Source of the DNA: Tubulanus polymorphus | Lineage: Eukaryota; Animalia; Nemertea | Direction: 5' to 3' | Assembly: GCF_964204645.1 (NCBI RefSeq) | Contig: NC_134034.1 | Span: forward strand, 1 to 64,000 | Length of the DNA: 64,000 nucleotides | Shown: positions 1 through 64,000 of the stretch, in pieces | Position numbering within the stretch: the first letter of the stretch is position 1 | Layout: every line of letters starts with the position of its first letter | Program-made: the position numbers and the translations under genes | Notes under the pieces: model-generated | The model's input: the letters and a program-made list of their open reading frames with translations, nothing else | Database searches by the model: none | What the model was told of the DNA's origin: nothing

Positions 1-1328
1 ACCCTAACCCTAACCCTAACCCTAACCCTAACCCTAACCCTAACCCTAACCCTAACCCTAACCCTAACCCTAACCCTAACCCTAACCCTAACCCTAACCC
101 TAACCCTAACCTAACCCTAACCCTAACCCTAACCCTAACCCTAACCCTAACCCTAACCCTAACCCTAACCTACCCTAACCCTAACCCTAACCCTAACCCT
201 AACCCTAACCCTAACCCTAACCCTAACCCTAACCCTAACCCTAACCCTAACCCTAACCCTAACCCTAACCCTAACCCTAACCCTAACCCTAACCCTAACC
301 CTAACCCTAACCCTAACCCTAACCCTAACCCTAACCCTAACCCTAACCCTAACCCTAACCCTAACCCTAACCCTAACCCTAACCCTAACCCTAACCCTAA
401 CCCTAACCCTAACCCTAACCCTAACCCTAACCCTAACCCTAACCCTAACCCTAACCCTAACCCTAACCCTAACCCTAACCCTAACCCTAACCCTAACCCT
501 AACCCTAACCCTAACCCTAACCCTAACCCTAACCCTAACCCTAACCCTAACCCTAACCCTAACCCTAACCCTAACCCTAACCCTAACCCTAACCCTAACC
601 CTAACCCTAACCCTAACCCTAACCCTAACCCTAACCCTAACCCTAACCCTAACCCTAACCCTAACCCTAACCCTAACCCTAACCCTAACCCTAACCCTAA
701 CCCTAACCCTAACCCTAACCCTAACCCTAACCCTAACCCTAACCCTAACCCTAACCCTAACCCTAACCCTAACCCTAACCCTAACCCTAACCCTAACCCT
801 AACCCTAACCCTAACCCTAACCCTAACCCTAACCCTAACCCTAACCCTAACCCTAACCCTAACCCTAACCCTAACCCTAACCCTAACCCTAACCCTAACC
901 CTAACCCTAACCCTAACCCTAACCCTAACCCTAACCCTAACCCTAACCCTAACCCTAACCCTAACCCTAACCCTAACCCTAACCCTAACCCTAACCCTAA
1001 CCCTAACCCTAACCCTAACCCTAACCCTAACCCTAACCCTAACCCTAACCCTAACCCTAACCCTAACCCTAACCCTAACCCTAACCCTAACCCTAACCCT
1101 AACCCTAACCCTAACCCTAACCCTAACCTAACCCTAACCCTAACCCTAACCCTAACCCTAACCCTAACCCTAACCCTAACCCTAACCCTAACCCTAACCC
1201 TAACCCTAACCCTAACCCTAACCCTAACCCTAACCCTAACCCTAACCCTAACCCTAACCCTAACCCTAACCCTAACCCTAACCCTAACCCTAACCCTAAC
1301 CTTAACCCTAACCCTAACCCTAACCCTA
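1..1328. repeat. Terminal telomeric array (CCCTAA)n, left chromosome end
   Basis: ~220 CCCTAA units from base 1, with a few single-base variants (~110, ~170, ~1123, ~1300). Confidence 0.99.
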
Positions 1329-1420
1329 GGTCGCGCAATTAATTGTGCTGCGGATCGCGTGCATTTTGTTGTGGCTGCGGCAAACGGTTGTTTCTCGGAC
1401 GAGTGGACACGTACGACATC
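1329..1420 (-). mobile_element. Inverted 92-bp fragment of PLE ORF2 (Cys-linker region) capping copy 1
   Basis: Reverse complement of 7330-7421, joined to the pLTR via a duplicated GTACGA. Confidence 0.93.
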
Positions 1421-1768
1421 GTACGACCCGTGCACTAGTGGGGTCTCCAAACCTTCGGTTTGGTCCCCTAACCTCTATCTCTAAACCTAACCTTAGCCCG
1501 TGCCAGGTTTCCCTCGTAAATTATCTTAACTGATTAATTATTAATCATCAATCTTTTTGCAGAATCATCCTCCGTCGCCTGAAGCAGAAACCCGCTCAGA
1601 GACAGAGTACAAAACAAACTCCAAGATCACAAGCTCCACAGGAATCATCAACCTTTTATCTTTTAATTAGTTCTCTCTGCTTTACTTTGAAAACTCAATC
1701 GAAATTCAGTAAGTAAGAAGACAGACCAAATATCAGAAACAGTTAGAAAAATAAACAAAAGCGCGATA

Positions 1769-2320
1769 TCGGGAACCGAACCCTAACCGCTAGTACAGAC
1801 TGGTTGCCTGTCCCAGGACGATAGAAACCGGTAACCAGTCCACCGCTATTATCTATTTCGAAAATATGCGCCAGCACTGAGATTATATCATAGAAACACC
1901 CGAAAAGTATTAATTAATCTATTATAAATTTAGAAAGAAAGGGAATCTAGAATAGGTAAGAATATACTCAATTACTAAAACGGCGCGCCTGATCGGGACT
2001 CGAACCCGCGGCACCCGAATTAAGCTCCGGAGAATACTCGGGAACCGTACCCGCCGCTCCGAAATTAACCGCTAGTACTGACGGGTTGCCGGTGCCCCGC
2101 GTTAGATACCGGTAACCAGTCCACCGCTCTTATTTATTTTGAAAATATGCGTCGGCACTAAGATTATATCGTAGAAACATCTGAAAAGTACTATTGTATC
2201 CGTCAAAGATTCAGAATTAAAAGGAATCCAGAATAGGTAAAAAACATTTAGAATAGAACTATTCAATTACTAAACGGCGCCTGGTCGGGACTCGAACCCG
2301 CGGCACCCTAATTAACCTCC
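1769..2320. repeat. Diverged internal tandem duplication (~270-290 bp x2) in the PLE leader, each copy with a minus-strand Pol III B-box
   Basis: ~1769-2029 aligns with ~2039-2320; GGGACTCGAACCC (reverse complement GGGTTCGAGTCCC) at 1995-2007 and 2287-2299. Confidence 0.8.
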
Positions 2321-3461
2321 GTTTAATCTATAACGTTCGGTCGGGGACCTAACCCGCCACGTCCTAATTAACTATTATCGTATCTACGCGCCAACTCTTG
2401 GAACATACTCTATATAGATCCGGGTGTCAAGTTTCAAATTTCTCTAAAACAGACAGGTTATTTTCGGATAACAATTCTAATGAGATCGCTCAAAAGTATT
2501 AGTAGCTATATTCAAAAACCGCACTATAGGTTGTAGAAGTATAAGAAGTTTATAGGATAAATAATAGTCCACGGACATCAATCACTGTTCACAAGTCACT
2601 CATAATTAGTGACCGATCGGCCACCTGCGCCTCTTGACTAATTATCCGACTCAATTCTATACAAAATCGCAGTTACGACGCCTTCAAACTCATCAGTTTT
2701 TTTCAAAGAACACAGCCCAATATTCCCGATTCTAAAAGAGTTTTATATCACGTATATATTTCAACCTTCGGATTAAAGAAGAGATCATAGTGTTTTTGAA
2801 CCACTCAAACTACGCAAGCTTAAACCGATTTACTGAATACCCGCGCTCCGGTCTGAATATATTTGTCACATATTCAAGTTCACATAGCTTTACTCGATCA
2901 TAATAACTCTAAATAAGCGTAGTTTATCTAATAGAATTATATTTAAGAACTTAGAATTAAAACAGACGTATCAGTAAGACATTTCTATCAAAACTCGTCA
3001 CCCATAATTAGGGCTAATTAACCACCCGCGCTCACTCAGTAATTTAGATCTTACGGGTATAACTTCCTACTAAATCGCCGACGCCGCGCTGTCTAATTCA
3101 TCCAATCTTCGGTAGAATACCGCGTAGATATTTCAAAATCCGCTCTTAAAAGCTTTTGAATACGGAGAAAACTTGATTAACTAAGAACCGGATTTCACCA
3201 TTTACGACTATTTAGTAAACACGCGTATATCGGAATACGCCTCGGCCGCGCACCGCTAATTAACGCGTCTAAACTAATTAGGAATTAAGCAATTTTGAAA
3301 CTGAACTCGGACATATTTCGAACATTCCGGTTCACGTATATTAATAATACATATTCTAGATTTCTCTTTATAGAAAACACTCTGAGTATTTATTAGGTTA
3401 TATCGAAATAAACTTTTCAATTCTATATTAGACACGCCGTTCTTTAGATCTTTAGAACTAT

Positions 3462-3700
3462 ACATCAAAGCAAACTATTCAACAGCTAGATCAAGGGCCA
3501 TAATTAGTGCTGTTTTCTAGTCACTCTGGATCAAAGGCATAATTAGTCAGACCCCTAGTTTGTCTATTAGCTTGATCACAGAAGTACAATTAGTCTAGAT
3601 CACAAGGTCTCATATGGTCACTTAACTTCTCACTCAAATACTGTTCACTTGTTGCGCGCTGCGTGTATAAAAACCCGTGTCTAATCCTAGTTCAGCATGA
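3462..3700 (+). promoter_or_regulatory. Putative PLE Pol II promoter: TATA box (3666-3673), Inr-like TCAGCA, upstream repeated GATCA..AATTAGT modules
   Basis: TATAAAAA ~30 nt upstream of 3694-3698; the 5' end of copy 6 maps to 3698; conserved in copies 2-5. Confidence 0.65.
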
Positions 3701-5253
3701 TTCCTGCACTGACACTGACGAAGGCAACCTCGCCGAAATATCTGTCAATGGAGCGATCTACTCGAAAGAAGAAACGACCACCAGCTGAGAAGACCAGCAA
3801 GGGCGGAGGACGCCCTGAGCGACACCAGCAACCCGGAATGTCGCCGAAAAATTACTATAGAGCTCTTCAAGTGGCGCACCACCTTGCCCAGTTGAGCTCT
3901 GGTCCGAAAGCGATTCGGAGGAAGAAGGACCATCTGAAGATGTTCCTGCGGCCGGCGGCTTGCACCGAAGCAGTAACGGTGCAGCTGCACGCTGCCGCGG
4001 ACGTCTGGATGGAGACAGTTTCGAAAGAGCTGACCATCCATTACGCTGCCACATTTGTTCAGCTAATGGGTGATCCTCTGCCGGACTGTCTATCAGCACA
4101 GGATGTCGCCCTGACATGGGCCCGGAGGAATTTCGGCTCCCGTCTGAGCCCCGGAACGATCCGGCTTTTCAACATCGCGCTGGATTTGCGGTCGAAATTC
4201 CGCGGTCAGGCTCTGTCTGACAAACTCAGAAATGTCCTATCTAACCCACCTTCTTCCCCTTCTCATTTCAGGTCACACCACCAGGAGGCACCACCGGAGC
4301 CGAAGATTCGTCCGCCGCCGAGACCGAGCCGGAAGATTCGAAAGCCCGCGACGCCGAGGACGCCTGCACCAACCGCAGCCGCGCCCGCCGCGCCCACAGC
4401 GCCTCCTTCTTTTTCTGATTCCAGGTCACCGAGAAGCTACGCGGATGTCACCAGGACGCCACCAACCAAAATGGCGCCACCACCGAGAAGTCCGATGCCG
4501 ACGCCGCCGCCGCCACCAAGAAGTCCGACGCCACCGAGAAGTCCGACGCCGCCGCCTCGAAACCCGACGCCGCCGCCGCAGAGAACGCCGACCGCACCAA
4601 CCAGCAGTCCGACGCCGTCTCTCTGTTCTTCTCTTTCCAGCTCTCCGTCTCATTACAGGTCACCAGGGCGCCTACTGCCAGCGCGAAGTCCGACGCCAAC
4701 ACCGAGACCGATGGCGCCCCAGGAAGTTCGCCGTCATCCGAATACGGGTCGGAAGAAACAGGATTGGAGTCTGCCACCAACCCGGCGACCCATTCTGGTG
4801 ATTGGTGACTCAAATCTGAGTAACATCACATCAAGCCGCCGTCCGGATGACGTCCAGATCGAGAGCTTCCCCGGCTGCAAGATAGCTCATCTCGCCGACC
4901 TGATCGATGCTGTACCGGAGCGCCGAGATCGCCCGGACACGGTGATCATCAGCGTCGGAATCAACAACCGCGACAACAACTTCGAAGCGACCGCCAAGAA
5001 GACCACACAGCGCCTGATCAACGCCGCAGTCAAGAAGTATCAGCACTCGTTCGTCCACTTCGTTCAACTCAACACGACCCGCGAACACCAGCAGTTCGCC
5101 CGGAAGTTCAACGAATTCCTCGAGATTCACGACGACGTCACCGCGATACCACCCATCGATGATCGACGCTTCAGAGTTGTTGGAGACGGGATCCACTGGA
5201 ACCGTGGTACAGCTAACACCCTGCTGGACCACTGGCTCAGTGGTTTAAACTAA
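3697..5253 (+). CDS. PLE ORF1: basic N-terminus, Pro-rich RSPTPP linker, C-terminal SGNH/GDSL esterase domain
   Basis: Blocks IGDSN, FPG, VGINN and DGIH; true start may be ATG 3748 (MERSTRKKKR) just after the ribozyme. Confidence 0.9.
   Translation: MIPALTLTKATSPKYLSMERSTRKKKRPPAEKTSKGGGRPERHQQPGMSPKNYYRALQVAHHLAQLSSGPKAIRRKKDHLKMFLRPAACTEAVTVQLHAAADVWMETVSKELTIHYAATFVQLMGDPLPDCLSAQDVALTWARRNFGSRLSPGTIRLFNIALDLRSKFRGQALSDKLRNVLSNPPSSPSHFRSHHQEAPPEPKIRPPPRPSRKIRKPATPRTPAPTAAAPAAPTAPPSFSDSRSPRSYADVTRTPPTKMAPPPRSPMPTPPPPPRSPTPPRSPTPPPRNPTPPPQRTPTAPTSSPTPSLCSSLSSSPSHYRSPGRLLPARSPTPTPRPMAPQEVRRHPNTGRKKQDWSLPPTRRPILVIGDSNLSNITSSRRPDDVQIESFPGCKIAHLADLIDAVPERRDRPDTVIISVGINNRDNNFEATAKKTTQRLINAAVKKYQHSFVHFVQLNTTREHQQFARKFNEFLEIHDDVTAIPPIDDRRFRVVGDGIHWNRGTANTLLDHWLSGLN
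3710..3747 (+). ncRNA. Minimal type I hammerhead ribozyme (copy 1)
   Basis: Stem I TGACA/TGTCA, core CTGACGA(A), stem II GGC-AACCTC-GCC, GAAA, palindromic ATAT in place of stem III, predicted cut after ATC at 3742; typical PLE minimal hammerhead. Confidence 0.88.
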
Positions 5254-5285
5254 GTATTAGTGAGACCAACGGGTCCACTATTGGT
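5244..5285 (+). promoter_or_regulatory. Putative -1 programmed ribosomal frameshift signal joining ORF1 to ORF2
   Basis: T_TTA_AAC immediately before the ORF1 stop, 7-nt spacer, stem TAGTG(A)GACC/GGTCCACTA; the -1 frame is open from 5217 into the RT. Confidence 0.82.
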
Positions 5286-5408
5286 GAGTTAAATCAACCG
5301 GAATTAACCAATGCTTCTCTGATTTCTTCCATTTCCAGGTCCGACGAACACGAAGAACCGGCACCGAACCAAGCGCGACGCGATCCGGTCACCGCTCTCG
5401 GGAGCCCG

Positions 5409-7709
5409 GTGGTCAACCTCACACGTTCACTCCGCCTAAGTCCGGCGCAACATCAGCTACTCCGAAAGGGCCTCACTTATTGCCCGACTCCAAAAATCGG
5501 TTCTGATGCCGCCGCGACCGAGCGCACCAAGGGAGTGTGCCGATTCAACCGGCTAGTGAAACTCGACCATCACTTCCGTGACAAACCGGACCGCGAGGCT
5601 CCGCGTTTCCGTCTGCCCAGCAGTTGGGCTCCGGATGAAATAGAACCAGTAATCGCCGGGTTCTGCAACGACGCGCACGAATTGGCTCAACAAACCAGGG
5701 ATACGCGTCGCGTAAATGATAACCTCACTAAACAGGAACGCGAAGCCCTCCAGCAGCTGCGTGACAACACTAATATTGTCATCAAAGCCGCCGATAAGGG
5801 TTCCGCTACGGTTATCATGGACCGCGACGACTACGTCCACGAAGCCATGCGCCAACTAGCCGATCTCGAGTATTATCAGCCGCTGCAGCAACCGATCTTC
5901 GAACAGACCGGGGAAGAAATTCGCGAAATCATCGAAAATATGGCTCGACGAAAAATCATCCCGCTAAAAACCGCCGAATATCTATTACCGCCCGATAATC
6001 CGAAACAGAGGCAGTTCTATCTGCTTCCCAAAATCCATAAAGAACGCGAGAAGTGGACGGTACCCGATCGCGTACCGCCGGGGAGACCGATCGTCTCCGA
6101 CTGCGGCTCCGAAACCTACGAAATTTCGGAATGGATCGACTACTATTTGCAGCCGATCGCCCGCGGTCACCCGTCGTACGTCAAAGATACCAACCACTTT
6201 CTAGATATTTTGGCCGGTAAACAATTTAGCGCCGATGCGTTACTCGTCACCATGGACATCGATTCGCTCTACACCAACATCCCCCACGAAGAGGGTATCG
6301 CCAGCATCCGACAAGCTCTCCGAGATAACCCGAACCCGGGACGCCCGGATGCCGAGCTGCTGAAACTACTCGAAATCAGCCTGAAGAAAAATGACTTTAA
6401 CTTTAACGAAAACACATATTTACAGGTAAAAGGTACCGCAATGGGTAAGCGTTTTGCTCCTTCTTATGCCAATATCTTTGTAGCCGAATGGGAAAAAGAA
6501 GGTCTGTCCAGAAGCGAACTCCAACCATCGCTATACGCTCGGTTCATCGACGACATCTACGTAGTTTGGGAACACGGCCGCGAAACGTTGATGCAATTCA
6601 TCGACGTCCTACAAACAGTGAGCCGATCCATCAAACTCAAGTTCGAAATCAGCGACACCAGCGTCAACTTCCTGGACGTAACCACTTTCAAAGGCCCGCG
6701 ATTCGAGACAAGTGGCACAGTAGACACCAAAGTCTACTTCAAACCAACCGATTCGCATCAATTACTACATCGATCCTCGTTTCACCCTAAACACACATTT
6801 TCCGGTATAGTTAAAAGTCAAATTCTCCGGTTCCGGCGCATCTGCAATAACGATTCGGACTTACACGCAGCGTCCGGAACCGTCCTTAAAGTACTCAGAG
6901 GTCGTGGCTACAAAGACCGCGAACTGCGACACATCAAAAGCCAAGCTCTACGGCACCACGCCGAACGAGATCTACGAGAACAACAACGGGCCGACGAAGC
7001 GCCGAAAAAGCGTTTACCGCTTATCTTACCTCACTCCGAAGCCAACCGAACCCTAGCCCGTAACATCCGAACCAGATTTACGGAACTGGCTACGGCCACC
7101 GGCCGGTCTGACGAGGTAACCACGGTCACCGCCTACACCAAGCACAAGAGTCTCAAAGATCTCCTAACTTCGTCGCAGCTCAAACCCACGGAGCCACCCC
7201 CTCCCCGAGTCCCCTCTTCACCGCATCGTAACAGAAATACTTCCGTTGTTTCCAATTCTTCTATTTCCAGGTCTACTCAAAGAACTCCGTCAACCCGACG
7301 TCGAGGCACCGAGAAATGCAGAACACCGAGATGTCGTACGTGTCCACTCGTCCGAGAAACAACCGTTTGCCGCAGCCACAACAAAATGCACGCGATCCGC
7401 AGCACAATTAATTGCGCGACCCGTGAAATTGTATACTGCATCGAATGCACCAAGTGCAACATGCTGTACGTCGGCCAAACCGGAATGTCTCTACGAGAAC
7501 GCGTCACTCATCACGTCTCACGCATCAGAACGAAGAATTCGACTCCAGTCTCGGACCACTTCAACCAAGTCGACCACACCCGCGAACACTTTCGGGTGTA
7601 CGGTCTCCAACACCTACCAGGCTCCACGAGACCGATCCGCGAAGCAGCCGAACAAGACTGGATACGACGACTCGACACGAACACGCCCCGAGGCATGAAC
7701 GTCCCGTAG
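5409..7709 (+). CDS. PLE ORF2: reverse transcriptase + Cys linker + GIY-YIG endonuclease (no AUG at its start; frame open from 5217)
   Basis: ADKG, DIDSLYTNI, GTAMG, RFIDD, FLDV; CxxxxCxxC linker; IVY..C..C..YVGQT..R..H..H..E..N. Confidence 0.97.
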   Translation: MVNLTRSLRLSPAQHQLLRKGLTYCPTPKIGSDAAATERTKGVCRFNRLVKLDHHFRDKPDREAPRFRLPSSWAPDEIEPVIAGFCNDAHELAQQTRDTRRVNDNLTKQEREALQQLRDNTNIVIKAADKGSATVIMDRDDYVHEAMRQLADLEYYQPLQQPIFEQTGEEIREIIENMARRKIIPLKTAEYLLPPDNPKQRQFYLLPKIHKEREKWTVPDRVPPGRPIVSDCGSETYEISEWIDYYLQPIARGHPSYVKDTNHFLDILAGKQFSADALLVTMDIDSLYTNIPHEEGIASIRQALRDNPNPGRPDAELLKLLEISLKKNDFNFNENTYLQVKGTAMGKRFAPSYANIFVAEWEKEGLSRSELQPSLYARFIDDIYVVWEHGRETLMQFIDVLQTVSRSIKLKFEISDTSVNFLDVTTFKGPRFETSGTVDTKVYFKPTDSHQLLHRSSFHPKHTFSGIVKSQILRFRRICNNDSDLHAASGTVLKVLRGRGYKDRELRHIKSQALRHHAERDLREQQRADEAPKKRLPLILPHSEANRTLARNIRTRFTELATATGRSDEVTTVTAYTKHKSLKDLLTSSQLKPTEPPPPRVPSSPHRNRNTSVVSNSSISRSTQRTPSTRRRGTEKCRTPRCRTCPLVRETTVCRSHNKMHAIRSTINCATREIVYCIECTKCNMLYVGQTGMSLRERVTHHVSRIRTKNSTPVSDHFNQVDHTREHFRVYGLQHLPGSTRPIREAAEQDWIRRLDTNTPRGMNVP

Positions 7710-8650
7710 ACCGCCTCACTACAACAATTAACTCTCACTACTTTTTTACAGGGATAACCCGCTGCCCGTGCACTAGTGGGGTCTCCAAACCTTCGGTTTG
7801 GTCCCCCAACCTCTATCTCTAAACCTAACCCTAACCCTAACCCTACTCGATCCTAATAACTCTAAATAAGCGTAGTTTATCTAATAGAATTATATTTAAG
7901 AACTTAGAATTAAAACAGACGTATTAGTAAGACATTTCTATCAAAACTCGTCACCCATAATTAGGGCTAATTAACCACCCGCGCTCACTCAGTAATTTAG
8001 ATCTTACGGGTTATAACTTCCTACTAAATCGCCGACGCCGCGCTGTCTAATTCATCCAATTTTCGGTAGAATACCGCGTAGATATTTCAAAATCCGCTCT
8101 TAAAAGCTTTAGAATACGGAGAAAACTTGATTAACTAAGAACCGGATTTCACCATTTACGACTATTTAGTAAACACGCGTTTATCGGAATACGCCTCGGC
8201 CGCGCACCGCTAATTAACGCGCCTAAACTAATTAGGAATTAAGCAATTTTGAAACTGAACTCGGACATATTTCGAACATTCCGGTTCACGTATATTAATA
8301 ATACATATTCTAGATTTCTCTTTATAGAAAACACTTTGAGTATTTATTAGGTTATATCGAAATAAACTTTTCAATTCTATATTAGACACGCCGTTCTTTA
8401 GATCTTTAGAACTATACATCAAAGCAAACTATTCAACAGCTAGATCAAGGGCCATAATTAGTGCTGTTTTCTAGTCACTCTGGATCAAAGGCATAATTAG
8501 TCAGACCCCTAGTTTGTCTATTAGCTTGATCACAGAAGTACAATTAGTCTAGATCACAAGGTCTCATATGGTCACTTAACTTCTAACTCGAATACTGTTC
8601 ACTTGTTGCGCGCTGCGTGTATAAAAACCCGTGTCTAATCCTAGTTCAGC

Positions 8651-10207
8651 ATGATTCCTGCACTGACACTGACGAAGGCAACCTCGCCGAAATATCTGTC
8701 AATGGAGCGATCTACTCGAAAGAAGAAACGACCACCAGCTGAGAAGACCAGCAAGGGCGGAGGACGCCCTGAGCGACACCAGCAACCCGGGATGTCGCCG
8801 AAAAATTACTATAGAGCTCTTCAAGTGGCGCACCACCTTGCCCAGTTGAGCTCTGGTCCGAAAGCGATTCGGAGGAAGAAGGACCATCTGAAGATGTTCC
8901 TGCGGCCGGCGGCTTGCACCGAAGCAGTAACGGTGCAGCTGCACGCTGCCGCGGACGTCTGGATGGAGACAGTTTCGAAAGAGCTGACCATCCATTACGC
9001 TGCCACATTTGTTCAGCTAATGGGTGATCCTCTGCCGGACTGTCTATCAGCACAGGATGTCGCCCTGACATGGGCCCGGAGGAATTTCGGCTCCCGTCTG
9101 AGCCCCGGAACGATCCGGCTTTTCAACATCGCGCTGGATTTGCGGTCGAAATTCCGCGGTCAGGCTCTGTCTGACAAACTCAGAAATGTCCTATCTAACC
9201 CACCTTCTTCCCCTTCTCATTTCAGGTCACACCACCAGGAGGCACCCACGGAACCGAAGATTCGTCCGCCGCCGAGACCGAGCCGGAAGATTCGAAAGCC
9301 CGCGACGCCGAGGACGCCTGCACCAACCGCAGCCGCGCCCGCCGCGCCCACAGCGCCTCCTTCTTTTTCTGATTCCAGGTCACCGAGAAGCTACGCGGAT
9401 GTCACCAGGACGCCACCAACCAGAATGGCGCCACCACCGAGAAGTCCGATGCCGACGCCGCCGCCGCCACCAAGAAGTCCGACGCCACCGAGAAGTCCGA
9501 CGCCGCCGCCTCGAAACCCGACGCCGCCGCCGCAGAGAACGCCGACCGCACCAACCAGCAGTCCGACGCCGTCTCTCTCTTCTTCTCTTTCCAGCTCTCC
9601 GTCTCATTACAGGTCACCAGGGCGCCTACTGCCAGCGCGAAGTCCGACGCCAACACCGAGACCGATGGCGCCCCAGGAAGTTCGCCGTCATCCGAATACG
9701 GGTCGGAAGAAACAGGATTGGAGTCTGCCACCAACCCGGCGACCCATTCTGGTGATTGGTGACTCAAATCTGAGTAACATCACATCAAGCCGCCGTCCGG
9801 ATGACGTCCAGATCGAGAGCTTCCCCGGCTGCAAGATAGCTCATCTCGCCGACCTGATCGATGCTGTACCGGAGCGCCGAGATCGCCCGGATACGGTGAT
9901 CATCAGCGTCGGAATCAACAACCGCGACAACAACTTCGAAGCGACCGCCAGGAAGACCACACAGCGCCTGATCAACGCCGCAGTCAAGAAGTATCAGCAC
10001 TCGTTCGTCCACTTCGTTCAACTCAACACGACCCGCGAACACCAGCAGTTCGCCCGGAAGTTCAACGAATTCCTCGAGATTCACGACGACGTCACCGCGA
10101 TACCACCCATCGATGATCGACGCTTCAGAGTTGTTGGAGACGGGATCCACTGGAACCGTGGTACAGCTAACACCCTGCTGGACCACTGGCTCAGTGGTTT
10201 AAACTAA
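8651..10207 (+). CDS. PLE ORF1 (SGNH esterase), copy 2
   Basis: Near-identical to 3697-5253. Confidence 0.88.
   Translation: MIPALTLTKATSPKYLSMERSTRKKKRPPAEKTSKGGGRPERHQQPGMSPKNYYRALQVAHHLAQLSSGPKAIRRKKDHLKMFLRPAACTEAVTVQLHAAADVWMETVSKELTIHYAATFVQLMGDPLPDCLSAQDVALTWARRNFGSRLSPGTIRLFNIALDLRSKFRGQALSDKLRNVLSNPPSSPSHFRSHHQEAPTEPKIRPPPRPSRKIRKPATPRTPAPTAAAPAAPTAPPSFSDSRSPRSYADVTRTPPTRMAPPPRSPMPTPPPPPRSPTPPRSPTPPPRNPTPPPQRTPTAPTSSPTPSLSSSLSSSPSHYRSPGRLLPARSPTPTPRPMAPQEVRRHPNTGRKKQDWSLPPTRRPILVIGDSNLSNITSSRRPDDVQIESFPGCKIAHLADLIDAVPERRDRPDTVIISVGINNRDNNFEATARKTTQRLINAAVKKYQHSFVHFVQLNTTREHQQFARKFNEFLEIHDDVTAIPPIDDRRFRVVGDGIHWNRGTANTLLDHWLSGLN
8664..8701 (+). ncRNA. Hammerhead ribozyme, copy 2
   Basis: Identical to 3710-3747. 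Confidence 0.85.
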
Positions 10208-10401
10208 GTATTAGTGAGACCAACGGGTCCACTATTGGTGAGTTAAATCAACCGGAATTAACCAATGCTTCTCTGATTTCTTCCATTTCCAGGTCCGACG
10301 AACACGAAGAACCGGCACCAAACCAAGCGCGACGCGATCCGGTCACCGCTCTCGGGAGCCCGGTGGTCAACCTCACACGTTCACTCCGCCTAACCCTAAC
10401 C

Positions 10402-13400
10402 CTGGTAGAGCAGTCGTCCGGCAAACGAAAGGTCCGTGGTTCGAGTCCCGGTCTAGGTGGTGGACTGTGCTTTTCCCGATGCCCCTAACTCTAATGCCTT
10501 CCGACAGGTGGGAGTTAGCCTGATTTCCCGCTGCCCGTGCTCTAGTGGGGAACTGAAAAAGAAATTAATTAATACATCTCGATTAACAGTCTCGGGGGTT
10601 AATCTGAAGAACACACTTGTCATATAATTAATATTCAAATTCAAAAATTGGTTCCCCTAACCTCTATCTCTATACCTAACCTCAGCCTGTGCCAGGAATG
10701 AAGGAATGCGAGGTCACAGGAAATGACAGTCGTCGGTCTGCCCAGGTAGCTCAACTGGTAGAGCAGTCGTCCGGCAAACGAAAGGTCCGTGGTTCGAGTC
10801 CCGGTCTAGGTGGTGGACTGTGCTTTTCCCGATGCCCCTAACTCTAATGCCTTCCGACAGGTGGGAGTTAGCCTGATTTCCCGCTGCCCGTGCTCTAGTG
10901 GGGAACTGAAAAAGAAATTAATTAATACATCTCGATTAACAGTCTCGGGGGTTAATCTGAAGAACACACTTGTCATATAATTAATATTCAAATTCAAAAA
11001 TTGGTTCCCCTAACCTCTATCTCTATACCTAACCTCAGCCTGTGCCAGGAATGAAGGAATGCGAGGTCACAGGAAATGACAGTCGTCGGTCTGCCCAGGT
11101 AGCTCAACTGGTAGAGCAGTCGTCCGGCAAACGAAAGGTCCGTGGTTCGAGTCCCGGTCTAGGTGGTGGACTGTGCTTTTCCCGATGCCCCTAACTCTAA
11201 TGCCTTCCGACAGGTGGGAGTTAGCCTGATTTCCCGCTGCCCGTGCTCTAGTGGGGAACTGAAAAAGAAATTAATTAATACATCTCGATTAACAGTCTCG
11301 GGGGTTAATCTGAAGAACACACTTGTCATATAATTAATATTCAAATTCAAAAATTGGTTCCCCTAACCTCTATCTCTATACCTAACCTCAGCCTGTGCCA
11401 GGAATGAAGGAATGCGAGGTCACAGGAAATGACAGTCGTCGGTCTGCCCAGGTAGCTCAACTGGTAGAGCAGTCGTCCGGCAAACGAAAGGTCCGTGGTT
11501 CGAGTCCCGGTCTAGGTGGTGGACTGTGCTTTTCCCGATGCCCCTAACTCTAATGCCTTCCGACAGGTGGGAGTTAGCCTGATTTCCCGCTGCCCGTGCT
11601 CTAGTGGGGAACTGAAAAAGAAATTAATTAATACATCTCGATTAACAGTCTCGGGGGTTAATCTGAAGAACACACTTGTCATATAATTAATATTCAAATT
11701 CAAAAATTGGTTCCCCTAACCTCTATCTCTATACCTAACCTCAGCCTGTGCCAGGAATGAAGGAATGCGAGGTCACAGGAAATGACAGTCGTCGGTCTGC
11801 CCAGGTAGCTCAACTGGTAGAGCAGTCGTCCGGCAAACGAAAGGTCCGTGGTTCGAGTCCCGGTCTAGGTGGTGGACTGTGCTTTTCCCGATGCCCCTAA
11901 CTCTAATGCCTTCCGACAGGTGGGAGTTAGCCTGATTTCCCGCTGCCCGTGCTCTAGTGGGGAACTGAAAAAGAAATTAATTAATACATCTCGATTAACA
12001 GTCTCGGGGGTTAATCTGAAGAACACACTTGTCATATAATTAATATTCAAATTCAAAAATTGGTTCCCCTAACCTCTATCTCTATACCTAACCTCAGCCT
12101 GTGCCAGGAATGAAGGAATGCGAGGTCACAGGAAATGACAGTCGTCGGTCTGCCCAGGTAGCTCAACTGGTAGAGCAGTCGTCCGGCAAACGAAAGGTCC
12201 GTGGTTCGAGTCCCGGTCTAGGTGGTGGACTGTGCTTTTCCCGATGCCCCTAACTCTAATGCCTTCCGACAGGTGGGAGTTAGCCTGATTTCCCGCTGCC
12301 CGTGCTCTAGTGGGGAACTGAAAAAGAAATTAATTAATACATCTCGATTAACAGTCTCGGGGGTTAATCTGAAGAACACACTTGTCATATAATTAATATT
12401 CAAATTCAAAAATTGGTTCCCCTAACCTCTATCTCTATACCTAACCTCAGCCTGTGCCAGGAATGAAGGAATGCGAGGTCACAGGAAATGACAGTCGTCG
12501 GTCTGCCCAGGTAGCTCAACTGGTAGAGCAGTCGTCCGGCAAACGAAAGGTCCGTGGTTCGAGTCCCGGTCTAGGTGGTGGACTGTGCTTTTCCCGATGC
12601 CCCTAACTCTAATGCCTTCCGACAGGTGGGAGTTAGCCTGATTTCCCGCTGCCCGTGCTCTAGTGGGGAACTGAAAAAGAAATTAATTAATACATCTCGA
12701 TTAACAGTCTCGGGGGTTAATCTGAAGAACACACTTGTCATATAATTAATATTCAAATTCAAAAATTGGTTCCCCTAACCTCTATCTCTATACCTAACCT
12801 CAGCCTGTGCCAGGAATGAAGGAATGCGAGGTCACAGGAAATGACAGTCGTCGGTCTGCCCAGGTAGCTCAACTGGTAGAGCAGTCGTCCGGCAAACGAA
12901 AGGTCCGTGGTTCGAGTCCCGGTCTAGGTGGTGGACTGTGCTTTTCCCGATGCCCCTAACTCTAATGCCTTCCGACAGGTGGGAGTTAGCCTGATTTCCC
13001 GCTGCCCGTGCTCTAGTGGGGAACTGAAAAAGAAATTAATTAATACATCTCGATTAACAGTCTCGGGGGTTAATCTGAAGAACACACTTGTCATATAATT
13101 AATATTCAAATTCAAAAATTGGTTCCCCTAACCTCTATCTCTATACCTAACCTCAGCCTGTGCCAGGAATGAAGGAATGCGAGGTCACAGGAAATGACAG
13201 TCGTCGGTCTGCCCAGGTAGCTCAACTGGTAGAGCAGTCGTCCGGCAAACGAAAGGTCCGTGGTTCGAGTCCCGGTCTAGGTGGTGGACTGTGCTTTTCC
13301 CGATGCCCCTAACTCTAATGCCTTCCGACAGGTGGGAGTTAGCCTGATTTCCCGCTGCCCGTGCTCTAGTGGGGAACTGAAAAAGAAATTAATTAATACA

Positions 13401-15976
13401 TCTCGATTAACAGTCTCGGGGGTTAATCTGAAGAACACACTTGTCATATAATTAATATTCAAATTCAAAAATTGGTTCCCCTAACCTCTATCTCTATACC
13501 TAACCTCAGCCTGTGCCAGGAATGAAGGAATGCGAGGTCACAGGAAATGACAGTCGTCGGTCTGCCCAGGTAGCTCAACTGGTAGAGCAGTCGTCCGGCA
13601 AACGAAAGGTCCGTGGTTCGAGTCCCGGTCTAGGTGGTGGACTGTGCTTTTCCCGATGCCCCTAACTCTAATGCCTTCCGACAGGTGGGAGTTAGCCTGA
13701 TTTCCCGCTGCCCGTGCTCTAGTGGGGAACTGAAAAAGAAATTAATTAATACATCTCGATTAACAGTCTCGGGGGTTAATCTGAAGAACACACTTGTCAT
13801 ATAATTAATATTCAAATTCAAAAATTGGTTCCCCTAACCTCTATCTCTATACCTAACCTCAGCCTGTGCCAGGAATGAAGGAATGCGAGGTCACAGGAAA
13901 TGACAGTCGTCGGTCTGCCCAGGTAGCTCAACTGGTAGAGCAGTCGTCCGGCAAACGAAAGGTCCGTGGTTCGAGTCCCGGTCTAGGTGGTGGACTGTGC
14001 TTTTCCCGATGCCCCTAACTCTAATGCCTTCCGACAGGTGGGAGTTAGCCTGATTTCCCGCTGCCCGTGCTCTAGTGGGGAACTGAAAAAGAAATTAATT
14101 AATACATCTCGATTAACAGTCTCGGGGGTTAATCTGAAGAACACACTTGTCATATAATTAATATTCAAATTCAAAAATTGGTTCCCCTAACCTCTATCTC
14201 TATACCTAACCTCAGCCTGTGCCAGGAATGAAGGAATGCGAGGTCACAGGAAATGACAGTCGTCGGTCTGCCCAGGTAGCTCAACTGGTAGAGCAGTCGT
14301 CCGGCAAACGAAAGGTCCGTGGTTCGAGTCCCGGTCTAGGTGGTGGACTGTGCTTTTCCCGATGCCCCTAACTCTAATGCCTTCCGACAGGTGGGAGTTA
14401 GCCTGATTTCCCGCTGCCCGTGCTCTAGTGGGGAACTGAAAAAGAAATTAATTAATACATCTCGATTAACAGTCTCGGGGGTTAATCTGAAGAACACACT
14501 TGTCATATAATTAATATTCAAATTCAAAAATTGGTTCCCCTAACCTCTATCTCTATACCTAACCTCAGCCTGTGCCAGGAATGAAGGAATGCGAGGTCAC
14601 AGGAAATGACAGTCGTCGGTCTGCCCAGGTAGCTCAACTGGTAGAGCAGTCGTCCGGCAAACGAAAGGTCCGTGGTTCGAGTCCCGGTCTAGGTGGTGGA
14701 CTGTGCTTTTCCCGATGCCCCTAACTCTAATGCCTTCCGACAGGTGGGAGTTAGCCTGATTTCCCGCTGCCCGTGCTCTAGTGGGGAACTGAAAAAGAAA
14801 TTAATTAATACATCTCGATTAACAGTCTCGGGGGTTAATCTGAAGAACACACTTGTCATATAATTAATATTCAAATTCAAAAATTGGTTCCCCTAACCTC
14901 TATCTCTATACCTAACCTCAGCCTGTGCCAGGAATGAAGGAATGCGAGGTCACAGGAAATGACAGTCGTCGGTCTGCCCAGGTAGCTCAACTGGTAGAGC
15001 AGTCGTCCGGCAAACGAAAGGTCCGTGGTTCGAGTCCCGGTCTAGGTGGTGGACTGTGCTTTTCCCGATGCCCCTAACTCTAATGCCTTCCGACAGGTGG
15101 GAGTTAGCCTGATTTCCCGCTGCCCGTGCTCTAGTGGGGAACTGAAAAAGAAATTAATTAATACATCTCGATTAACAGTCTCGGGGGTTAATCTGAAGAA
15201 CACACTTGTCATATAATTAATATTCAAATTCAAAAATTGGTTCCCCTAACCTCTATCTCTATACCTAACCTCAGCCTGTGCCAGGAATGAAGGAATGCGA
15301 GGTCACAGGAAATGACAGTCGTCGGTCTGCCCAGGTAGCTCAACTGGTAGAGCAGTCGTCCGGCAAACGAAAGGTCCGTGGTTCGAGTCCCGGTCTAGGT
15401 GGTGGACTGTGCTTTTCCCGATGCCCCTAACTCTAATGCCTTCCGACAGGTGGGAGTTAGCCTGATTTCCCGCTGCCCGTGCTCTAGTGGGGAACTGAAA
15501 AAGAAATTAATTAATACATCTCGATTAACAGTCTCGGGGGTTAATCTGAAGAACACACTTGTCATATAATTAATATTCAAATTCAAAAATTGGTTCCCCT
15601 AACCTCTATCTCTATACCTAACCTCAGCCTGTGCCAGGAATGAAGGAATGCGAGGTCACAGGAAATGACAGTCGTCGGTCTGCCCAGGTAGCTCAACTGG
15701 TAGAGCAGTCGTCCGGCAAACGAAAGGTCCGTGGTTCGAGTCCCGGTCTAGGTGGTGGACTGTGCTTTTCCCGATGCCCCTAACTCTAATGCCTTCCGAC
15801 AGGTGGGAGTTAGCCTGATTTCCCGCTGCCCGTGCTCTAGTGGGGAACTGAAAAAGAAATTAATTAATACATCTCGATTAACAGTCTCGGGGGTTAATCT
15901 GAAGAACACACTTGTCATATAATTAATATTCAAATTCAAAAATTGGTTCCCCTAACCTCTATCTCTATACCTAACC
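10402..15976 (+). mobile_element. Tandem array (~15.8 x 353 bp) of tRNA-headed non-autonomous element, family A
   Basis: Exact 353-bp period; A/B boxes; 3' module shared with the PLE; telomeric repeats only at the two array ends. Confidence 0.9.
10740..10812 (+). ncRNA. tRNA-derived head of family A unit (recurs every 353 bp); not a canonical tRNA
   Basis: A box TAGCTCAACTGG, B box GGTTCGAGTCC, D-stem GCTC/GAGC, anticodon stem TCGT/ACGA with loop CCGGCAA lacking U33; mismatched T-stem. Confidence 0.82.
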
Positions 15977-16081
15977 CTAACCCTAACCCTAACCCTAACC
16001 CTAACCCTAACCCTAACCCTAACCCTAACCCTAACCCTAACCCTAACCCTAACCCTAACCCTAACCCTAACCCTAACCCTA
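15970..16081. repeat. Interstitial telomeric tract
   Basis: ~18 perfect CCCTAA units between family A and family B. Confidence 0.97.
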
Positions 16082-16736
16082 GCGGAGATATAGAGGTGAA
16101 ACCGAGAGCAATCGTCGGTCCGCCCAGGTAGCTCAATCGGTAGAGCAGTCGTCCGGCAAACGAAAGGTCCGGTGTTCGAGTCCCGGTCTAGGTGGTGGAT
16201 TGCTTTTCGGTATCCCTAACTCTAATACCTTCCGGCAGGTGGAGTTAGCCGGCTTTCCCGCTGCCAGTGTCACAGTGGGGTTCTGAAAAGATATCAGTTA
16301 ATTACTCTCGATTAATTGTGGTGGGTTAATCTGAAGAACACAAAAACATTAATTGATACTCTGATTGGTTCCCCTAACCTATACCTCTAAACCTAACCCC
16401 GACCAGTGCCAGGAAAGTGCGGAGATATAGAGGTGAAACCGAGAGCAATCGTCGGTCCGCCCAGGTAGCTCAATCGGTAGAGCAGTCGTCCGGCAAACGA
16501 AAGGTCCGGTGTTCGAGTCCCGGTCTAGGTGGTGGATTGCTTTTCGGTATCCCTAACTCTAATACCTTCCGGCAGGTGGAGTTAGCCGGCTTTCCCGCTG
16601 CCAGTGTCACAGTGGGGTTCTGAAAAGATATCAGTTAATTACTCTCGATTAATTGTGGTGGGTTAATCTGAAGAACACAAAAACATTAATTGATACTCTG
16701 ATTGGTTCCCCTAACCTATACCTCTAAACCTAACCC
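16082..16736 (+). mobile_element. Tandem (~1.9 x 337 bp) tRNA-headed non-autonomous element, family B
   Basis: Period 337 (16082/16419); tRNA-like heads at 16122-16194 and 16459-16531; diverged relative of family A with the same 3' module. Confidence 0.88.
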
Positions 16737-16768
16737 TAACCCTAACCCTAACCCTAACCCTAACCCTA
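16729..16768. repeat. Interstitial telomeric tract
   Basis: ~6 CCCTAA units. Confidence 0.95.
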
Positions 16769-17573
16769 CTCGATCCTAATAACTCTAAATAAGCGTAGTT
16801 TATCTAATAGAATTATATTTAAGAACTTAGAATTAAAACAGACGTATTAGTAAGACATTTCTATCAAAACTCGTCACCCATAATTAGGGCTAATTAACCA
16901 CCCGCGCTCACTCAGTAATTTAGATCTTACGGGTTATAACTTCCTACTAAATCGCCGACGCCGCGCTGTCTAATTCATCCAATTTTCGGTAGAATACCGC
17001 GTAGATATTTCAAAATCCGCTCTTAAAAGCTTTAGAATACGGAGAAAACTTGATTAACTAAGAACCGGATTTCACCATTTACGACTATTTAGTATACACG
17101 CGTATATCGGAATACGCCTCGGCCGCGCACCGCTAATTAACGCATCTAAACTAATTAGGAATTAAGCAATTTTGAAACTGAACTCGGACATATTTCGAAC
17201 ATTCCGGTTCACGTATATTAATAATACATATTCTAGATTTCTCTTTATAGCAAACACTTTGAGTATTTATCAGGTTATATCGAAATAAACTTTTCAATTC
17301 TATATTAGACACGCCGTTCTTTAGATCTTTAGAACTATACATCAAAGCAAACTATTCAACAGCTAGATCAAGGGCCATAATTAGTGCTGTTTTCTAGTCA
17401 CTCTGGATCAAAGGCATAATTAGTCAGACCCCTAGTTTGTCTATTAGCTTGATCACAGAAGTACAATTAGTCTAGATCACAAGGTCTCATATGGTCACTT
17501 AACTTCTAACTCGAATACTGTTCACTTGTTGCGCGCTGCGTGTATAAAAACCCGTGTCTAATCCTAGTTCAGC

Positions 17574-19139
17574 ATGATTCCTGCACTGACACTGACGAAG
17601 GCAACCTCGCCGAAATATCTGTCAATGGAGCGATCTACTCGAAAGAAGAAACGACCACCAGCTGAGAAGACCAGCAAGGGCGGAGGACGCCCTGAGCGAC
17701 ACCAGCAACCCGGGATGTCGCCGAAAACGTATTATAGAGCTCTTCAAGTGGCGCACCACCTTGCCCAGTTGAGCTCTGGTCCGAAAGCGATTCGGAGGAA
17801 GAAGGACCATCTGAAGATGTTCCTGCGGCCGGCGGCTTGCACCGAAGCAGTAACGGTGCAGCTGCACGCTGCCGCGGACGTCTGGATGGAGACAGTTTCG
17901 AAAGAGCTGACCATCCATTACGCTGCCACATTTGTTGAGCTAATGGGTGATCCTCTGCCGGACTGTCTATCAGCACAGGATGTCGCCCTGACATGGGCCC
18001 GGAGGAATTTCGGCTCCCGTCTGAGCCCCGGAACGATCCGGCTTTTCAACATCGCGCTGGATTTGCGGTCGAAATTCCGCGGTCAGGCTCTGTCTGACAA
18101 ACTCAGAAATGTCCTATCTAACCCACCTTCTTCCCCTTCTCATTTCAGGTCACACCACCAGGAGGCACCCACGGAGCCGAAGATTCGTCCGCCGCCGAGA
18201 CCGAGCCGGAAGATTCGAAAGCCCGCGACGCCGAGGACGCCTGCACCAACCGCAGCCGCGCCCGCCGCGCCCACAGCGCCTCCTTCTTTTTCTGATTCCA
18301 GGTCACCGAGAAGCTACGCGGATGTCACCAGGACGCCACCAACCAGAATGGCGCCACCACCGAGAAGCCCGATGCCGACGCCGCCGCCGCCGCCGCCACC
18401 AAGAAGTCCGACGCCACCGAGAAGTCCGACGCCGCCGCCTCGAAACCCGACGCCGCCGCCGCCGCAGAGAACGCCGACCGCACCAACCAGCAGTCCGACG
18501 CCGTCTCTCTCTTCTTCTCTTTCCAGCTCTCCGTCTCATTACAGGTCACCAGGGCGCCTACTGCCAGCGCGAAGTCCGACGCCAACACCGAGACCGATGG
18601 CGCCCCAGGAAGTTCGCCGTCATCCGAAGACGGGTCGGAAGAAACAGGATTGGAGTCTGCCACCAACCCGGCGACCCATTCTGGTGATTGGTGACTCAAA
18701 TCTGAGTAACATCACATCAAGCCGCCGTCCGGATGACGTCCAGATCGAGAGCTTCCCCGGCTGCAAGATAGCTCATCTCGCCGACCTGATCGATGCTGTA
18801 CCGGAGCGCCGAGATCGCCCGGATACGGTGATCATCAGCGTCGGAATCAACAACCGCGACAACAACTTCGAAGCGACCGCCAGGAAGACCACACAGCGCC
18901 TGATCAACGCCGCAGTCAAGAAGTATCAGCACTCGTTCGTCCACTTCGTTCAACTCAACACGACCCGCGAACACCAGCAGTTCGCCCGGAAGTTCAACGA
19001 ATTCCTCGAGATTCACGACGACGTCACCGCGATACCACCCATCGATGATCGACGCTTCAGAGTTGTTGGAGACGGGATCCACTGGAACCGTGGTACAGCT
19101 AACACCCTGCTGGACCACTGGCTCAGTGGTTTAAATTAA
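17574..19139 (+). CDS. PLE ORF1 (SGNH esterase), copy 3
   Basis: 521 aa with in-frame Pro expansions; hammerhead at 17587-17624; slippery T_TTA_AAT at 19130-19136. Confidence 0.88.
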   Translation: MIPALTLTKATSPKYLSMERSTRKKKRPPAEKTSKGGGRPERHQQPGMSPKTYYRALQVAHHLAQLSSGPKAIRRKKDHLKMFLRPAACTEAVTVQLHAAADVWMETVSKELTIHYAATFVELMGDPLPDCLSAQDVALTWARRNFGSRLSPGTIRLFNIALDLRSKFRGQALSDKLRNVLSNPPSSPSHFRSHHQEAPTEPKIRPPPRPSRKIRKPATPRTPAPTAAAPAAPTAPPSFSDSRSPRSYADVTRTPPTRMAPPPRSPMPTPPPPPPPRSPTPPRSPTPPPRNPTPPPPQRTPTAPTSSPTPSLSSSLSSSPSHYRSPGRLLPARSPTPTPRPMAPQEVRRHPKTGRKKQDWSLPPTRRPILVIGDSNLSNITSSRRPDDVQIESFPGCKIAHLADLIDAVPERRDRPDTVIISVGINNRDNNFEATARKTTQRLINAAVKKYQHSFVHFVQLNTTREHQQFARKFNEFLEIHDDVTAIPPIDDRRFRVVGDGIHWNRGTANTLLDHWLSGLN

Positions 19140-19294
19140 GTATTAGTGAGACCAACGGGCCCACTATTGGTGAGTTAAATCAACCGGAATTAACCAATGC
19201 TTCTCTGATTTCTTCCATTTCCAGGTCCGACGAACACGAAGAACCGGCACCGAACCAAGCGCGACGCGATCCGGTCACCGCTCTCGGGAGCCCG

Positions 19295-21595
19295 GTGGTC
19301 AACCTCACACGTTCACTCCGCCTAAGTCCGGCGCAACATCAGCTACTCCGAAAGGGCCTCACTTATTGCCCGACTCCAAAAATCGGTTCTGATGCCGCCG
19401 CGACCGAGCGCACCAAGGGAGTGTGCCGATTCAACCGGCTAGTGAAACTCGACCATCACTTCCGAGACAAACCGGACCGCGAGGCTCCGCGTTTCCGTCT
19501 GCCCAGCAGTTGGGCTCCGGATGAAATAGAACCAGTAATCGCCGGGTTCTGCAACGACGCGCACGAATTGGCTCAACAAACCAGGGATACGCGTCGCGTA
19601 AATGATAACCTCACTAAACAGGAACGCGAAGCCCTCCAGCAGCTGCGTGACAACACTAATATTGTCATCAAAGCCGCCGATAAGGGTTCCGCTACGGTTA
19701 TCATGGACCGCGACGACTACGTCCACGAAGCCATGCGCCAACTAGCCGATCTCGAGTATTATCAGCCGCTGCAGCAACCGATCTTCGAACAGACCGGGGA
19801 AGAAATTCGCGAAATCATCGAAAATATGGCTCGACGAAAAATCATCCCGCTAAAAACCGCCGAATATCTATTACCGCCCGATAATCCGAAACAGAGGCAG
19901 TTCTATCTGCTTCCCAAAATCCATAAAGAACGCGAGAAGTGGACGGTACCCGATCGCGTACCGCCGGGGAGACCGATCGTCTCCGACTGCGGCTCCGAAA
20001 CCTACGAAATTTCGGAATGGATCGACTACTATTTGCAGCCGATCGCCCGCGGTCACCCGTCGTACGTCAAAGATACCAACCACTTTCTAGATATTTTGGC
20101 CGGTAAACAATTTAGCGCCGATGCGTTACTCGTCACCATGGACATCGATTCGCTCTACACCAACATCCCCCACGAAGAGGGTATCGCCAGCATCCGACAA
20201 GCTCTCCGAGATAACCCAAACCCGGGACGCCCGGATGCCGAGCTGCTGAAACTACTCGAAATCAGCCTGAAGAAAAATGACTTTAACTTTAACGAAAACA
20301 CATATTTACAGGTAAAAGGTACCGCAATGGGTAAGCGTTTTGCTCCTTCTTATGCCAATATCTTTGTAGCCGAATGGGAAAAAGAAGGTCTGTCCAGAAG
20401 CGAACTCCAACCATCGCTATACGCTCGGTTCATCGACGACATCTACATAGTTTGGGAACACGGCCGCGAAACGTTGATGCAATTCATCGACGTCCTACAA
20501 ACAGTGAGCCGATCCATCAAACTCAAGTTCGAAATCAGCGACACCAGCGTCAACTTCCTGGACGTAACCACTTTCAAAGGCCCGCGATTCGAGACAAGTG
20601 GCACAGTAGACACCAAAGTCTACTTCAAACCAACCGATTCGCATCAATTACTACATCGATCCTCGTTTCACCCTAAACACACATTTTCCGGTATAGTTAA
20701 AAGTCAAATTCTCCGGTTCCGGCGCATCTGCAATAACGATTCGGACTTACACGCAGCGTCCGGAACCGTCCTTAAAGTACTCAGAGGTCGTGGCTACAAA
20801 GACCGCGAACTGCGACACATCAAAAGCCAAGCTCTACGGCACCACGCCGAACGAGATCTACGAGAACAACAACGGGCCGACGAACCGCCGAAAAAGCGTT
20901 TACCGCTTATCTTACCTCACTCCGAAGCCAACCGAACCCTAGCCCGTAACATCCGAACCAGATTTACGGAACTGGCTACGGCCACCGGCCGGTCTGACGA
21001 GGTAACCACGGTCACCGCCTACACCAAGCACAAGAGTCTCAAAGATCTCCTAACTTCGTCGCAGCTCAAATCCACGGAGCCACCCCCTCCCCGAGTCCCC
21101 TCTTCACCGCATCGTAACAGAAATACTTCCGTTGTTTCCAATTCTTCTATTTCCAGGTCTACTCAAAGAACTCCGTCAACCCGACGTCGAGGCACCGAGA
21201 AATGCAGAACACCGAGATGTCGTACGTGTCCACTCGTCCGAGAAACAACCGTTTGCCGCAGCCACAACAAAATGCACGCGATCCGCAGCACAATTAATTG
21301 CGCGACCCGTGAAATTGTATACTGCATCGAATGCACCAAGTGCAACATGCTGTACGTCGGCCAAACCGGAATGTCTCTACGAGAACGCGTCACTCATCAC
21401 GTCTCACGCATCAGAACGAAGAATTCGACTCCAGTCTCGGACCACTTCAACCAAGTCGACCACACCCGCGAACACTTTCGGGTGTACGGTCTCCAACACC
21501 TACCAGGCTCCACGAGACCGATCCGCGAAGCAGCCGAACAAGACTGGATACGACGACTCGACACGAACACGCCCCGAGGCATGAACGTCCCGTAG
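19295..21595 (+). CDS. PLE ORF2 RT + GIY-YIG, copy 3
   Basis: Same motifs as 5409-7709, intact. Confidence 0.96.
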   Translation: MVNLTRSLRLSPAQHQLLRKGLTYCPTPKIGSDAAATERTKGVCRFNRLVKLDHHFRDKPDREAPRFRLPSSWAPDEIEPVIAGFCNDAHELAQQTRDTRRVNDNLTKQEREALQQLRDNTNIVIKAADKGSATVIMDRDDYVHEAMRQLADLEYYQPLQQPIFEQTGEEIREIIENMARRKIIPLKTAEYLLPPDNPKQRQFYLLPKIHKEREKWTVPDRVPPGRPIVSDCGSETYEISEWIDYYLQPIARGHPSYVKDTNHFLDILAGKQFSADALLVTMDIDSLYTNIPHEEGIASIRQALRDNPNPGRPDAELLKLLEISLKKNDFNFNENTYLQVKGTAMGKRFAPSYANIFVAEWEKEGLSRSELQPSLYARFIDDIYIVWEHGRETLMQFIDVLQTVSRSIKLKFEISDTSVNFLDVTTFKGPRFETSGTVDTKVYFKPTDSHQLLHRSSFHPKHTFSGIVKSQILRFRRICNNDSDLHAASGTVLKVLRGRGYKDRELRHIKSQALRHHAERDLREQQRADEPPKKRLPLILPHSEANRTLARNIRTRFTELATATGRSDEVTTVTAYTKHKSLKDLLTSSQLKSTEPPPPRVPSSPHRNRNTSVVSNSSISRSTQRTPSTRRRGTEKCRTPRCRTCPLVRETTVCRSHNKMHAIRSTINCATREIVYCIECTKCNMLYVGQTGMSLRERVTHHVSRIRTKNSTPVSDHFNQVDHTREHFRVYGLQHLPGSTRPIREAAEQDWIRRLDTNTPRGMNVP

Positions 21596-22530
21596 ACCGC
21601 CTCACTACAACAATTAACTCTCACTACTTTTTTACAGGGATAACCCGCTGCCCGTGCACTAGTGGGGTCTCCAAACCTTCGGTTTGGTCCCCTAACCTCT
21701 ATCTCTAAACCTAACCCTAACCCTACTCGATCCTAATAACTCTAAATAAGCGTAGTTTATCTAATAGAATTATATTTAAGAACTTAGAATTAAAACAGAC
21801 GTATTAGTAAGACATTTCTATCAAAACTCGTCACCCATAATTAGGGCTAATTAACCACCCGCGCTCACTCAGTAATTTAGATCTTACGGGTTATAACTTC
21901 CTACTAAATCGCCGACGCCGCGCTGTCTAATTCATCCAATTTTCGGTAGAATACCGCGTAGATATTTCAAAATCCGCTCTTAAAAGCTTTAGAATACGGA
22001 GAAAACTTGATTAACTAAGAACCGGATTTCACCATTTACGACTATTTAGTATACACGCGTATATCGGAATACGCCTCGGCCGCGCACCGCTAATTAACGC
22101 ATCTAAACTAATTAGGAATTAAGCAATTTTGAAACTGAACTCGGACATATTTCGAACATTCCGGTTCACGTATATTAATAATACATATTCTAGATTTCTC
22201 TTTATAGCAAACACTTTGAGTATTTATCAGGTTATATCGAAATAAACTTTTCAATTCTATATTAGACACGCCGTTCTTTAGATCTTTAGAACTATACATC
22301 AAAGCAAACTATTCAACAGCTAGATCAAGGGCCATAATTAGTGCTGTTTTCTAGTCACTCTGGATCAAAGGCATAATTAGTCAGACCCCTAGTTTGTCTA
22401 TTAGCTTGATCACAGAAGTACAATTAGTCTAGATCACAAGGTCTCATATGGTCACTTAACTTCTAACTCGAATACTGTTCACTTGTTGCGCGCTGCGTGT
22501 ATAAAAACCCGTGTCTAATCCTAGTTCAGC

Positions 22531-24096
22531 ATGATTCCTGCACTGACACTGACGAAGGCAACCTCGCCGAAATATCTGTCAATGGAGCGATCTACTCGAA
22601 AGAAGAAACGACCACCAGCTGAGAAGACCAGCAAGGGCGGAGGACGCCCTGAGCGACACCAGCAACCCGGGATGTCGCCGAAAACGTATTATAGAGCTCT
22701 TCAAGTGGCGCACCACCTTGCCCAGTTGAGCTCTGGTCCGAAAGCGATTCGGAGGAAGAAGGACCATCTGAAGATGTTCCTGCGGCCGGCGGCTTGCACC
22801 GAAGCAGTAACGGTGCAGCTGCACGCTGCCGCGGACGTCTGGATGGAGACAGTTTCGAAAGAGCTGACCATCCATTACGCTGCCACATTTGTTGAGCTAA
22901 TGGGTGATCCTCTGCCGGACTGTCTATCAGCACAGGATGTCGCCCTGACATGGGCCCGGAGGAATTTCGGCTCCCGTCTGAGCCCCGGAACGATCCGGCT
23001 TTTCAACATCGCGCTGGATTTGCGGTCGAAATTCCGCGGTCAGGCTCTGTCTGACAAACTCAGAAATGTCCTATCTAACCCACCTTCTTCCCCTTCTCAT
23101 TTCAGGTCACACCACCAGGAGGCACCCACGGAGCCGAAGATTCGTCCGCCGCCGAGACCGAGCCGGAAGATTCGAAAGCCCGCGACGCCGAGGACGCCTG
23201 CACCAACCGCAGCCGCGCCCGCCGCGCCCACAGCGCCTCCTTCTTTTTCTGATTCCAGGTCACCGAGAAGCTACGCGGATGTCACCAGGACGCCACCAAC
23301 CAGAATGGCGCCACCACCGAGAAGCCCGATGCCGACGCCGCCGCCGCCGCCGCCACCAAGAAGTCCGACGCCACCGAGAAGTCCGACGCCGCCGCCTCGA
23401 AACCCGACGCCGCCGCCGCCGCAGAGAACGCCGACCGCACCAACCAGCAGTCCGACGCCGTCTCTCTCTTCTTCTCTTTCCAGCTCTCCGTCTCATTACA
23501 GGTCACCAGGGCGCCTACTGCCAGCGCGAAGTCCGACGCCAACACCGAGACCGATGGCGCCCCAGGAAGTTCGCCGTCATCCGAAGACGGGTCGGAAGAA
23601 ACAGGATTGGAGTCTGCCACCAACCCGGCGACCCATTCTGGTGATTGGTGACTCAAATCTGAGTAACATCACATCAAGCCGCCGTCCGGATGACGTCCAG
23701 ATCGAGAGCTTCCCCGGCTGCAAGATAGCTCATCTCGCCGACCTGATCGATGCTGTACCGGAGCGCCGAGATCGCCCGGATACGGTGATCATCAGCGTCG
23801 GAATCAACAACCGCGACAACAACTTCGAAGCGACCGCCAGGAAGACCACACAGCGCCTGATCAACGCCGCAGTCAAGAAGTATCAGCACTCGTTCGTCCA
23901 CTTCGTTCAACTCAACACGACCCGCGAACACCAGCAGTTCGCCCGGAAGTTCAACGAATTCCTCGAGATTCACGACGACGTCACCGCGATACCACCCATC
24001 GATGATCGACGCTTCAGAGTTGTTGGAGACGGGATCCACTGGAACCGTGGTACAGCTAACACCCTGCTGGACCACTGGCTCAGTGGTTTAAATTAA
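22531..24096 (+). CDS. PLE ORF1 (SGNH esterase), copy 4
   Basis: Same protein as copy 3; hammerhead at 22544-22581; slippery site 24087-24093. Confidence 0.88.
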   Translation: MIPALTLTKATSPKYLSMERSTRKKKRPPAEKTSKGGGRPERHQQPGMSPKTYYRALQVAHHLAQLSSGPKAIRRKKDHLKMFLRPAACTEAVTVQLHAAADVWMETVSKELTIHYAATFVELMGDPLPDCLSAQDVALTWARRNFGSRLSPGTIRLFNIALDLRSKFRGQALSDKLRNVLSNPPSSPSHFRSHHQEAPTEPKIRPPPRPSRKIRKPATPRTPAPTAAAPAAPTAPPSFSDSRSPRSYADVTRTPPTRMAPPPRSPMPTPPPPPPPRSPTPPRSPTPPPRNPTPPPPQRTPTAPTSSPTPSLSSSLSSSPSHYRSPGRLLPARSPTPTPRPMAPQEVRRHPKTGRKKQDWSLPPTRRPILVIGDSNLSNITSSRRPDDVQIESFPGCKIAHLADLIDAVPERRDRPDTVIISVGINNRDNNFEATARKTTQRLINAAVKKYQHSFVHFVQLNTTREHQQFARKFNEFLEIHDDVTAIPPIDDRRFRVVGDGIHWNRGTANTLLDHWLSGLN

Positions 24097-24251
24097 GTAT
24101 TAGTGAGACCAACGGGCCCACTATTGGTGAGTTAAATCAACCGGAATTAACCAATGCTTCTCTGATTTCTTCCATTTCCAGGTCCGACGAACACGAAGAA
24201 CCGGCACCGAACCAAGCGCGACGCGATCCGGTCACCGCTCTCGGGAGCCCG

Positions 24252-26552
24252 GTGGTCAACCTCACACGTTCACTCCGCCTAAGTCCGGCGCAACATCAGC
24301 TACTCCGAAAGGGCCTCACTTATTGCCCGACTCCAAAAATCGGTTCTGATGCCGCCGCGACCGAGCGCACCAAGGGAGTGTGCCGATTCAACCGGCTAGT
24401 GAAACTCGACCATCACTTCCGAGACAAACCGGACCGCGAGGCTCCGCGTTTCCGTCTGCCCAGCAGTTGGGCTCCGGATGAAATAGAACCAGTAATCGCC
24501 GGGTTCTGCAACGACGCGCACGAATTGGCTCAACAAACCAGGGATACGCGTCGCGTAAATGATAACCTCACTAAACAGGAACGCGAAGCCCTCCAGCAGC
24601 TGCGTGACAACACTAATATTGTCATCAAAGCCGCCGATAAGGGTTCCGCTACGGTTATCATGGACCGCGACGACTACGTCCACGAAGCCATGCGCCAACT
24701 AGCCGATCTCGAGTATTATCAGCCGCTGCAGCAACCGATCTTCGAACAGACCGGGGAAGAAATTCGCGAAATCATCGAAAATATGGCTCGACGAAAAATC
24801 ATCCCGCTAAAAACCGCCGAATATCTATTACCGCCCGATAATCCGAAACAGAGGCAGTTCTATCTGCTTCCCAAAATCCATAAAGAACGCGAGAAGTGGA
24901 CGGTACCCGATCGCGTACCGCCGGGGAGACCGATCGTCTCCGACTGCGGCTCCGAAACCTACGAAATTTCGGAATGGATCGACTACTATTTGCAGCCGAT
25001 CGCCCGCGGTCACCCGTCGTACGTCAAAGATACCAACCACTTTCTAGATATTTTGGCCGGTAAACAATTTAGCGCCGATGCGTTACTCGTCACCATGGAC
25101 ATCGATTCGCTCTACACCAACATCCCCCACGAAGAGGGTATCGCCAGCATCCGACAAGCTCTCCGAGATAACCCAAACCCGGGACGCCCGGATGCCGAGC
25201 TGCTGAAACTACTCGAAATCAGCCTGAAGAAAAATGACTTTAACTTTAACGAAAACACATATTTACAGGTAAAAGGTACCGCAATGGGTAAGCGTTTTGC
25301 TCCTTCTTATGCCAATATCTTTGTAGCCGAATGGGAAAAAGAAGGTCTGTCCAGAAGCGAACTCCAACCATCGCTATACGCTCGGTTCATCGACGACATC
25401 TACATAGTTTGGGAACACGGCCGCGAAACGTTGATGCAATTCATCGACGTCCTACAAACAGTGAGCCGATCCATCAAACTCAAGTTCGAAATCAGCGACA
25501 CCAGCGTCAACTTCCTGGACGTAACCACTTTCAAAGGCCCGCGATTCGAGACAAGTGGCACAGTAGACACCAAAGTCTACTTCAAACCAACCGATTCGCA
25601 TCAATTACTACATCGATCCTCGTTTCACCCTAAACACACATTTTCCGGTATAGTTAAAAGTCAAATTCTCCGGTTCCGGCGCATCTGCAATAACGATTCG
25701 GACTTACACGCAGCGTCCGGAACCGTCCTTAAAGTACTCAGAGGTCGTGGCTACAAAGACCGCGAACTGCGACACATCAAAAGCCAAGCTCTACGGCACC
25801 ACGCCGAACGAGATCTACGAGAACAACAACGGGCCGACGAACCGCCGAAAAAGCGTTTACCGCTTATCTTACCTCACTCCGAAGCCAACCGAACCCTAGC
25901 CCGTAACATCCGAACCAGATTTACGGAACTGGCTACGGCCACCGGCCGGTCTGACGAGGTAACCACGGTCACCGCCTACACCAAGCACAAGAGTCTCAAA
26001 GATCTCCTAACTTCGTCGCAGCTCAAATCCACGGAGCCACCCCCTCCCCGAGTCCCCTCTTCACCGCATCGTAACAGAAATACTTCCGTTGTTTCCAATT
26101 CTTCTATTTCCAGGTCTACTCAAAGAACTCCGTCAACCCGACGTCGAGGCACCGAGAAATGCAGAACACCGAGATGTCGTACGTGTCCACTCGTCCGAGA
26201 AACAACCGTTTGCCGCAGCCACAACAAAATGCACGCGATCCGCAGCACAATTAATTGCGCGACCCGTGAAATTGTATACTGCATCGAATGCACCAAGTGC
26301 AACATGCTGTACGTCGGCCAAACCGGAATGTCTCTACGAGAACGCGTCACTCATCACGTCTCACGCATCAGAACGAAGAATTCGACTCCAGTCTCGGACC
26401 ACTTCAACCAAGTCGACCACACCCGCGAACACTTTCGGGTGTACGGTCTCCAACACCTACCAGGCTCCACGAGACCGATCCGCGAAGCAGCCGAACAAGA
26501 CTGGATACGACGACTCGACACGAACACGCCCCGAGGCATGAACGTCCCGTAG
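24252..26552 (+). CDS. PLE ORF2 RT + GIY-YIG, copy 4
   Basis: Intact. Confidence 0.96.
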   Translation: MVNLTRSLRLSPAQHQLLRKGLTYCPTPKIGSDAAATERTKGVCRFNRLVKLDHHFRDKPDREAPRFRLPSSWAPDEIEPVIAGFCNDAHELAQQTRDTRRVNDNLTKQEREALQQLRDNTNIVIKAADKGSATVIMDRDDYVHEAMRQLADLEYYQPLQQPIFEQTGEEIREIIENMARRKIIPLKTAEYLLPPDNPKQRQFYLLPKIHKEREKWTVPDRVPPGRPIVSDCGSETYEISEWIDYYLQPIARGHPSYVKDTNHFLDILAGKQFSADALLVTMDIDSLYTNIPHEEGIASIRQALRDNPNPGRPDAELLKLLEISLKKNDFNFNENTYLQVKGTAMGKRFAPSYANIFVAEWEKEGLSRSELQPSLYARFIDDIYIVWEHGRETLMQFIDVLQTVSRSIKLKFEISDTSVNFLDVTTFKGPRFETSGTVDTKVYFKPTDSHQLLHRSSFHPKHTFSGIVKSQILRFRRICNNDSDLHAASGTVLKVLRGRGYKDRELRHIKSQALRHHAERDLREQQRADEPPKKRLPLILPHSEANRTLARNIRTRFTELATATGRSDEVTTVTAYTKHKSLKDLLTSSQLKSTEPPPPRVPSSPHRNRNTSVVSNSSISRSTQRTPSTRRRGTEKCRTPRCRTCPLVRETTVCRSHNKMHAIRSTINCATREIVYCIECTKCNMLYVGQTGMSLRERVTHHVSRIRTKNSTPVSDHFNQVDHTREHFRVYGLQHLPGSTRPIREAAEQDWIRRLDTNTPRGMNVP

Positions 26553-27493
26553 ACCGCCTCACTACAACAATTAACTCTCACTACTTTTTTACAGGGATAA
26601 CCCGCTGCCCGTGCACTAGTGGGGTCTCCAAACCTTCGGTTTGGTCCCCCAACCTCTATCTCTAAACCTAACCCTAACCCTAACCCTACTCGATCCTAAT
26701 AACTCTAAATAAGCGTAGTTTATCTAATAGAATTATATTTAAGAACTTAGAATTAAAACAGACGTATTAGTAAGACATTTCTATCAAAACTCGTCACCCA
26801 TAATTAGGGCTAATTAACCACCCGCGCTCACTCAGTAATTTAGATCTTACGGGTTATAACTTCCTACTAAATCGCCGACGCCGCGCTGTCTAATTCATCC
26901 AATTTTCGGTAGAATACCGCGTAGATATTTCAAAATCCGCTCTTAAAAGCTTTAGAATACGGAGAAAACTTGATTAACTAAGAACCGGATTTCACCATTT
27001 ACGACTATTTAGTAAACACGCGTTTATCGGAATACGCCTCGGCCGCGCACCGCTAATTAACGCGCCTAAACTAATTAGGAATTAAGCAATTTTGAAACTG
27101 AACTCGGACATATTTCGAACATTCCGGTTCACGTATATTAATAATACATATTCTAGATTTCTCTTTATAGAAAACACTTTGAGTATTTATTAGGTTATAT
27201 CGAAATAAACTTTTCAATTCTATATTAGACACGCCGTTCTTTAGATCTTTAGAACTATACATCAAAGCAAACTATTCAACAGCTAGATCAAGGGCCATAA
27301 TTAGTGCTGTTTTCTAGTCACTCTGGATCAAAGGCATAATTAGTCAGACCCCTAGTTTGTCTATTAGCTTGATCACAGAAGTACAATTAGTCTAGATCAC
27401 AAGGTCTCATATGGTCACTTAACTTCTAACTCGAATACTGTTCACTTGTTGCGCGCTGCGTGTATAAAAACCCGTGTCTAATCCTAGTTCAGC

Positions 27494-29050
27494 ATGATTC
27501 CTGCACTGACACTGACGAAGGCAACCTCGCCGAAATATCTGTCAATGGAGCGATCTACTCGAAAGAAGAAACGACCACCAGCTGAGAAGACCAGCAAGGG
27601 CGGAGGACGCCCTGAGCGACACCAGCAACCCGGGATGTCGCCGAAAAATTACTATAGAGCTCTTCAAGTGGCGCACCACCTTGCCCAGTTGAGCTCTGGT
27701 CCGAAAGCGATTCGGAGGAAGAAGGACCATCTGAAGATGTTCCTGCGGCCGGCGGCTTGCACCGAAGCAGTAACGGTGCAGCTGCACGCTGCCGCGGACG
27801 TCTGGATGGAGACAGTTTCGAAAGAGCTGACCATCCATTACGCTGCCACATTTGTTCAGCTAATGGGTGATCCTCTGCCGGACTGTCTATCAGCACAGGA
27901 TGTCGCCCTGACATGGGCCCGGAGGAATTTCGGCTCCCGTCTGAGCCCCGGAACGATCCGGCTTTTCAACATCGCGCTGGATTTGCGGTCGAAATTCCGC
28001 GGTCAGGCTCTGTCTGACAAACTCAGAAATGTCCTATCTAACCCACCTTCTTCCCCTTCTCATTTCAGGTCACACCACCAGGAGGCACCCACGGAGCCGA
28101 AGATTCGTCCGCCGCCGAGACCGAGCCGGAAGATTCGAAAGCCCGCGACGCCGAGGACGCCTGCACCAACCGCAGCCGCGCCCGCCGCGCCCACAGCGCC
28201 TCCTTCTTTTTCTGATTCCAGGTCACCGAGAAGCTACGCGGATGTCACCAGGACGCCACCAACCAGAATGGCGCCACCACCGAGAAGTCCGATGCCGACG
28301 CCGCCGCCGCCACCAAGAAGTCCGACGCCACCGAGAAGTCCGACGCCGCCGCCTCGAAACCCGACGCCGCCGCCGCAGAGAACGCCGACCGCACCAACCA
28401 GCAGTCCGACGCCGTCTCTCTCTTCTTCTCTTTCCAGCTCTCCGTCTCATTACAGGTCACCAGGGCGCCTACTGCCAGCGCGAAGTCCGACGCCAACACC
28501 GAGACCGATGGCGCCCCAGGAAGTTCGCCGTCATCCGAATACGGGTCGGAAGAAACAGGATTGGAGTCTGCCACCAACCCGGCGACCCATTCTGGTGATT
28601 GGTGACTCAAATCTGAGTAACATCACATCAAGCCGCCGTCCGGATGACGTCCAGATCGAGAGCTTCCCCGGCTGCAAGATAGCTCATCTCGCCGACCTGA
28701 TCGATGCTGTACCGGAGCGCCGAGATCGCCCGGATACGGTGATCATCAGCGTCGGAATCAACAACCGCGACAACAACTTCGAAGCGACCGCCAGGAAGAC
28801 CACACAGCGCCTGATCAACGCCGCAGTCAAGAAGTATCAGCACTCGTTCGTCCACTTCGTTCAACTCAACACGACCCGCGAACACCAGCAGTTCGCCCGG
28901 AAGTTCAACGAATTCCTCGAGATTCACGACGACGTCACCGCGATACCACCCATCGATGATCGACGCTTCAGAGTTGTTGGAGACGGGATCCACTGGAACC
29001 GTGGTACAGCTAACACCCTGCTGGACCACTGGCTCAGTGGTTTAAACTAA
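27494..29050 (+). CDS. PLE ORF1 (SGNH esterase), copy 5
   Basis: 518 aa; hammerhead at 27507-27544; slippery site 29041-29047. Confidence 0.88.
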   Translation: MIPALTLTKATSPKYLSMERSTRKKKRPPAEKTSKGGGRPERHQQPGMSPKNYYRALQVAHHLAQLSSGPKAIRRKKDHLKMFLRPAACTEAVTVQLHAAADVWMETVSKELTIHYAATFVQLMGDPLPDCLSAQDVALTWARRNFGSRLSPGTIRLFNIALDLRSKFRGQALSDKLRNVLSNPPSSPSHFRSHHQEAPTEPKIRPPPRPSRKIRKPATPRTPAPTAAAPAAPTAPPSFSDSRSPRSYADVTRTPPTRMAPPPRSPMPTPPPPPRSPTPPRSPTPPPRNPTPPPQRTPTAPTSSPTPSLSSSLSSSPSHYRSPGRLLPARSPTPTPRPMAPQEVRRHPNTGRKKQDWSLPPTRRPILVIGDSNLSNITSSRRPDDVQIESFPGCKIAHLADLIDAVPERRDRPDTVIISVGINNRDNNFEATARKTTQRLINAAVKKYQHSFVHFVQLNTTREHQQFARKFNEFLEIHDDVTAIPPIDDRRFRVVGDGIHWNRGTANTLLDHWLSGLN

Positions 29051-29205
29051 GTATTAGTGAGACCAACGGGTCCACTATTGGTGAGTTAAATCAACCGGAA
29101 TTAACCAATGCTTCTCTGATTTCTTCCATTTCCAGGTCCGACGAACACGAAGAACCGGCACCAAACCAAGCGCGACGCGATCCGGTCACCGCTCTCGGGA
29201 GCCCG

Positions 29206-31506
29206 GTGGTCAACCTCACACGTTCACTCCGCCTAAGTCCGGCGCAACATCAGCTACTCCGAAAGGGCCTCACTTATTGCCCGACTCCAAAAATCGGTTC
29301 TGATGCCGCCGCGACCGAGCGCACCAAGGGAGTGTGCCGATTCAACCGGCTAGTGAAACTCGACCATCACTTCCGAGACAAACCGGACCGCGAGGCTCCG
29401 CGTTTCCGTCTGCCCAGCAGTTGGGCTCCGGATGAAATAGAACCAATAATCGCCGGGTTCTGCAACGACGCGCACGAATTGGCTCAACAAACCAGGGATA
29501 CGCGTCGCGTAAATGATAACCTCACTAAACAGGAACGCGAAGCCCTCCAGCAGCTGCGTGACAACACTAATATTGTCATCAAAGCCGCCGATAAGGGTTC
29601 CGCTACGGTTATCATGGACCGCGACGACTACGTCCACGAAGCCATGCGCCAACTAGCCGATCTCGAGTATTATCAGCCGCTGCAGCAACCGATCTTCGAA
29701 CAGACCGGGGAAGAAATTCGCGAAATCATCGAAAATATGGCTCGACGAAAAATCATCCCGCTAAAAACCGCCGAATATCTATTACCGCCCGATAATCCGA
29801 AACAGAGGCAGTTCTATCTGCTTCCCAAAATCCATAAAGAACGCGAGAAGTGGACGGTACCCGATCGCGTACCGCCGGGGAGACCGATCGTCTCCGACTG
29901 CGGCTCCGAAACCTACGAAATTTCGGAATGGATCGACTACTATTTGCAGCCGATCGCCCGCGGTCACCCGTCGTACGTCAAGGATACCAACCACTTTCTA
30001 GATATTTTGGCCGGTAAACAATTTAGCGCCGATGCGTTACTCGTCACCATGGACATCGATTCGCTCTACACCAACATCCCCCACGAAGAGGGTATCGCCA
30101 GCATCCGACAAGCTCTCCGAGATAACCCGAACCCGGGACGCCCGGATGCCGAGCTGCTGAAACTACTCGAAATCAGCCTGAAGAAAAATGACTTTAACTT
30201 TAACGAAAACACATATTTACAGGTAAAAGGTACCGCAATGGGTAAGCGTTTTGCTCCTTCTTATGCCAATATCTTTGTAGCCGAATGGGAAAAAGAAGGT
30301 CTGTCCAGAAGCGAACTCCAACCATCGCTATACGCTCGGTTCATCGACGACATCTACATAGTTTGGGAACACGGCCGCGAAACGTTGATGCAATTCATCG
30401 ACGTCCTACAAACAGTGAGCCGATCCATCAAACTCAAGTTCGAAATCAGCGACACCAGCGTCAACTTCCTGGACGTAACCACTTTCAAAGGCCCGCGATT
30501 CGAGACAAGTGGCACAGTAGACACCAAAGTCTACTTCAAACCAACCGATTCGCATCAATTACTACATCGATCCTCGTTTCACCCTAAACACACATTTTCC
30601 GGTATAGTTAAAAGTCAAATTCTCCGGTTCCGGCGCATCTGCAATAACGATTCGGACTTACACGCAGCGTCCGGAACCGTCCTTAAAGTACTCAGAGGTC
30701 GTGGCTACAAAGACCGCGAACTGCGACACATCAAAAGCCAAGCTCTACGGCACCACGCCGAACGAGATCTACGAGAACAACAACGGGCCGACGAACCGCC
30801 GAAAAAGCGTTTACCGCTTATCTTACCTCACTCCGAAGCCAACCGAACCCTAGCCCGTAACATCCGAACCAGATTTACGGAACTGGCTACGGCCACCGGC
30901 CGGTCTGACGAGGTAACCACGGTCACCGCCTACACCAAGCACAAGAGTCTCAAAGATCTCCTAACTTCGTCGCAGCTCAAACCCACGGAGCCACCCCCTC
31001 CCCGAGTTCCCTCTTCACCGCATCGTAACAGAAATACTTCCGTTGTTTCCAATTCTTCTATTTCCAGGTCTACTCAAAGAACTCCGTCAACCCGACGTCG
31101 AGGCACCGAGAAATGCAGAACACCGAGATGTCGTACGTGTCCACTCGTCCGAGAAACAACCGTTTGCCGCAGCCACAACAAAATGCACGCGATCCGCAGC
31201 ACAATTAATTGCGCGACCCGTGAAATTGTATACTGCATCGAATGCACCAAGTGCAACATGCTGTACGTCGGCCAAACCGGAATGTCTCTACGAGAACGCG
31301 TCACTCATCACGTCTCACGCATCAGAACGAAGAATTCGACTCCAGTCTCGGACCACTTCAACCAAGTCGACCACACCCGCGAACACTTTCGGGTGTACGG
31401 TCTCCAACACCTACCAGGCTCCACGAGACCGATCCGCGAAGCAGCCGAACAAGACTGGATACGACGACTCGACACGAACACGCCCCGAGGCATGAACGTC
31501 CCGTAG
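29206..31506 (+). CDS. PLE ORF2 RT + GIY-YIG, copy 5
   Basis: Intact. Confidence 0.96.
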   Translation: MVNLTRSLRLSPAQHQLLRKGLTYCPTPKIGSDAAATERTKGVCRFNRLVKLDHHFRDKPDREAPRFRLPSSWAPDEIEPIIAGFCNDAHELAQQTRDTRRVNDNLTKQEREALQQLRDNTNIVIKAADKGSATVIMDRDDYVHEAMRQLADLEYYQPLQQPIFEQTGEEIREIIENMARRKIIPLKTAEYLLPPDNPKQRQFYLLPKIHKEREKWTVPDRVPPGRPIVSDCGSETYEISEWIDYYLQPIARGHPSYVKDTNHFLDILAGKQFSADALLVTMDIDSLYTNIPHEEGIASIRQALRDNPNPGRPDAELLKLLEISLKKNDFNFNENTYLQVKGTAMGKRFAPSYANIFVAEWEKEGLSRSELQPSLYARFIDDIYIVWEHGRETLMQFIDVLQTVSRSIKLKFEISDTSVNFLDVTTFKGPRFETSGTVDTKVYFKPTDSHQLLHRSSFHPKHTFSGIVKSQILRFRRICNNDSDLHAASGTVLKVLRGRGYKDRELRHIKSQALRHHAERDLREQQRADEPPKKRLPLILPHSEANRTLARNIRTRFTELATATGRSDEVTTVTAYTKHKSLKDLLTSSQLKPTEPPPPRVPSSPHRNRNTSVVSNSSISRSTQRTPSTRRRGTEKCRTPRCRTCPLVRETTVCRSHNKMHAIRSTINCATREIVYCIECTKCNMLYVGQTGMSLRERVTHHVSRIRTKNSTPVSDHFNQVDHTREHFRVYGLQHLPGSTRPIREAAEQDWIRRLDTNTPRGMNVP

Positions 31507-31636
31507 ACCGCCTCACTACAACAATTAACTCTCACTACTTTTTTACAGGGATAACCCGCTGCCCGTGCACTAGTGGGGTCTCCAAACCTTCGGTTTGGTC
31601 CCCTAACCTCTATCTCTAAACCTAACCCTAACCCTC

Positions 31637-33195
31637 TTGATTCCTGCACTGACACTGACGAAGGCAACCTCGCCGAAATATCTGTCAATGGAGCGATCTA
31701 CTCGAAAGAAGAAACGACCACCAGCTGAGAAGACCAGCAAGGGCGGAGGACGCCCTGAGCGACACCAGCAACCCGGGATGTCGCCGAAAAATTACTATAG
31801 AGCTCTTCAAGTGGCGCACCACCTTGCCCAGTTGAGCTCTGGTCCGAAAGCGATTCGGAGGAAGAAGGACCATCTGAAGATGTTCCTGCGGCCGGCGGCT
31901 TGCACCGAAGCAGTAACGGTGCAGCTGCACGCTGCCGCGGACGTCTGGATGGAGACAGTTTCGAAAGAGCTGACCATCCATTACGCTGCCACATTTGTTC
32001 AGCTAATGGGTGATCCTCTGCCGGACTGTCTATCAGCACAGGATGTCGCCCTGACATGGGCCCGGAGGAATTTCGGCTCCCGTCTGAGCCCCGGAACGAT
32101 CCGGCTTTTCAACATCGCGCTGGATTTGCGGTCGAAATTCCGCGGTCAGGCTCTGTCTGACAAACTCAGAAATGTCCTATCTAACCCACCTTCTTCCCCT
32201 TCTCATTTCAGGTCACACCACCAGGAGGCACCCACGGAGCCGAAGATTCGTCCGCCGCCGAGACCGAGCCGGAAGATTCGAAAGCCCGCGACGCCGAGGA
32301 CGCCTGCACCAACCGCAGCCGCGCCCGCCGCGCCCACAGCGCCTCCATCTTTTTCTGATTCCAGGTCACCGAGAAGCTACGCGGATGTCACCAGGACGCC
32401 ACCAACCAGAATGGCGCCACCACCGAGAAGTCCGATGCCGACGCCGCCGCCGCCACCAAGAAGTCAGACGCCACCGAGAAGTCCGACGCCGCCGCCTCGA
32501 AACCCGACGCCGCCGCCGCCGCAGAGAACGCCGACCGCACCAACCAGCAGTCCGACGCCGTCTCTCTCTTCTTCTCTTTCCAGCTCTCCGTCTCATTACA
32601 GGTCACAGGGCGCCTACTGCCAGCGCGAAGTCCGACGCCAACACCGAGACCGATGGCGCCCCAGGAAGTTCGCCGTCATCCGAATACGGGTCGGAAGAAA
32701 CAGGATTGGAGTCTGCCACCAACCCGGCGACCCATTCTGGTGATTGGTGACTCAAATCTGAGTAACATCACATCAAGCCGCCGTCCGGATGACGTCCAGA
32801 TCGAGAGCTTCCCCGGCTGCAAGATAGCTCATCTCGCCGACCTGATCGATGCTGTACCGGAGCGCCGAGATCGCCCGGATACGGTGATCATCAGCGTCGG
32901 AATCAACAACCGCGACAACAACTTCGAAGCGACCGCCAGGAAGACCACACAGCGCCTGATCAACGCCGCAGTCAAGAAGTATCAGCACTCGTTCGTCCAC
33001 TTCGTTCAACTCAACACGACCCGCGAACACCAGCAGTTCGCCCGGAAGTTCAACGAATTCCTCGAGATTCACGACGACGTCACCGCGATACCACCCATCG
33101 ATGATCGACGCTTCAGAGTTGTTGGAGACGGGATCCACTGGAACCGTGGTACAGCTAACACCCTGCTGGACCACTGGCTCAGTGGTTTAAACTAA
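31637..33195 (+). pseudogene. PLE ORF1 copy 6, frameshifted
   Basis: 1-bp deletion (GGTCACAGGG vs GGTCACCAGGG, ~32606) splits ORF1; could also be a sequencing error. Confidence 0.75.
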
Positions 33196-35772
33196 GTATT
33201 AGTGAGACCAACGGGTCCACTATTGGTGAGTTAAATCAACCGGAATTAACCAATGCTTCTCTGATTTCTTCCATTTCCAGGTCCGACGAACACGAAGAAC
33301 CGGCACCAAACCAAGCGCGACGCGATCCGGTCACCGCTCTCGGGAGCCCGGTGGTCAACCTCACACGTTCACTCCGCCTAAGTCCGGCGCAACATCAGCT
33401 ACTCCGAAAGGGCCTCACTTATTGCCCGACTCCAAAAATCGGTTCTGATGCCGCCGCGACCGAGCGCACCAAGGGAGTGTGCCGATTCAACCGGCTAGTG
33501 AAACTCGACCATCACTTCCGAGACAAACCGGACCGCGAGGCTCCGCGTTTCCGTCTGCCCAGCAGTTGGGCTCCGGATGAAATAGAACCAGTAATCGCCG
33601 GGTTCTGCAACGACGCGCACGAATTGGCTCAACAAACCAGGGATACGCGTCGCGTAAATGATAACCTCACTAAACAGGAACGCGAAGCCCTCCAGCAGCT
33701 GCGTGACAACACTAATATTGTCATCAAAGCCGCCGATAAGGGTTCCGCTACGGTTATCATGGACCGCGACGACTACGTCCACGAAGCCATGCGCCAACTA
33801 GCCGATCTCGAGTATTATCAGCCGCTGCAGCAACCGATCTTCGAACAGACCGGGGAAGAAATTCGCGAAATCATCGAAAATATGGCTCGACGAAAAATCA
33901 TCCCGCTAAAAACCGCCGAATATCTATTACCGCCCGATAATCCGAAACAGAGGCAGTTCTATCTGCTTCCCAAAATCCATAAAGAACGCGAGAAGTGGAC
34001 GGTACCCGATCGCGTACCGCCGGGGAGACCGATCGTCTCCGACTGCGGCTCCGAAACCTACGAAATTTCGGAATGGATCGACTACTATTTGCAGCCGATC
34101 GCCCGCGGTCACCCGTCGTACGTCAAAGATACCAACCACTTTCTAGATATTTTGGCCGGTAAACAATTTAGCGCCGATGCGTTACTCGTCACCATGGACA
34201 TCGATTCGCTCTACACCAACATCCCCCACGAAGAGGGTATCGCCAGCATCCGACAAGCTCTCCGAGATAACCCGAACCCGGGACGCCCGGATGCCGAGCT
34301 GCTGAAACTACTCGAAATCAGCCTGAAGAAAAATGACTTTAACTTTAACGAAAACACATATTTACAGGTAAAAGGTACCGCAATGGGTAAGCGTTTTGCT
34401 CCTTCTTATGCCAATATCTTTGTAGCCGAATGGGAAAAAGAAGGTCTGTCCAGAAGCGAACTCCAACCATCGCTATACGCTCGGTTCATCGACGACATCT
34501 ACATAGTTTGGGAACACGGCCGCGAAACGTTGATGCAATTCATCGACGTCCTACAAACAGTGAGCCGATCCATCAAACTCAAGTTCGAAATCAGCGACAC
34601 CAGCGTCAACTTCCTGGACGTAACCACCTTCAAAGGCCCGCGATTCGAGACAAGTGGCACAGTAGACACCAAAGTCTACTTCAAACCAACCGATTCGCAT
34701 CAATTACTACATCGATCCTCGTTTCACCCTAAACACACATTTTCCGGTATAGTTAAAAGTCAAATTCTCCGGTTCCGGCGCATCTGCAATAACGATTCGG
34801 ACTTACACGCAGCGTCCGGAACCGTCCTTAAAGTACTCAGAGGTCGTGGCTACAAAGACCGCGAACTGCGACACATCAAAAGCCAAGCTCTACGGCACCA
34901 CGCCGAACGAGATCTACGAGAACAACAACGGGCCGACGAACCGCCGAAAAAGCGTTTACCGCTTATCTTACCTCACTCCGAAGCCAACCGAACCCTAGCC
35001 CGTAATATCCGAACCAGATTTACGGAACTGGCTACGGCCACCGGCCGGTCTGACGAGGTAACCACGGTCACCGCCTACACCAAGCACAAGAGTCTCAAAG
35101 ATCTCCTAACTTCGTCGCAGCTCAAACCCACGGAGCCACCCCCTCCCCGAGTCCCCTCTTCACCGCATCGTAACAGAAATACTTCCGTTGTTTCCAATTC
35201 TTCTATTTCCAGGTCTACTCAAAGAACTCCGTCAACCCGACGTCGAGGCACCGAGAAATGCAGAACACCGAGATGTCGTACGTGTCCACTCGTCCGAGAA
35301 ACAACCGTTTGCCGCAGCCACAACAAAATGCACGCGATCCGCAGCACAATTAATTGCGCGACCCGTGAAATTGTATACTGCATCGAATGCACCAAGTGCA
35401 ACATGCTGTACGTCGGCCAAACCGGAATGTCTCTACGAGAACGCGTCACTCATCACGTCTCACGCATCAGAACGAAGAATTCGACTCCAGTCTCGGACCA
35501 CTTCAACCAAGTCGACCACACCCGCGAACACTTTCGGGTGTACGGTCTCCAACACCTACCAGGCTCCACGAGACCGATCCGCGAAGCAGCCGAACAAGAC
35601 TGGATACGACGACTCGACACGAACACGCCCCGAGGCATGAACGTCCCGTAGACCGCCTCACTACAACAATTAACTCTCACTACTTTTTTACAGGGATAAC
35701 CCGCTGCCCGTGCACTAGTGGGGTCTCCAAACCTTCGGTTTGGTCCCCTAACCTCTATCTCTAAACCTAACC
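31638..35772 (+). mobile_element. PLE copy 6, starting at about the predicted transcription start
   Basis: 5' end equivalent to 3698; retains hammerhead at 31650-31687; lacks TATA and upstream leader. Confidence 0.95.
33351..35651 (+). CDS. PLE ORF2 RT + GIY-YIG, copy 6
   Basis: Intact reading frame. Confidence 0.93.
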   Translation: MVNLTRSLRLSPAQHQLLRKGLTYCPTPKIGSDAAATERTKGVCRFNRLVKLDHHFRDKPDREAPRFRLPSSWAPDEIEPVIAGFCNDAHELAQQTRDTRRVNDNLTKQEREALQQLRDNTNIVIKAADKGSATVIMDRDDYVHEAMRQLADLEYYQPLQQPIFEQTGEEIREIIENMARRKIIPLKTAEYLLPPDNPKQRQFYLLPKIHKEREKWTVPDRVPPGRPIVSDCGSETYEISEWIDYYLQPIARGHPSYVKDTNHFLDILAGKQFSADALLVTMDIDSLYTNIPHEEGIASIRQALRDNPNPGRPDAELLKLLEISLKKNDFNFNENTYLQVKGTAMGKRFAPSYANIFVAEWEKEGLSRSELQPSLYARFIDDIYIVWEHGRETLMQFIDVLQTVSRSIKLKFEISDTSVNFLDVTTFKGPRFETSGTVDTKVYFKPTDSHQLLHRSSFHPKHTFSGIVKSQILRFRRICNNDSDLHAASGTVLKVLRGRGYKDRELRHIKSQALRHHAERDLREQQRADEPPKKRLPLILPHSEANRTLARNIRTRFTELATATGRSDEVTTVTAYTKHKSLKDLLTSSQLKPTEPPPPRVPSSPHRNRNTSVVSNSSISRSTQRTPSTRRRGTEKCRTPRCRTCPLVRETTVCRSHNKMHAIRSTINCATREIVYCIECTKCNMLYVGQTGMSLRERVTHHVSRIRTKNSTPVSDHFNQVDHTREHFRVYGLQHLPGSTRPIREAAEQDWIRRLDTNTPRGMNVP

Positions 35773-35786
35773 CTAACCCTAACCCT

Positions 35787-36024
35787 AGTCCCGGTCTAGG
35801 TGGTGGACTGTGCTTTTCCCGATGCCCCTAACTCTAATGCCTTCCGACAGGTGGGAGTTAGCCTGATTTCCCGCTGCCCGTGCTCTAGTGGGGAACTGAA
35901 AAAGAAATTAATTAATACATCTCGATTAACAGTCTCGGGGGTTAATCTGAAGAACACACTTGTCATATAATTAATATTCAAATTCAAAAATTGGTTCCCC
36001 TAACCTCTATCTCTATACCTAACC
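35787..36024 (+). mobile_element. 5'-truncated single family A unit (most proximal module)
   Basis: Matches the 353-bp unit from within the B box to CCTAACC. Confidence 0.9.
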
Positions 36025-36195
36025 CTAACCCTAACCCTGAGACCCTAACCCTAACCCTGAGACCCTAACCCTAACCCTGAGACCCTAACCCTAAGACCCT
36101 AACCCTAAAACCCTAACCCTAAAACCCTAACCCTAACCCAAGACCCTAACCCTAAGACCCTAACCCTAAGACCCTAACCCTAAGACCCTAACCCC
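36018..36195. repeat. Proximal telomeric/variant telomeric tract
   Basis: CCCTAA interspersed with CCCTGAGA, CCCTAAGA, CCCTAAAA and CCCAAGA variants; marks the border with unique DNA. Confidence 0.92.
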
Positions 36196-36415
36196 AGTAC
36201 CCTAGGTACTATATATAAAAAGACTGAGGATACTGGGGTCGAAATGCTCAAATGCTCCATCTGTATTGATAGTAATAGTTTATATTAGGCCTCCATCCAC
36301 ACTTAATATTATTCATACATTTAACTAATTGTATCTTGAATGTCGGCCGACAGTTTTACACGCATCAGCTCGACATGGCGGTTAAACCCGAGTGTTTTAT
36401 GTCCAACACACAGGA

Positions 36416-36516
36416 GCTTATCACAATTTGATGGAGGATGGACCACACCAGTATCGTTATATAGATAGGGATAGTGGCAACTGGTGTCATCCATCCTCCG
36501 TCAAATTGTGACAAGC
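36416..36516. repeat. Imperfect inverted repeat (~37-bp arms)
   Basis: GCTTATCACAATTTGATGGAGGATGGA..CACCAGT pairs with ACTGGTG..TCCATCCTCCGTCAAATTGTGACAAGC. Confidence 0.8.
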
Positions 36517-37926
36517 CGAGACCTTTCCATCTTGAATCACCTTCAACTGTACAACAAAAGTATTCGATTCATAAGTAAATTTACTTACTGTATTTCAATG
36601 TTGAAATGGTTTGAAGACATTCTGTCGCTTCTTAGTTGAAAGAGAAGCTTCTAAATGTTTCAAGTGTAAATTGCGATTGATTCGTCCGCCATCATTCTTA
36701 AATGGGACATACTCCACTTGGGAGGGCTAGTTCTGTAGTCCGCGCAGATCGAGGTCGACTAGGACTCAGGAGCATTAGCGCTCCGGGCACCAACTAAAGA
36801 GTTCACGGTAGTGCCCGCAGTAGACTTAACATGCCGCTCCGAATTGATAGTTGCGGGAAATAAAACCACGAAATTAGGAATTTGTAGCGATTTCCGTACA
36901 ATCACAGAAAAATTATGTGAAAAATATTCCCAATTAAATACCGGTATTTCAAGCAAAGGAACTTTATAACTTAAATCAGTGACTCACAATAGGTATTTCA
37001 CCTAGTTTTTCAGCAGGGCGCGGCCGACATCGACAAGTTCTATATTTCTGTGACAAATTTCTATAAAGTAGTTCATTATCATATCGATGAAAATAAGTGT
37101 AGTTATTCATTCCAGTATGAAATTTGGCTCTGTTTTGACGATTAAGTTTCTAGCTCCGCAATCAAGGGTCATTTTTTAATGTTTGTGTATTTGTAGGAGA
37201 CCCTCCCCTAGGTCTCTGAGTCATTATTCATTTGTTTATCGTTACGGTCTGTATCTCATTCACACCGTCACAGTTTAACTGAGTTTATCCGCTAGATGGC
37301 AGACGAGTCGAGTATGACACACATAAATGTTGAAGGGATTGTAGTAATTTTGGAGTCGATCGAATTTAGGATGAATTTTACTGTTAAGGGTTATAAAGCT
37401 TAAAAATGGATTAAAAATGGATTAATCAAATTTCCAGTCTCAGATAATGAACAATTTCCACCAGTGTTATTTGTATTAATAACCAGTTCAGTTTTAGAAA
37501 AAATTCTGATCCAGTTTCGATAACAGAAAATTCTAATAGTTTATGAACGACGGTTTATTTTTGTGCGGTTGTGCGCCATTCCTGGTTCCATCATTGTGTC
37601 CTAGATAGTGAATATTTTAGAGAAATAGCTGTTCCAAAAGTGGACTGTTTGGGAAGCGGCGCTGTATTTACATATGTTTGTCCGATTTGAATGAATGAAA
37701 AATAGATAACAAAAACAAAATAAGTTCTATGGTTTTTAAACATCGCTTTTTATTGTTCGTATTTGATACGAGCTGCGAACATTACGTGTCACAAACATAC
37801 AACACATCGATTATTAAAAAGCGCAATAAAAAATGCAGTAAGCGTGATTTACCAATATCCAAAACAATTCAAATATATGCTTCTATATTTATATGTTATA
37901 CAGATATCTATTGTTCCATTGATTTA

Positions 37927-38035
<109 letters not shown>

Positions 38036-38811
38036 GGCTATATGTCTGCAGTCCCCCCCCCTTCCTACACTACAGGTGTCTACAGCGTGCCAGGCTGGTA
38101 ATGCCACTGTTTGAGTCCTGCCTTTTTGGTGCATAACTGCTGCTCCTGATTTCAAGGCCGGGTTGTCAAAACATTTACCAAGCGGCTACACCTAAAACCC
38201 CCTGGATAAAGGGCTGAATATCAGTTCATATCGATTCGAATGGATTTAAACAATTATAAAATCAATCCTCGTGAGATTTGTGTATTCAAAAATACATGTC
38301 CTACCAAAAATCATTGCTCTTATACAAAAACCCAATCAGCGCATTCAAAATACAAAGTAATACAGTATTAAACATTACACTATAATATCATATTAAAAAC
38401 TGCCATATCTATTACTTACATCTATCATTCTAAAAAAACTAATTTATTATCAATGTTTTATTAACGTTAGAAATTGATGAAAAAATAAGGAAATATAGTG
38501 ATAATTTCTGACATCAATTAAAAGGCGTTAGATGTAAATAGCTGATAGTCCCCTAGCGACTGTCAATCGAACTAATGATTATATATAAAACACTGCATAG
38601 ATGATGACGTCAAAGATCGAACGAGCGTCTGTTAGATTGTAATTTATAACCCGAGGATAATCAGTCCGATAATGAAATGTTATTGCTTTTGTTTGGCCTC
38701 GGGCTCTGGAACACATCTCTATACTGATCGGCACTCTCTGATGTTTATGAGCAGGCACGGCTAGGGTGATGTTGATGATGTTCAAGTTTGATGTTTTCTG
38801 TTGTTGTCTCT

Positions 38812-41790
38812 TTAATACAGTTGCGTGGCAACGAACATCACCGACAATACTGATAGAATGATACTGGTTTGCGCCGCGGACGGAGATGCTACAAACAACA
38901 ACATTCAGATAGATATAAGGTTATTCCTGGCAGTTTGAGCAATAAGGCACTATACGATCTATTATGATCTAATTGTGGAAAACGTCGCTACATTTTGACT
39001 CTTCTGAACTCAAAGCTAAACAATTAACTCGAAACTTGAAAGAATCAATTGCAGCAGTAAACGTAAGGTATGGTTTCCATGGAAACCACGGATGTACCTT
39101 CGTTATATAAACTGACATGATAATAGTCGAATATATGTTCGCGTCAATGGCGGTTGGGGTGTTAATGGGTGTTGGGCTGTTAATGGGGGTTGGGTGGGTG
39201 GGGGGTGTTGGGGTGTTAATGGGGGTGAGGGGGGTAGTTGGCCTGATGGTAGCTACATATGTTGGAAGGTATTCTTCAGATTATCAAACGACGGTTTACG
39301 AGAGAGGCGGATGAGGTTAATATAACTTACATGATAATTGTCCAAAGGCCATTTCCTTGTTACAGAATTTAGCGTGGTAGTAACCGACTGACGACTTAGT
39401 GACATTCATCAAGGTCAACGTGGAGGTCTTCATTTCTCCGGTCATCTACGATACGAAGAAGAGGACAGTTTGATGTTCCAGTTAAGTTAGTTTATTCAAC
39501 ACATGATATGTTATGGGTTCAAATAATGAAAACGGTACCTTAGTGGCTACAGAAGTAATTGTATCGTTCAGCTGTTTCAAATCGTTCTTCTCCAGTTGAG
39601 GATCGGGAACTTTAGAAAAAAACCAGTTGATTTCGCAGAGGTTCTGAGAATCGATCGGATTCGCATAAAACGACGCCACAAACTTCACGTCTGTTCCGGC
39701 AACTAATCTCTGTTTCTTCGGTAGAACTTTCTCGCGTTCCGGTGGATCTGAGTTAAACACATGTTCATAGCGATAGTGTTAAAAAGATTGAATCAGATTC
39801 CGGGGTTAGGGGAATATTGAGCTTGCAAGTGAGGTTACTGGAGGTTTTTGAAAGCCTTGCTCATGATTTAATGGAATTTACTGGAAGTTTCTTGGAATTT
39901 AGTGAAATTTCGTTGATATTTTACTGCAGGTATTTATTGTCAGTATGAGTAATACTTACATTCAAGAGAAAGTATAATAGATTTTGACATAGGAGCACTA
40001 CCATCCGGATTTGACGCTGTACAAGTTATATTTTTATTGTTCAATTCTCCGTTAATGGCATAAAATGGAAAGCCATTTTTCATGATGACGCTGTACCACG
40101 AGAACGTTTTAGTTACTGCGCAGTTTCTGTAATAGACATTCATATAATGTATATATTGTAGTCCACAAGGGAATCACAGGACCGAGTCAAACTAGAAGAC
40201 ACGGCTAGGTTAATCTATGTTAAACTAGGTTAAACTAGCTGAGGGGGTATATATAGTTAACTTACTGGTCAGGACAAGAATCTGGTAAAACATCAGCTGC
40301 TTTCTTTGTTCCATCATTCAAGAGGTTTTTAGACGCAGTTTTCACGCTTACTGAACCGTATGAATTGAATTCGGTTTCTACAACACATTGAAGACTGTCT
40401 TTCGGAGTTGCGGGAACTTGACTCAAATCCAATGATACCTTTTCGTTTTTCCCTATTACAGTCATTTGACTGGTACCTGGATTCTTGAATTGCCATCGAA
40501 CCGAAGTTACAGGTCCTGTAATTATCGTAAATATCAACATCTATGAGCTTAACCTTAGAAAATATGTCTGTTTCGATAAATCCCCCTATGACGTTATCAT
40601 ATAATCGATTGATTCTATTTTAAGAAGAGATACTATGTCGCCGTTTCGTGTAAAGCTGATGCAAATATATAAATCCGTTTTATAGCTAAAACCGATTAGT
40701 GCTACCGAAACAGATGTTCGGGATTTCCGAAAAATGCCGAATAGTTACGAAATAACCCGACGATATAACGCACCTTTGACCGTTAAAGTTTTCCAGTTTT
40801 TGCTAGACTCTCCCTCACACGTGTACTGACCAGCGTCCGTGGCATCGACCGCTACAATAAATACACACACTTTAATTAGATAGCTGTTTGATACGACACC
40901 TGGTGGGATACCGTGTAATTACTCACTTACCGGTGATAGTGAAGATCAGTAAAGTTCCACCCTGTGATGAGTATTCGGAAGGAATTGTACCTTCAGTGAC
41001 GCTAACCTTACTCTGGTATGAACGGGTAACTGTCAATCCATTGCTGATATAAGCGACTTGTTCATCTTTGTTTTTCCGTTTCAAAAAATCGATATTTTCG
41101 GCGGACTTGGCGCTGCTGAACTGTGGTTAAATGAAAAGATATATGAGTTTAATTCCGGACAGGGTTAGGGTTAGCGTTAGAGTCAGAACTATGTCTGATC
41201 TGAGGTCAAACAATCAAGTTCAATTATTATGCAGATGATTGAATTGATGTTTATTTTATTGATTGATACTTACGCCACATTTGAATTCCCATTTACTGCC
41301 GACCTGTACTGGTTTATCAGAAGCCTGTGAGATACTCCAAGCGGCCTGACAAATACCTGAACAGAAAAAAACACAGATAATATTCAACAAACAGAGTAGA
41401 AAACTGGAATCCTCATTAAAAAATGCAATCGAGGAACCGCTAGGTGGCGCTAGTGATGAATTCATACAATATGAACTTAAAACATCAAATAGAAGTTGTT
41501 TCTAAATCTCAGATCAAGCACAAATGGATTAAATGAAGATACGTTAGAAATGTTTAGTGATGATCTACCCGTCGCGGCGCCATCTGGCGGATAATAGGAT
41601 TAAAGCAGATTATCGAGTCAAACATTTTTATGCGACTCGAATAATTTCATAATCGCTCCACATAAATCAAACAGTTGCTTCATTCTAAGCGTGATGTGTA
41701 GAGTAATAAATTCCAATAGTTAATCCTACTTCATTGCAGAGCAGCGCGTTCAACTCCAGTCTGGTGGTGCTGTTAAAAATTTGTGAGAAC

Positions 41791-41830
<40 letters not shown>

Positions 41831-41967
41831 CTGTTGATGAACTGTGGATCCACGATTGACGCATCGTCGTAAAAAGACTGTTGTCAGAATTGATTTGCAG
41901 TCAGATATACTGTGTGAGGGGGATAAATGTATTAACGCGCTCTGATAGGACGATTAACAGTTCATCC

Positions 41968-42023
<56 letters not shown>

Positions 42024-45000
42024 CCACCACCACCACCACCACCACCACCGCCACCACCACCACCACCAGCAACAGCAGCAGCAGCTGCTTTCCTACTATC
42101 AATTGTATCTGGATAGGGAGGTGGATACTCGTATAAGGGTAGGGAGGTGGATACTCGTATCAGGATAGGGAGGTGGATACTCGTATCAGAGTAGGGAGGT
42201 GGATACTCGTATCAGAGTAGGGAGGTGGATACTCGTATCAGAGTAGGGAGGTGGATACTCGTATCAGAGTAGGGAGGTGGATACTCGTATCAGGATAGGG
42301 AGGTGGATACTCGTATCAGGGTAAGGAGGTGGATACTCGTATCAGAGTAGGGAGGTGGATACTCGTAGAACTCATAGAATGGCCGGCACGCCTTGCTGCT
42401 ATTCATATGACTATGAATATATTATCGCTTGCCGGTCGGTCGGGTTTGCGTGTTGAGCTGCTGTTCTGTCAAGTGACGATGGTTGTTCTAATATTTGCCG
42501 ACGTTTGAAGAGTGACACTTGTCCTACTAATATTTATTATTCAAGCACTACAGTTATTGCGGCTATCAGTGAGATACGGGTTGACTAACTGCACCCCGAC
42601 TCTCAGTCAGATCCCATCAGATTCTAGTTTCGTTTTTTCTCTGATCCACATTTTGTTGTTATACATTGAACAACATATATACACGTGAATACATGCAGAA
42701 ATTCAAACACGATAGATTTATATTCGGACGCGATCGAAGTCACGCAGTGGAACAATGCACGCTTTTTTTCCTTGACCCGTTTAATTTCTATACGCGTCTG
42801 ATATGTCACATAAATAATGAGAATAAAAGAATTCTATTCATACTCGTCAGACTGGTTGTTGGCGGTTTGAACTACTTTGCGAGATTCGAATGGGTTTTTT
42901 GCTATTCAAATTCGCTGTTGATATATCGAGACTGATATCGAGACTGTGATAGTGTATGATAGTGTATTATATTGTCTGTGACGCCAATAAAAGCTTTCAC
43001 TTGAAGCTAAACGAGAAACTAAAAATGATTATCGCATCATTTAGATTTCATACAACCTAAATAAACTTCGATCGTTTATGCGGTTGCGAGGAGGAGAGCG
43101 CTAGTTCATTAACAGGACAATAGACATTAGACATTGTTTTTTAAGGACAATCCGTGATATTTATCTGACGTATTTTATAAAAACTTGTTTGAATTATAAA
43201 TGATATGTAAATGTATTCGTAACAGTCGCTATTGTTGCATCCCCGGTAACTATGTGTACAGATCTATTTCAAAAGGTGCGGTTTATGTGGAATAATAGAG
43301 TAATTCAAACATGAGGGGTATTTTTTAGGTTAATAACGCCACTCGGTCGGTTTGTACAGAGTGACACAGACTCGCTGTGTACTCTATATTCACAGCATGT
43401 ATTAATGCTTAATTGACCAAATAAAAACCGACTATTATCAATAGGAGCGAAATAAAAATCACATCAGAATTATTTGTGTGATGTTGTTATTAGATTCCGT
43501 AATCGTGACACATTAAAGTTAGGGTTCGGTTTAACTGGGTTATTCCATCCACAGTTCCACAGTTCCACAGTACTACACCCAGTTCCACAGTTTTCTGAAC
43601 TCAATTCTACAGCACACTCAGTTCCACAGTAAATGTGTGCGAATATGTAGTAAATTTGATATTCAAAAATGAAAACCGTTCAGGTGAATATATACGGATC
43701 TGTCAGATTCTAGTCGCTGCTGCTCGTTGCTGCTCGTTACTGCTGCTCACTGCTGCTCGTTACTCTGCTCGCGAGTGATGTGATTACGAGTAAAGAGATT
43801 TTCTAACTGTCATTAGGAGCTGATCGATAATCCGTCTCTCGATCACGCGATACTCCCACAGCGCCGCCGGTTTAATCTGCGGTTAGAACACCGTAGCTGC
43901 GTGAAGGCCGTCGCCGCCAAGGTCGTAGGTCAGATCAGGCGCGTCGTTTCCTCCTCCAGCTCCTCCTTTCCCCCCCCCCCTGCTCGCCCGCTCTGGGATC
44001 TCTGTTTATTTGTTCCATGTAGCAAAATGTTTATCATTGCTTTGATGTTGTTGAAGTTTAAATGCGGCTATAGCTACATGTATTAAAACAGTCGTAGCAG
44101 CAGCAGCGGGAACCCCGCTCCTGGAGGGGTTCAACAATAACTGTGTGGATCTAAGAGGTCCATGCCTGACGGTGATAACAATATCCACCCTATTTAATCC
44201 ACGCTGTAGGCGCTACCCACCCAGTCAAAGTTCCACCCTGTATCCACCCTGTAGGCGTGCTGCTGTGTGAAAACAGCAAATAAAAAATCAAATATGATCA
44301 GAAAGAAAAGATCGATTCCGTGATGAAAACATGTGTCGATTTATATGTGAGCGCCGCGCGGTAAATGTAGATTTCACAGCAGATAGGGTATTAAATAATA
44401 AACCAAGCGGGTCTGTCTAGGACACCGGGGATCTGTCTAGGACACCGGGGATCTGTCTAGGACACCGGGGATCTGTCTAGGACACCGGGGATCTGTCTAG
44501 GACACCGGGGATCTGTCTAGGACACCGGGGATCTGTCTAGGACACCGGGGATCTGTCTAGGACACCGGGGATCTGTCTAGGACACCGGGGATCTGTCTAG
44601 GCCACCGGGGATCTGTCTAGGCCACCGGGGATCTGTCTAGGACACCGGGGACCGTTGAGTTGTTGAGAACATGGACTAGTTATCATAACACTAAATGCCG
44701 CTGGTTTAGCCTTATTGGTCTAGTTAAGCAGTTTAAACTAAGCAAGATAACACAAGGCTATGTTTTAGTGTTTGTACGCGTGAAAAGGGACAGTTTTTAT
44801 TGAAAAAGGATTTTGAGATCTGATTTTTTCGTTACTCAACTTAAAACAACATCTCGTTTATAGTTTTTATGACGTTAAACTCAATAATAAGATATTTACA
44901 AGACGGGATGATTCTCAACAATATAGTTTGACTATATATAAACAGTTTAACTTTAACGCCACCCCCGAAACCAACAGATTTTCGAATACTACAGAGAATA

Positions 45001-45055
45001 ACTTACCCGAGCATGAAACCAGTGCTAAAACTGTAGCTGCAAAAATCGTATCCAT
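38812..45055 (-). CDS. Multi-exon immunoglobulin-superfamily cell-surface protein, probably GPI-anchored
   Basis: Signal-peptide exon 45055-45007 (MDTIFAATVLALVSCS), exons 41356-41274, 41120-40931, 40851-40774 (DAGQYTC), further Ig-like exons 40516-39330, hydrophobic tail IILSVLSVMFVATQLY*; some internal boundaries uncertain. Confidence 0.72.
41971..42086. repeat. (CAG)n/(CAC)n microsatellite, intronic
   Basis: Direct reading. Confidence 0.9.
42111..42367. repeat. 26-bp minisatellite
   Basis: AGGGAGGTGGATACTCGTATCAGAGT repeated ~10 times. Confidence 0.9.
44412..44651. repeat. 20-bp minisatellite
   Basis: TCTGTCTAGGACACCGGGGA x12. Confidence 0.92.
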
Positions 45056-46409
45056 ATTGATTAGTGTTTCACGACCGAGCTGCCTGTATTCTGTCACTGT
45101 GTGTCTCACTGTGAGTACAGTGCGGCTTGTGACGCGTATCGCGGGCGCGGTCTCGACGCGCACGCGCGCGCTGGTCGCACCGCGCGTACACTACAGAGAC
45201 ACCACAGAGAGACACCAGCTGATTTACTTTTCTAAAACAGATTAGGTTAAATTTCGAGGTTTCAGTTATAGCTTTACTTGAACCCTTACTTCTTTAACCC
45301 TAAACATAAACAAGGGTACGGTTGTCACTTCGAAATACATATACATCTATAGCGACAGCACTGATTAGGTTACTTAACATAGTTTTAGAGTAGAACAGAG
45401 TTTAACTGAAACAAGGTTATATAGGTTTAGTGATGTGGAATTCGGTAAGGGTTAGGGTTAGATTTCAACTCGTACGCCGAAAGCCATCATTCTTTCCAAT
45501 GGCCCGATCCAGGAGCCTGATCAGATTCCCAAAATAAGTTTCGCCTTATTTTCTGGGTTCAGCAAGGCCTGTCATAATCGAAACGAAAACAATTCAATTC
45601 AGTTTCTACAGTCATTAGTTATCAATATCAATTACCAGTGGTTGGATTATCCCCCGTCGCTGGTCACGTTCACTTTTCGTCGAGAAAGCAGCCCTGGAAA
45701 GCGTGCATCGGATATCTCCACCCATGCGCCATCTAACGGAACGCACTAGCGTACGCGGTATCAATTATTCGTTCTCGAACCCATCTAACCGCAAAACGAA
45801 TCAACATTTATTTCATTCAAATTGTTTATTCTTTCATTAGAAAAACAGATAGTTTAATTCGTTATAAACACAAGGAAAGATTCCATAAAATACACAAATT
45901 CCGTCGTCGGAGCAGCCCCGAGTTAGTCAAAGAGCACTGCAATCCGTCCGGTGCTGCCATCTGGAAGGTTTATACTGATGTAGTTAATTACGTATCGGCT
46001 TCAGTAACCTCTTTACCTCTGAAGAAAGGTAAAAATATCAATCGAATTCTAAATTTGAAGTCACTATTTATAGAACAAACAGTCGTAGTTTGAGTAAATC
46101 TTGGTCTAATGATTATTTATTCTCCATAAATTTGTAAATTTACGTTTAAATCGGGGTGATGGGTAGTCTGTGTCTGTTCCTTCCGTTTGAAAAAGTTGAC
46201 AGTGAAAGTCCCGAAAATTGAAACAATGATATTTCACTCTGTGCGAACCTGCAGAGTATCAACTAACAAACACACACCTTCCTGCCCCAATTATACCCGC
46301 AGTATTTAGCGCCAGTGACAAAATGAAGATAATGTAACGCACATCACCAGGATTCGAACCCGATTTGATGTGCTGGTGAAGTGAGTATTGAAAGGCTCTG
46401 GAGGAGTTT

Positions 46410-47045
46410 GGGGGGGAGGTGAGCGGGCTAGGAGTAGAGCGTTATCTAATTGTCTAACACTTATCGATGTTTTGTAGATGGCAGCCCCAGGGTTAGGGTT
46501 TGGGGGGGGAGGTGAGCGGGCTAGGAGTAGAGCGTTATCTAATTGTCTAACACTTATCGATGTTTTGTAGATGGCAGCCCCAGGGTTAGGGTTTGGGGGG
46601 GAGGTGAGCGGGCTAGGAGTAGAGCGTTATCTAATTGTCTAACACTTATCGATGTTTTGTAGATGGCAGCCCCAGGGTTAGGGTTTGGGGGGAGAGGTGA
46701 GCGGGCTAGGAGTAGAGCGTTATCTAATTGTCTAACACTTGTCGATGTTTGTAGATGGCAGGCCCAGGGTTAGGGTTTGGGGGGAGGTGAGCGGGCTAGG
46801 AGTAGAGCGTTATCTAATTGTCTAACACTTGTCGATGTTTTGTAGATGTCAGCCCCAGGGTTAGGGTTTGGGGAGGAGGTGAGCGGGCTAGGAGTAGAGC
46901 GTTATCTAATTGTCTAACACTTATCGATGTTTTGTAGATGTCAGCCCCAGGGTTAGGGTTTGGGGGGAGAGGTGAGCGGGCTAGGAGTAGAGCGTTATCA
47001 AATTGTCTAACACTTGTCGATGTTTTGTAGATGGCAGGCCCAGGG
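46410..47045 (+). repeat. ~92-bp tandem repeat x7 containing a splice acceptor, ATG and GGGTTAGGG
   Basis: The last unit supplies the real acceptor/ATG of the downstream gene. Confidence 0.88.
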
Positions 47046-48724
47046 AAAACTCCAATAGGATATTTACAGGAAGTCTGCTCTAAACGTGGTATAACCCCGA
47101 CGTATGATCTGGTAGCCACTGAAGGAGCGGTCCATGAGCCTACATTCGTCTTCAGATGTACAGCAGGGGACTACCAAGCTACTGGCAAAGGTAACGAACA
47201 ACAGCGCCACCACACGTCTCGTCGTAAGGAGGCGGAGTCTGTTTAATTGTTGTATCGTTTTTTATCGACAGGTCCGAACAAGAAGAAAGCCAAACATGAA
47301 GCAGCTATGGCTGTTTTGGGGACAATGTTTGGAACAACGAACACAGCTGAAAAACAAGGGTAAATCATTCATATATACCTCACAGGGGGAGGGTACCTGA
47401 AACCTCACAGGGGTCCCCTACGAGTCCTTGATTCCTTTAATCTTCTAAATGGAAAATGCTTTTCAAGGTTCCTAAACTCCTTCAATAATAATTGGAAAAT
47501 GTAAGGACCCTGTTGTAAATCAGCTGAATTATGATCTTTGTAAACAGCCACCAAGTCGCCACCTATCAGCGATAACTCACACTAATGGTTGTATTTTCAG
47601 GGTCGCAATCCCTCAAATCCCACAGATTAGCGATGACGGTATCCCAGGTAACCCGATCGGTCAACTTCAGGAACTCACGCAGAAAAAGAAATGGGCGCCC
47701 CCTATATACGAGTTTGCACAGGAACAGGGACCGGCTCACAGTCGCGAGTTTGTCTGCATCGTGAGACTGTTTAATAAGATTAAAGAAACAGGTGAGTGTT
47801 TTAACCATGAGACACCGGGGGTCAGTGGACCCGAGACACCGGGGGTCAGTGGACCCGAGACACAGTGGACCCGAGTGAGTCTAGTCTACTAATCCGTGAG
47901 TGTTAAACTTCTAAAACCAGGGTGACTTAATGTCTAAATGTGATCTCGAGTATTTTCACTCGTCCTGTTGTAAGATTAAATGAGTCTAATCAATTGTATT
48001 TATTTTATTTAGGTCTCGGCAAATCGAAGAAAAGCGCGAAACGTAAAGCTGCGTTCAGCCTCCTACAGCGGATTAATCAGGGTATAAACCTGACAGCTGA
48101 GGATATGGAACCTCCCGAAGAGTTTGACGATGATACGGTCCCTCTGATGGACGCTAAGGGCTCGTATACGGCTCTGAAAGAAGGCAGACGAATCCCGACT
48201 ATCACGCCTCACGCTAGTAAACAGATCGGTCAATTCTACGCTAAAATGAAGAATTCTAACGGTAAATACCTGATAGCGCTTCATCAGAAACAGTTAAACA
48301 CACCTGCTTCTAATTACTGTCAGATGTTACAAGAGATCGCTGAGGAACAACGTTTTGAGGTGACTTACGTTGACTTACAGGAACAAACTACTGATCCATC
48401 GGGAAAAAAAGGTGAATATTTCATCAGTGAAGAGGGAGAGGGAGACTACTCATCGACCTAGTTCATTAGATAAGGGCTTGGGCGGCTATGTGGGCACATC
48501 CAGGGACTGTCGGGCTCGATTAAACAGAAAGTGCTATGGGTCGATACTCTATAATGAACTGTATTAATAATTTGTATATTGTAGGAATGCGTCAATGTTT
48601 GGTTCAGTTATCTACGATGCCCGTAGCGGTGTGCCACGGCTCCGGGCCGCACACGGATGACGCACACGCTCGTGCCGCCCAAAACGCTCTTCACTACCTG
48701 AAAATAATGACGAAAAAGGCTTAA
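47031..48724 (+). CDS. TARBP2: TRBP/PACT/Loquacious-family three-dsRBD protein (RISC-loading subunit)
   Basis: Exons ~47031-47190, 47272-47358, 47602-47791, 48013-~48395, 48585-48724; KTPIGYLQE, GNPIGQLQE, SKKSAKRKAA, QCLVQLSTMPVAVCHGSG..AAQNALHYLKIM; symbol is family-level (TARBP2/PRKRA/loqs). Confidence 0.88.
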
Positions 48725-49732
48725 TTCGAAAATGGCCTCGATTAGTTAGAAAAGTAACCCAACTTCAGACACCAGAAAATTCAGTTCGTTCATCAGCAGA
48801 AATGTAATAAAACCTGCTTAATTCTGATAAACGGAAATAGAATCCGTATTAGATCAAAATACAGGTTAAACTGATCTGGATTAGGTACAGATTAAACTGA
48901 TCTGGATTTGATACAGATTAAACTGATCTGGATTAGATACAGATTAAACTGATCTGGATTAGGAGGGTTTTTCACTATTCTCTCCAGAGTAGTGTCGGTG
49001 TACATATGATAATTATACAGAAATGGTTCCTGGATTCACTGAATCGCACTGGATTCACTGAATCGCACTGGATTCACTGAATCGCACTGGATTCACTGAA
49101 TCGTTGTAAATCATGTGTCAATTGATGTTTCTTATTGAATTGGAATTAATGTTTTAATTATTGTGTATGTCACACACATGATGCGCTTGTGACGCCCCCT
49201 ATAGTATGTATCTTATACTAATTGCTTGTAACATTTTGTTTATCGCCCAAGTTTTAAGATATTTCATTTGAAATGTGTTCATTTTTTGTGGCGCTAAAAA
49301 AATTCATTTTCTGTAAATAATTGATAAATAAACATCGAAAATAACGAGTCATTTCTTAGTTTCTGTTTTATTGGCACTTCATCTCGAGGCTCGTCACCTC
49401 GAGGTCACGCCCCTTCGGGATGCAAGTTGTGCTTCCTTTTTGGGCCTATGCGAGATAATTTGGAACAACTGTCGATTCCCCTATACTTGTAGTAACTAAC
49501 TATTCTATCCATACCAGTGAACAATAGAGACACCCAGCTACCGGTCTGAGTCGAGGAGCACTCCACGAGATGATGCTAATACAGAGTTCTGTTATCCCCC
49601 TCTGGCCCTAAACCATCTACATTAATAATTAAATAAAACGATATACGTTGTTTTTTTTCAGTAATCAATAATCGTTTTATTCGTAAAAAATTCACAATAA
49701 AATTCTACCCGTCTCAAACACTAGCCGTGAGT

Positions 49733-49921
49733 ACACCGGACAGGGATAAAGCGGCTAACCATAAACACCGGACAGGGATAAAGGGGCTAACCATAAACAG
49801 CGGACAGGGATTAAACGGCTAACCATAAACACCGGACAGGGATAAAGCGGCTAACCATAAACAGCGGACAGGGATTAAACGGCTAACCATAAACAGCGGA
49901 CAGGGATTAAGTGGCTAACCA
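49733..49921. repeat. ~32-bp minisatellite
   Basis: ACACCGGACAGGGATAAAGCGGCTAACCATAA variants x6. Confidence 0.85.
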
Positions 49922-50261
49922 CACGTGACTTCCTGTTCGTAGCCACGCGGAAAAAACTTATTCCATATCTTAAAAAATAATAACTTGATACTGCCATTTA
50001 TCAAAACAGTGGGAAAAATAGAGTTCAAAATTCTTCCGAAGGGCCCTAAGAGAACCGATAGTGCAGGTGGGTAGCCACAACCCGGCGGGTCGGTCGCCGC
50101 CGTGGCGATTACTCAGCTTAGCAAAAACAAGACGTACAAGTTATTACCGGATATTGATAGGCAGCGCCATCTTTATTCTATTCGAAAACAGAAACTGGGA
50201 GGTTCCCCGAAACCACAAATGGACAGATTGACAAACTCAATCCCGCTGCGATAGAAATGTT

Positions 50262-53200
50262 TTATTTTTTTCGATATTTATCCTTGATGAATTCTATCGT
50301 CGCTCGGTATCCAAGCTAAAAATAGAACATATAATTGAAATAATCGATGTAGGTAGCGCGGTTCGTGCAGGTGCGCGTTCGCAATCATGTTTAACTCACG
50401 TTTATTATGTATTTTTGATCTTCCATTTCCAAATCAAAATCAGTAGTTTTTAGGTAGTCAGTGTAAATCGGGATCGTCCTTTCTTCGTCAGATTTCTGCA
50501 TTTCAGAAGAAGAAATAAAACAGTTTTAGCCAGAGATAGAGATCATCGTGCAGGGTTCCACAGTCTGGGGCAGGGTTCCACAGTCTGGGGCAGGGTTGCA
50601 CAGTCGGGGGCAGGGTTCCGCAGTCTGGGGCAGGGTGTCCCAGAGGTTAGATTATAGGACAGGCTTCCCAGGAGCAACCCGTCCCAGGAACAACCCATCT
50701 TAGCTAATTACTGATTGAGATATTTTAGGCTTCCCAGGAGCAACCCATCTTAGCTAATTACTGATTGAGATATTTTTACCTTTGCGATATTTGCTCTTAG
50801 ATTGAATTCTATAGAGCTGTATATTTTAGCGAAAAAGTCGCTGATATTTCCAATTTCATTACACGCAAAAAACGACTTGGTTCCGTCTAATAGTGTTACA
50901 CCTTTCTTTTGTATAAACCATATCAGTTCATCGTAGGAGATCTATTAGAAAAAAAGAGTGAGATTGATGACGCATTCTGATTGATTGCTACCGTCAGGAT
51001 TCGAACCTACTTCAAACAGCACCTACATTTCCATCATTGTTTAAATCAATATCCTGAAACATGGCGTCGATATCTCTCTCCTGTCCAAACAGCGCCACCC
51101 AGTGGTCGTTTGTGAAAACAGTTCTCTAGAATAATGATAAACGGAAGTAGAATCAGCGCACATGTTGTAACATGTTAAAACTTTCAGTATTCAGTCATGG
51201 TCCAGTGCCCAGTCATTGTCCAGTGCCCAGTCATTGTCCAGTACCCAGTCATTTCCTAGTGCCCAGTGATTGTACAGTCACCAGTCATTGTCCAGTGCCC
51301 AGTGATTGTACAGTCACCAGTCAATGTCCAGTGCCCAGTGATTGTCCAATGCCCAGTCATTGTCCAGTACCCAGTCATTTCCTAGTGCCCAGTGATTGTA
51401 CAGTCACCAGTCATTGTCCAGTGCCCAGTGATTGTACAGTCACCAGTCAATGTCCAGTGCCCAGTGATTGTCCAATGCCCAGTCATTGTCCAGTACCCAG
51501 TCATTTCCTAGTGCCCAGTGATTGTACAGTCACCAGTCAATGTCCAGTGCCCAGTCATTGTCCAATGTACAGTAAGCGCCATTAAGTGCCTTACAGTGGT
51601 TAGAATTCAAATTTATCTCAATTCTATAACGCGGAGGTTTTTGATTGACGACTGCAGCTACTGGTTTTACTGGTTAACAACAGACCCTCGACTGCCAGAG
51701 GTTACCTCATCCAGTGCAACTCGTAACTCATCGATATCTATCTGTCCGTCTCCGTTTTTATCCGCGGCCGCGAGAACTTTCAGAAACACTTTCGCTGCTT
51801 CAGAAACTTTACTCCGTTCGATCGTGATTTTAGAATTTTTCTCCAACATCGATTTCCGTTTCCTACGAAAAGAATTGACAATGTATTATATAAAAGTTAC
51901 TGCGGTAATCGAGGATCCGCTAGGTGCGCTAGTGTACACAATACCTCATTAATCGAGTTTCTGGTCGTTTCGGAATCGAATTTTGCCATTTCAACCAAAT
52001 TTCCTTCGACAATTCCGGTTCCTCGATATCAAACTGTAGTCAAAAATCAATAATCAACGTATGTAGGCACATCAATGTGACACCTGAGGAGGTGCGCGGT
52101 AAATACAGCTGATTGAAGAAGGGGTGTGGCTACGGGCAGCTGATTGACAGAACTCCAAGTGAACGTCGAGCGTCACTCGATGTTTAAGTGGCTTGTTGAA
52201 ATTCACGGTGTATATATATATATTACACCGGTGCTGGGTGCGACAGTCACGAGTGAATACATACCAAAATGGCGCCTATTGATTTATTATTGATTTGCCC
52301 GAAAGGAGCTTCCGGTGAATCGATCATGTGCAGAAATGAATGTTCCTTTTTCAAACTCAAATACCAGCCTATAAATTCAACAACAGAAAACTCGTTTCAG
52401 TGACTGTTTTATAGCTAGTTTTTAAACTCTTACCGTCTTACCATCGAATGCGTTGATTGGATAGTTTAGAAGTATTCCACCATCTGAGTAGTACTCCTCG
52501 TGATTGAGCTGCTTGCTGTAAACAATCGGCTGATAAACAACTGTAAAATACGGAATTCGAAACTTCATTTATTTGAAAACTGCACATTTTACCAGGAGGA
52601 GGCCTATCATATATAAATATGTTTGATTGAATTTGAAACAGCTGAACAGACTTGAACACTGCGAATCACTCTCTGAAACCTAATATATATTTGAAGTATG
52701 GAGTCGAAAATAAAAAGGTAATATATTCCATGGTGCCAGTTGTGATAATTACGTGGTAAAGCCATAGACATCAATACAGCTTTGTAAATAGGTAAATCCG
52801 GGGTAGTTTTAACGTGACAATATTCAATTCTCATCGAACTAACATTAGTTACTACGATACACAGTTCTTTACCAGTTTTCTTGTAAAACTGAAATAGAAA
52901 CAATAATCAATTACTGTCAAACTCCGTCATGTCCATAAAGTTCTACCCCGATTTTACATTAAAGCGGCCATCTTGGATTTTGATGAAGGAAGAGTTTATC
53001 AAGATTTCCTCCAAGTCTCACGTGACAGCCACTTGTTCGTCACGTGGTATTTCAAATACTGCGAGGTGTGATTTTTCTTACCTCGGTAAAAGTGATTTCG
53101 GGATCGTGCTGTTTGTCTTGAAGAATTTGGTGAACGAAATCACGGATGTTTTCGCCGGCGTTCCAACCGAATCGAGTTAAAATATTGGGTAAAAATGAAA

Positions 53201-54395
53201 GAGGAGACATCCCTGAAAATAAAACATATACATGGCTGTATGAAATCTGAGAAGATACGGAGATTCGAACCCACCTGAAATCTAAATGCGGGGTCGAACC
53301 CTGAAAAAACCCGGTTAGAAATTCGAAATATACCTGGTTTAAGGTTTTTCATGCAGTAAATAGAATGTTCAGTAATTTCCTCGGAACTCAAACCTATAGC
53401 ACCCATTACTGCATAAAGTGATCCGATACTGGCACCAGCGAAACGTTTTAATTTGTGTAGAATACCTAAATCACTGAGAGCCTGAATCAAAATAAACAAC
53501 TTTACACATTTACCAGATTTTTGCCTCGGATCCACACATTACACTGATACCTGCTGCATTAGAATGACATCACAAATAGTGGGGACACAGGGGGACTAGG
53601 GGGGAGGGCTAGGGGGGGGCTACGTATATGAGAAATCGACTGTTTTCACTCTAGATTCAGGACACTTTAATGAAGGTATTTAAACACCGTCAGCTGTTTG
53701 TAACTACGAGATTGAAATCCACTTTTTGATGGGGAAATGTATCTGATTTGTATAGAACTACGAATTGAGTGACGAAATAAAAAATGTACCGCGCACAAGA
53801 TCAAGTTTCGAAATATTTTTAACCAACACGTGTTCAATGGTAAAACATATATTCTATATATTCAGTATGATTGTGTATAATGTACGAGTATAAATTGTAC
53901 ATTGAACATTTTGATGGAAATTAATATCACAAACTTTCATTACTTTTTGAAAATACGATCGATCCTTTCTGTATTATATACTGATTACTATAGATTATAT
54001 TTGACTTCGAGGGATGAGCTTTACACTGAACCCAGTTGGGAATCGAGAGTCAAATTAAACTCACACAACTGTGGAACTGGATTCAGAGTTCACAACTGTG
54101 GAACTGGATTCAGAGTTCACAACTGTGGAACTGGGTCCATAGTCAAATTAAACTTAAATATGCGTAACTGTGTAACTGTGTAACTGTGTAACTGTGGAAC
54201 AGTGTTTACCTGATACATTCCGGCATAAGCGATACCTTTAACTCCTCCACCTTCGAGAACGAGATTTTCAAAATCAATTTCTGATGTGTTGATATCTCTG
54301 GAATCCAATTGATCTTTAAACGACTCGATTATTTTAACGGTTTGTCTTCGGTGAATTTCGTTTAAACTGGCGCCGAAAACTAGAGAATTACCCAT
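50262..54395 (-). CDS. Multi-exon patatin-like phospholipase with EF-hand insert
   Basis: EGGGVKG oxyanion motif, GASIG nucleophile, DGG motif, DKNGDGQIDIDE EF-hand, GT-AG exon edges; last exon LGYRATIEFIKDKYRKK*. Confidence 0.8.
51191..51570. repeat. 18-bp intronic minisatellite
   Basis: CAGTCATTGTCCAGTGCC variants. Confidence 0.88.
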
Positions 54396-57300
54396 CTCTC
54401 TGAAACTATAAAAAAACTATCCAGGGCTGATTTAGATCCGTCTAGCCAAAATATAATAAGGCCGATACGAGTTCTCGCGACCTCCTGGTGACCTCCTGGT
54501 GACGCTATCGAATTAAAGTATCTTAACTCTTTAGTTTTTGAGATGAGTGATCATCATCCCTCGCAAACTAGAATGACTGCCGGATATAGCACGACCTGTA
54601 TTTCGTAATGATATACAGATTTAATATTCATCCTGCAGATATTCACTCTTTAAAACAACAAGATCTACTGTTAATTAGCAACTTTCATATTCACTCCAGT
54701 ACCAAGCAGCTGGGACGAGTCAGTCAGGGACGCTCAGTGTGGCGAGTGTGGCCATTTACAGCTGTCCCAGCACCAATGAAATTGTTGTTGATACTGGTAC
54801 TGTGTTTGAGAGTGAACTAGTGCAATTAGAGACCGGCATTAAATCGTATACAATTAATTCGTCAAACGAAGGTGAATTTTCAACGCCACAACTATCTCCT
54901 GAAAAGGGCGGTAAAAAGACTGAATAAGTCCTATAAGTCTCACAGCTCACGGTTCCGGTTCCTGATATCAACTTCTCATATGATGGCCACAAATCCGGGT
55001 GCAATCATCACATTACCTACTAGTGATTCATCTATTTACAATTCTAGAAACGATGTCTGCCTCCATGAATCCCCCTATGACATCATCTAATTATCTACTA
55101 GTGATTTGATCTATAGACACTTCTAGAATTGATAGCATCATATATTTACCTCGAGATCTCTCCGGAAACCCCTCCCTATCACATCAGTGAATCCTCTCTG
55201 TTAACTGTTGTCTGTATGACCAGATAACTTAGTCCATAGTTTAGAATGAGATTTAATTGTTTTAATAGACACATCAATCATTTAAATTCGAAATAAAATC
55301 GTGACCGTTCGACCGTTATTTCAACATGTGACACGATTAACACGAACATCGTCTATAACCGATTGAACTCGATGTGATGTGATGACCTAGACCTCCCAAC
55401 CCCTTCCCAGAAAACACATTCCCGACACGACAGAGTAACGTTATTAATTGTTATTTACCTGTGATATGAATGAAAGTTTCCCGCACTTTTCCGCGTAGAA
55501 TCGCCTTAAATATCGATGAACAGATCGAAAATAAAACTGTTCAGCCGGATATAAATACATATGTTTCATCAAACAGCTGCAGGTGAAGAGACCTGAATGG
55601 TCCAATAAACCAATATCATTCACTTTCAAACGGCGTTTAACCCGTGTTTTGTTTAAAGAACGGTAAATATTTTATATCATTATTTTTAATATTTATGGAT
55701 GTTAGAGGAAATTGAATGTAGAAAAATAAATTTATGCTGGAAGTGATTTTAATGTTGTTAGATTGGATATAGAACCAAAATGGGCTTGGACTGTTCTTAT
55801 CTAAACGTGGCCCCGGGCAACTAGGCCCAGCTTTACAGCCCTATACACTGCTGGAAAGTTAATCCCGTACATTCTTAAACAGCAATGATAAACACTGTAA
55901 TAGTTAAATCTATGCGGAGACATTCACCAACTCGCCATCTAGCGGAATTGCTTGATCGCACAGGGTTGGACAATCGGCTTGATAAGAAGAAGTTAAAATA
56001 TCACTTGCTGATTAAAAAGAAGCAAATTCGATAGAATAGAAGGTTTTAAATTAGAATTATTTCGCAAAGGAAGATACCACACTTGATTTCGGGGATTCAT
56101 TCTGAAAAATTCCTGGATTAAACGCGATGATTTTTTGTTTGTTTTTATTTTCTCCTCACATTCATCGTTAATCGATATCACACGCGCTTTAATTAATGAC
56201 ATTTAATATAAAACCGCCTTATTTATAATAAACACCGAACATTATATGAATGTTTATGCATTAGTAGATAATATAGGACGGCTTGTACCGGTACCGCGCA
56301 TGCGGACCAGTTTGTCTTTCTTAGACTTGTTGTCGGTTGGGACTAGTTTAGACCTCTCAGGCGCTGAACGGGTCTCAGTTCGGCAGCGGCGGCGGCGGAA
56401 CCGTGTTTTCTAAAGGACATCGTCTCATAGTCAGGATTTACCCTTCAAAAAAACTCAAGAGGTAATTTCTATATAATTGTCTATTATAAACCTGTTATTT
56501 AAGGGATAAAGGTTTGGGTAAGATTCGAAATGTCTTTATTAATGCAAAGTTAGGATGAGAGATAGAGGTTTGGGGGATAACACACCTAATTAAGGCAGAG
56601 ATACCCCATCCTAGTTCGAGCTGCAGACAGCTGGTGGGTTAGTCAAACGCCATCGTATGGTGTAAAAAGGTACGTTGCTTTTGGGAGGGTCTAAGTTCCA
56701 GCTATCTTTGTTGAATTGGTTTTTTAGGAGAAAACCTTTCTAAAATGTATACATATTTCAAGAATATTAACTATTTCAAGAATTATTGCGCAAAAAATCA
56801 AAGACCCTTCAGAATTGTTCATGTTTGTTGTTGTCTCGAACTCTAACGTAATCCAGGTCAACGACACCGGTTATAAATAAAGGGTCTTCGCCCTTTTCGG
56901 TTGTCTGTGGTCTGAAGAACTTATTGCGTTCAAATATCTTCGATAAATAGATGTAATAAATATAGGTCATGATGAGACTTGAAATTCGAGCCGAATTGAA
57001 GAATGTTTGTCTAGGTTTTTAGACGTCATTTGAAATATGAGGAGAGAGACATCGTTCAGATTGGTCACCGATATTTACAGAGTTTAATCCGGCCACCTTT
57101 TCATTCTTCAATTCTGTAAATGACTAATTTCTCTTAAAGACTTTGATGACTCAGTAAAATTATGATTAGTTACTATTGACGACCTATTCATTTTCAATGA
57201 CTGTTGAATAACTTTCGTAATTCTGCTGATATTGTTGATAATTGTGAAACTGTTTGGCGGCCAATATAACTGACACATAGCTGTTATAGTAATGATCTAA

Positions 57301-58379
57301 TAGCGCAGATTCGAATTGGAGGCCCCGATACACAAAGTCTAGATTTGTGCTATTCAGGACCAGTTTTTTAGTATTTATTATATATTCAATCGAATAGTTT
57401 TTGCTTGAATCATTTTTTTCCTCTTTTTCAAGTATAAACAATATCGTAATGAGGTCACATGAGCATTGCGCATGCGCAACAACATAAGAAAAAGGAATTA
57501 ATTCATCGACCAAGTGACTTAGAAAATAGACTAATTTTTTCAGATGAGGCAAAATTAGATTCGCTCGAATTCAAACTGCCTCCTATAAATGTGGACCCAG
57601 TTCCACAGTTCCACAGTTTGAGAGGTGAATGTGTGGAGTTTGAATGGTAATTTGAGTGTATAGAGGAGTTAAGGGTGGAACTGTATCCACAGCCGCTGCC
57701 GTTAAACCGGTGCCTAGGAATTAATACATAATCTATTCACGATATGCGCATGCGTGATGTTTTGAATCAGTCGGTTGGCGACATCTGTAGTTTCATCGTT
57801 ATTTGGAACAGACTGTAATAGAGCCGCCCTAGTACTACTGGTTACTATTGGTATTTAATGCTGACCGATTTGTCAATTATTTATTGATATCGACTCCGAT
57901 TTGGATGCATCATTGATATTCTATCTGGTTTTTATCGGGTAGGTCGTTTTAAAGATGTTTAAATCGTTGTGTTTTAGGTGCTGTTTGTGACGGTGTTTGT
58001 GTAACATGGCTTCCTCCTGGAACCTGTACGCACGGGCGGGCGGGGGGGGGGGGTGGTAGGGGGTGCGGGGGAGCTGCTGATTCTACGTGGATCGCGGAAC
58101 TTCGTTTACATCTAAAATTGATAATGAACGAAACAATCTTTGAAATAAATTCTATATTCAAAATAGGTAGCATCAGTCATCAGGTCACCTCCCTCTCGAC
58201 TACCCCTGAGGGGGAGGGGAGGGGGGGGGGGGTTGACAGCGCAAATTCTCACCCTGTTCAAGAACCAACACCACACAAATTAATACATGGTTTTTATTCA
58301 AAAATCTAAAATGTTCAAATATTTTGTTTCAGTAACAAGAATCAAAAACTGATGATACGTGGATAAGAGTCACGTGACA

Positions 58380-61300
58380 ATGATGAAATATATCGTGTTA
58401 TTGGGACCGATACTGGCCGTCCTCTTTCTATTGACAGTAACAGGTAAAACCTCTACCAATAAACATTGAGTACATCTGAACCTAGATTTACAATGATTAA
58501 TAGAAGTTGTTTCATGTCTGTTGTTAAATGACCCGGTCATAAATTTACCGCCTTGACGGGTGTTTGATGTCTGAACTTATTGTCTGAGTCCGCGTCGCGG
58601 TCAGTGAGATATGAGTCTCACTTAGGTTTGAATACTGGACTCTCTGGTCGCCGGGGAGGGTAGAGCCTCACCGGGGAGGGTAGAGCCTCGCCGGGGAGGG
58701 TAGAGCCTCGCCGGGGAGGGTAGAGCCTTGCCGCGGAGGGTAGAGCCTCGCCGGGGAGAGTAGAGCCTCACCGGGGAGGGTAGAGTCTAGCCGGGGAGGG
58801 TAGAGCCTCGCCGGGGAGGGTAGAGCCTCACCGCGGAGGTTAGAGCCTCACCGCGGAGAGTAGAGCCTCATAACGTAGGTTCCAGGTGAATATTCATGTC
58901 TCAAATCGAGCGCAAAACGAAGCACTTAAAATCGACATCAACGATATTTACAAACCTGTCTTAATAAGTCAAGAATGATTGAATAGTTTTTCACCGTTAT
59001 TTTATTCGTCGAATAGTTTTTAAACTTTAGAGAAATATATAATTGTGAGACTAGAGTTAGACTAGAATGGACTAGAGTTAGACTAGAATGGACTAGAGTT
59101 AGACTAGAATGGACTAGAGTTAGACTAGAATGGACTAGAGTTAGACTAGAATGGACTAGAGTTAGACCAGAATGGACTAGAGTTAGACCAGAATGGACTA
59201 GAGTTAGACTAGAATTAGGTTAAAAACTGCGGATTGAATGACAGAAATACAACAGTGAAATACCACGATATACAACACTTATATTTGTACAATCATTGAA
59301 ATACGACCGAACTCATTTCTATAAATGTTTACCGACATATAATGAGAATTTTAAACCAAAGTAAACCAGAGAGGGCTGGAATTGTTATTTTTGGTATTTG
59401 AGAAGGTATCTAGTTAAACTCGGTCAGTTTGTGTTGGGATCCACTGATAGTGAGCTTCCCTACTGCGTTAACTGATATCGAGCACCCACCTAGAACCACC
59501 TAGAACCACCTAGGGCAATTAGGGCACCTAGAACCACCTAGAACCACCTAGGACACCTGGAACCACCTATAGGGCACCTAGAACCCAGGACTACGGAATT
59601 GGTTCTCCCCCTCCCCCTGTATTGTGTTGAAGATAGAAGTATCAATTTCAGGCATCCTAATTAGAATGTTCTCTTTGTTCTGCACTATAGATGGCGCTGA
59701 ACGGGACCAGTCTGTGATCACGAAGAGTATCAGAGGTCAGATAGTTCACACGGGAGCCACCGCTTATTTGAACTGCACAGTTTCGAATCCATTTAATTAT
59801 CCGGTAAGAGTTATGTGTGCAGTAAATATATAAAATCTCAGCACAATGAGAATGGAAAAATGAAATATGTCGTTGAGGTAGAGATGGAATTTGGCTTAAT
59901 CAACATTTCAACTTTATCCATTTACACGAATATGTCGCAATTTTATTTTTCATTCTAAGTGTCAGATTTTCATGGTTTCGTCAATATTTAACACGGTTCA
60001 AGACGCATAAAAACTTAAGGCTTTAAGAAACCCGAAGCTCCATGATGTACAGTCATATCTCCACCGTGTTTAACTACTGCCTGTTTATTTTCGTACGAAA
60101 GCTTTGTTAAAATCAGCACAAAAAATGCGTCTATTGAAACTCGTGGAGCTCGATTGAAATCTAGTATAAACCGGTTCCACCAGGAATCATTTCGCTGCTT
60201 TTTAGTGACATTAAGTTTTGTTCCTTCGATATGATTAAAATATGAAAGGATTTCAGTGAGACCGGTTCTGTCGGACTAGGCCAGTGCCACGGAGGGTGGG
60301 GCAGGGTAACTAGACCGGTTCTGTCGGACTAGGCCAGTGCCACGGAGGGTGGGGCAGGGTAACTAGACCGGTTCTGTCGGACTAGGCCAGTGCCACGGAG
60401 GGTGGGGTAGGGTAAATCTAGACCGGTTCTGTCGGACTAGGCCATTGCCGGAGGGTAAACCTTAGTGTCTGTATGAAACCTTTTCAATTAAGAATTTTTG
60501 ATTTTGTTTGTACAAAAAATATTTACAATCAATCCAGAAATATGAGTTATTGTGGGAAATGTGTTTATTCCACGAGAAACCTCTAGATTATGAATGAATT
60601 TGTGGAAAGCGTTTTACTTCGAAATACGTAAAATTCTTAAATTTCGAGATGTTTTTATGATAAAAGATGTTTATCTGTAGGTGAAATGAGGGTTCGGGGT
60701 TATAATATGTCTATATTCTCGGTTGTTTGTAGGTTCACTGGTGGCGTATTATTGGACCTAAAAACATGGTTCCATTGGCCACAAATACGGGAATAAACAT
60801 CATTAATTATCCGGTATCGAACGGTAAAAACAAGTACGAGATATTATTAAAACGTCAATCAGGACGCATCAAGCAGTATGTGTTAGTGATCAGGTCTGTA
60901 CAACAGGAAGATGCCGGTAAATACAGGTGTCAAATAGCTGTTCCTAATGTCGTCGATTCACCGTTCAAAGATGGTTCATTAGTCGTTCAACGTAAGTATA
61001 AACCGTCCTATGTTTGGAGGAAATCAGAATAATTTCATTTCTGTACGAGTCCTAGGACGCAACACAAACATGTGCTATGAATTTTGCAAGTTGGAACTTC
61101 CAAAAAACCACCAGTATCAGCAATATTTGTACCGCGTTCTGGTTTCTATAGAAATGAATGTATTCATTTCAGAAAAACACGCGATGACTTCACGACCTTG
61201 ATATCGCGTACTGAACCGCGCTGATGTCACCGGATTAGGTTCGAATCCCATATTTATACGAATTTGACGAATTGTATTTTAGGCTCACCGATGATTGACA

Positions 61301-63536
61301 CATCTCTATCTTCGATGGGTCCGATCTACGCCAATGAAGGCAGTAACATTACACTGAAATGTTTTGCCGAAGGAATTCCGAATCCGGAAATATCCTGGAC
61401 TCGAGTCAATGGTGATCTTCTCCCAACTGGAAAATATAAAGAAGTGGTAAAACACACTACAACAAAAACAACATCTCAAAAAAAACATTATTTGGATGAG
61501 TTTCTCAATTTCTTTGTGTTTTTGTTCTATTTAGGGAAATTATTACACTTTAACGAATATTACTAAGGAATATCGAGGTGTTTATAGGTGTAATGCTGAG
61601 AACAGAGTCCCGCCGACATCTAGAGTCGATATTGAAGTCATTGTTTACTTCACACCAGCAGCTAAAGCGTTTAGACACGAGATCGGTCAAATGCCTGATA
61701 AAAACTACAAGAGTATTATGGATTGTGTCATTAAAGGTAAGTCTCCTCTCTCTCCTCTCTCCTCTCTCTCCGCCCCTCCCCCTCTCACTCACTCTCTCCT
61801 CTCTCCTTCTCTCCTTCTCTCCCTCTCCTCTCTCCTTTCCTCTCTCCTCTCTCTCCTCTCTCCTCTCTCCTCTCTCATCTCTCTCCTCCCCTCCCCCTCT
61901 CACTCGCTCTCTCCTCTCTCCTTCTCTCCTTCTCTCCCTCTCCTCTCTCCTTTCCTCTCTCCTCTCTCTCCTCTCTCCTCTCTCTCCTCTCTCCTCTCTC
62001 CTCTCTCCTCTCTCTCCGCCCCTCCCCCTCTCACTCACTCTCTCCTCTCTCCTTCTCTCCTTCTCTCCCTCTCCTCTCTCCTTTCCTCTCTCCTCTCTCT
62101 CCTCTCTCCTCTCTCCTCTCTCATCTCTCTCCTCCCCTCCCCCTCTCACTCGCTCTCTCCTCTCTCCTTCTCTCCTTCTCTCCCTCTCCTCTCTCCTTTC
62201 CTCTCTCCTCTCTCTCCTCTCTCCTCTCTCCTCTCTCATCTCTCTCCTCCCCTCCCCCTCTCACTCACTCTCTCCTCTCTCCTTCTCTCCTTCTCTCCCT
62301 CTCCTCTCTCCTTTCCTCTCTCCTCTCTCTCCTCTCTCCTCTCTCCTCTCTCATCTCTCTCCTCCCCTCCCCCTCTCACTCGCTCTCTCCTCTCTCCTTC
62401 TCTCCTTCTCTCCATCTCTCCCTCTCTCTCCTCTCTCCCCTCCTCTTCTTGACGACTTGTCTCTTGACTGACCTGTTTTGCTATTACAAATTTCAGGTTT
62501 TCCAGAACCGGATATCAACTGGTACAAACTGACATCCGGTAATGATCGGGTTCTCATTACAACCGACTCGAAGCATTCAATATCTGAAACATTCCCTAAA
62601 GGTTCCTCAGATTTACTGGAAGGAGATAAATGGACATCTTTAGTGATAATGAACGTACAATCTGGTGATTTCGGGATGTATGCGTGTGAGGGTAAATCAC
62701 CACTCGGTAGAAATAGCGCCTACATTAAACTATACGGTATGTATTAGTCTAACACAGGGAGATAGCTCCCACCTCCCTGGTCTAACACAGGGAGATAGCT
62801 CCCACCTCCCTGATCTAACACAGGGAGATAGCTCCCACCTCCCTGATCTAACACAGGGAGATAGCTCCCACCTCCCTGGTCTAACACAGGGAGATAGCTC
62901 CCACCTCCCTGGTCTAACACAGGGAGATAGCTCCCACCTCCCTGGTCTAACACAGGGAGATAGCTCCCACCTCCCTGGTCTAACACAGGGAGATAGCTCC
63001 CACCTCCCTGGTCTAACACAGGGAGATAGCTCCCACCTCCCTGGTCTAACACAGGGAGATAGCTCCCACCTCCCTGGTCTAACACAGGGAGATAGCTCCC
63101 ACCTCCCTGATCTAACACAGGGAGATAGCTCCCACCTCCCTGGTCTAACACAGGGAGATAGCTCCCACCTCCCTGGTCTAACACAGGGAGATAGCTCCCA
63201 CCTCCCTGATCTAACACAGGGAGATAGCTCCCACCTCCCTGGTCTAACACAGGGAGATAGCTCCCATCTCCCTGTCTCAATTAGTGTGACAATGTCTCAA
63301 TACGTTACACTCAGTCCAGGTTCCAACCCACGAACCCTTCATTCATTTACAACGTGTCATAACAGAATGGAAATCAATGCCTGTTATACATTTTTTCAGG
63401 TACGACCACTTGCCAGGGACCACTTTGTCAAGCGTTCGGTAGAGAGAAACAAGCAGGGGGCGCTGTAGTATTAACCGCTAATTTACTCGTGATCTGTAGC
63501 AGTACCCTGCTGCTCCTGAGTCGTATGTTTCCATAG
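58380..63536 (+). CDS. Lachesin/IgLON-like three-Ig-domain GPI-anchored adhesion protein
   Basis: Signal exon 58380-58443; Ig exons 59691-59803, 60733-60991 (DAGKYRC), 61283-61446, 61535-61736 (RGVYRC), 62496-62737 (DFGMYAC); last exon CQGPLC plus hydrophobic tail. Confidence 0.82.
58646..58870. repeat. 20-bp minisatellite
   Basis: CCGGGGAGGGTAGAGCCTCG variants. Confidence 0.88.
59049..59214. repeat. 20-bp minisatellite
   Basis: GACTAGAGTTAGACTAGAATG-like repeats. Confidence 0.88.
60259..60452. repeat. 53-bp minisatellite
   Basis: AGACCGGTTCTGTCGGACTAGGCCAGTGCC.. x~3.6. Confidence 0.85.
61742..62447. repeat. CT-rich low-complexity intronic repeat
   Basis: Polypyrimidine with higher-order repetition. 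Confidence 0.9.
62748..63273. repeat. 39-bp intronic minisatellite
   Basis: TCTAACACAGGGAGATAGCTCCCACCTCCCTGG-containing unit repeated ~13-16 times; exact unit length read by eye. Confidence 0.8.
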
Positions 63537-64000
63537 AAACTCGCGGTATTTAGAAACGACTCATGGACAAATCCATCCATATTCATTGAGTACAGACTGT
63601 ATAGAACTGCATCCAGAACTTTGGGTCTAGGTGGAACTGAGTCCCGAATGTGTAACTGAGTCTAGAGTAAAACTGGGTCCTTAACTGTGGAACTGGATCC
63701 AGAACTGTGGAACTGGATCTAAAAGTGTGGAACTAGATCTAAAACTGTGGAACTGGATCCAGAATGTTTACAATTGATGAAGCTAAAAATTAGTGCCAAA
63801 TCCATCCGTTAAAATCTGAACCGTCCAGATCAAAAATATTCTAAAAAAAAGTTGATAAAATCCTAGTCAGAATCTGATAAACCAGAAATGGATTAAATTG
63901 TGGCGGAATCTCCAATATTTATGTACAACGCGCTGAGATGTAAAACATTTCATTAATTAAACTTCTAAAGTCTATTGCATAAATATTTGTATAAAATCAG

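Follow-up and report, generated by a model that had tools for sequence, protein, structure and literature searches.

An endonuclease-bearing Penelope-like element and its tRNA-derived partners at chromosome ends of the nemertean Tubulanus polymorphus

How does a retroelement that carries its own endonuclease come to occupy a chromosome end? This question is raised by the start of contig C10 of the nemertean Tubulanus polymorphus, which a genome match identified with the 64,000 nucleotides analysed here (the window, 1-64000), and in which copies of a Penelope-like element (PLE) lie just inside the terminal telomere. The reverse transcriptases (RTs) of PLEs are the closest relatives of telomerase among the retroelements. 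According to the rule stated in papers up to 2026, PLEs with an endonuclease lie within chromosomes, and those lacking one at telomeres (PMC8557442, PMC6431247, PMC13159263). Here we describe the architecture, coding capacity and distribution of the Tubulanus element, and conclude that it probably represents an active telomere-specialised PLE family accompanied by tRNA-derived non-autonomous partners. No published description of this system was found in the literature up to 2026, where the old rule is still upheld; to the initial annotation of the window, likewise, no description of the combination was known.

Layout of the chromosome end

The contig opens with a terminal telomere of (CCCTAA)n on the + strand (1-1328), recognized by a telomere scan and direct reading. 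The same approaches, together with self-BLAST, revealed that the region 1329-36195 consists of six PLE copies and three tRNA-derived SINE stretches, all on the + strand and hence with their 5' ends toward the telomere. The initial annotation had proposed this composition and orientation, along with CCCTAA at every boundary and near-identical intact ORFs. The composition and orientation held, but short telomeric runs are present only at the non-seamless junctions; likewise, the PLE copies are indeed 98.8-99.7% identical, but only four of them (1, 3, 4 and 5) have two intact ORFs.

The outermost copy is capped by an inverted 92-nt fragment of ORF2 (1329-1420, - strand), the exact reverse complement of 7330-7421. 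Copy 1 itself (1427-7838) is a long form delineated by self-BLAST and collinearity, in which a tail fragment of an upstream unit (1427-1499) is followed in order by a non-coding 2.2-kb spacer with a TATAAAA near 3667, ORF1, ORF2, the 3' module and a telomeric linker. It is collinear at 99.4% with seamless 6.35-kb units of contigs C3, C4 and C54. The segment 1329-2890 was also considered as a third tRNA-headed family and rejected: 1427-2890 belongs to copy 1 as its 5' extension, and C4, C54 and C63 carry seamless 6.35-kb units with which it is collinear. Copy 2 (7844-10393; self-BLAST) has the same 5' end as copies 3, 4, 5 and the short form of copy 1, and an identical junction with its 5' end at 2893 recurs four times in the window. 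At its 3' end copy 2 is cut within ORF2 at an internal CCTAA, and to judge from the sequence it was apparently primed at this internal CCUAA.

Proximal to copy 2 lie a SINE-A array of 15.8 seamless 353-bp units (10402-15976; self-BLAST, Rfam tRNA model, direct reading), an internal telomeric tract of ~17 repeats (15975-16081; telomere scan) and about two 337-bp units of SINE-B (16082-16736; self-BLAST, Rfam tRNA model). Copies 3 to 6, identified from the ORF list and self-BLAST, together span 16767-35787. Both ORFs are intact in copy 3 (16767-21724; ORF1 at 17574-19139), copy 4 (21725-26681; ORF1 at 22531-24096) and copy 5 (26687-31635; ORF1 at 27494-29050). Copy 6 (31638-35787) begins at the presumed transcription start (TGATTCC) and has an intact ORF2, with an ORF1 that lacks its ATG and bears a 1-nt deletion. 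The innermost insertion, recognized by sequence comparison, is a partial SINE-A covering unit positions 58-295 (35787-36024), and is followed by degenerate telomere-like repeats (36023-36195; telomere scan) that are probably the former subtelomere boundary. Beyond 36195, telomeric and PLE matches are absent from the rest of the window.

Coding regions and predicted RNA features

ORF1 (3697-5253, + strand; 518 aa) was delineated from the ORF list and characterized with Pfam, alignment and AlphaFold/Foldseek. It comprises a conserved N-terminal region, for which an Atlas search returned no match, a Pro-rich linker and a C-terminal SGNH esterase. Although Pfam Lipase_GDSL_2 scores only 16.8 bits on ORF1, blocks I, II, III and V of the esterase are present with their S, G, N and D-x-x-H, and the SGNH residues G20, S22, N23, G43, G71, N73, D147 and H150 are invariant across 8 relatives. 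The AlphaFold model (pLDDT 88.1) displays a flavodoxin-like fold, which Foldseek relates with probability 1.0 to PAF-AH Ib, OatA and GDSL lipases; the matches include the ORF1 esterase of ZfL2-1 (PDB 4c1b) at 21-22% identity. Together, the invariant residues, the model and its SGNH/GDSL matches support the predicted esterase, as originally proposed.

The two ORFs are predicted to be connected by a -1 frameshift. The slippery heptamer U_UUA_AAC stands in the ORF1 phase (5244-5250, + strand), directly followed by the TAA stop, and comparison of the reading frames shows that the -1 frame of ORF2 is open from 5217. Among the relatives whose ORF1 end was read, the same heptamer lies in phase just 5' of the ORF1 stop in L043, L045, L047, L048, L050 and L051, the exception being L044 with U_UUU_UUA; copies 3 and 4 of the window carry the variant U_UUA_AAU. 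This phase and conservation support the frameshift predicted in the initial annotation. Folding of the sequence 3' of the slip site does not improve on shuffled sequence (z = +0.49), and hence no pseudoknot is claimed.

Entered through the -1 frame from the slip site, ORF2 (5244-7709, + strand) encodes a PLE RT and an endonuclease. Pfam RVT_1 matches it at 1.5e-7, the RT motifs DKG and FIDD are present, and the majority of its 1407 homologues combine DUF8422 with HTH_animal, with or without GIY-YIG. Pfam and alignment place a CX4CxxC linker and a GIY-YIG endonuclease with an internal CCHH motif at 7317-7706 (+ strand). The linker reads C-RTPR-C-RT-C (~7317-7343), and its spacing is identical in P0003, P0010, P0012, P0017, P0089 and P0061. 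On the C-terminal 202 residues Pfam GIY-YIG scores 24.2 bits against a cut-off of 22.6, and the catalytic and zinc-binding residues are complete (invariant Y, C, C, Y, G, R, H, H, E and N), thereby confirming the intact fused endonuclease with a Cys linker recognized at the outset. The endonuclease core is 69% identical to that of P0002, a 61%-identical relative, versus 60% for the remainder of ORF2.

At the 5' end of ORF1 a structure descriptor detected a candidate minimal type I hammerhead (3710-3747, + strand), and the MFE fold gives the same structure. The candidate is composed of helix I (UGACA/UGUCA), the core CUGACGA with an extra A, helix II (GGC/GCC), a GAAA after helix II and then a palindromic AUAU replacing helix III; cleavage is predicted after C3742, and an in-frame AUG lies at 3748. 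The descriptor returned exactly one match, where the shuffle null predicts 0.003 per 6.5 kb. The variant also occurs in L045, a 49%-identical relative, with a weak match to Rfam HH9 there (19 bits, E = 1). In the window the Rfam hammerhead models gave zero matches at E up to 10; the hammerhead of the initial annotation is thus retained as a descriptor-based candidate that these models miss. None of the copies compared starts at the predicted cleavage site; the 5' ends that recur are those at 2893 and 3697, and transcription starts are predicted near 2891 and 3697.

The 3' module (7758-7843, + strand), defined by direct reading, folding and alignment, comprises a conserved box, a UUCG-capped hairpin and the tail CCCC(U/C)AACC...CUAAACCUAACC, followed by a 16-nt telomeric linker. 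It is common to the PLE, SINE-A, SINE-B and L043. The predicted 3' end of the PLE RNA would present this box and the hairpin together with a CCUAACC run able to pair with the telomeric G strand.

Partners, genomic distribution and relatives

The SINE-A units of the window array are 100% identical, and SINE-B is 80% identical to SINE-A. The array is 5'-truncated inside the tRNA and ends 3' exactly at the priming tail. The Rfam tRNA model matches the A/B-box tRNA-related region of all 17 units at 43-47 bits (for example, 10740-10812 in SINE-A), whereas ARAGORN made zero tRNA calls in the window; hence the units are tRNA-like rather than tRNA genes. A T4 run follows the tRNA-like part, which begins 30-40 nt inside the longest copies (SINE-A on C34, SINE-B in the window). 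The description of the units as tRNA-headed therefore stands as far as a tRNA match in each unit is concerned, but the tRNA part is not at the extreme 5' end. The 3' module shared with the PLE (23/24 identical positions in the box, ~30/32 in the tail) supports their earlier designation as non-autonomous partners. SINE arrays on four contigs have the same 3' end nucleotide and differing 5' starts, and older interstitial copies are found at C4:9.66 Mb, C5:16.62 Mb and C6:11.83 Mb. The units were also considered as retrozymes; a relaxed descriptor detected no complete hammerhead in unit dimers, only a CUGAAGA half-core, and since such units are by definition not retrozymes, this candidate was rejected.

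Across the genome we obtained at least 47 matches, almost all within tens of kb of a contig end; those at left ends are on the + strand and those at right ends on the - strand. The array architecture is repeated on at least 10 contigs, and was not seen at every assembled end examined. The PLE copies are young and intact, and are arranged head-to-tail at many chromosome ends with their 5' ends outward and short stretches of (CCCTAA)n between them; their 3' ends are precise, always falling at the tail, and their 5' ends are variable, with at least 10 positions. The junction linkers are either 9-27 nt long, with a mode of 14-16, or tracts of 48-277 nt. A modal linker of 14-16 nt is not a simple prediction of addition to a long telomere. 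On C65 the 5' end at 3697 occurs three times with a constant spacing of 4150 bp; as identical junctions recur both there and in the window, part of each array may result from unequal recombination.

At least two full PLE copies, on C2 and C3, are interstitial, and each adjoins telomere-like satellite. One interstitial copy shows a possible 14-bp target duplication; the C2 copy has no target duplication, and unique DNA lies directly on its 5' side. Tail matches at C2:15.13 Mb point to possible further interstitial copies. Hence, the system is not strictly telomere-only: the telomere specificity of the initial annotation applies to nearly all copies, which are terminal and telomere-directed, but not to these interstitial ones.

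From its sequences, the PLE family looks active. ORF2 is free of stops and indels in 30/30 copies examined, and its variant sites are 22 synonymous versus 16 non-synonymous. An independent Illumina sample from another study, with a genome coverage of ~7x, contains the PLE with the same sequence at about 30-150 copies; the depth rises from ~210 in the 5' spacer through ~500 to ~1100 at the 3' end, and 69% of the element reads are >=99% identical. None of the runs containing the element is among those registered as RNA. A telomerase RBD is encoded on C5, in agreement with the proposed coexistence with telomerase.

Relatives at 45-61% identity in four other samples have a two-ORF layout, bear an endonuclease and end in (CCCTAA)n. 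The endonuclease-positive telomere-associated relatives are L043, L050, L052/L053 and L054/L055, with L052/L053 forming a terminal array between 22 and 48 kb on a contig of 345 kb, and the telomeric habit is common to at least five endonuclease-positive lineages. In some relatives the SGNH-esterase ORF1 is accompanied by a NADAR domain.

Origin of the arrays and comparison with known systems

For the telomere-specialised family that we favor, we propose that a TTAGGG 3'-OH, provided by the natural G overhang or created when the element's own endonuclease nicks a G strand, would prime reverse transcription on the CCUAACC run of the element RNA. The cDNA would therefore lengthen the G strand, often being 5'-truncated, and would then be capped by telomeric repeats, with repeated rounds of addition building the array. 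The seamless multimers (6.35-kb PLE, 353-bp SINE units) could be copies of RNA templates that were multimeric or circular. By means of its endonuclease the element would also enter duplex telomeric and telomere-like interstitial repeats, and telomerase would stay the capping enzyme. More tentatively, and as a reading on which we would not yet rely, the element may belong to a widespread, undescribed clade of two-ORF endonuclease-bearing PLEs with the telomeric repeat as an ancestral or recurrent niche. Such a clade would be marked by the SGNH-esterase ORF1 (with NADAR in some members), U_UUA_AAC and CX4CxxC-GIY-YIG; its RNA would carry a telomerase-template-like CCUAACC run beside a boundary hairpin, and its RT would extend ends, with seamless multimers arising by template jumping or rolling-circle copying.

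It is also conceivable, though unlikely, that the element only attaches to ends like Athena, always using a free G overhang, with a fused endonuclease that has no telomeric role and is retained for rare interstitial moves or, for example, second-strand processing. Endonuclease-negative PLEs arrive at this architecture too (PMC8557442, PMC3846280), the orientation of all terminal arrays is the one that overhang priming predicts, and internal CCUAA priming of copy 2 is consistent with simple annealing. Yet the endonuclease is intact in all 30 copies and, in a comparison of two lineages both ending in telomere repeats, is conserved no less than the RT; furthermore, the telomeric habit is found in at least five lineages with an endonuclease, and the interstitial copies lie in telomere-like repeats, where a free end is not expected. 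Slightly less probable again is an origin of the arrays mainly by recombination, in which a few founder insertions were multiplied by unequal crossing-over, break-induced replication or ALT-like copying. This would account for the exact repetition of the 2893 junction in the window (four times) and of the 3697 junction on C65 (three times, at the 4150-bp spacing) and for units that are 100% identical within and between arrays, but hardly for the many distinct 5' truncation points combined with 3' ends always at the priming tail, or for SINE arrays on four contigs that share the 3' nucleotide and differ in their 5' start. The 5'-to-3' copy-number gradient, typical of retroposition, and the skew of variants to synonymous changes also speak against it.

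That the arrays might be a domesticated means of telomere maintenance in place of telomerase, like HeT-A, TART and TAHRE of Drosophila, is highly improbable. Arrays do occur at many ends and always in the extending orientation; however, perfect terminal repeats extend over 1.3 kb on the distal side of the array, long internal tracts are present and the array is absent from some assembled ends examined. In light of these distal repeats and the telomerase RBD encoded in the genome, we rejected the array as a telomerase substitute. We give hardly any credence to an assembly artefact, in which repeats at the contig end were collapsed, expanded or joined into chimeras. Tandem units without a single difference are indeed difficult to assemble, and the runs best matching the stretch may be the assembly's own data, but the independent whole-genome sample contains the same sequence at about 30-150 copies, and the architecture is found on at least 10 contigs as well as in unrelated assemblies from other organisms.

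Among known systems, Athena and the Terminons of bdelloid rotifers and Coprina of fungi and others resemble the Tubulanus PLE in their PLE RT, a 3' run complementary to the G strand, two ORFs with a frameshift, and head-to-tail terminal arrays with 5' truncations capped by short telomeric repeats; some families of Athena and the Terminons further have GDSL/SGNH esterase ORFs (PMC6431247, PMC5408684, PMC8557442). In contrast to the intact GIY-YIG fused to the RT in Tubulanus, Athena and Coprina are endonuclease-negative and Terminons have at most stand-alone endonucleases. As Terminons can carry stand-alone GIY-YIG and GDSL ORFs (PMC6431247, PMC5408684), the ingredients are not wholly without precedent. 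Athena and the Terminons also have a hammerhead fold just 5' of the telomere-complementary run, where the Tubulanus PLE has a plain UUCG hairpin, its only hammerhead candidate being at the 5' end of ORF1; moreover, it measures 4-6.4 kb as against up to 40 kb in these systems. With Neptune-type PLEs it shares the C-terminal GIY-YIG with internal CCHH, the upstream CX2-5CxxC linker and a partial-tandem organisation; the minimal type I hammerhead of these PLEs may have its counterpart in the candidate at 3710-3747. An unlabelled tree places the element no more precisely than in the linker-bearing group. For the Neptune-type linker, a role in steering insertion to simple repeats has been proposed (PMC8557442). 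Descriptions of canonical endonuclease-positive PLEs give a single ORF and an intrachromosomal location (PMC8557442, PMC6431247), whereas the Tubulanus PLE has an esterase ORF1, a -1 frameshift site and a telomeric-repeat target.

Beyond PLEs, the non-LTR elements TRAS and SART of Bombyx likewise encode an endonuclease and insert in a fixed orientation in telomeric repeats that the host retains, but they possess an APE-type endonuclease, a LINE RT and a poly(A) tail (PMC7265360). The Tubulanus SINEs are reminiscent of LINE/SINE pairs, being short non-coding units that join a tRNA-derived region to the 3' recognition module of the autonomous partner, but this partner is a PLE and not a LINE. 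Metazoan retrozymes also form seamless tandem units, in arrays thought to be PLE-mobilised (PMC7761336), but have a hammerhead in every unit, unlike the Tubulanus SINEs. An SGNH esterase at the C-terminus of ORF1 is also seen in CR1, L2 and RTEX LINEs, as in ZfL2-1; nevertheless, the LINE ORF1 esterase is not the best structural match, PAF-AH Ib and OatA being closer to the PLE esterase.

The Tubulanus family and at least four related lineages thus break the rule that ties endonuclease-less PLEs to telomeres, in that a fused, conserved endonuclease coexists with telomere attachment. This makes it testable whether RNA-DNA annealing, the endonuclease or both direct PLEs to telomeres, how readily a retroelement switches between interstitial and terminal niches, and whether PLE RTs copy multimeric or circular templates, and it provides a defined autonomous/non-autonomous PLE-SINE pair. 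In a telomerase-positive animal, tens of kb at many chromosome ends are built by retroelements. If the reading of a wider clade is true, these elements would constitute a bridge between endonuclease-positive PLEs, Athena-like end-extenders and telomerase.

Organization of the chromosome end and genomic distribution

The window comprises the opening 64 kb of contig C10 in an animal genome of 268 Mb; its best protein hit is an NCBI model of the nemertean Tubulanus polymorphus, at 97% identity. It begins with a terminal (CCCTAA)n tract (1-1328), delineated by a telomere-repeat scan and direct reading. Self-comparison and direct reading then resolved, proceeding inward, a 92-nt inverted copy of 7330-7421 (1329-1420), followed on the + strand by Penelope-like element (PLE) copy 1 (1427-7838), PLE copy 2 (7844-10393), 15.8 seamless, 100% identical units of 353 bp (SINE-A; 10402-15976), about two 337-bp units (SINE-B; 16082-16736), PLE copies 3-6 (16767-35787) and a partial 353-bp unit (35787-36024). 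Around 17 telomeric repeats separate the 353-bp array from the 337-bp units, and degenerate telomere-like repeats extend to ~36195, the inner boundary of the array, where a window scan shows G+C falling from ~50% to ~38%. As all elements of the array lie on the + strand, their 5' ends all point to the telomere, in agreement with the initial annotation, which had described the interval up to ~36195 as PLE copies and tRNA-like units in this orientation. Its claim of CCCTAA at each boundary stands in part: telomeric linkers or tracts occupy many junctions, but seamless run-ons from unit to unit also occur. The segment 1427-2890, considered as a separate family, was ruled out as such, being collinear with the seamless 6.35-kb units of other contigs.

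A genome search recovered at least 47 essentially identical ORF2 matches. C4, C8 and C10 carry them at the start and C7 at the end; further matches fall on small contigs composed of these arrays. The two SINE families share the orientation of the PLE, + at left ends and - at right ends. The proposed genome-wide association with telomeres is thus upheld by location at contig ends and end-dependent strand, but some copies are interstitial. These include a few older SINE-A and SINE-B copies, and two full copies at C3:16.17 Mb (L037/L031; C3:16163921-16173600) and C2:16.49 Mb (L032/L039; C2:16492569-16498300). The two full copies are young, are located roughly midway along contigs of 28-32 Mb, and have the same ~1.5-kb degenerate telomere-like satellite on their 3' side and unique DNA on their 5' side, with a possible 14-bp target duplication at the C3 copy. 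They may have entered interstitial telomeric sequence by means of the endonuclease, or they may be what remains of chromosome ends that became internal. Further interstitial copies are suggested by matches to the tail at C2:15.13 Mb.

Downstream of the 3' tail one of three situations is encountered: a seamless next unit, a short linker of 9-27 nt (mode 14-16) after which the next element begins from one of many start positions, or a longer tract of 48-277 nt. Such a pattern is the hallmark of target-primed reverse transcription that leaves truncated 5' ends. The 3' end of copy 2 falls at CCTAA within ORF2, as would be expected for priming at an internal match.

Coding regions, candidate ribozyme and non-coding passengers

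A Pfam search of ORF1 (3697-5253, + strand) returned nothing over the cut-off. Its last 168 residues are alignable with seven relatives, with G-S-N, G, G-N and D-x-x-H invariant, and a model of this C-terminal domain (pLDDT 88) matches PAF-AH Ib, OatA, GDSL lipases and the zebrafish L2 ORF1 esterase. Because of these invariant residues, the fold and the structure matches, the domain is assigned as an SGNH esterase, in line with the esterase ORF1 of the initial annotation. In-frame CGC insertions at 4501 and 4567, in the Pro-rich linker of ORF1, are polymorphic among copies and independent reads. ORF1 is longer (734-860 aa) in the loci L048, L049, L054 and L056, which possess a NADAR domain (PF08719) besides the esterase.

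The 3' end of ORF1 reads GGU UUA AAC UAA, where U_UUA_AAC at 5244-5250 has the phasing that -1 slippage requires; the open -1 frame spans 5217-7709. The suspected frameshift gains a candidate -1 site from this phasing and from the recurrence of an in-phase U_UUA_AAC at the end of ORF1 in six relatives (38-61% identity). The heptamer is U_UUU_UUA in one relative, and copies 3 and 4 have U_UUA_AAU at the slip site; the fold 3' of the site is unremarkable.

Pfam identifies RVT_1 and GIY-YIG domains in ORF2, and a C-x4-C-x2-C linker sits upstream of the endonuclease. In the alignment, every endonuclease residue invariant in ten relatives is retained in the Tubulanus element, among them R, H, E and N of the active site and the cysteine pair that lies between GIY and YIG, which confirms the earlier reading of an intact C-terminal GIY-YIG with a Cys linker. 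Since the endonuclease core is 69% identical between the Tubulanus element and its 61%-identical relative, as against 60% for the remaining ORF2, the endonuclease is under constraint. A conserved thumb-end motif (..AY.K.K.LKD.L.SS.L) precedes the endonuclease in Tubulanus and in the homologous proteins P0002 and group-I P0029, P0036, P0051 and P0066, and follows it in other linker-bearing relatives (P0003, P0010, P0012, P0017, P0061 and P0089 in the alignment); hence, the order of motif and endonuclease is permuted within the clade.

A minimal type I hammerhead is predicted by fold and descriptor at 3710-3747, comprising a 5-bp helix I, the core CUGACGA with one extra A, a 3-bp helix II and GAAA, with helix III replaced by a palindromic AUAU. 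The minimum-energy fold of this segment gives the same structure, the descriptor has one match in 6.5 kb against 0.003 expected, and the same variant lies upstream of ORF1 in a 49%-identical relative, with a weak Rfam HH9 match there. However, an Rfam search of the window found no hammerhead, and this part of the initial annotation is therefore considered likely rather than proven.

Each 353-bp and 337-bp unit contains a tRNA-like segment (43-47 bits, Rfam), and ARAGORN made zero tRNA calls on the units. Their description as tRNA-headed holds for the presence of this segment, but the longest copies (SINE-A on C34, SINE-B in the window) start 30-40 nt 5' of it. The PLE 3' module terminates each unit (box 23/24 identical, tail about 30/32), and a search of the units found no complete hammerhead. 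A box GCC[C/A]GTGC, located 5' of the 3' hairpin, is repeated directly just past the priming run (7758-7781 versus 1492-1506 in the PLE; in SINE units, e.g. 10879-10902 versus 11035-11049). It varies in parallel among PLE, SINE-A and SINE-B, and a similar GCCAGTGC box is present in L045 and L052. In its non-coding spacer, the long form of the PLE has two antisense tRNA T-arm-like fragments (CGGGACTCGAACCCGCGG; 1985-2012 and 2278-2305) within a pair of ~280-bp direct repeats.

Signs of activity and relatives

Stops or indels occur in none of the 30 ORF2 copies compared, and the 38 variant sites among them comprise 22 synonymous and 16 non-synonymous ones. Illumina reads of an independent sample, generated in a different study, indicate ~30 copies at the 5' spacer, rising to ~150 at the 3' end, and the majority of the element reads are at least 99% identical. 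A run search found the element in none of the sequencing runs on record as RNA. A telomerase RBD is encoded on C5, consistent with the proposed coexistence of this system with telomerase.

Every relative retrieved possesses an ORF1 with the esterase and an ORF2 belonging to the family of the Tubulanus one, and Pfam detects GIY-YIG in five; by alignment, the CX4CxxC linker is absent from the group-I relatives tested. A (CCCTAA)n terminus in the same orientation is found in four lineages besides Tubulanus (L043, L050, L054/L055 and L052/L053). In L052/L053 the copies are arrayed head to tail 22-48 kb into a 345-kb contig, and every junction holds telomeric repeats. The terminus lies in telomere-like satellite in a fifth lineage (L048), and in unrelated sequence or a (CTA)n microsatellite in other relatives. 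An unlabelled tree places the telomere-joined lineages at scattered positions in the linker-bearing group. A further locus, L046 (Astyanax mexicanus CM033914.1:24667-36166), 25-36 kb from a chromosome start, contains a fish homologue of ORF1 (27% identity, covering 90% of its length) terminating in TTTAAAC or TTTAAAT, with (CCCTAA) runs upstream in the same orientation; no ORF2 was detectable 3' of it.

Proposed mechanism and known systems

Alongside the observed anatomy, orientation, junction pattern, shared 3' module and copy integrity, we propose a mechanism in which a TTAGGG 3'-OH would pair with the CCUAACC run and prime cDNA synthesis, the G strand would be lengthened by element cDNA, and telomeric repeats would then cap the new end. 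Within duplex repeats the endonuclease would supply the 3'-OH, and seamless multimers might derive from multimeric or circular RNAs. More speculatively, the constant 14-16-nt linker could reflect template jumping onto a fixed-length RNA 3' end.

The closest known systems are Athena, Terminons and Coprina, which have their lifestyle in common with the Tubulanus element, but are without its fused endonuclease and have a hammerhead at the 3' end. Neptune-type PLEs possess the same endonuclease and linker, but existing descriptions give them a single ORF and an interstitial location. TRAS and SART belong to a different class of retroelements and share the strategy of the Tubulanus element. The dichotomy of endonuclease-positive and endonuclease-negative PLEs is kept in the papers from 2013-2026 that were read (PMC3846280, PMC6431247, PMC8557442, PMC13159263). 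Full-text searches on PLE, telomere, esterase and nemertean topics yielded no published account of the endonuclease-bearing telomeric PLE combination, so that its supposed novelty stands in that scope. Stand-alone GIY-YIG and GDSL ORFs may occur in Terminons (PMC6431247, PMC5408684), and the Tubulanus system would therefore be a variation on a known type, rather than a wholly new one.

Follow-up and report, generated by a model that had tools for sequence, protein, structure and literature searches.

The telomeric Penelope-like elements (PLEs) of the Athena/Coprina and Terminon groups, reportedly described by Gladyshev and Arkhipova in 2007 and by Arkhipova et al. in 2017, are among the closest known counterparts of the elements analysed here. 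The reverse transcriptases of PLEs form a sister group to TERT and are the closest relatives of telomerase. A hammerhead in the pseudo-LTR is typical of the canonical PLE clades but absent from Naiad and most Chlamys elements. To our knowledge, neither the recognition of PLE RNA nor the priming of its reverse transcription has ever been shown biochemically.

In published accounts, Athena/Coprina and Terminons are endonuclease-less PLEs that attach to telomeres through 3′ reverse-complement repeats located beside a hammerhead, and reverse transcription from the true RNA 3′ end has been proposed for the hammerhead-processed Athena and Terminon RNAs (PMC8557442, PMC6431247). Short dependants of PLEs have been described as well: non-autonomous Chlamys elements of the MRC1 type have 3′ ends in common with their partners and insert head to tail (PMC8557442), and the non-LTR retrozymes of animals were proposed to be PLE derivatives (bioRxiv 10.64898/2026.07.22.740005). 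The literature already contains both 3′ ends complementary to telomeres (Athena, Coprina, Terminons) and non-autonomous elements that share their 3′ ends with a PLE partner. What is new here is a host element that bears an endonuclease and has no detectable hammerhead, a conserved and structured module that is not a ribozyme, and passengers that carry tRNA-like sequences.

Results

A chain of PLEs and non-coding arrays at a chromosome end

The window, i.e. the whole stretch of DNA that was analysed, is the 64,000-nt left end of contig C10 of the 268-Mb Tubulanus polymorphus assembly. The outermost part of the chromosome end is a (CCCTAA)n array (1–1328), followed inwards by a chain of plus-strand elements separated by spacers of 15–112 nt of CCCTAA repeat. 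A long PLE copy (1329–7823) is the outermost of these elements, succeeded by a PLE copy ending within ORF2 (7846–10388), an array of 15.8 identical 353-bp units of family A (10404–15969, the span being also given as 10402–15976), 1.9 units of the 337-bp family B (16082–16728), four further PLE copies reaching 35765, a fragment of family A, and finally a decayed repeat tract that extends to about 36190. The subtelomeric DNA beyond it (36200–64000) contains many unrelated minisatellites of 20–36 bp and 92–126 bp, and G-rich units with TTAGGG-like words on the plus strand are located at 46406–47045.

The long copy carries ORF2 (5409–7709, plus strand), an open frame of 766 aa in which both a reverse transcriptase (RT) and a GIY-YIG endonuclease domain are present (Pfam RVT_1, E = 1.5e-7; GIY-YIG, E = 3.3e-4), and its product is presumed to be the enzyme that acts on the module described below. 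It is 96% identical to an annotated protein of the palaeonemertean T. polymorphus, and its homologues contain DUF8422, RVT_1, HTH_animal and GIY-YIG domains. Relatives from marine metagenomes share the same two-ORF layout, their ORF1 giving a weak match to GDSL lipases. The element combines the features by which PLEs are recognized, namely RT with GIY-YIG, a partial tandem (pseudo-LTR) arrangement and an inverted 5′ copy, the last represented in the long outermost copy by an inverted duplicate of 7330–7421 (92 bp) at 1329–1420, upstream of a copy of the module. At other sites in the genome, the PLE forms tandem arrays with a period of ~6.35 kb.

Some of the copies in the window are nearly identical. 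The adjacent copies c3 and c4 (16769–26666) differ at one of 4941 aligned positions, as do c2 and c5 (7846–10388 versus 26689–31620) at one of 2543, which is consistent with several units having derived from one RNA population or one event. Four PLE copies in the window start at the same base, equivalent to position 2893, and a copy on contig C32 starts 25 nt upstream of it. The region 2868–2893 is probably where transcription starts, in which case the 4.93-kb copies would be promoter-less. The upstream region of the long copy contains two repeats of ~250 bp (1784–2029 and 2066–2321) that are 80% alike and give weak antisense tRNA-like matches on the minus strand (1985–2057 and 2231–2319).

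Anatomy and folding of the 3′ module

The 73-nt module (7758–7830, plus strand), the sequence of which reads as an earlier, preliminary description had given it, opens with a conserved 5′ box, CCCGCTGCCCGTGCAC (7758–7773), likely to be the recognition site of the RT. From this box through GGGG (7758–7781, 24 nt), 22 of the 24 positions match family A, and the same stretch recurs in family B and in L031, a Logan contig considered further below. The box is followed by a stem closed by GGGG (7778–7781) and CCCC (7803–7806), with a 7-bp hairpin (7785–7801) inside it, and then by a 28-nt tail entirely devoid of G (7803–7830), which consists of decayed CCCTAA-like units, agrees with perfect in-phase repeats at 19 of its 28 positions, and is present in every DNA copy. 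The final CCTAACC (7824–7830) is the sole perfect telomere heptamer of the tail and the 3′ boundary of every retrotransposed copy, and it is the likely site at which the primer anneals and synthesis starts. Between it and the next, more internal copy lie 15 nt of perfect repeats (7831–7845), giving a tract of 22 nt with CCTAACC included.

The module also occurs in its native context, with element sequence continuing past the heptamer. In the long outermost copy it occupies 1427–1507 (tail 1465–1492, native 15 nt 1493–1507) and is without CCCGCTG, because the cDNA changed strand there. In family A it lies, for one of the identical units, at 10880–11049 (box to tail 10880–11034, native 15 nt 11035–11049), and in family B at 16257–16413 (box to tail 16257–16398, native 15 nt 16399–16413), in both cases on the plus strand. 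The same box and tail are found in every A unit and every B unit, bearing out the claim that all three families share this module. As a correction to the preliminary description, the likeness between the PLE and families A and B also reaches upstream of 7758, to an AACTCT and then an ACAGG box in the 3′ UTR (7728–7757), which precede the module in A and B too and align with the 3′ UTRs of the relatives L031, L033 and L069. Beyond the module, BLAST detects no similarity between the PLE and A or B, the tail alone yielding an E-value of about 1e-8.

Downstream, the similarity among the native continuations of all three families stops exactly 15 nt past CCTAACC, at GCCAGG, and the sequences diverge completely thereafter. 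Within these 15 nt, 11, 10 and 9 positions in the PLE, A and B, respectively, could pair with the G strand if wobble is counted, which is no more than suggestive of a decayed in-phase telomere tract, with shuffling yielding p-values of 0.02–0.10.

The GGGG/CCCC closure belongs to the minimum-energy fold in all four families available for structural comparison (PLE, A, B and L031), is lengthened by AAC(C)/(G)GTT in A and L031, and the 73-nt module folds with a z-score of −2.27. An insert of ~110 nt takes the place of the hairpin at the top of the stem in families A and B. The preliminary description had instead paired CCCGCTG with TAGTGGG. In the PLE, A and B, this helix comes close to the GGGG/CCCC closure in stability, and in L031, where its register is shifted, it displays one compensatory pair (C:G to U:A) along with one broken pair. 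However, it uses the same G residues as the closure that fits all four families, so we rate it as possible but unproven. The paired change formerly seen in two CCNGTG motifs proved inconsistent, the two positions being C/C in the PLE, C/T in A and A/A in B; with C and T at the two positions of family A, it is ruled out as covariation. A long-range interaction of the tail with the upstream UTR was also considered (shuffle p = 0.02 in the PLE, 0.09 in A and 0.06 in B, absent in L031) and is treated as unproven.

3′ junctions and the start of cDNA synthesis

In agreement with the preliminary description, all eight intact 3′ junctions in the window (just before 7824, 15970, 16729, 21710, 26667, 31621, 35766 and 36018) turn to CCCTAA repeats at CCTAACC. 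They do share this boundary, but as evidence they are not fully independent, given the near identity within the pairs c3/c4 and c2/c5. A ninth junction (10381–10403, plus strand) belongs to the 3′-truncated PLE copy and breaks between 10388 and 10389 at an internal CCTAA of ORF2, which shows that an internal telomere-like pentamer can serve as a start for cDNA synthesis.

Searching the whole genome for the 28-nt tail with at most three mismatches returned 237 matches, as opposed to none for the reversed control. Among the 97 distinct sites that we inspected, 50 continue into the native sequence, 10 are followed by 30 nt of repeats or more, and the remaining 37 show 0–15 nt of repeat before other DNA begins. 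The boundary lies at CCTAACC and nowhere else in 47 of the 47 non-native cases, and the native 15 nt joined to foreign DNA, a combination that would mark the RNA end, was not found among the inspected sites. The element has also inserted at many internal sites, frequently within decayed telomere-like tracts, which suggests that, besides attaching to chromosome ends, the element may target telomere-like repeats by means of its endonuclease.

The same boundary is also found beside non-telomeric flanks where only 0–2 nt could pair (on C11/C9, C32 and C6, and for family B on C4). One such junction is common to 13 copies, located at 11 sites on C11 and two on C9 (L043–L053, L055 and L056). These 13 copies represent one old PLE insertion, 94% identical to the copies in the window and with the same 3′ flank; those on C11 are partly ~80 kb apart, suggesting a large duplicated segment or a carrier repeat. 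Complementarity alone, which had been held to define the priming site, does not account for a boundary that persists beside such flanks, and the module itself, rather than base pairing only, must fix the start. The proposal that the TTAGGG strand pairs with four units of the tail is not upheld either. Where a primer covers the RNA, the resulting DNA would show perfect repeats, whereas every copy keeps the decay; the decayed units are therefore copied template, and at most CCTAACC and the sequence 3′ of it could be paired.

A boundary this constant, even where pairing is limited to 0–2 nt, might also arise if the RNA were cut or terminated just after CCUAACC, by a ribozyme that escaped detection or by a host nuclease, with RT then starting at the true RNA 3′ end and the native array junctions reflecting uncut RNAs. 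In the published precedent, telomere-complementary repeats do adjoin a hammerhead (PMC8557442, PMC6431247). We nevertheless give this explanation a minor, albeit appreciable, chance. At the gathering threshold, Rfam returned tRNA-like matches and no ribozyme in the entire window, and the same outcome was obtained at E-values up to 10 for 1320–3720, 10400–11110 and 3640–3820, regions that include the native module and family A; hence, the hammerhead of the canonical pseudo-LTR is not detected here. A scan of 1–37000 with our own hammerhead descriptor was likewise empty, no conserved sequence follows the module past the 15 nt, and the read-through copies and long arrays would demand many uncut modules. 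In the stretch 3697–3753, Rfam gave no hammerhead up to E = 10, and helix II fails to close beside the core in our scan; a dimeric, minimal hammerhead of the PLE type is still conceivable there.

We favour instead a start that is internal to the RNA, a plausible part of the preliminary description that survives the loss of the four-unit pairing. At least some templates probably extend past CCTAACC, as suggested by three features of the DNA copies: the outermost copy (1329–7823) reads through its upstream module into the inverted piece, arrays whose internal junctions are native nevertheless finish with CCTAACC plus repeats, and the similarity between families runs 15 nt beyond the heptamer. 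If the RNA continues past the heptamer, the start must be internal, and the copy that began at the internal CCTAA of ORF2 also favours such a start, with the limit that most telomeric junctions would look identical had priming occurred anywhere in a read-through repeat tail. Four public sequencing runs contain the element, none of them on record as RNA, in the form of contigs whose depth ratios resemble DNA copy numbers.

That limit leads to another explanation, in which the junction is mostly inherited: active source copies would already carry perfect CCCTAA repeats past CCTAACC, transcripts would run into these, the G strand would anneal anywhere in this tail, and the module would serve solely as a binding site, with nothing special about CCTAACC. 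Priming anywhere in a perfect tail would leave the same product as a start at CCTAACC, copies next to each other scarcely differ, and the tracts past CCTAACC cluster at 3, 9 and 15 nt, mostly ending in CCCTA. Even so, each of the three families must have changed from native to telomeric sequence at least once precisely at CCTAACC, several independent insertions have just 0–1 nt of repeat after it, and arrays with native internal junctions finish there all the same, which makes an inherited junction unlikely in our view.

The repeat tracts that follow CCTAACC (7831–7845, 21717–21725, 26674–26688 and 35773–35787 in the window, and others at loci on C2, C4 and C32) are quantised in length, with 15 nt in six cases, 9 nt in two and 3 nt in two. 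Three of the six junctions with a 15-nt tract lie outside the window, beside non-repeat DNA, a satellite-like repeat and a truncated PLE copy. Ten of 16 tracts end in CTA, compared with about 2.7 expected by chance, and whole tract lengths in the window equal 3 or 4 modulo 6. Such quantisation fits either the addition of six-base units by telomerase to a new 3′ end or an RNA tail that stops at a fixed point. It could also be imagined that the module is a telomerase-like internal template, from which the PLE RT, anchored by box and stem, would start at a fixed RNA position whatever the primer, and might itself add the 3-, 9- and 15-nt tracts to any DNA 3′ end. We regard this as decidedly unlikely; if true, the element would represent a living link between target-primed retrotransposition and telomerase.

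In two PLE insertions (L059, C6:11275010; L064, C2:14601934), CCTAACC is immediately followed by a 27-nt sequence, ACTAGTCCCCTATTCTTGAATCTTACC, the last 16 nt of which also come after an insertion of family B (L025, C4:9664902); the DNA beyond differs in each case. This 27-mer has about 100 dispersed copies in the genome, sometimes as inverted pairs, and may represent either the 30–40-bp 'tail' described for PLEs (PMC8557442) or the end of a separate repeat.

Families A and B

Every unit of family A contains a tRNA-like fold (Rfam tRNA model, 47 bits). In both A and B this fold is internal to the unit and is not called by ARAGORN, and it is followed within about 12 nt by TTTT (10813–10830 and each A/B unit), like the terminator of a real tRNA gene, which makes Pol III transcription of the whole unit look unlikely. 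As in PLEs, the units of both families form head-to-tail arrays. Arrays with the same 3′ boundary are found at the start of both C8 and C9, close to the ends of both C7 and C10, on C16 and at one internal site.

Based on the arrangement of these copies, the best reading of A and B is that of non-autonomous elements which use the PLE enzyme and would be mobilised in trans. Alternatively, they might be satellites of the subtelomeres that took up a piece of a PLE and were spread when chromosome ends recombined, with the module being a mere relic of common descent. Tandem units that are 100% identical and arrays situated mostly at or close to contig ends would suit satellites. We consider this origin highly improbable, however, since the 5′ truncation points differ between ends, each capped by repeats, yet the 3′ boundary is shared; since the PLE-like sequence in A and B is confined to the 3′-UTR boxes, the module and the following 15 nt; and since the internal insertion of B (L025 on C4) adjoins an inverted 5′ piece, a hallmark of PLEs. 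The same boundary at several ends and at an internal site, together with these PLE hallmarks, argues for the preliminary proposal that A and B exploit the PLE RT through the module.

Conservation in other genomes

The ORF2 of L031 shares 61% protein identity with that of the window, and L031 comes from a different genome, as its best DNA match in the present one is only 69–73%. Its 3′ UTR is otherwise hard to align, yet the 5′ box is present, with T and A at two positions, as are a GGGG...CCCC stem whose interior differs and a G-free tail of 29 nt. The middle units of this tail retain their decay, and its terminal CCTAACC is joined directly to CCCTAA repeats. Retention of the module at this distance supports the view that it is under selection. 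A second protein search, started from the relative P0002, did not find closer kin, so that the analysis of covariation rests on the four families.

In the more distant L033 and L069, a related box lies 50–51 nt past the stop codon, compared with 48 nt here (shuffle p about 0.02). These are marine-metagenome relatives with a GDSL ORF1 and an RT-endonuclease (L033, 4543–4799; L069, 3795–4007), and their 3′ ends run into (TAC)n. The 3′ end shared by L034/L035 (L034, 4513–4800) consists of decayed CCCTAA units ending in AAGCCGTGG, followed by perfect repeats, and AAGCCGTGG of L034 resembles GCCCGTGCC of the native 15 nt described above. Taken as a series, these ends suggest a fixed recognition box combined with a tail matched to the target repeat of each lineage, which fits the insertion bias of PLEs towards microsatellites (PMC8557442). 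Scans of metagenomes with the box-plus-stem pattern gave no match, and those with the tail pattern gave a single unrelated plant-type repeat.

Discussion

From the sequence comparisons, we propose that 7758–7830 is the 3′-terminal recognition and priming module of an endonuclease-bearing PLE that targets TTAGGG repeats, and that families A and B are its tRNA-bearing, non-coding derivatives, copied in trans. We put the probability of this reading at roughly 55%. In the proposed mechanism, RT would bind the conserved 5′ box and the GGGG/CCCC-closed stem, and the 3′ end of a G strand, provided by the chromosome terminus or by a nick or break in telomere-like DNA, would settle on CCUAACC, the one perfect heptamer, and on whatever repeats come after it. 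Synthesis of cDNA would begin there and proceed through the decayed, G-free tail, the stem and the remaining RNA, and the RNAs of families A and B would be copied in trans in the same manner, forming head-to-tail arrays.

Should this hold, telomere attachment through a complementary 3′ tail would not be restricted to endonuclease-less PLEs and would not need a hammerhead, and PLEs could support tRNA-bearing, SINE-like passengers. The module is used by three young, nearly identical families and is conserved in a second genome. As a compact, natural RNA signal, in which a box and a stem precede a G-free tail containing a single perfect heptamer, it would be a practical substrate for a first in vitro study of PLE priming.

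The locus resembles Athena/Coprina and Terminons, as summarised in PMC8557442 and PMC6431247, in its head-to-tail, mostly 5′-truncated chains at chromosome ends with short telomere tracts between the copies, and in having reverse-complement telomeric repeats after a folded 3′ element, which are thought to anneal to G-rich overhangs; GDSL esterase ORFs are likewise shared with Terminons. Those elements lack an endonuclease, whereas an intact GIY-YIG domain is present here, and their repeats adjoin a hammerhead, while here a different stem occupies this place and no hammerhead is detectable. A conserved, decayed tail with a single perfect heptamer, insertions at internal sites, and a nemertean host with TTAGGG repeats further set the present element apart from them.

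Among short companions of PLEs, families A and B resemble the MRC1-type elements and retrozymes, being short and non-coding, similar to an autonomous PLE at the 3′ end or pLTR, and organized in multicopy head-to-tail arrays. They differ from both by their tRNA-like fold, the absence of a canonical hammerhead, a defined 3′ module, and attachment via telomere repeats. The tandem 170–400-bp units of non-LTR retrozymes would accommodate the 353 and 337 bp of A and B, but the hammerhead in each retrozyme unit is missing here; retrozyme units are, moreover, expressed as circular RNA.

Another parallel is offered by stringent LINE/SINE pairs such as UnaL2/UnaSINE1 of the eel, and by the telomere-specific LINEs SART1/TRAS1 of Bombyx, in which the partner enzyme recognizes a 3′ stem-loop and RT starts in a short terminal repeat even if the RNA continues, with pairing to the target refining the start. 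Here, too, a shared 3′ stem-loop and repeat tail would be read by the enzyme of the partner, although that enzyme is a PLE RT with a GIY-YIG nuclease. The priming assumed for an inherited junction would in turn resemble that of repeat-tailed LINEs. Like tRNA-derived SINEs with a tail taken from their partner, A and B possess a 3′ tail homologous to that of the PLE, but in contrast to a classic SINE head, their tRNA-like part is internal to the unit and followed by TTTT.

The likeness to the template region of telomerase RNA, drawn in the preliminary description, is of geometry only. In both cases, a helix stands immediately 5′ of a C-rich, telomere-complementary single strand. In telomerase RNA the helix bounds a short template that is copied reiteratively; here it sets no such boundary, because all copies continue through the stem and on into the entire element.
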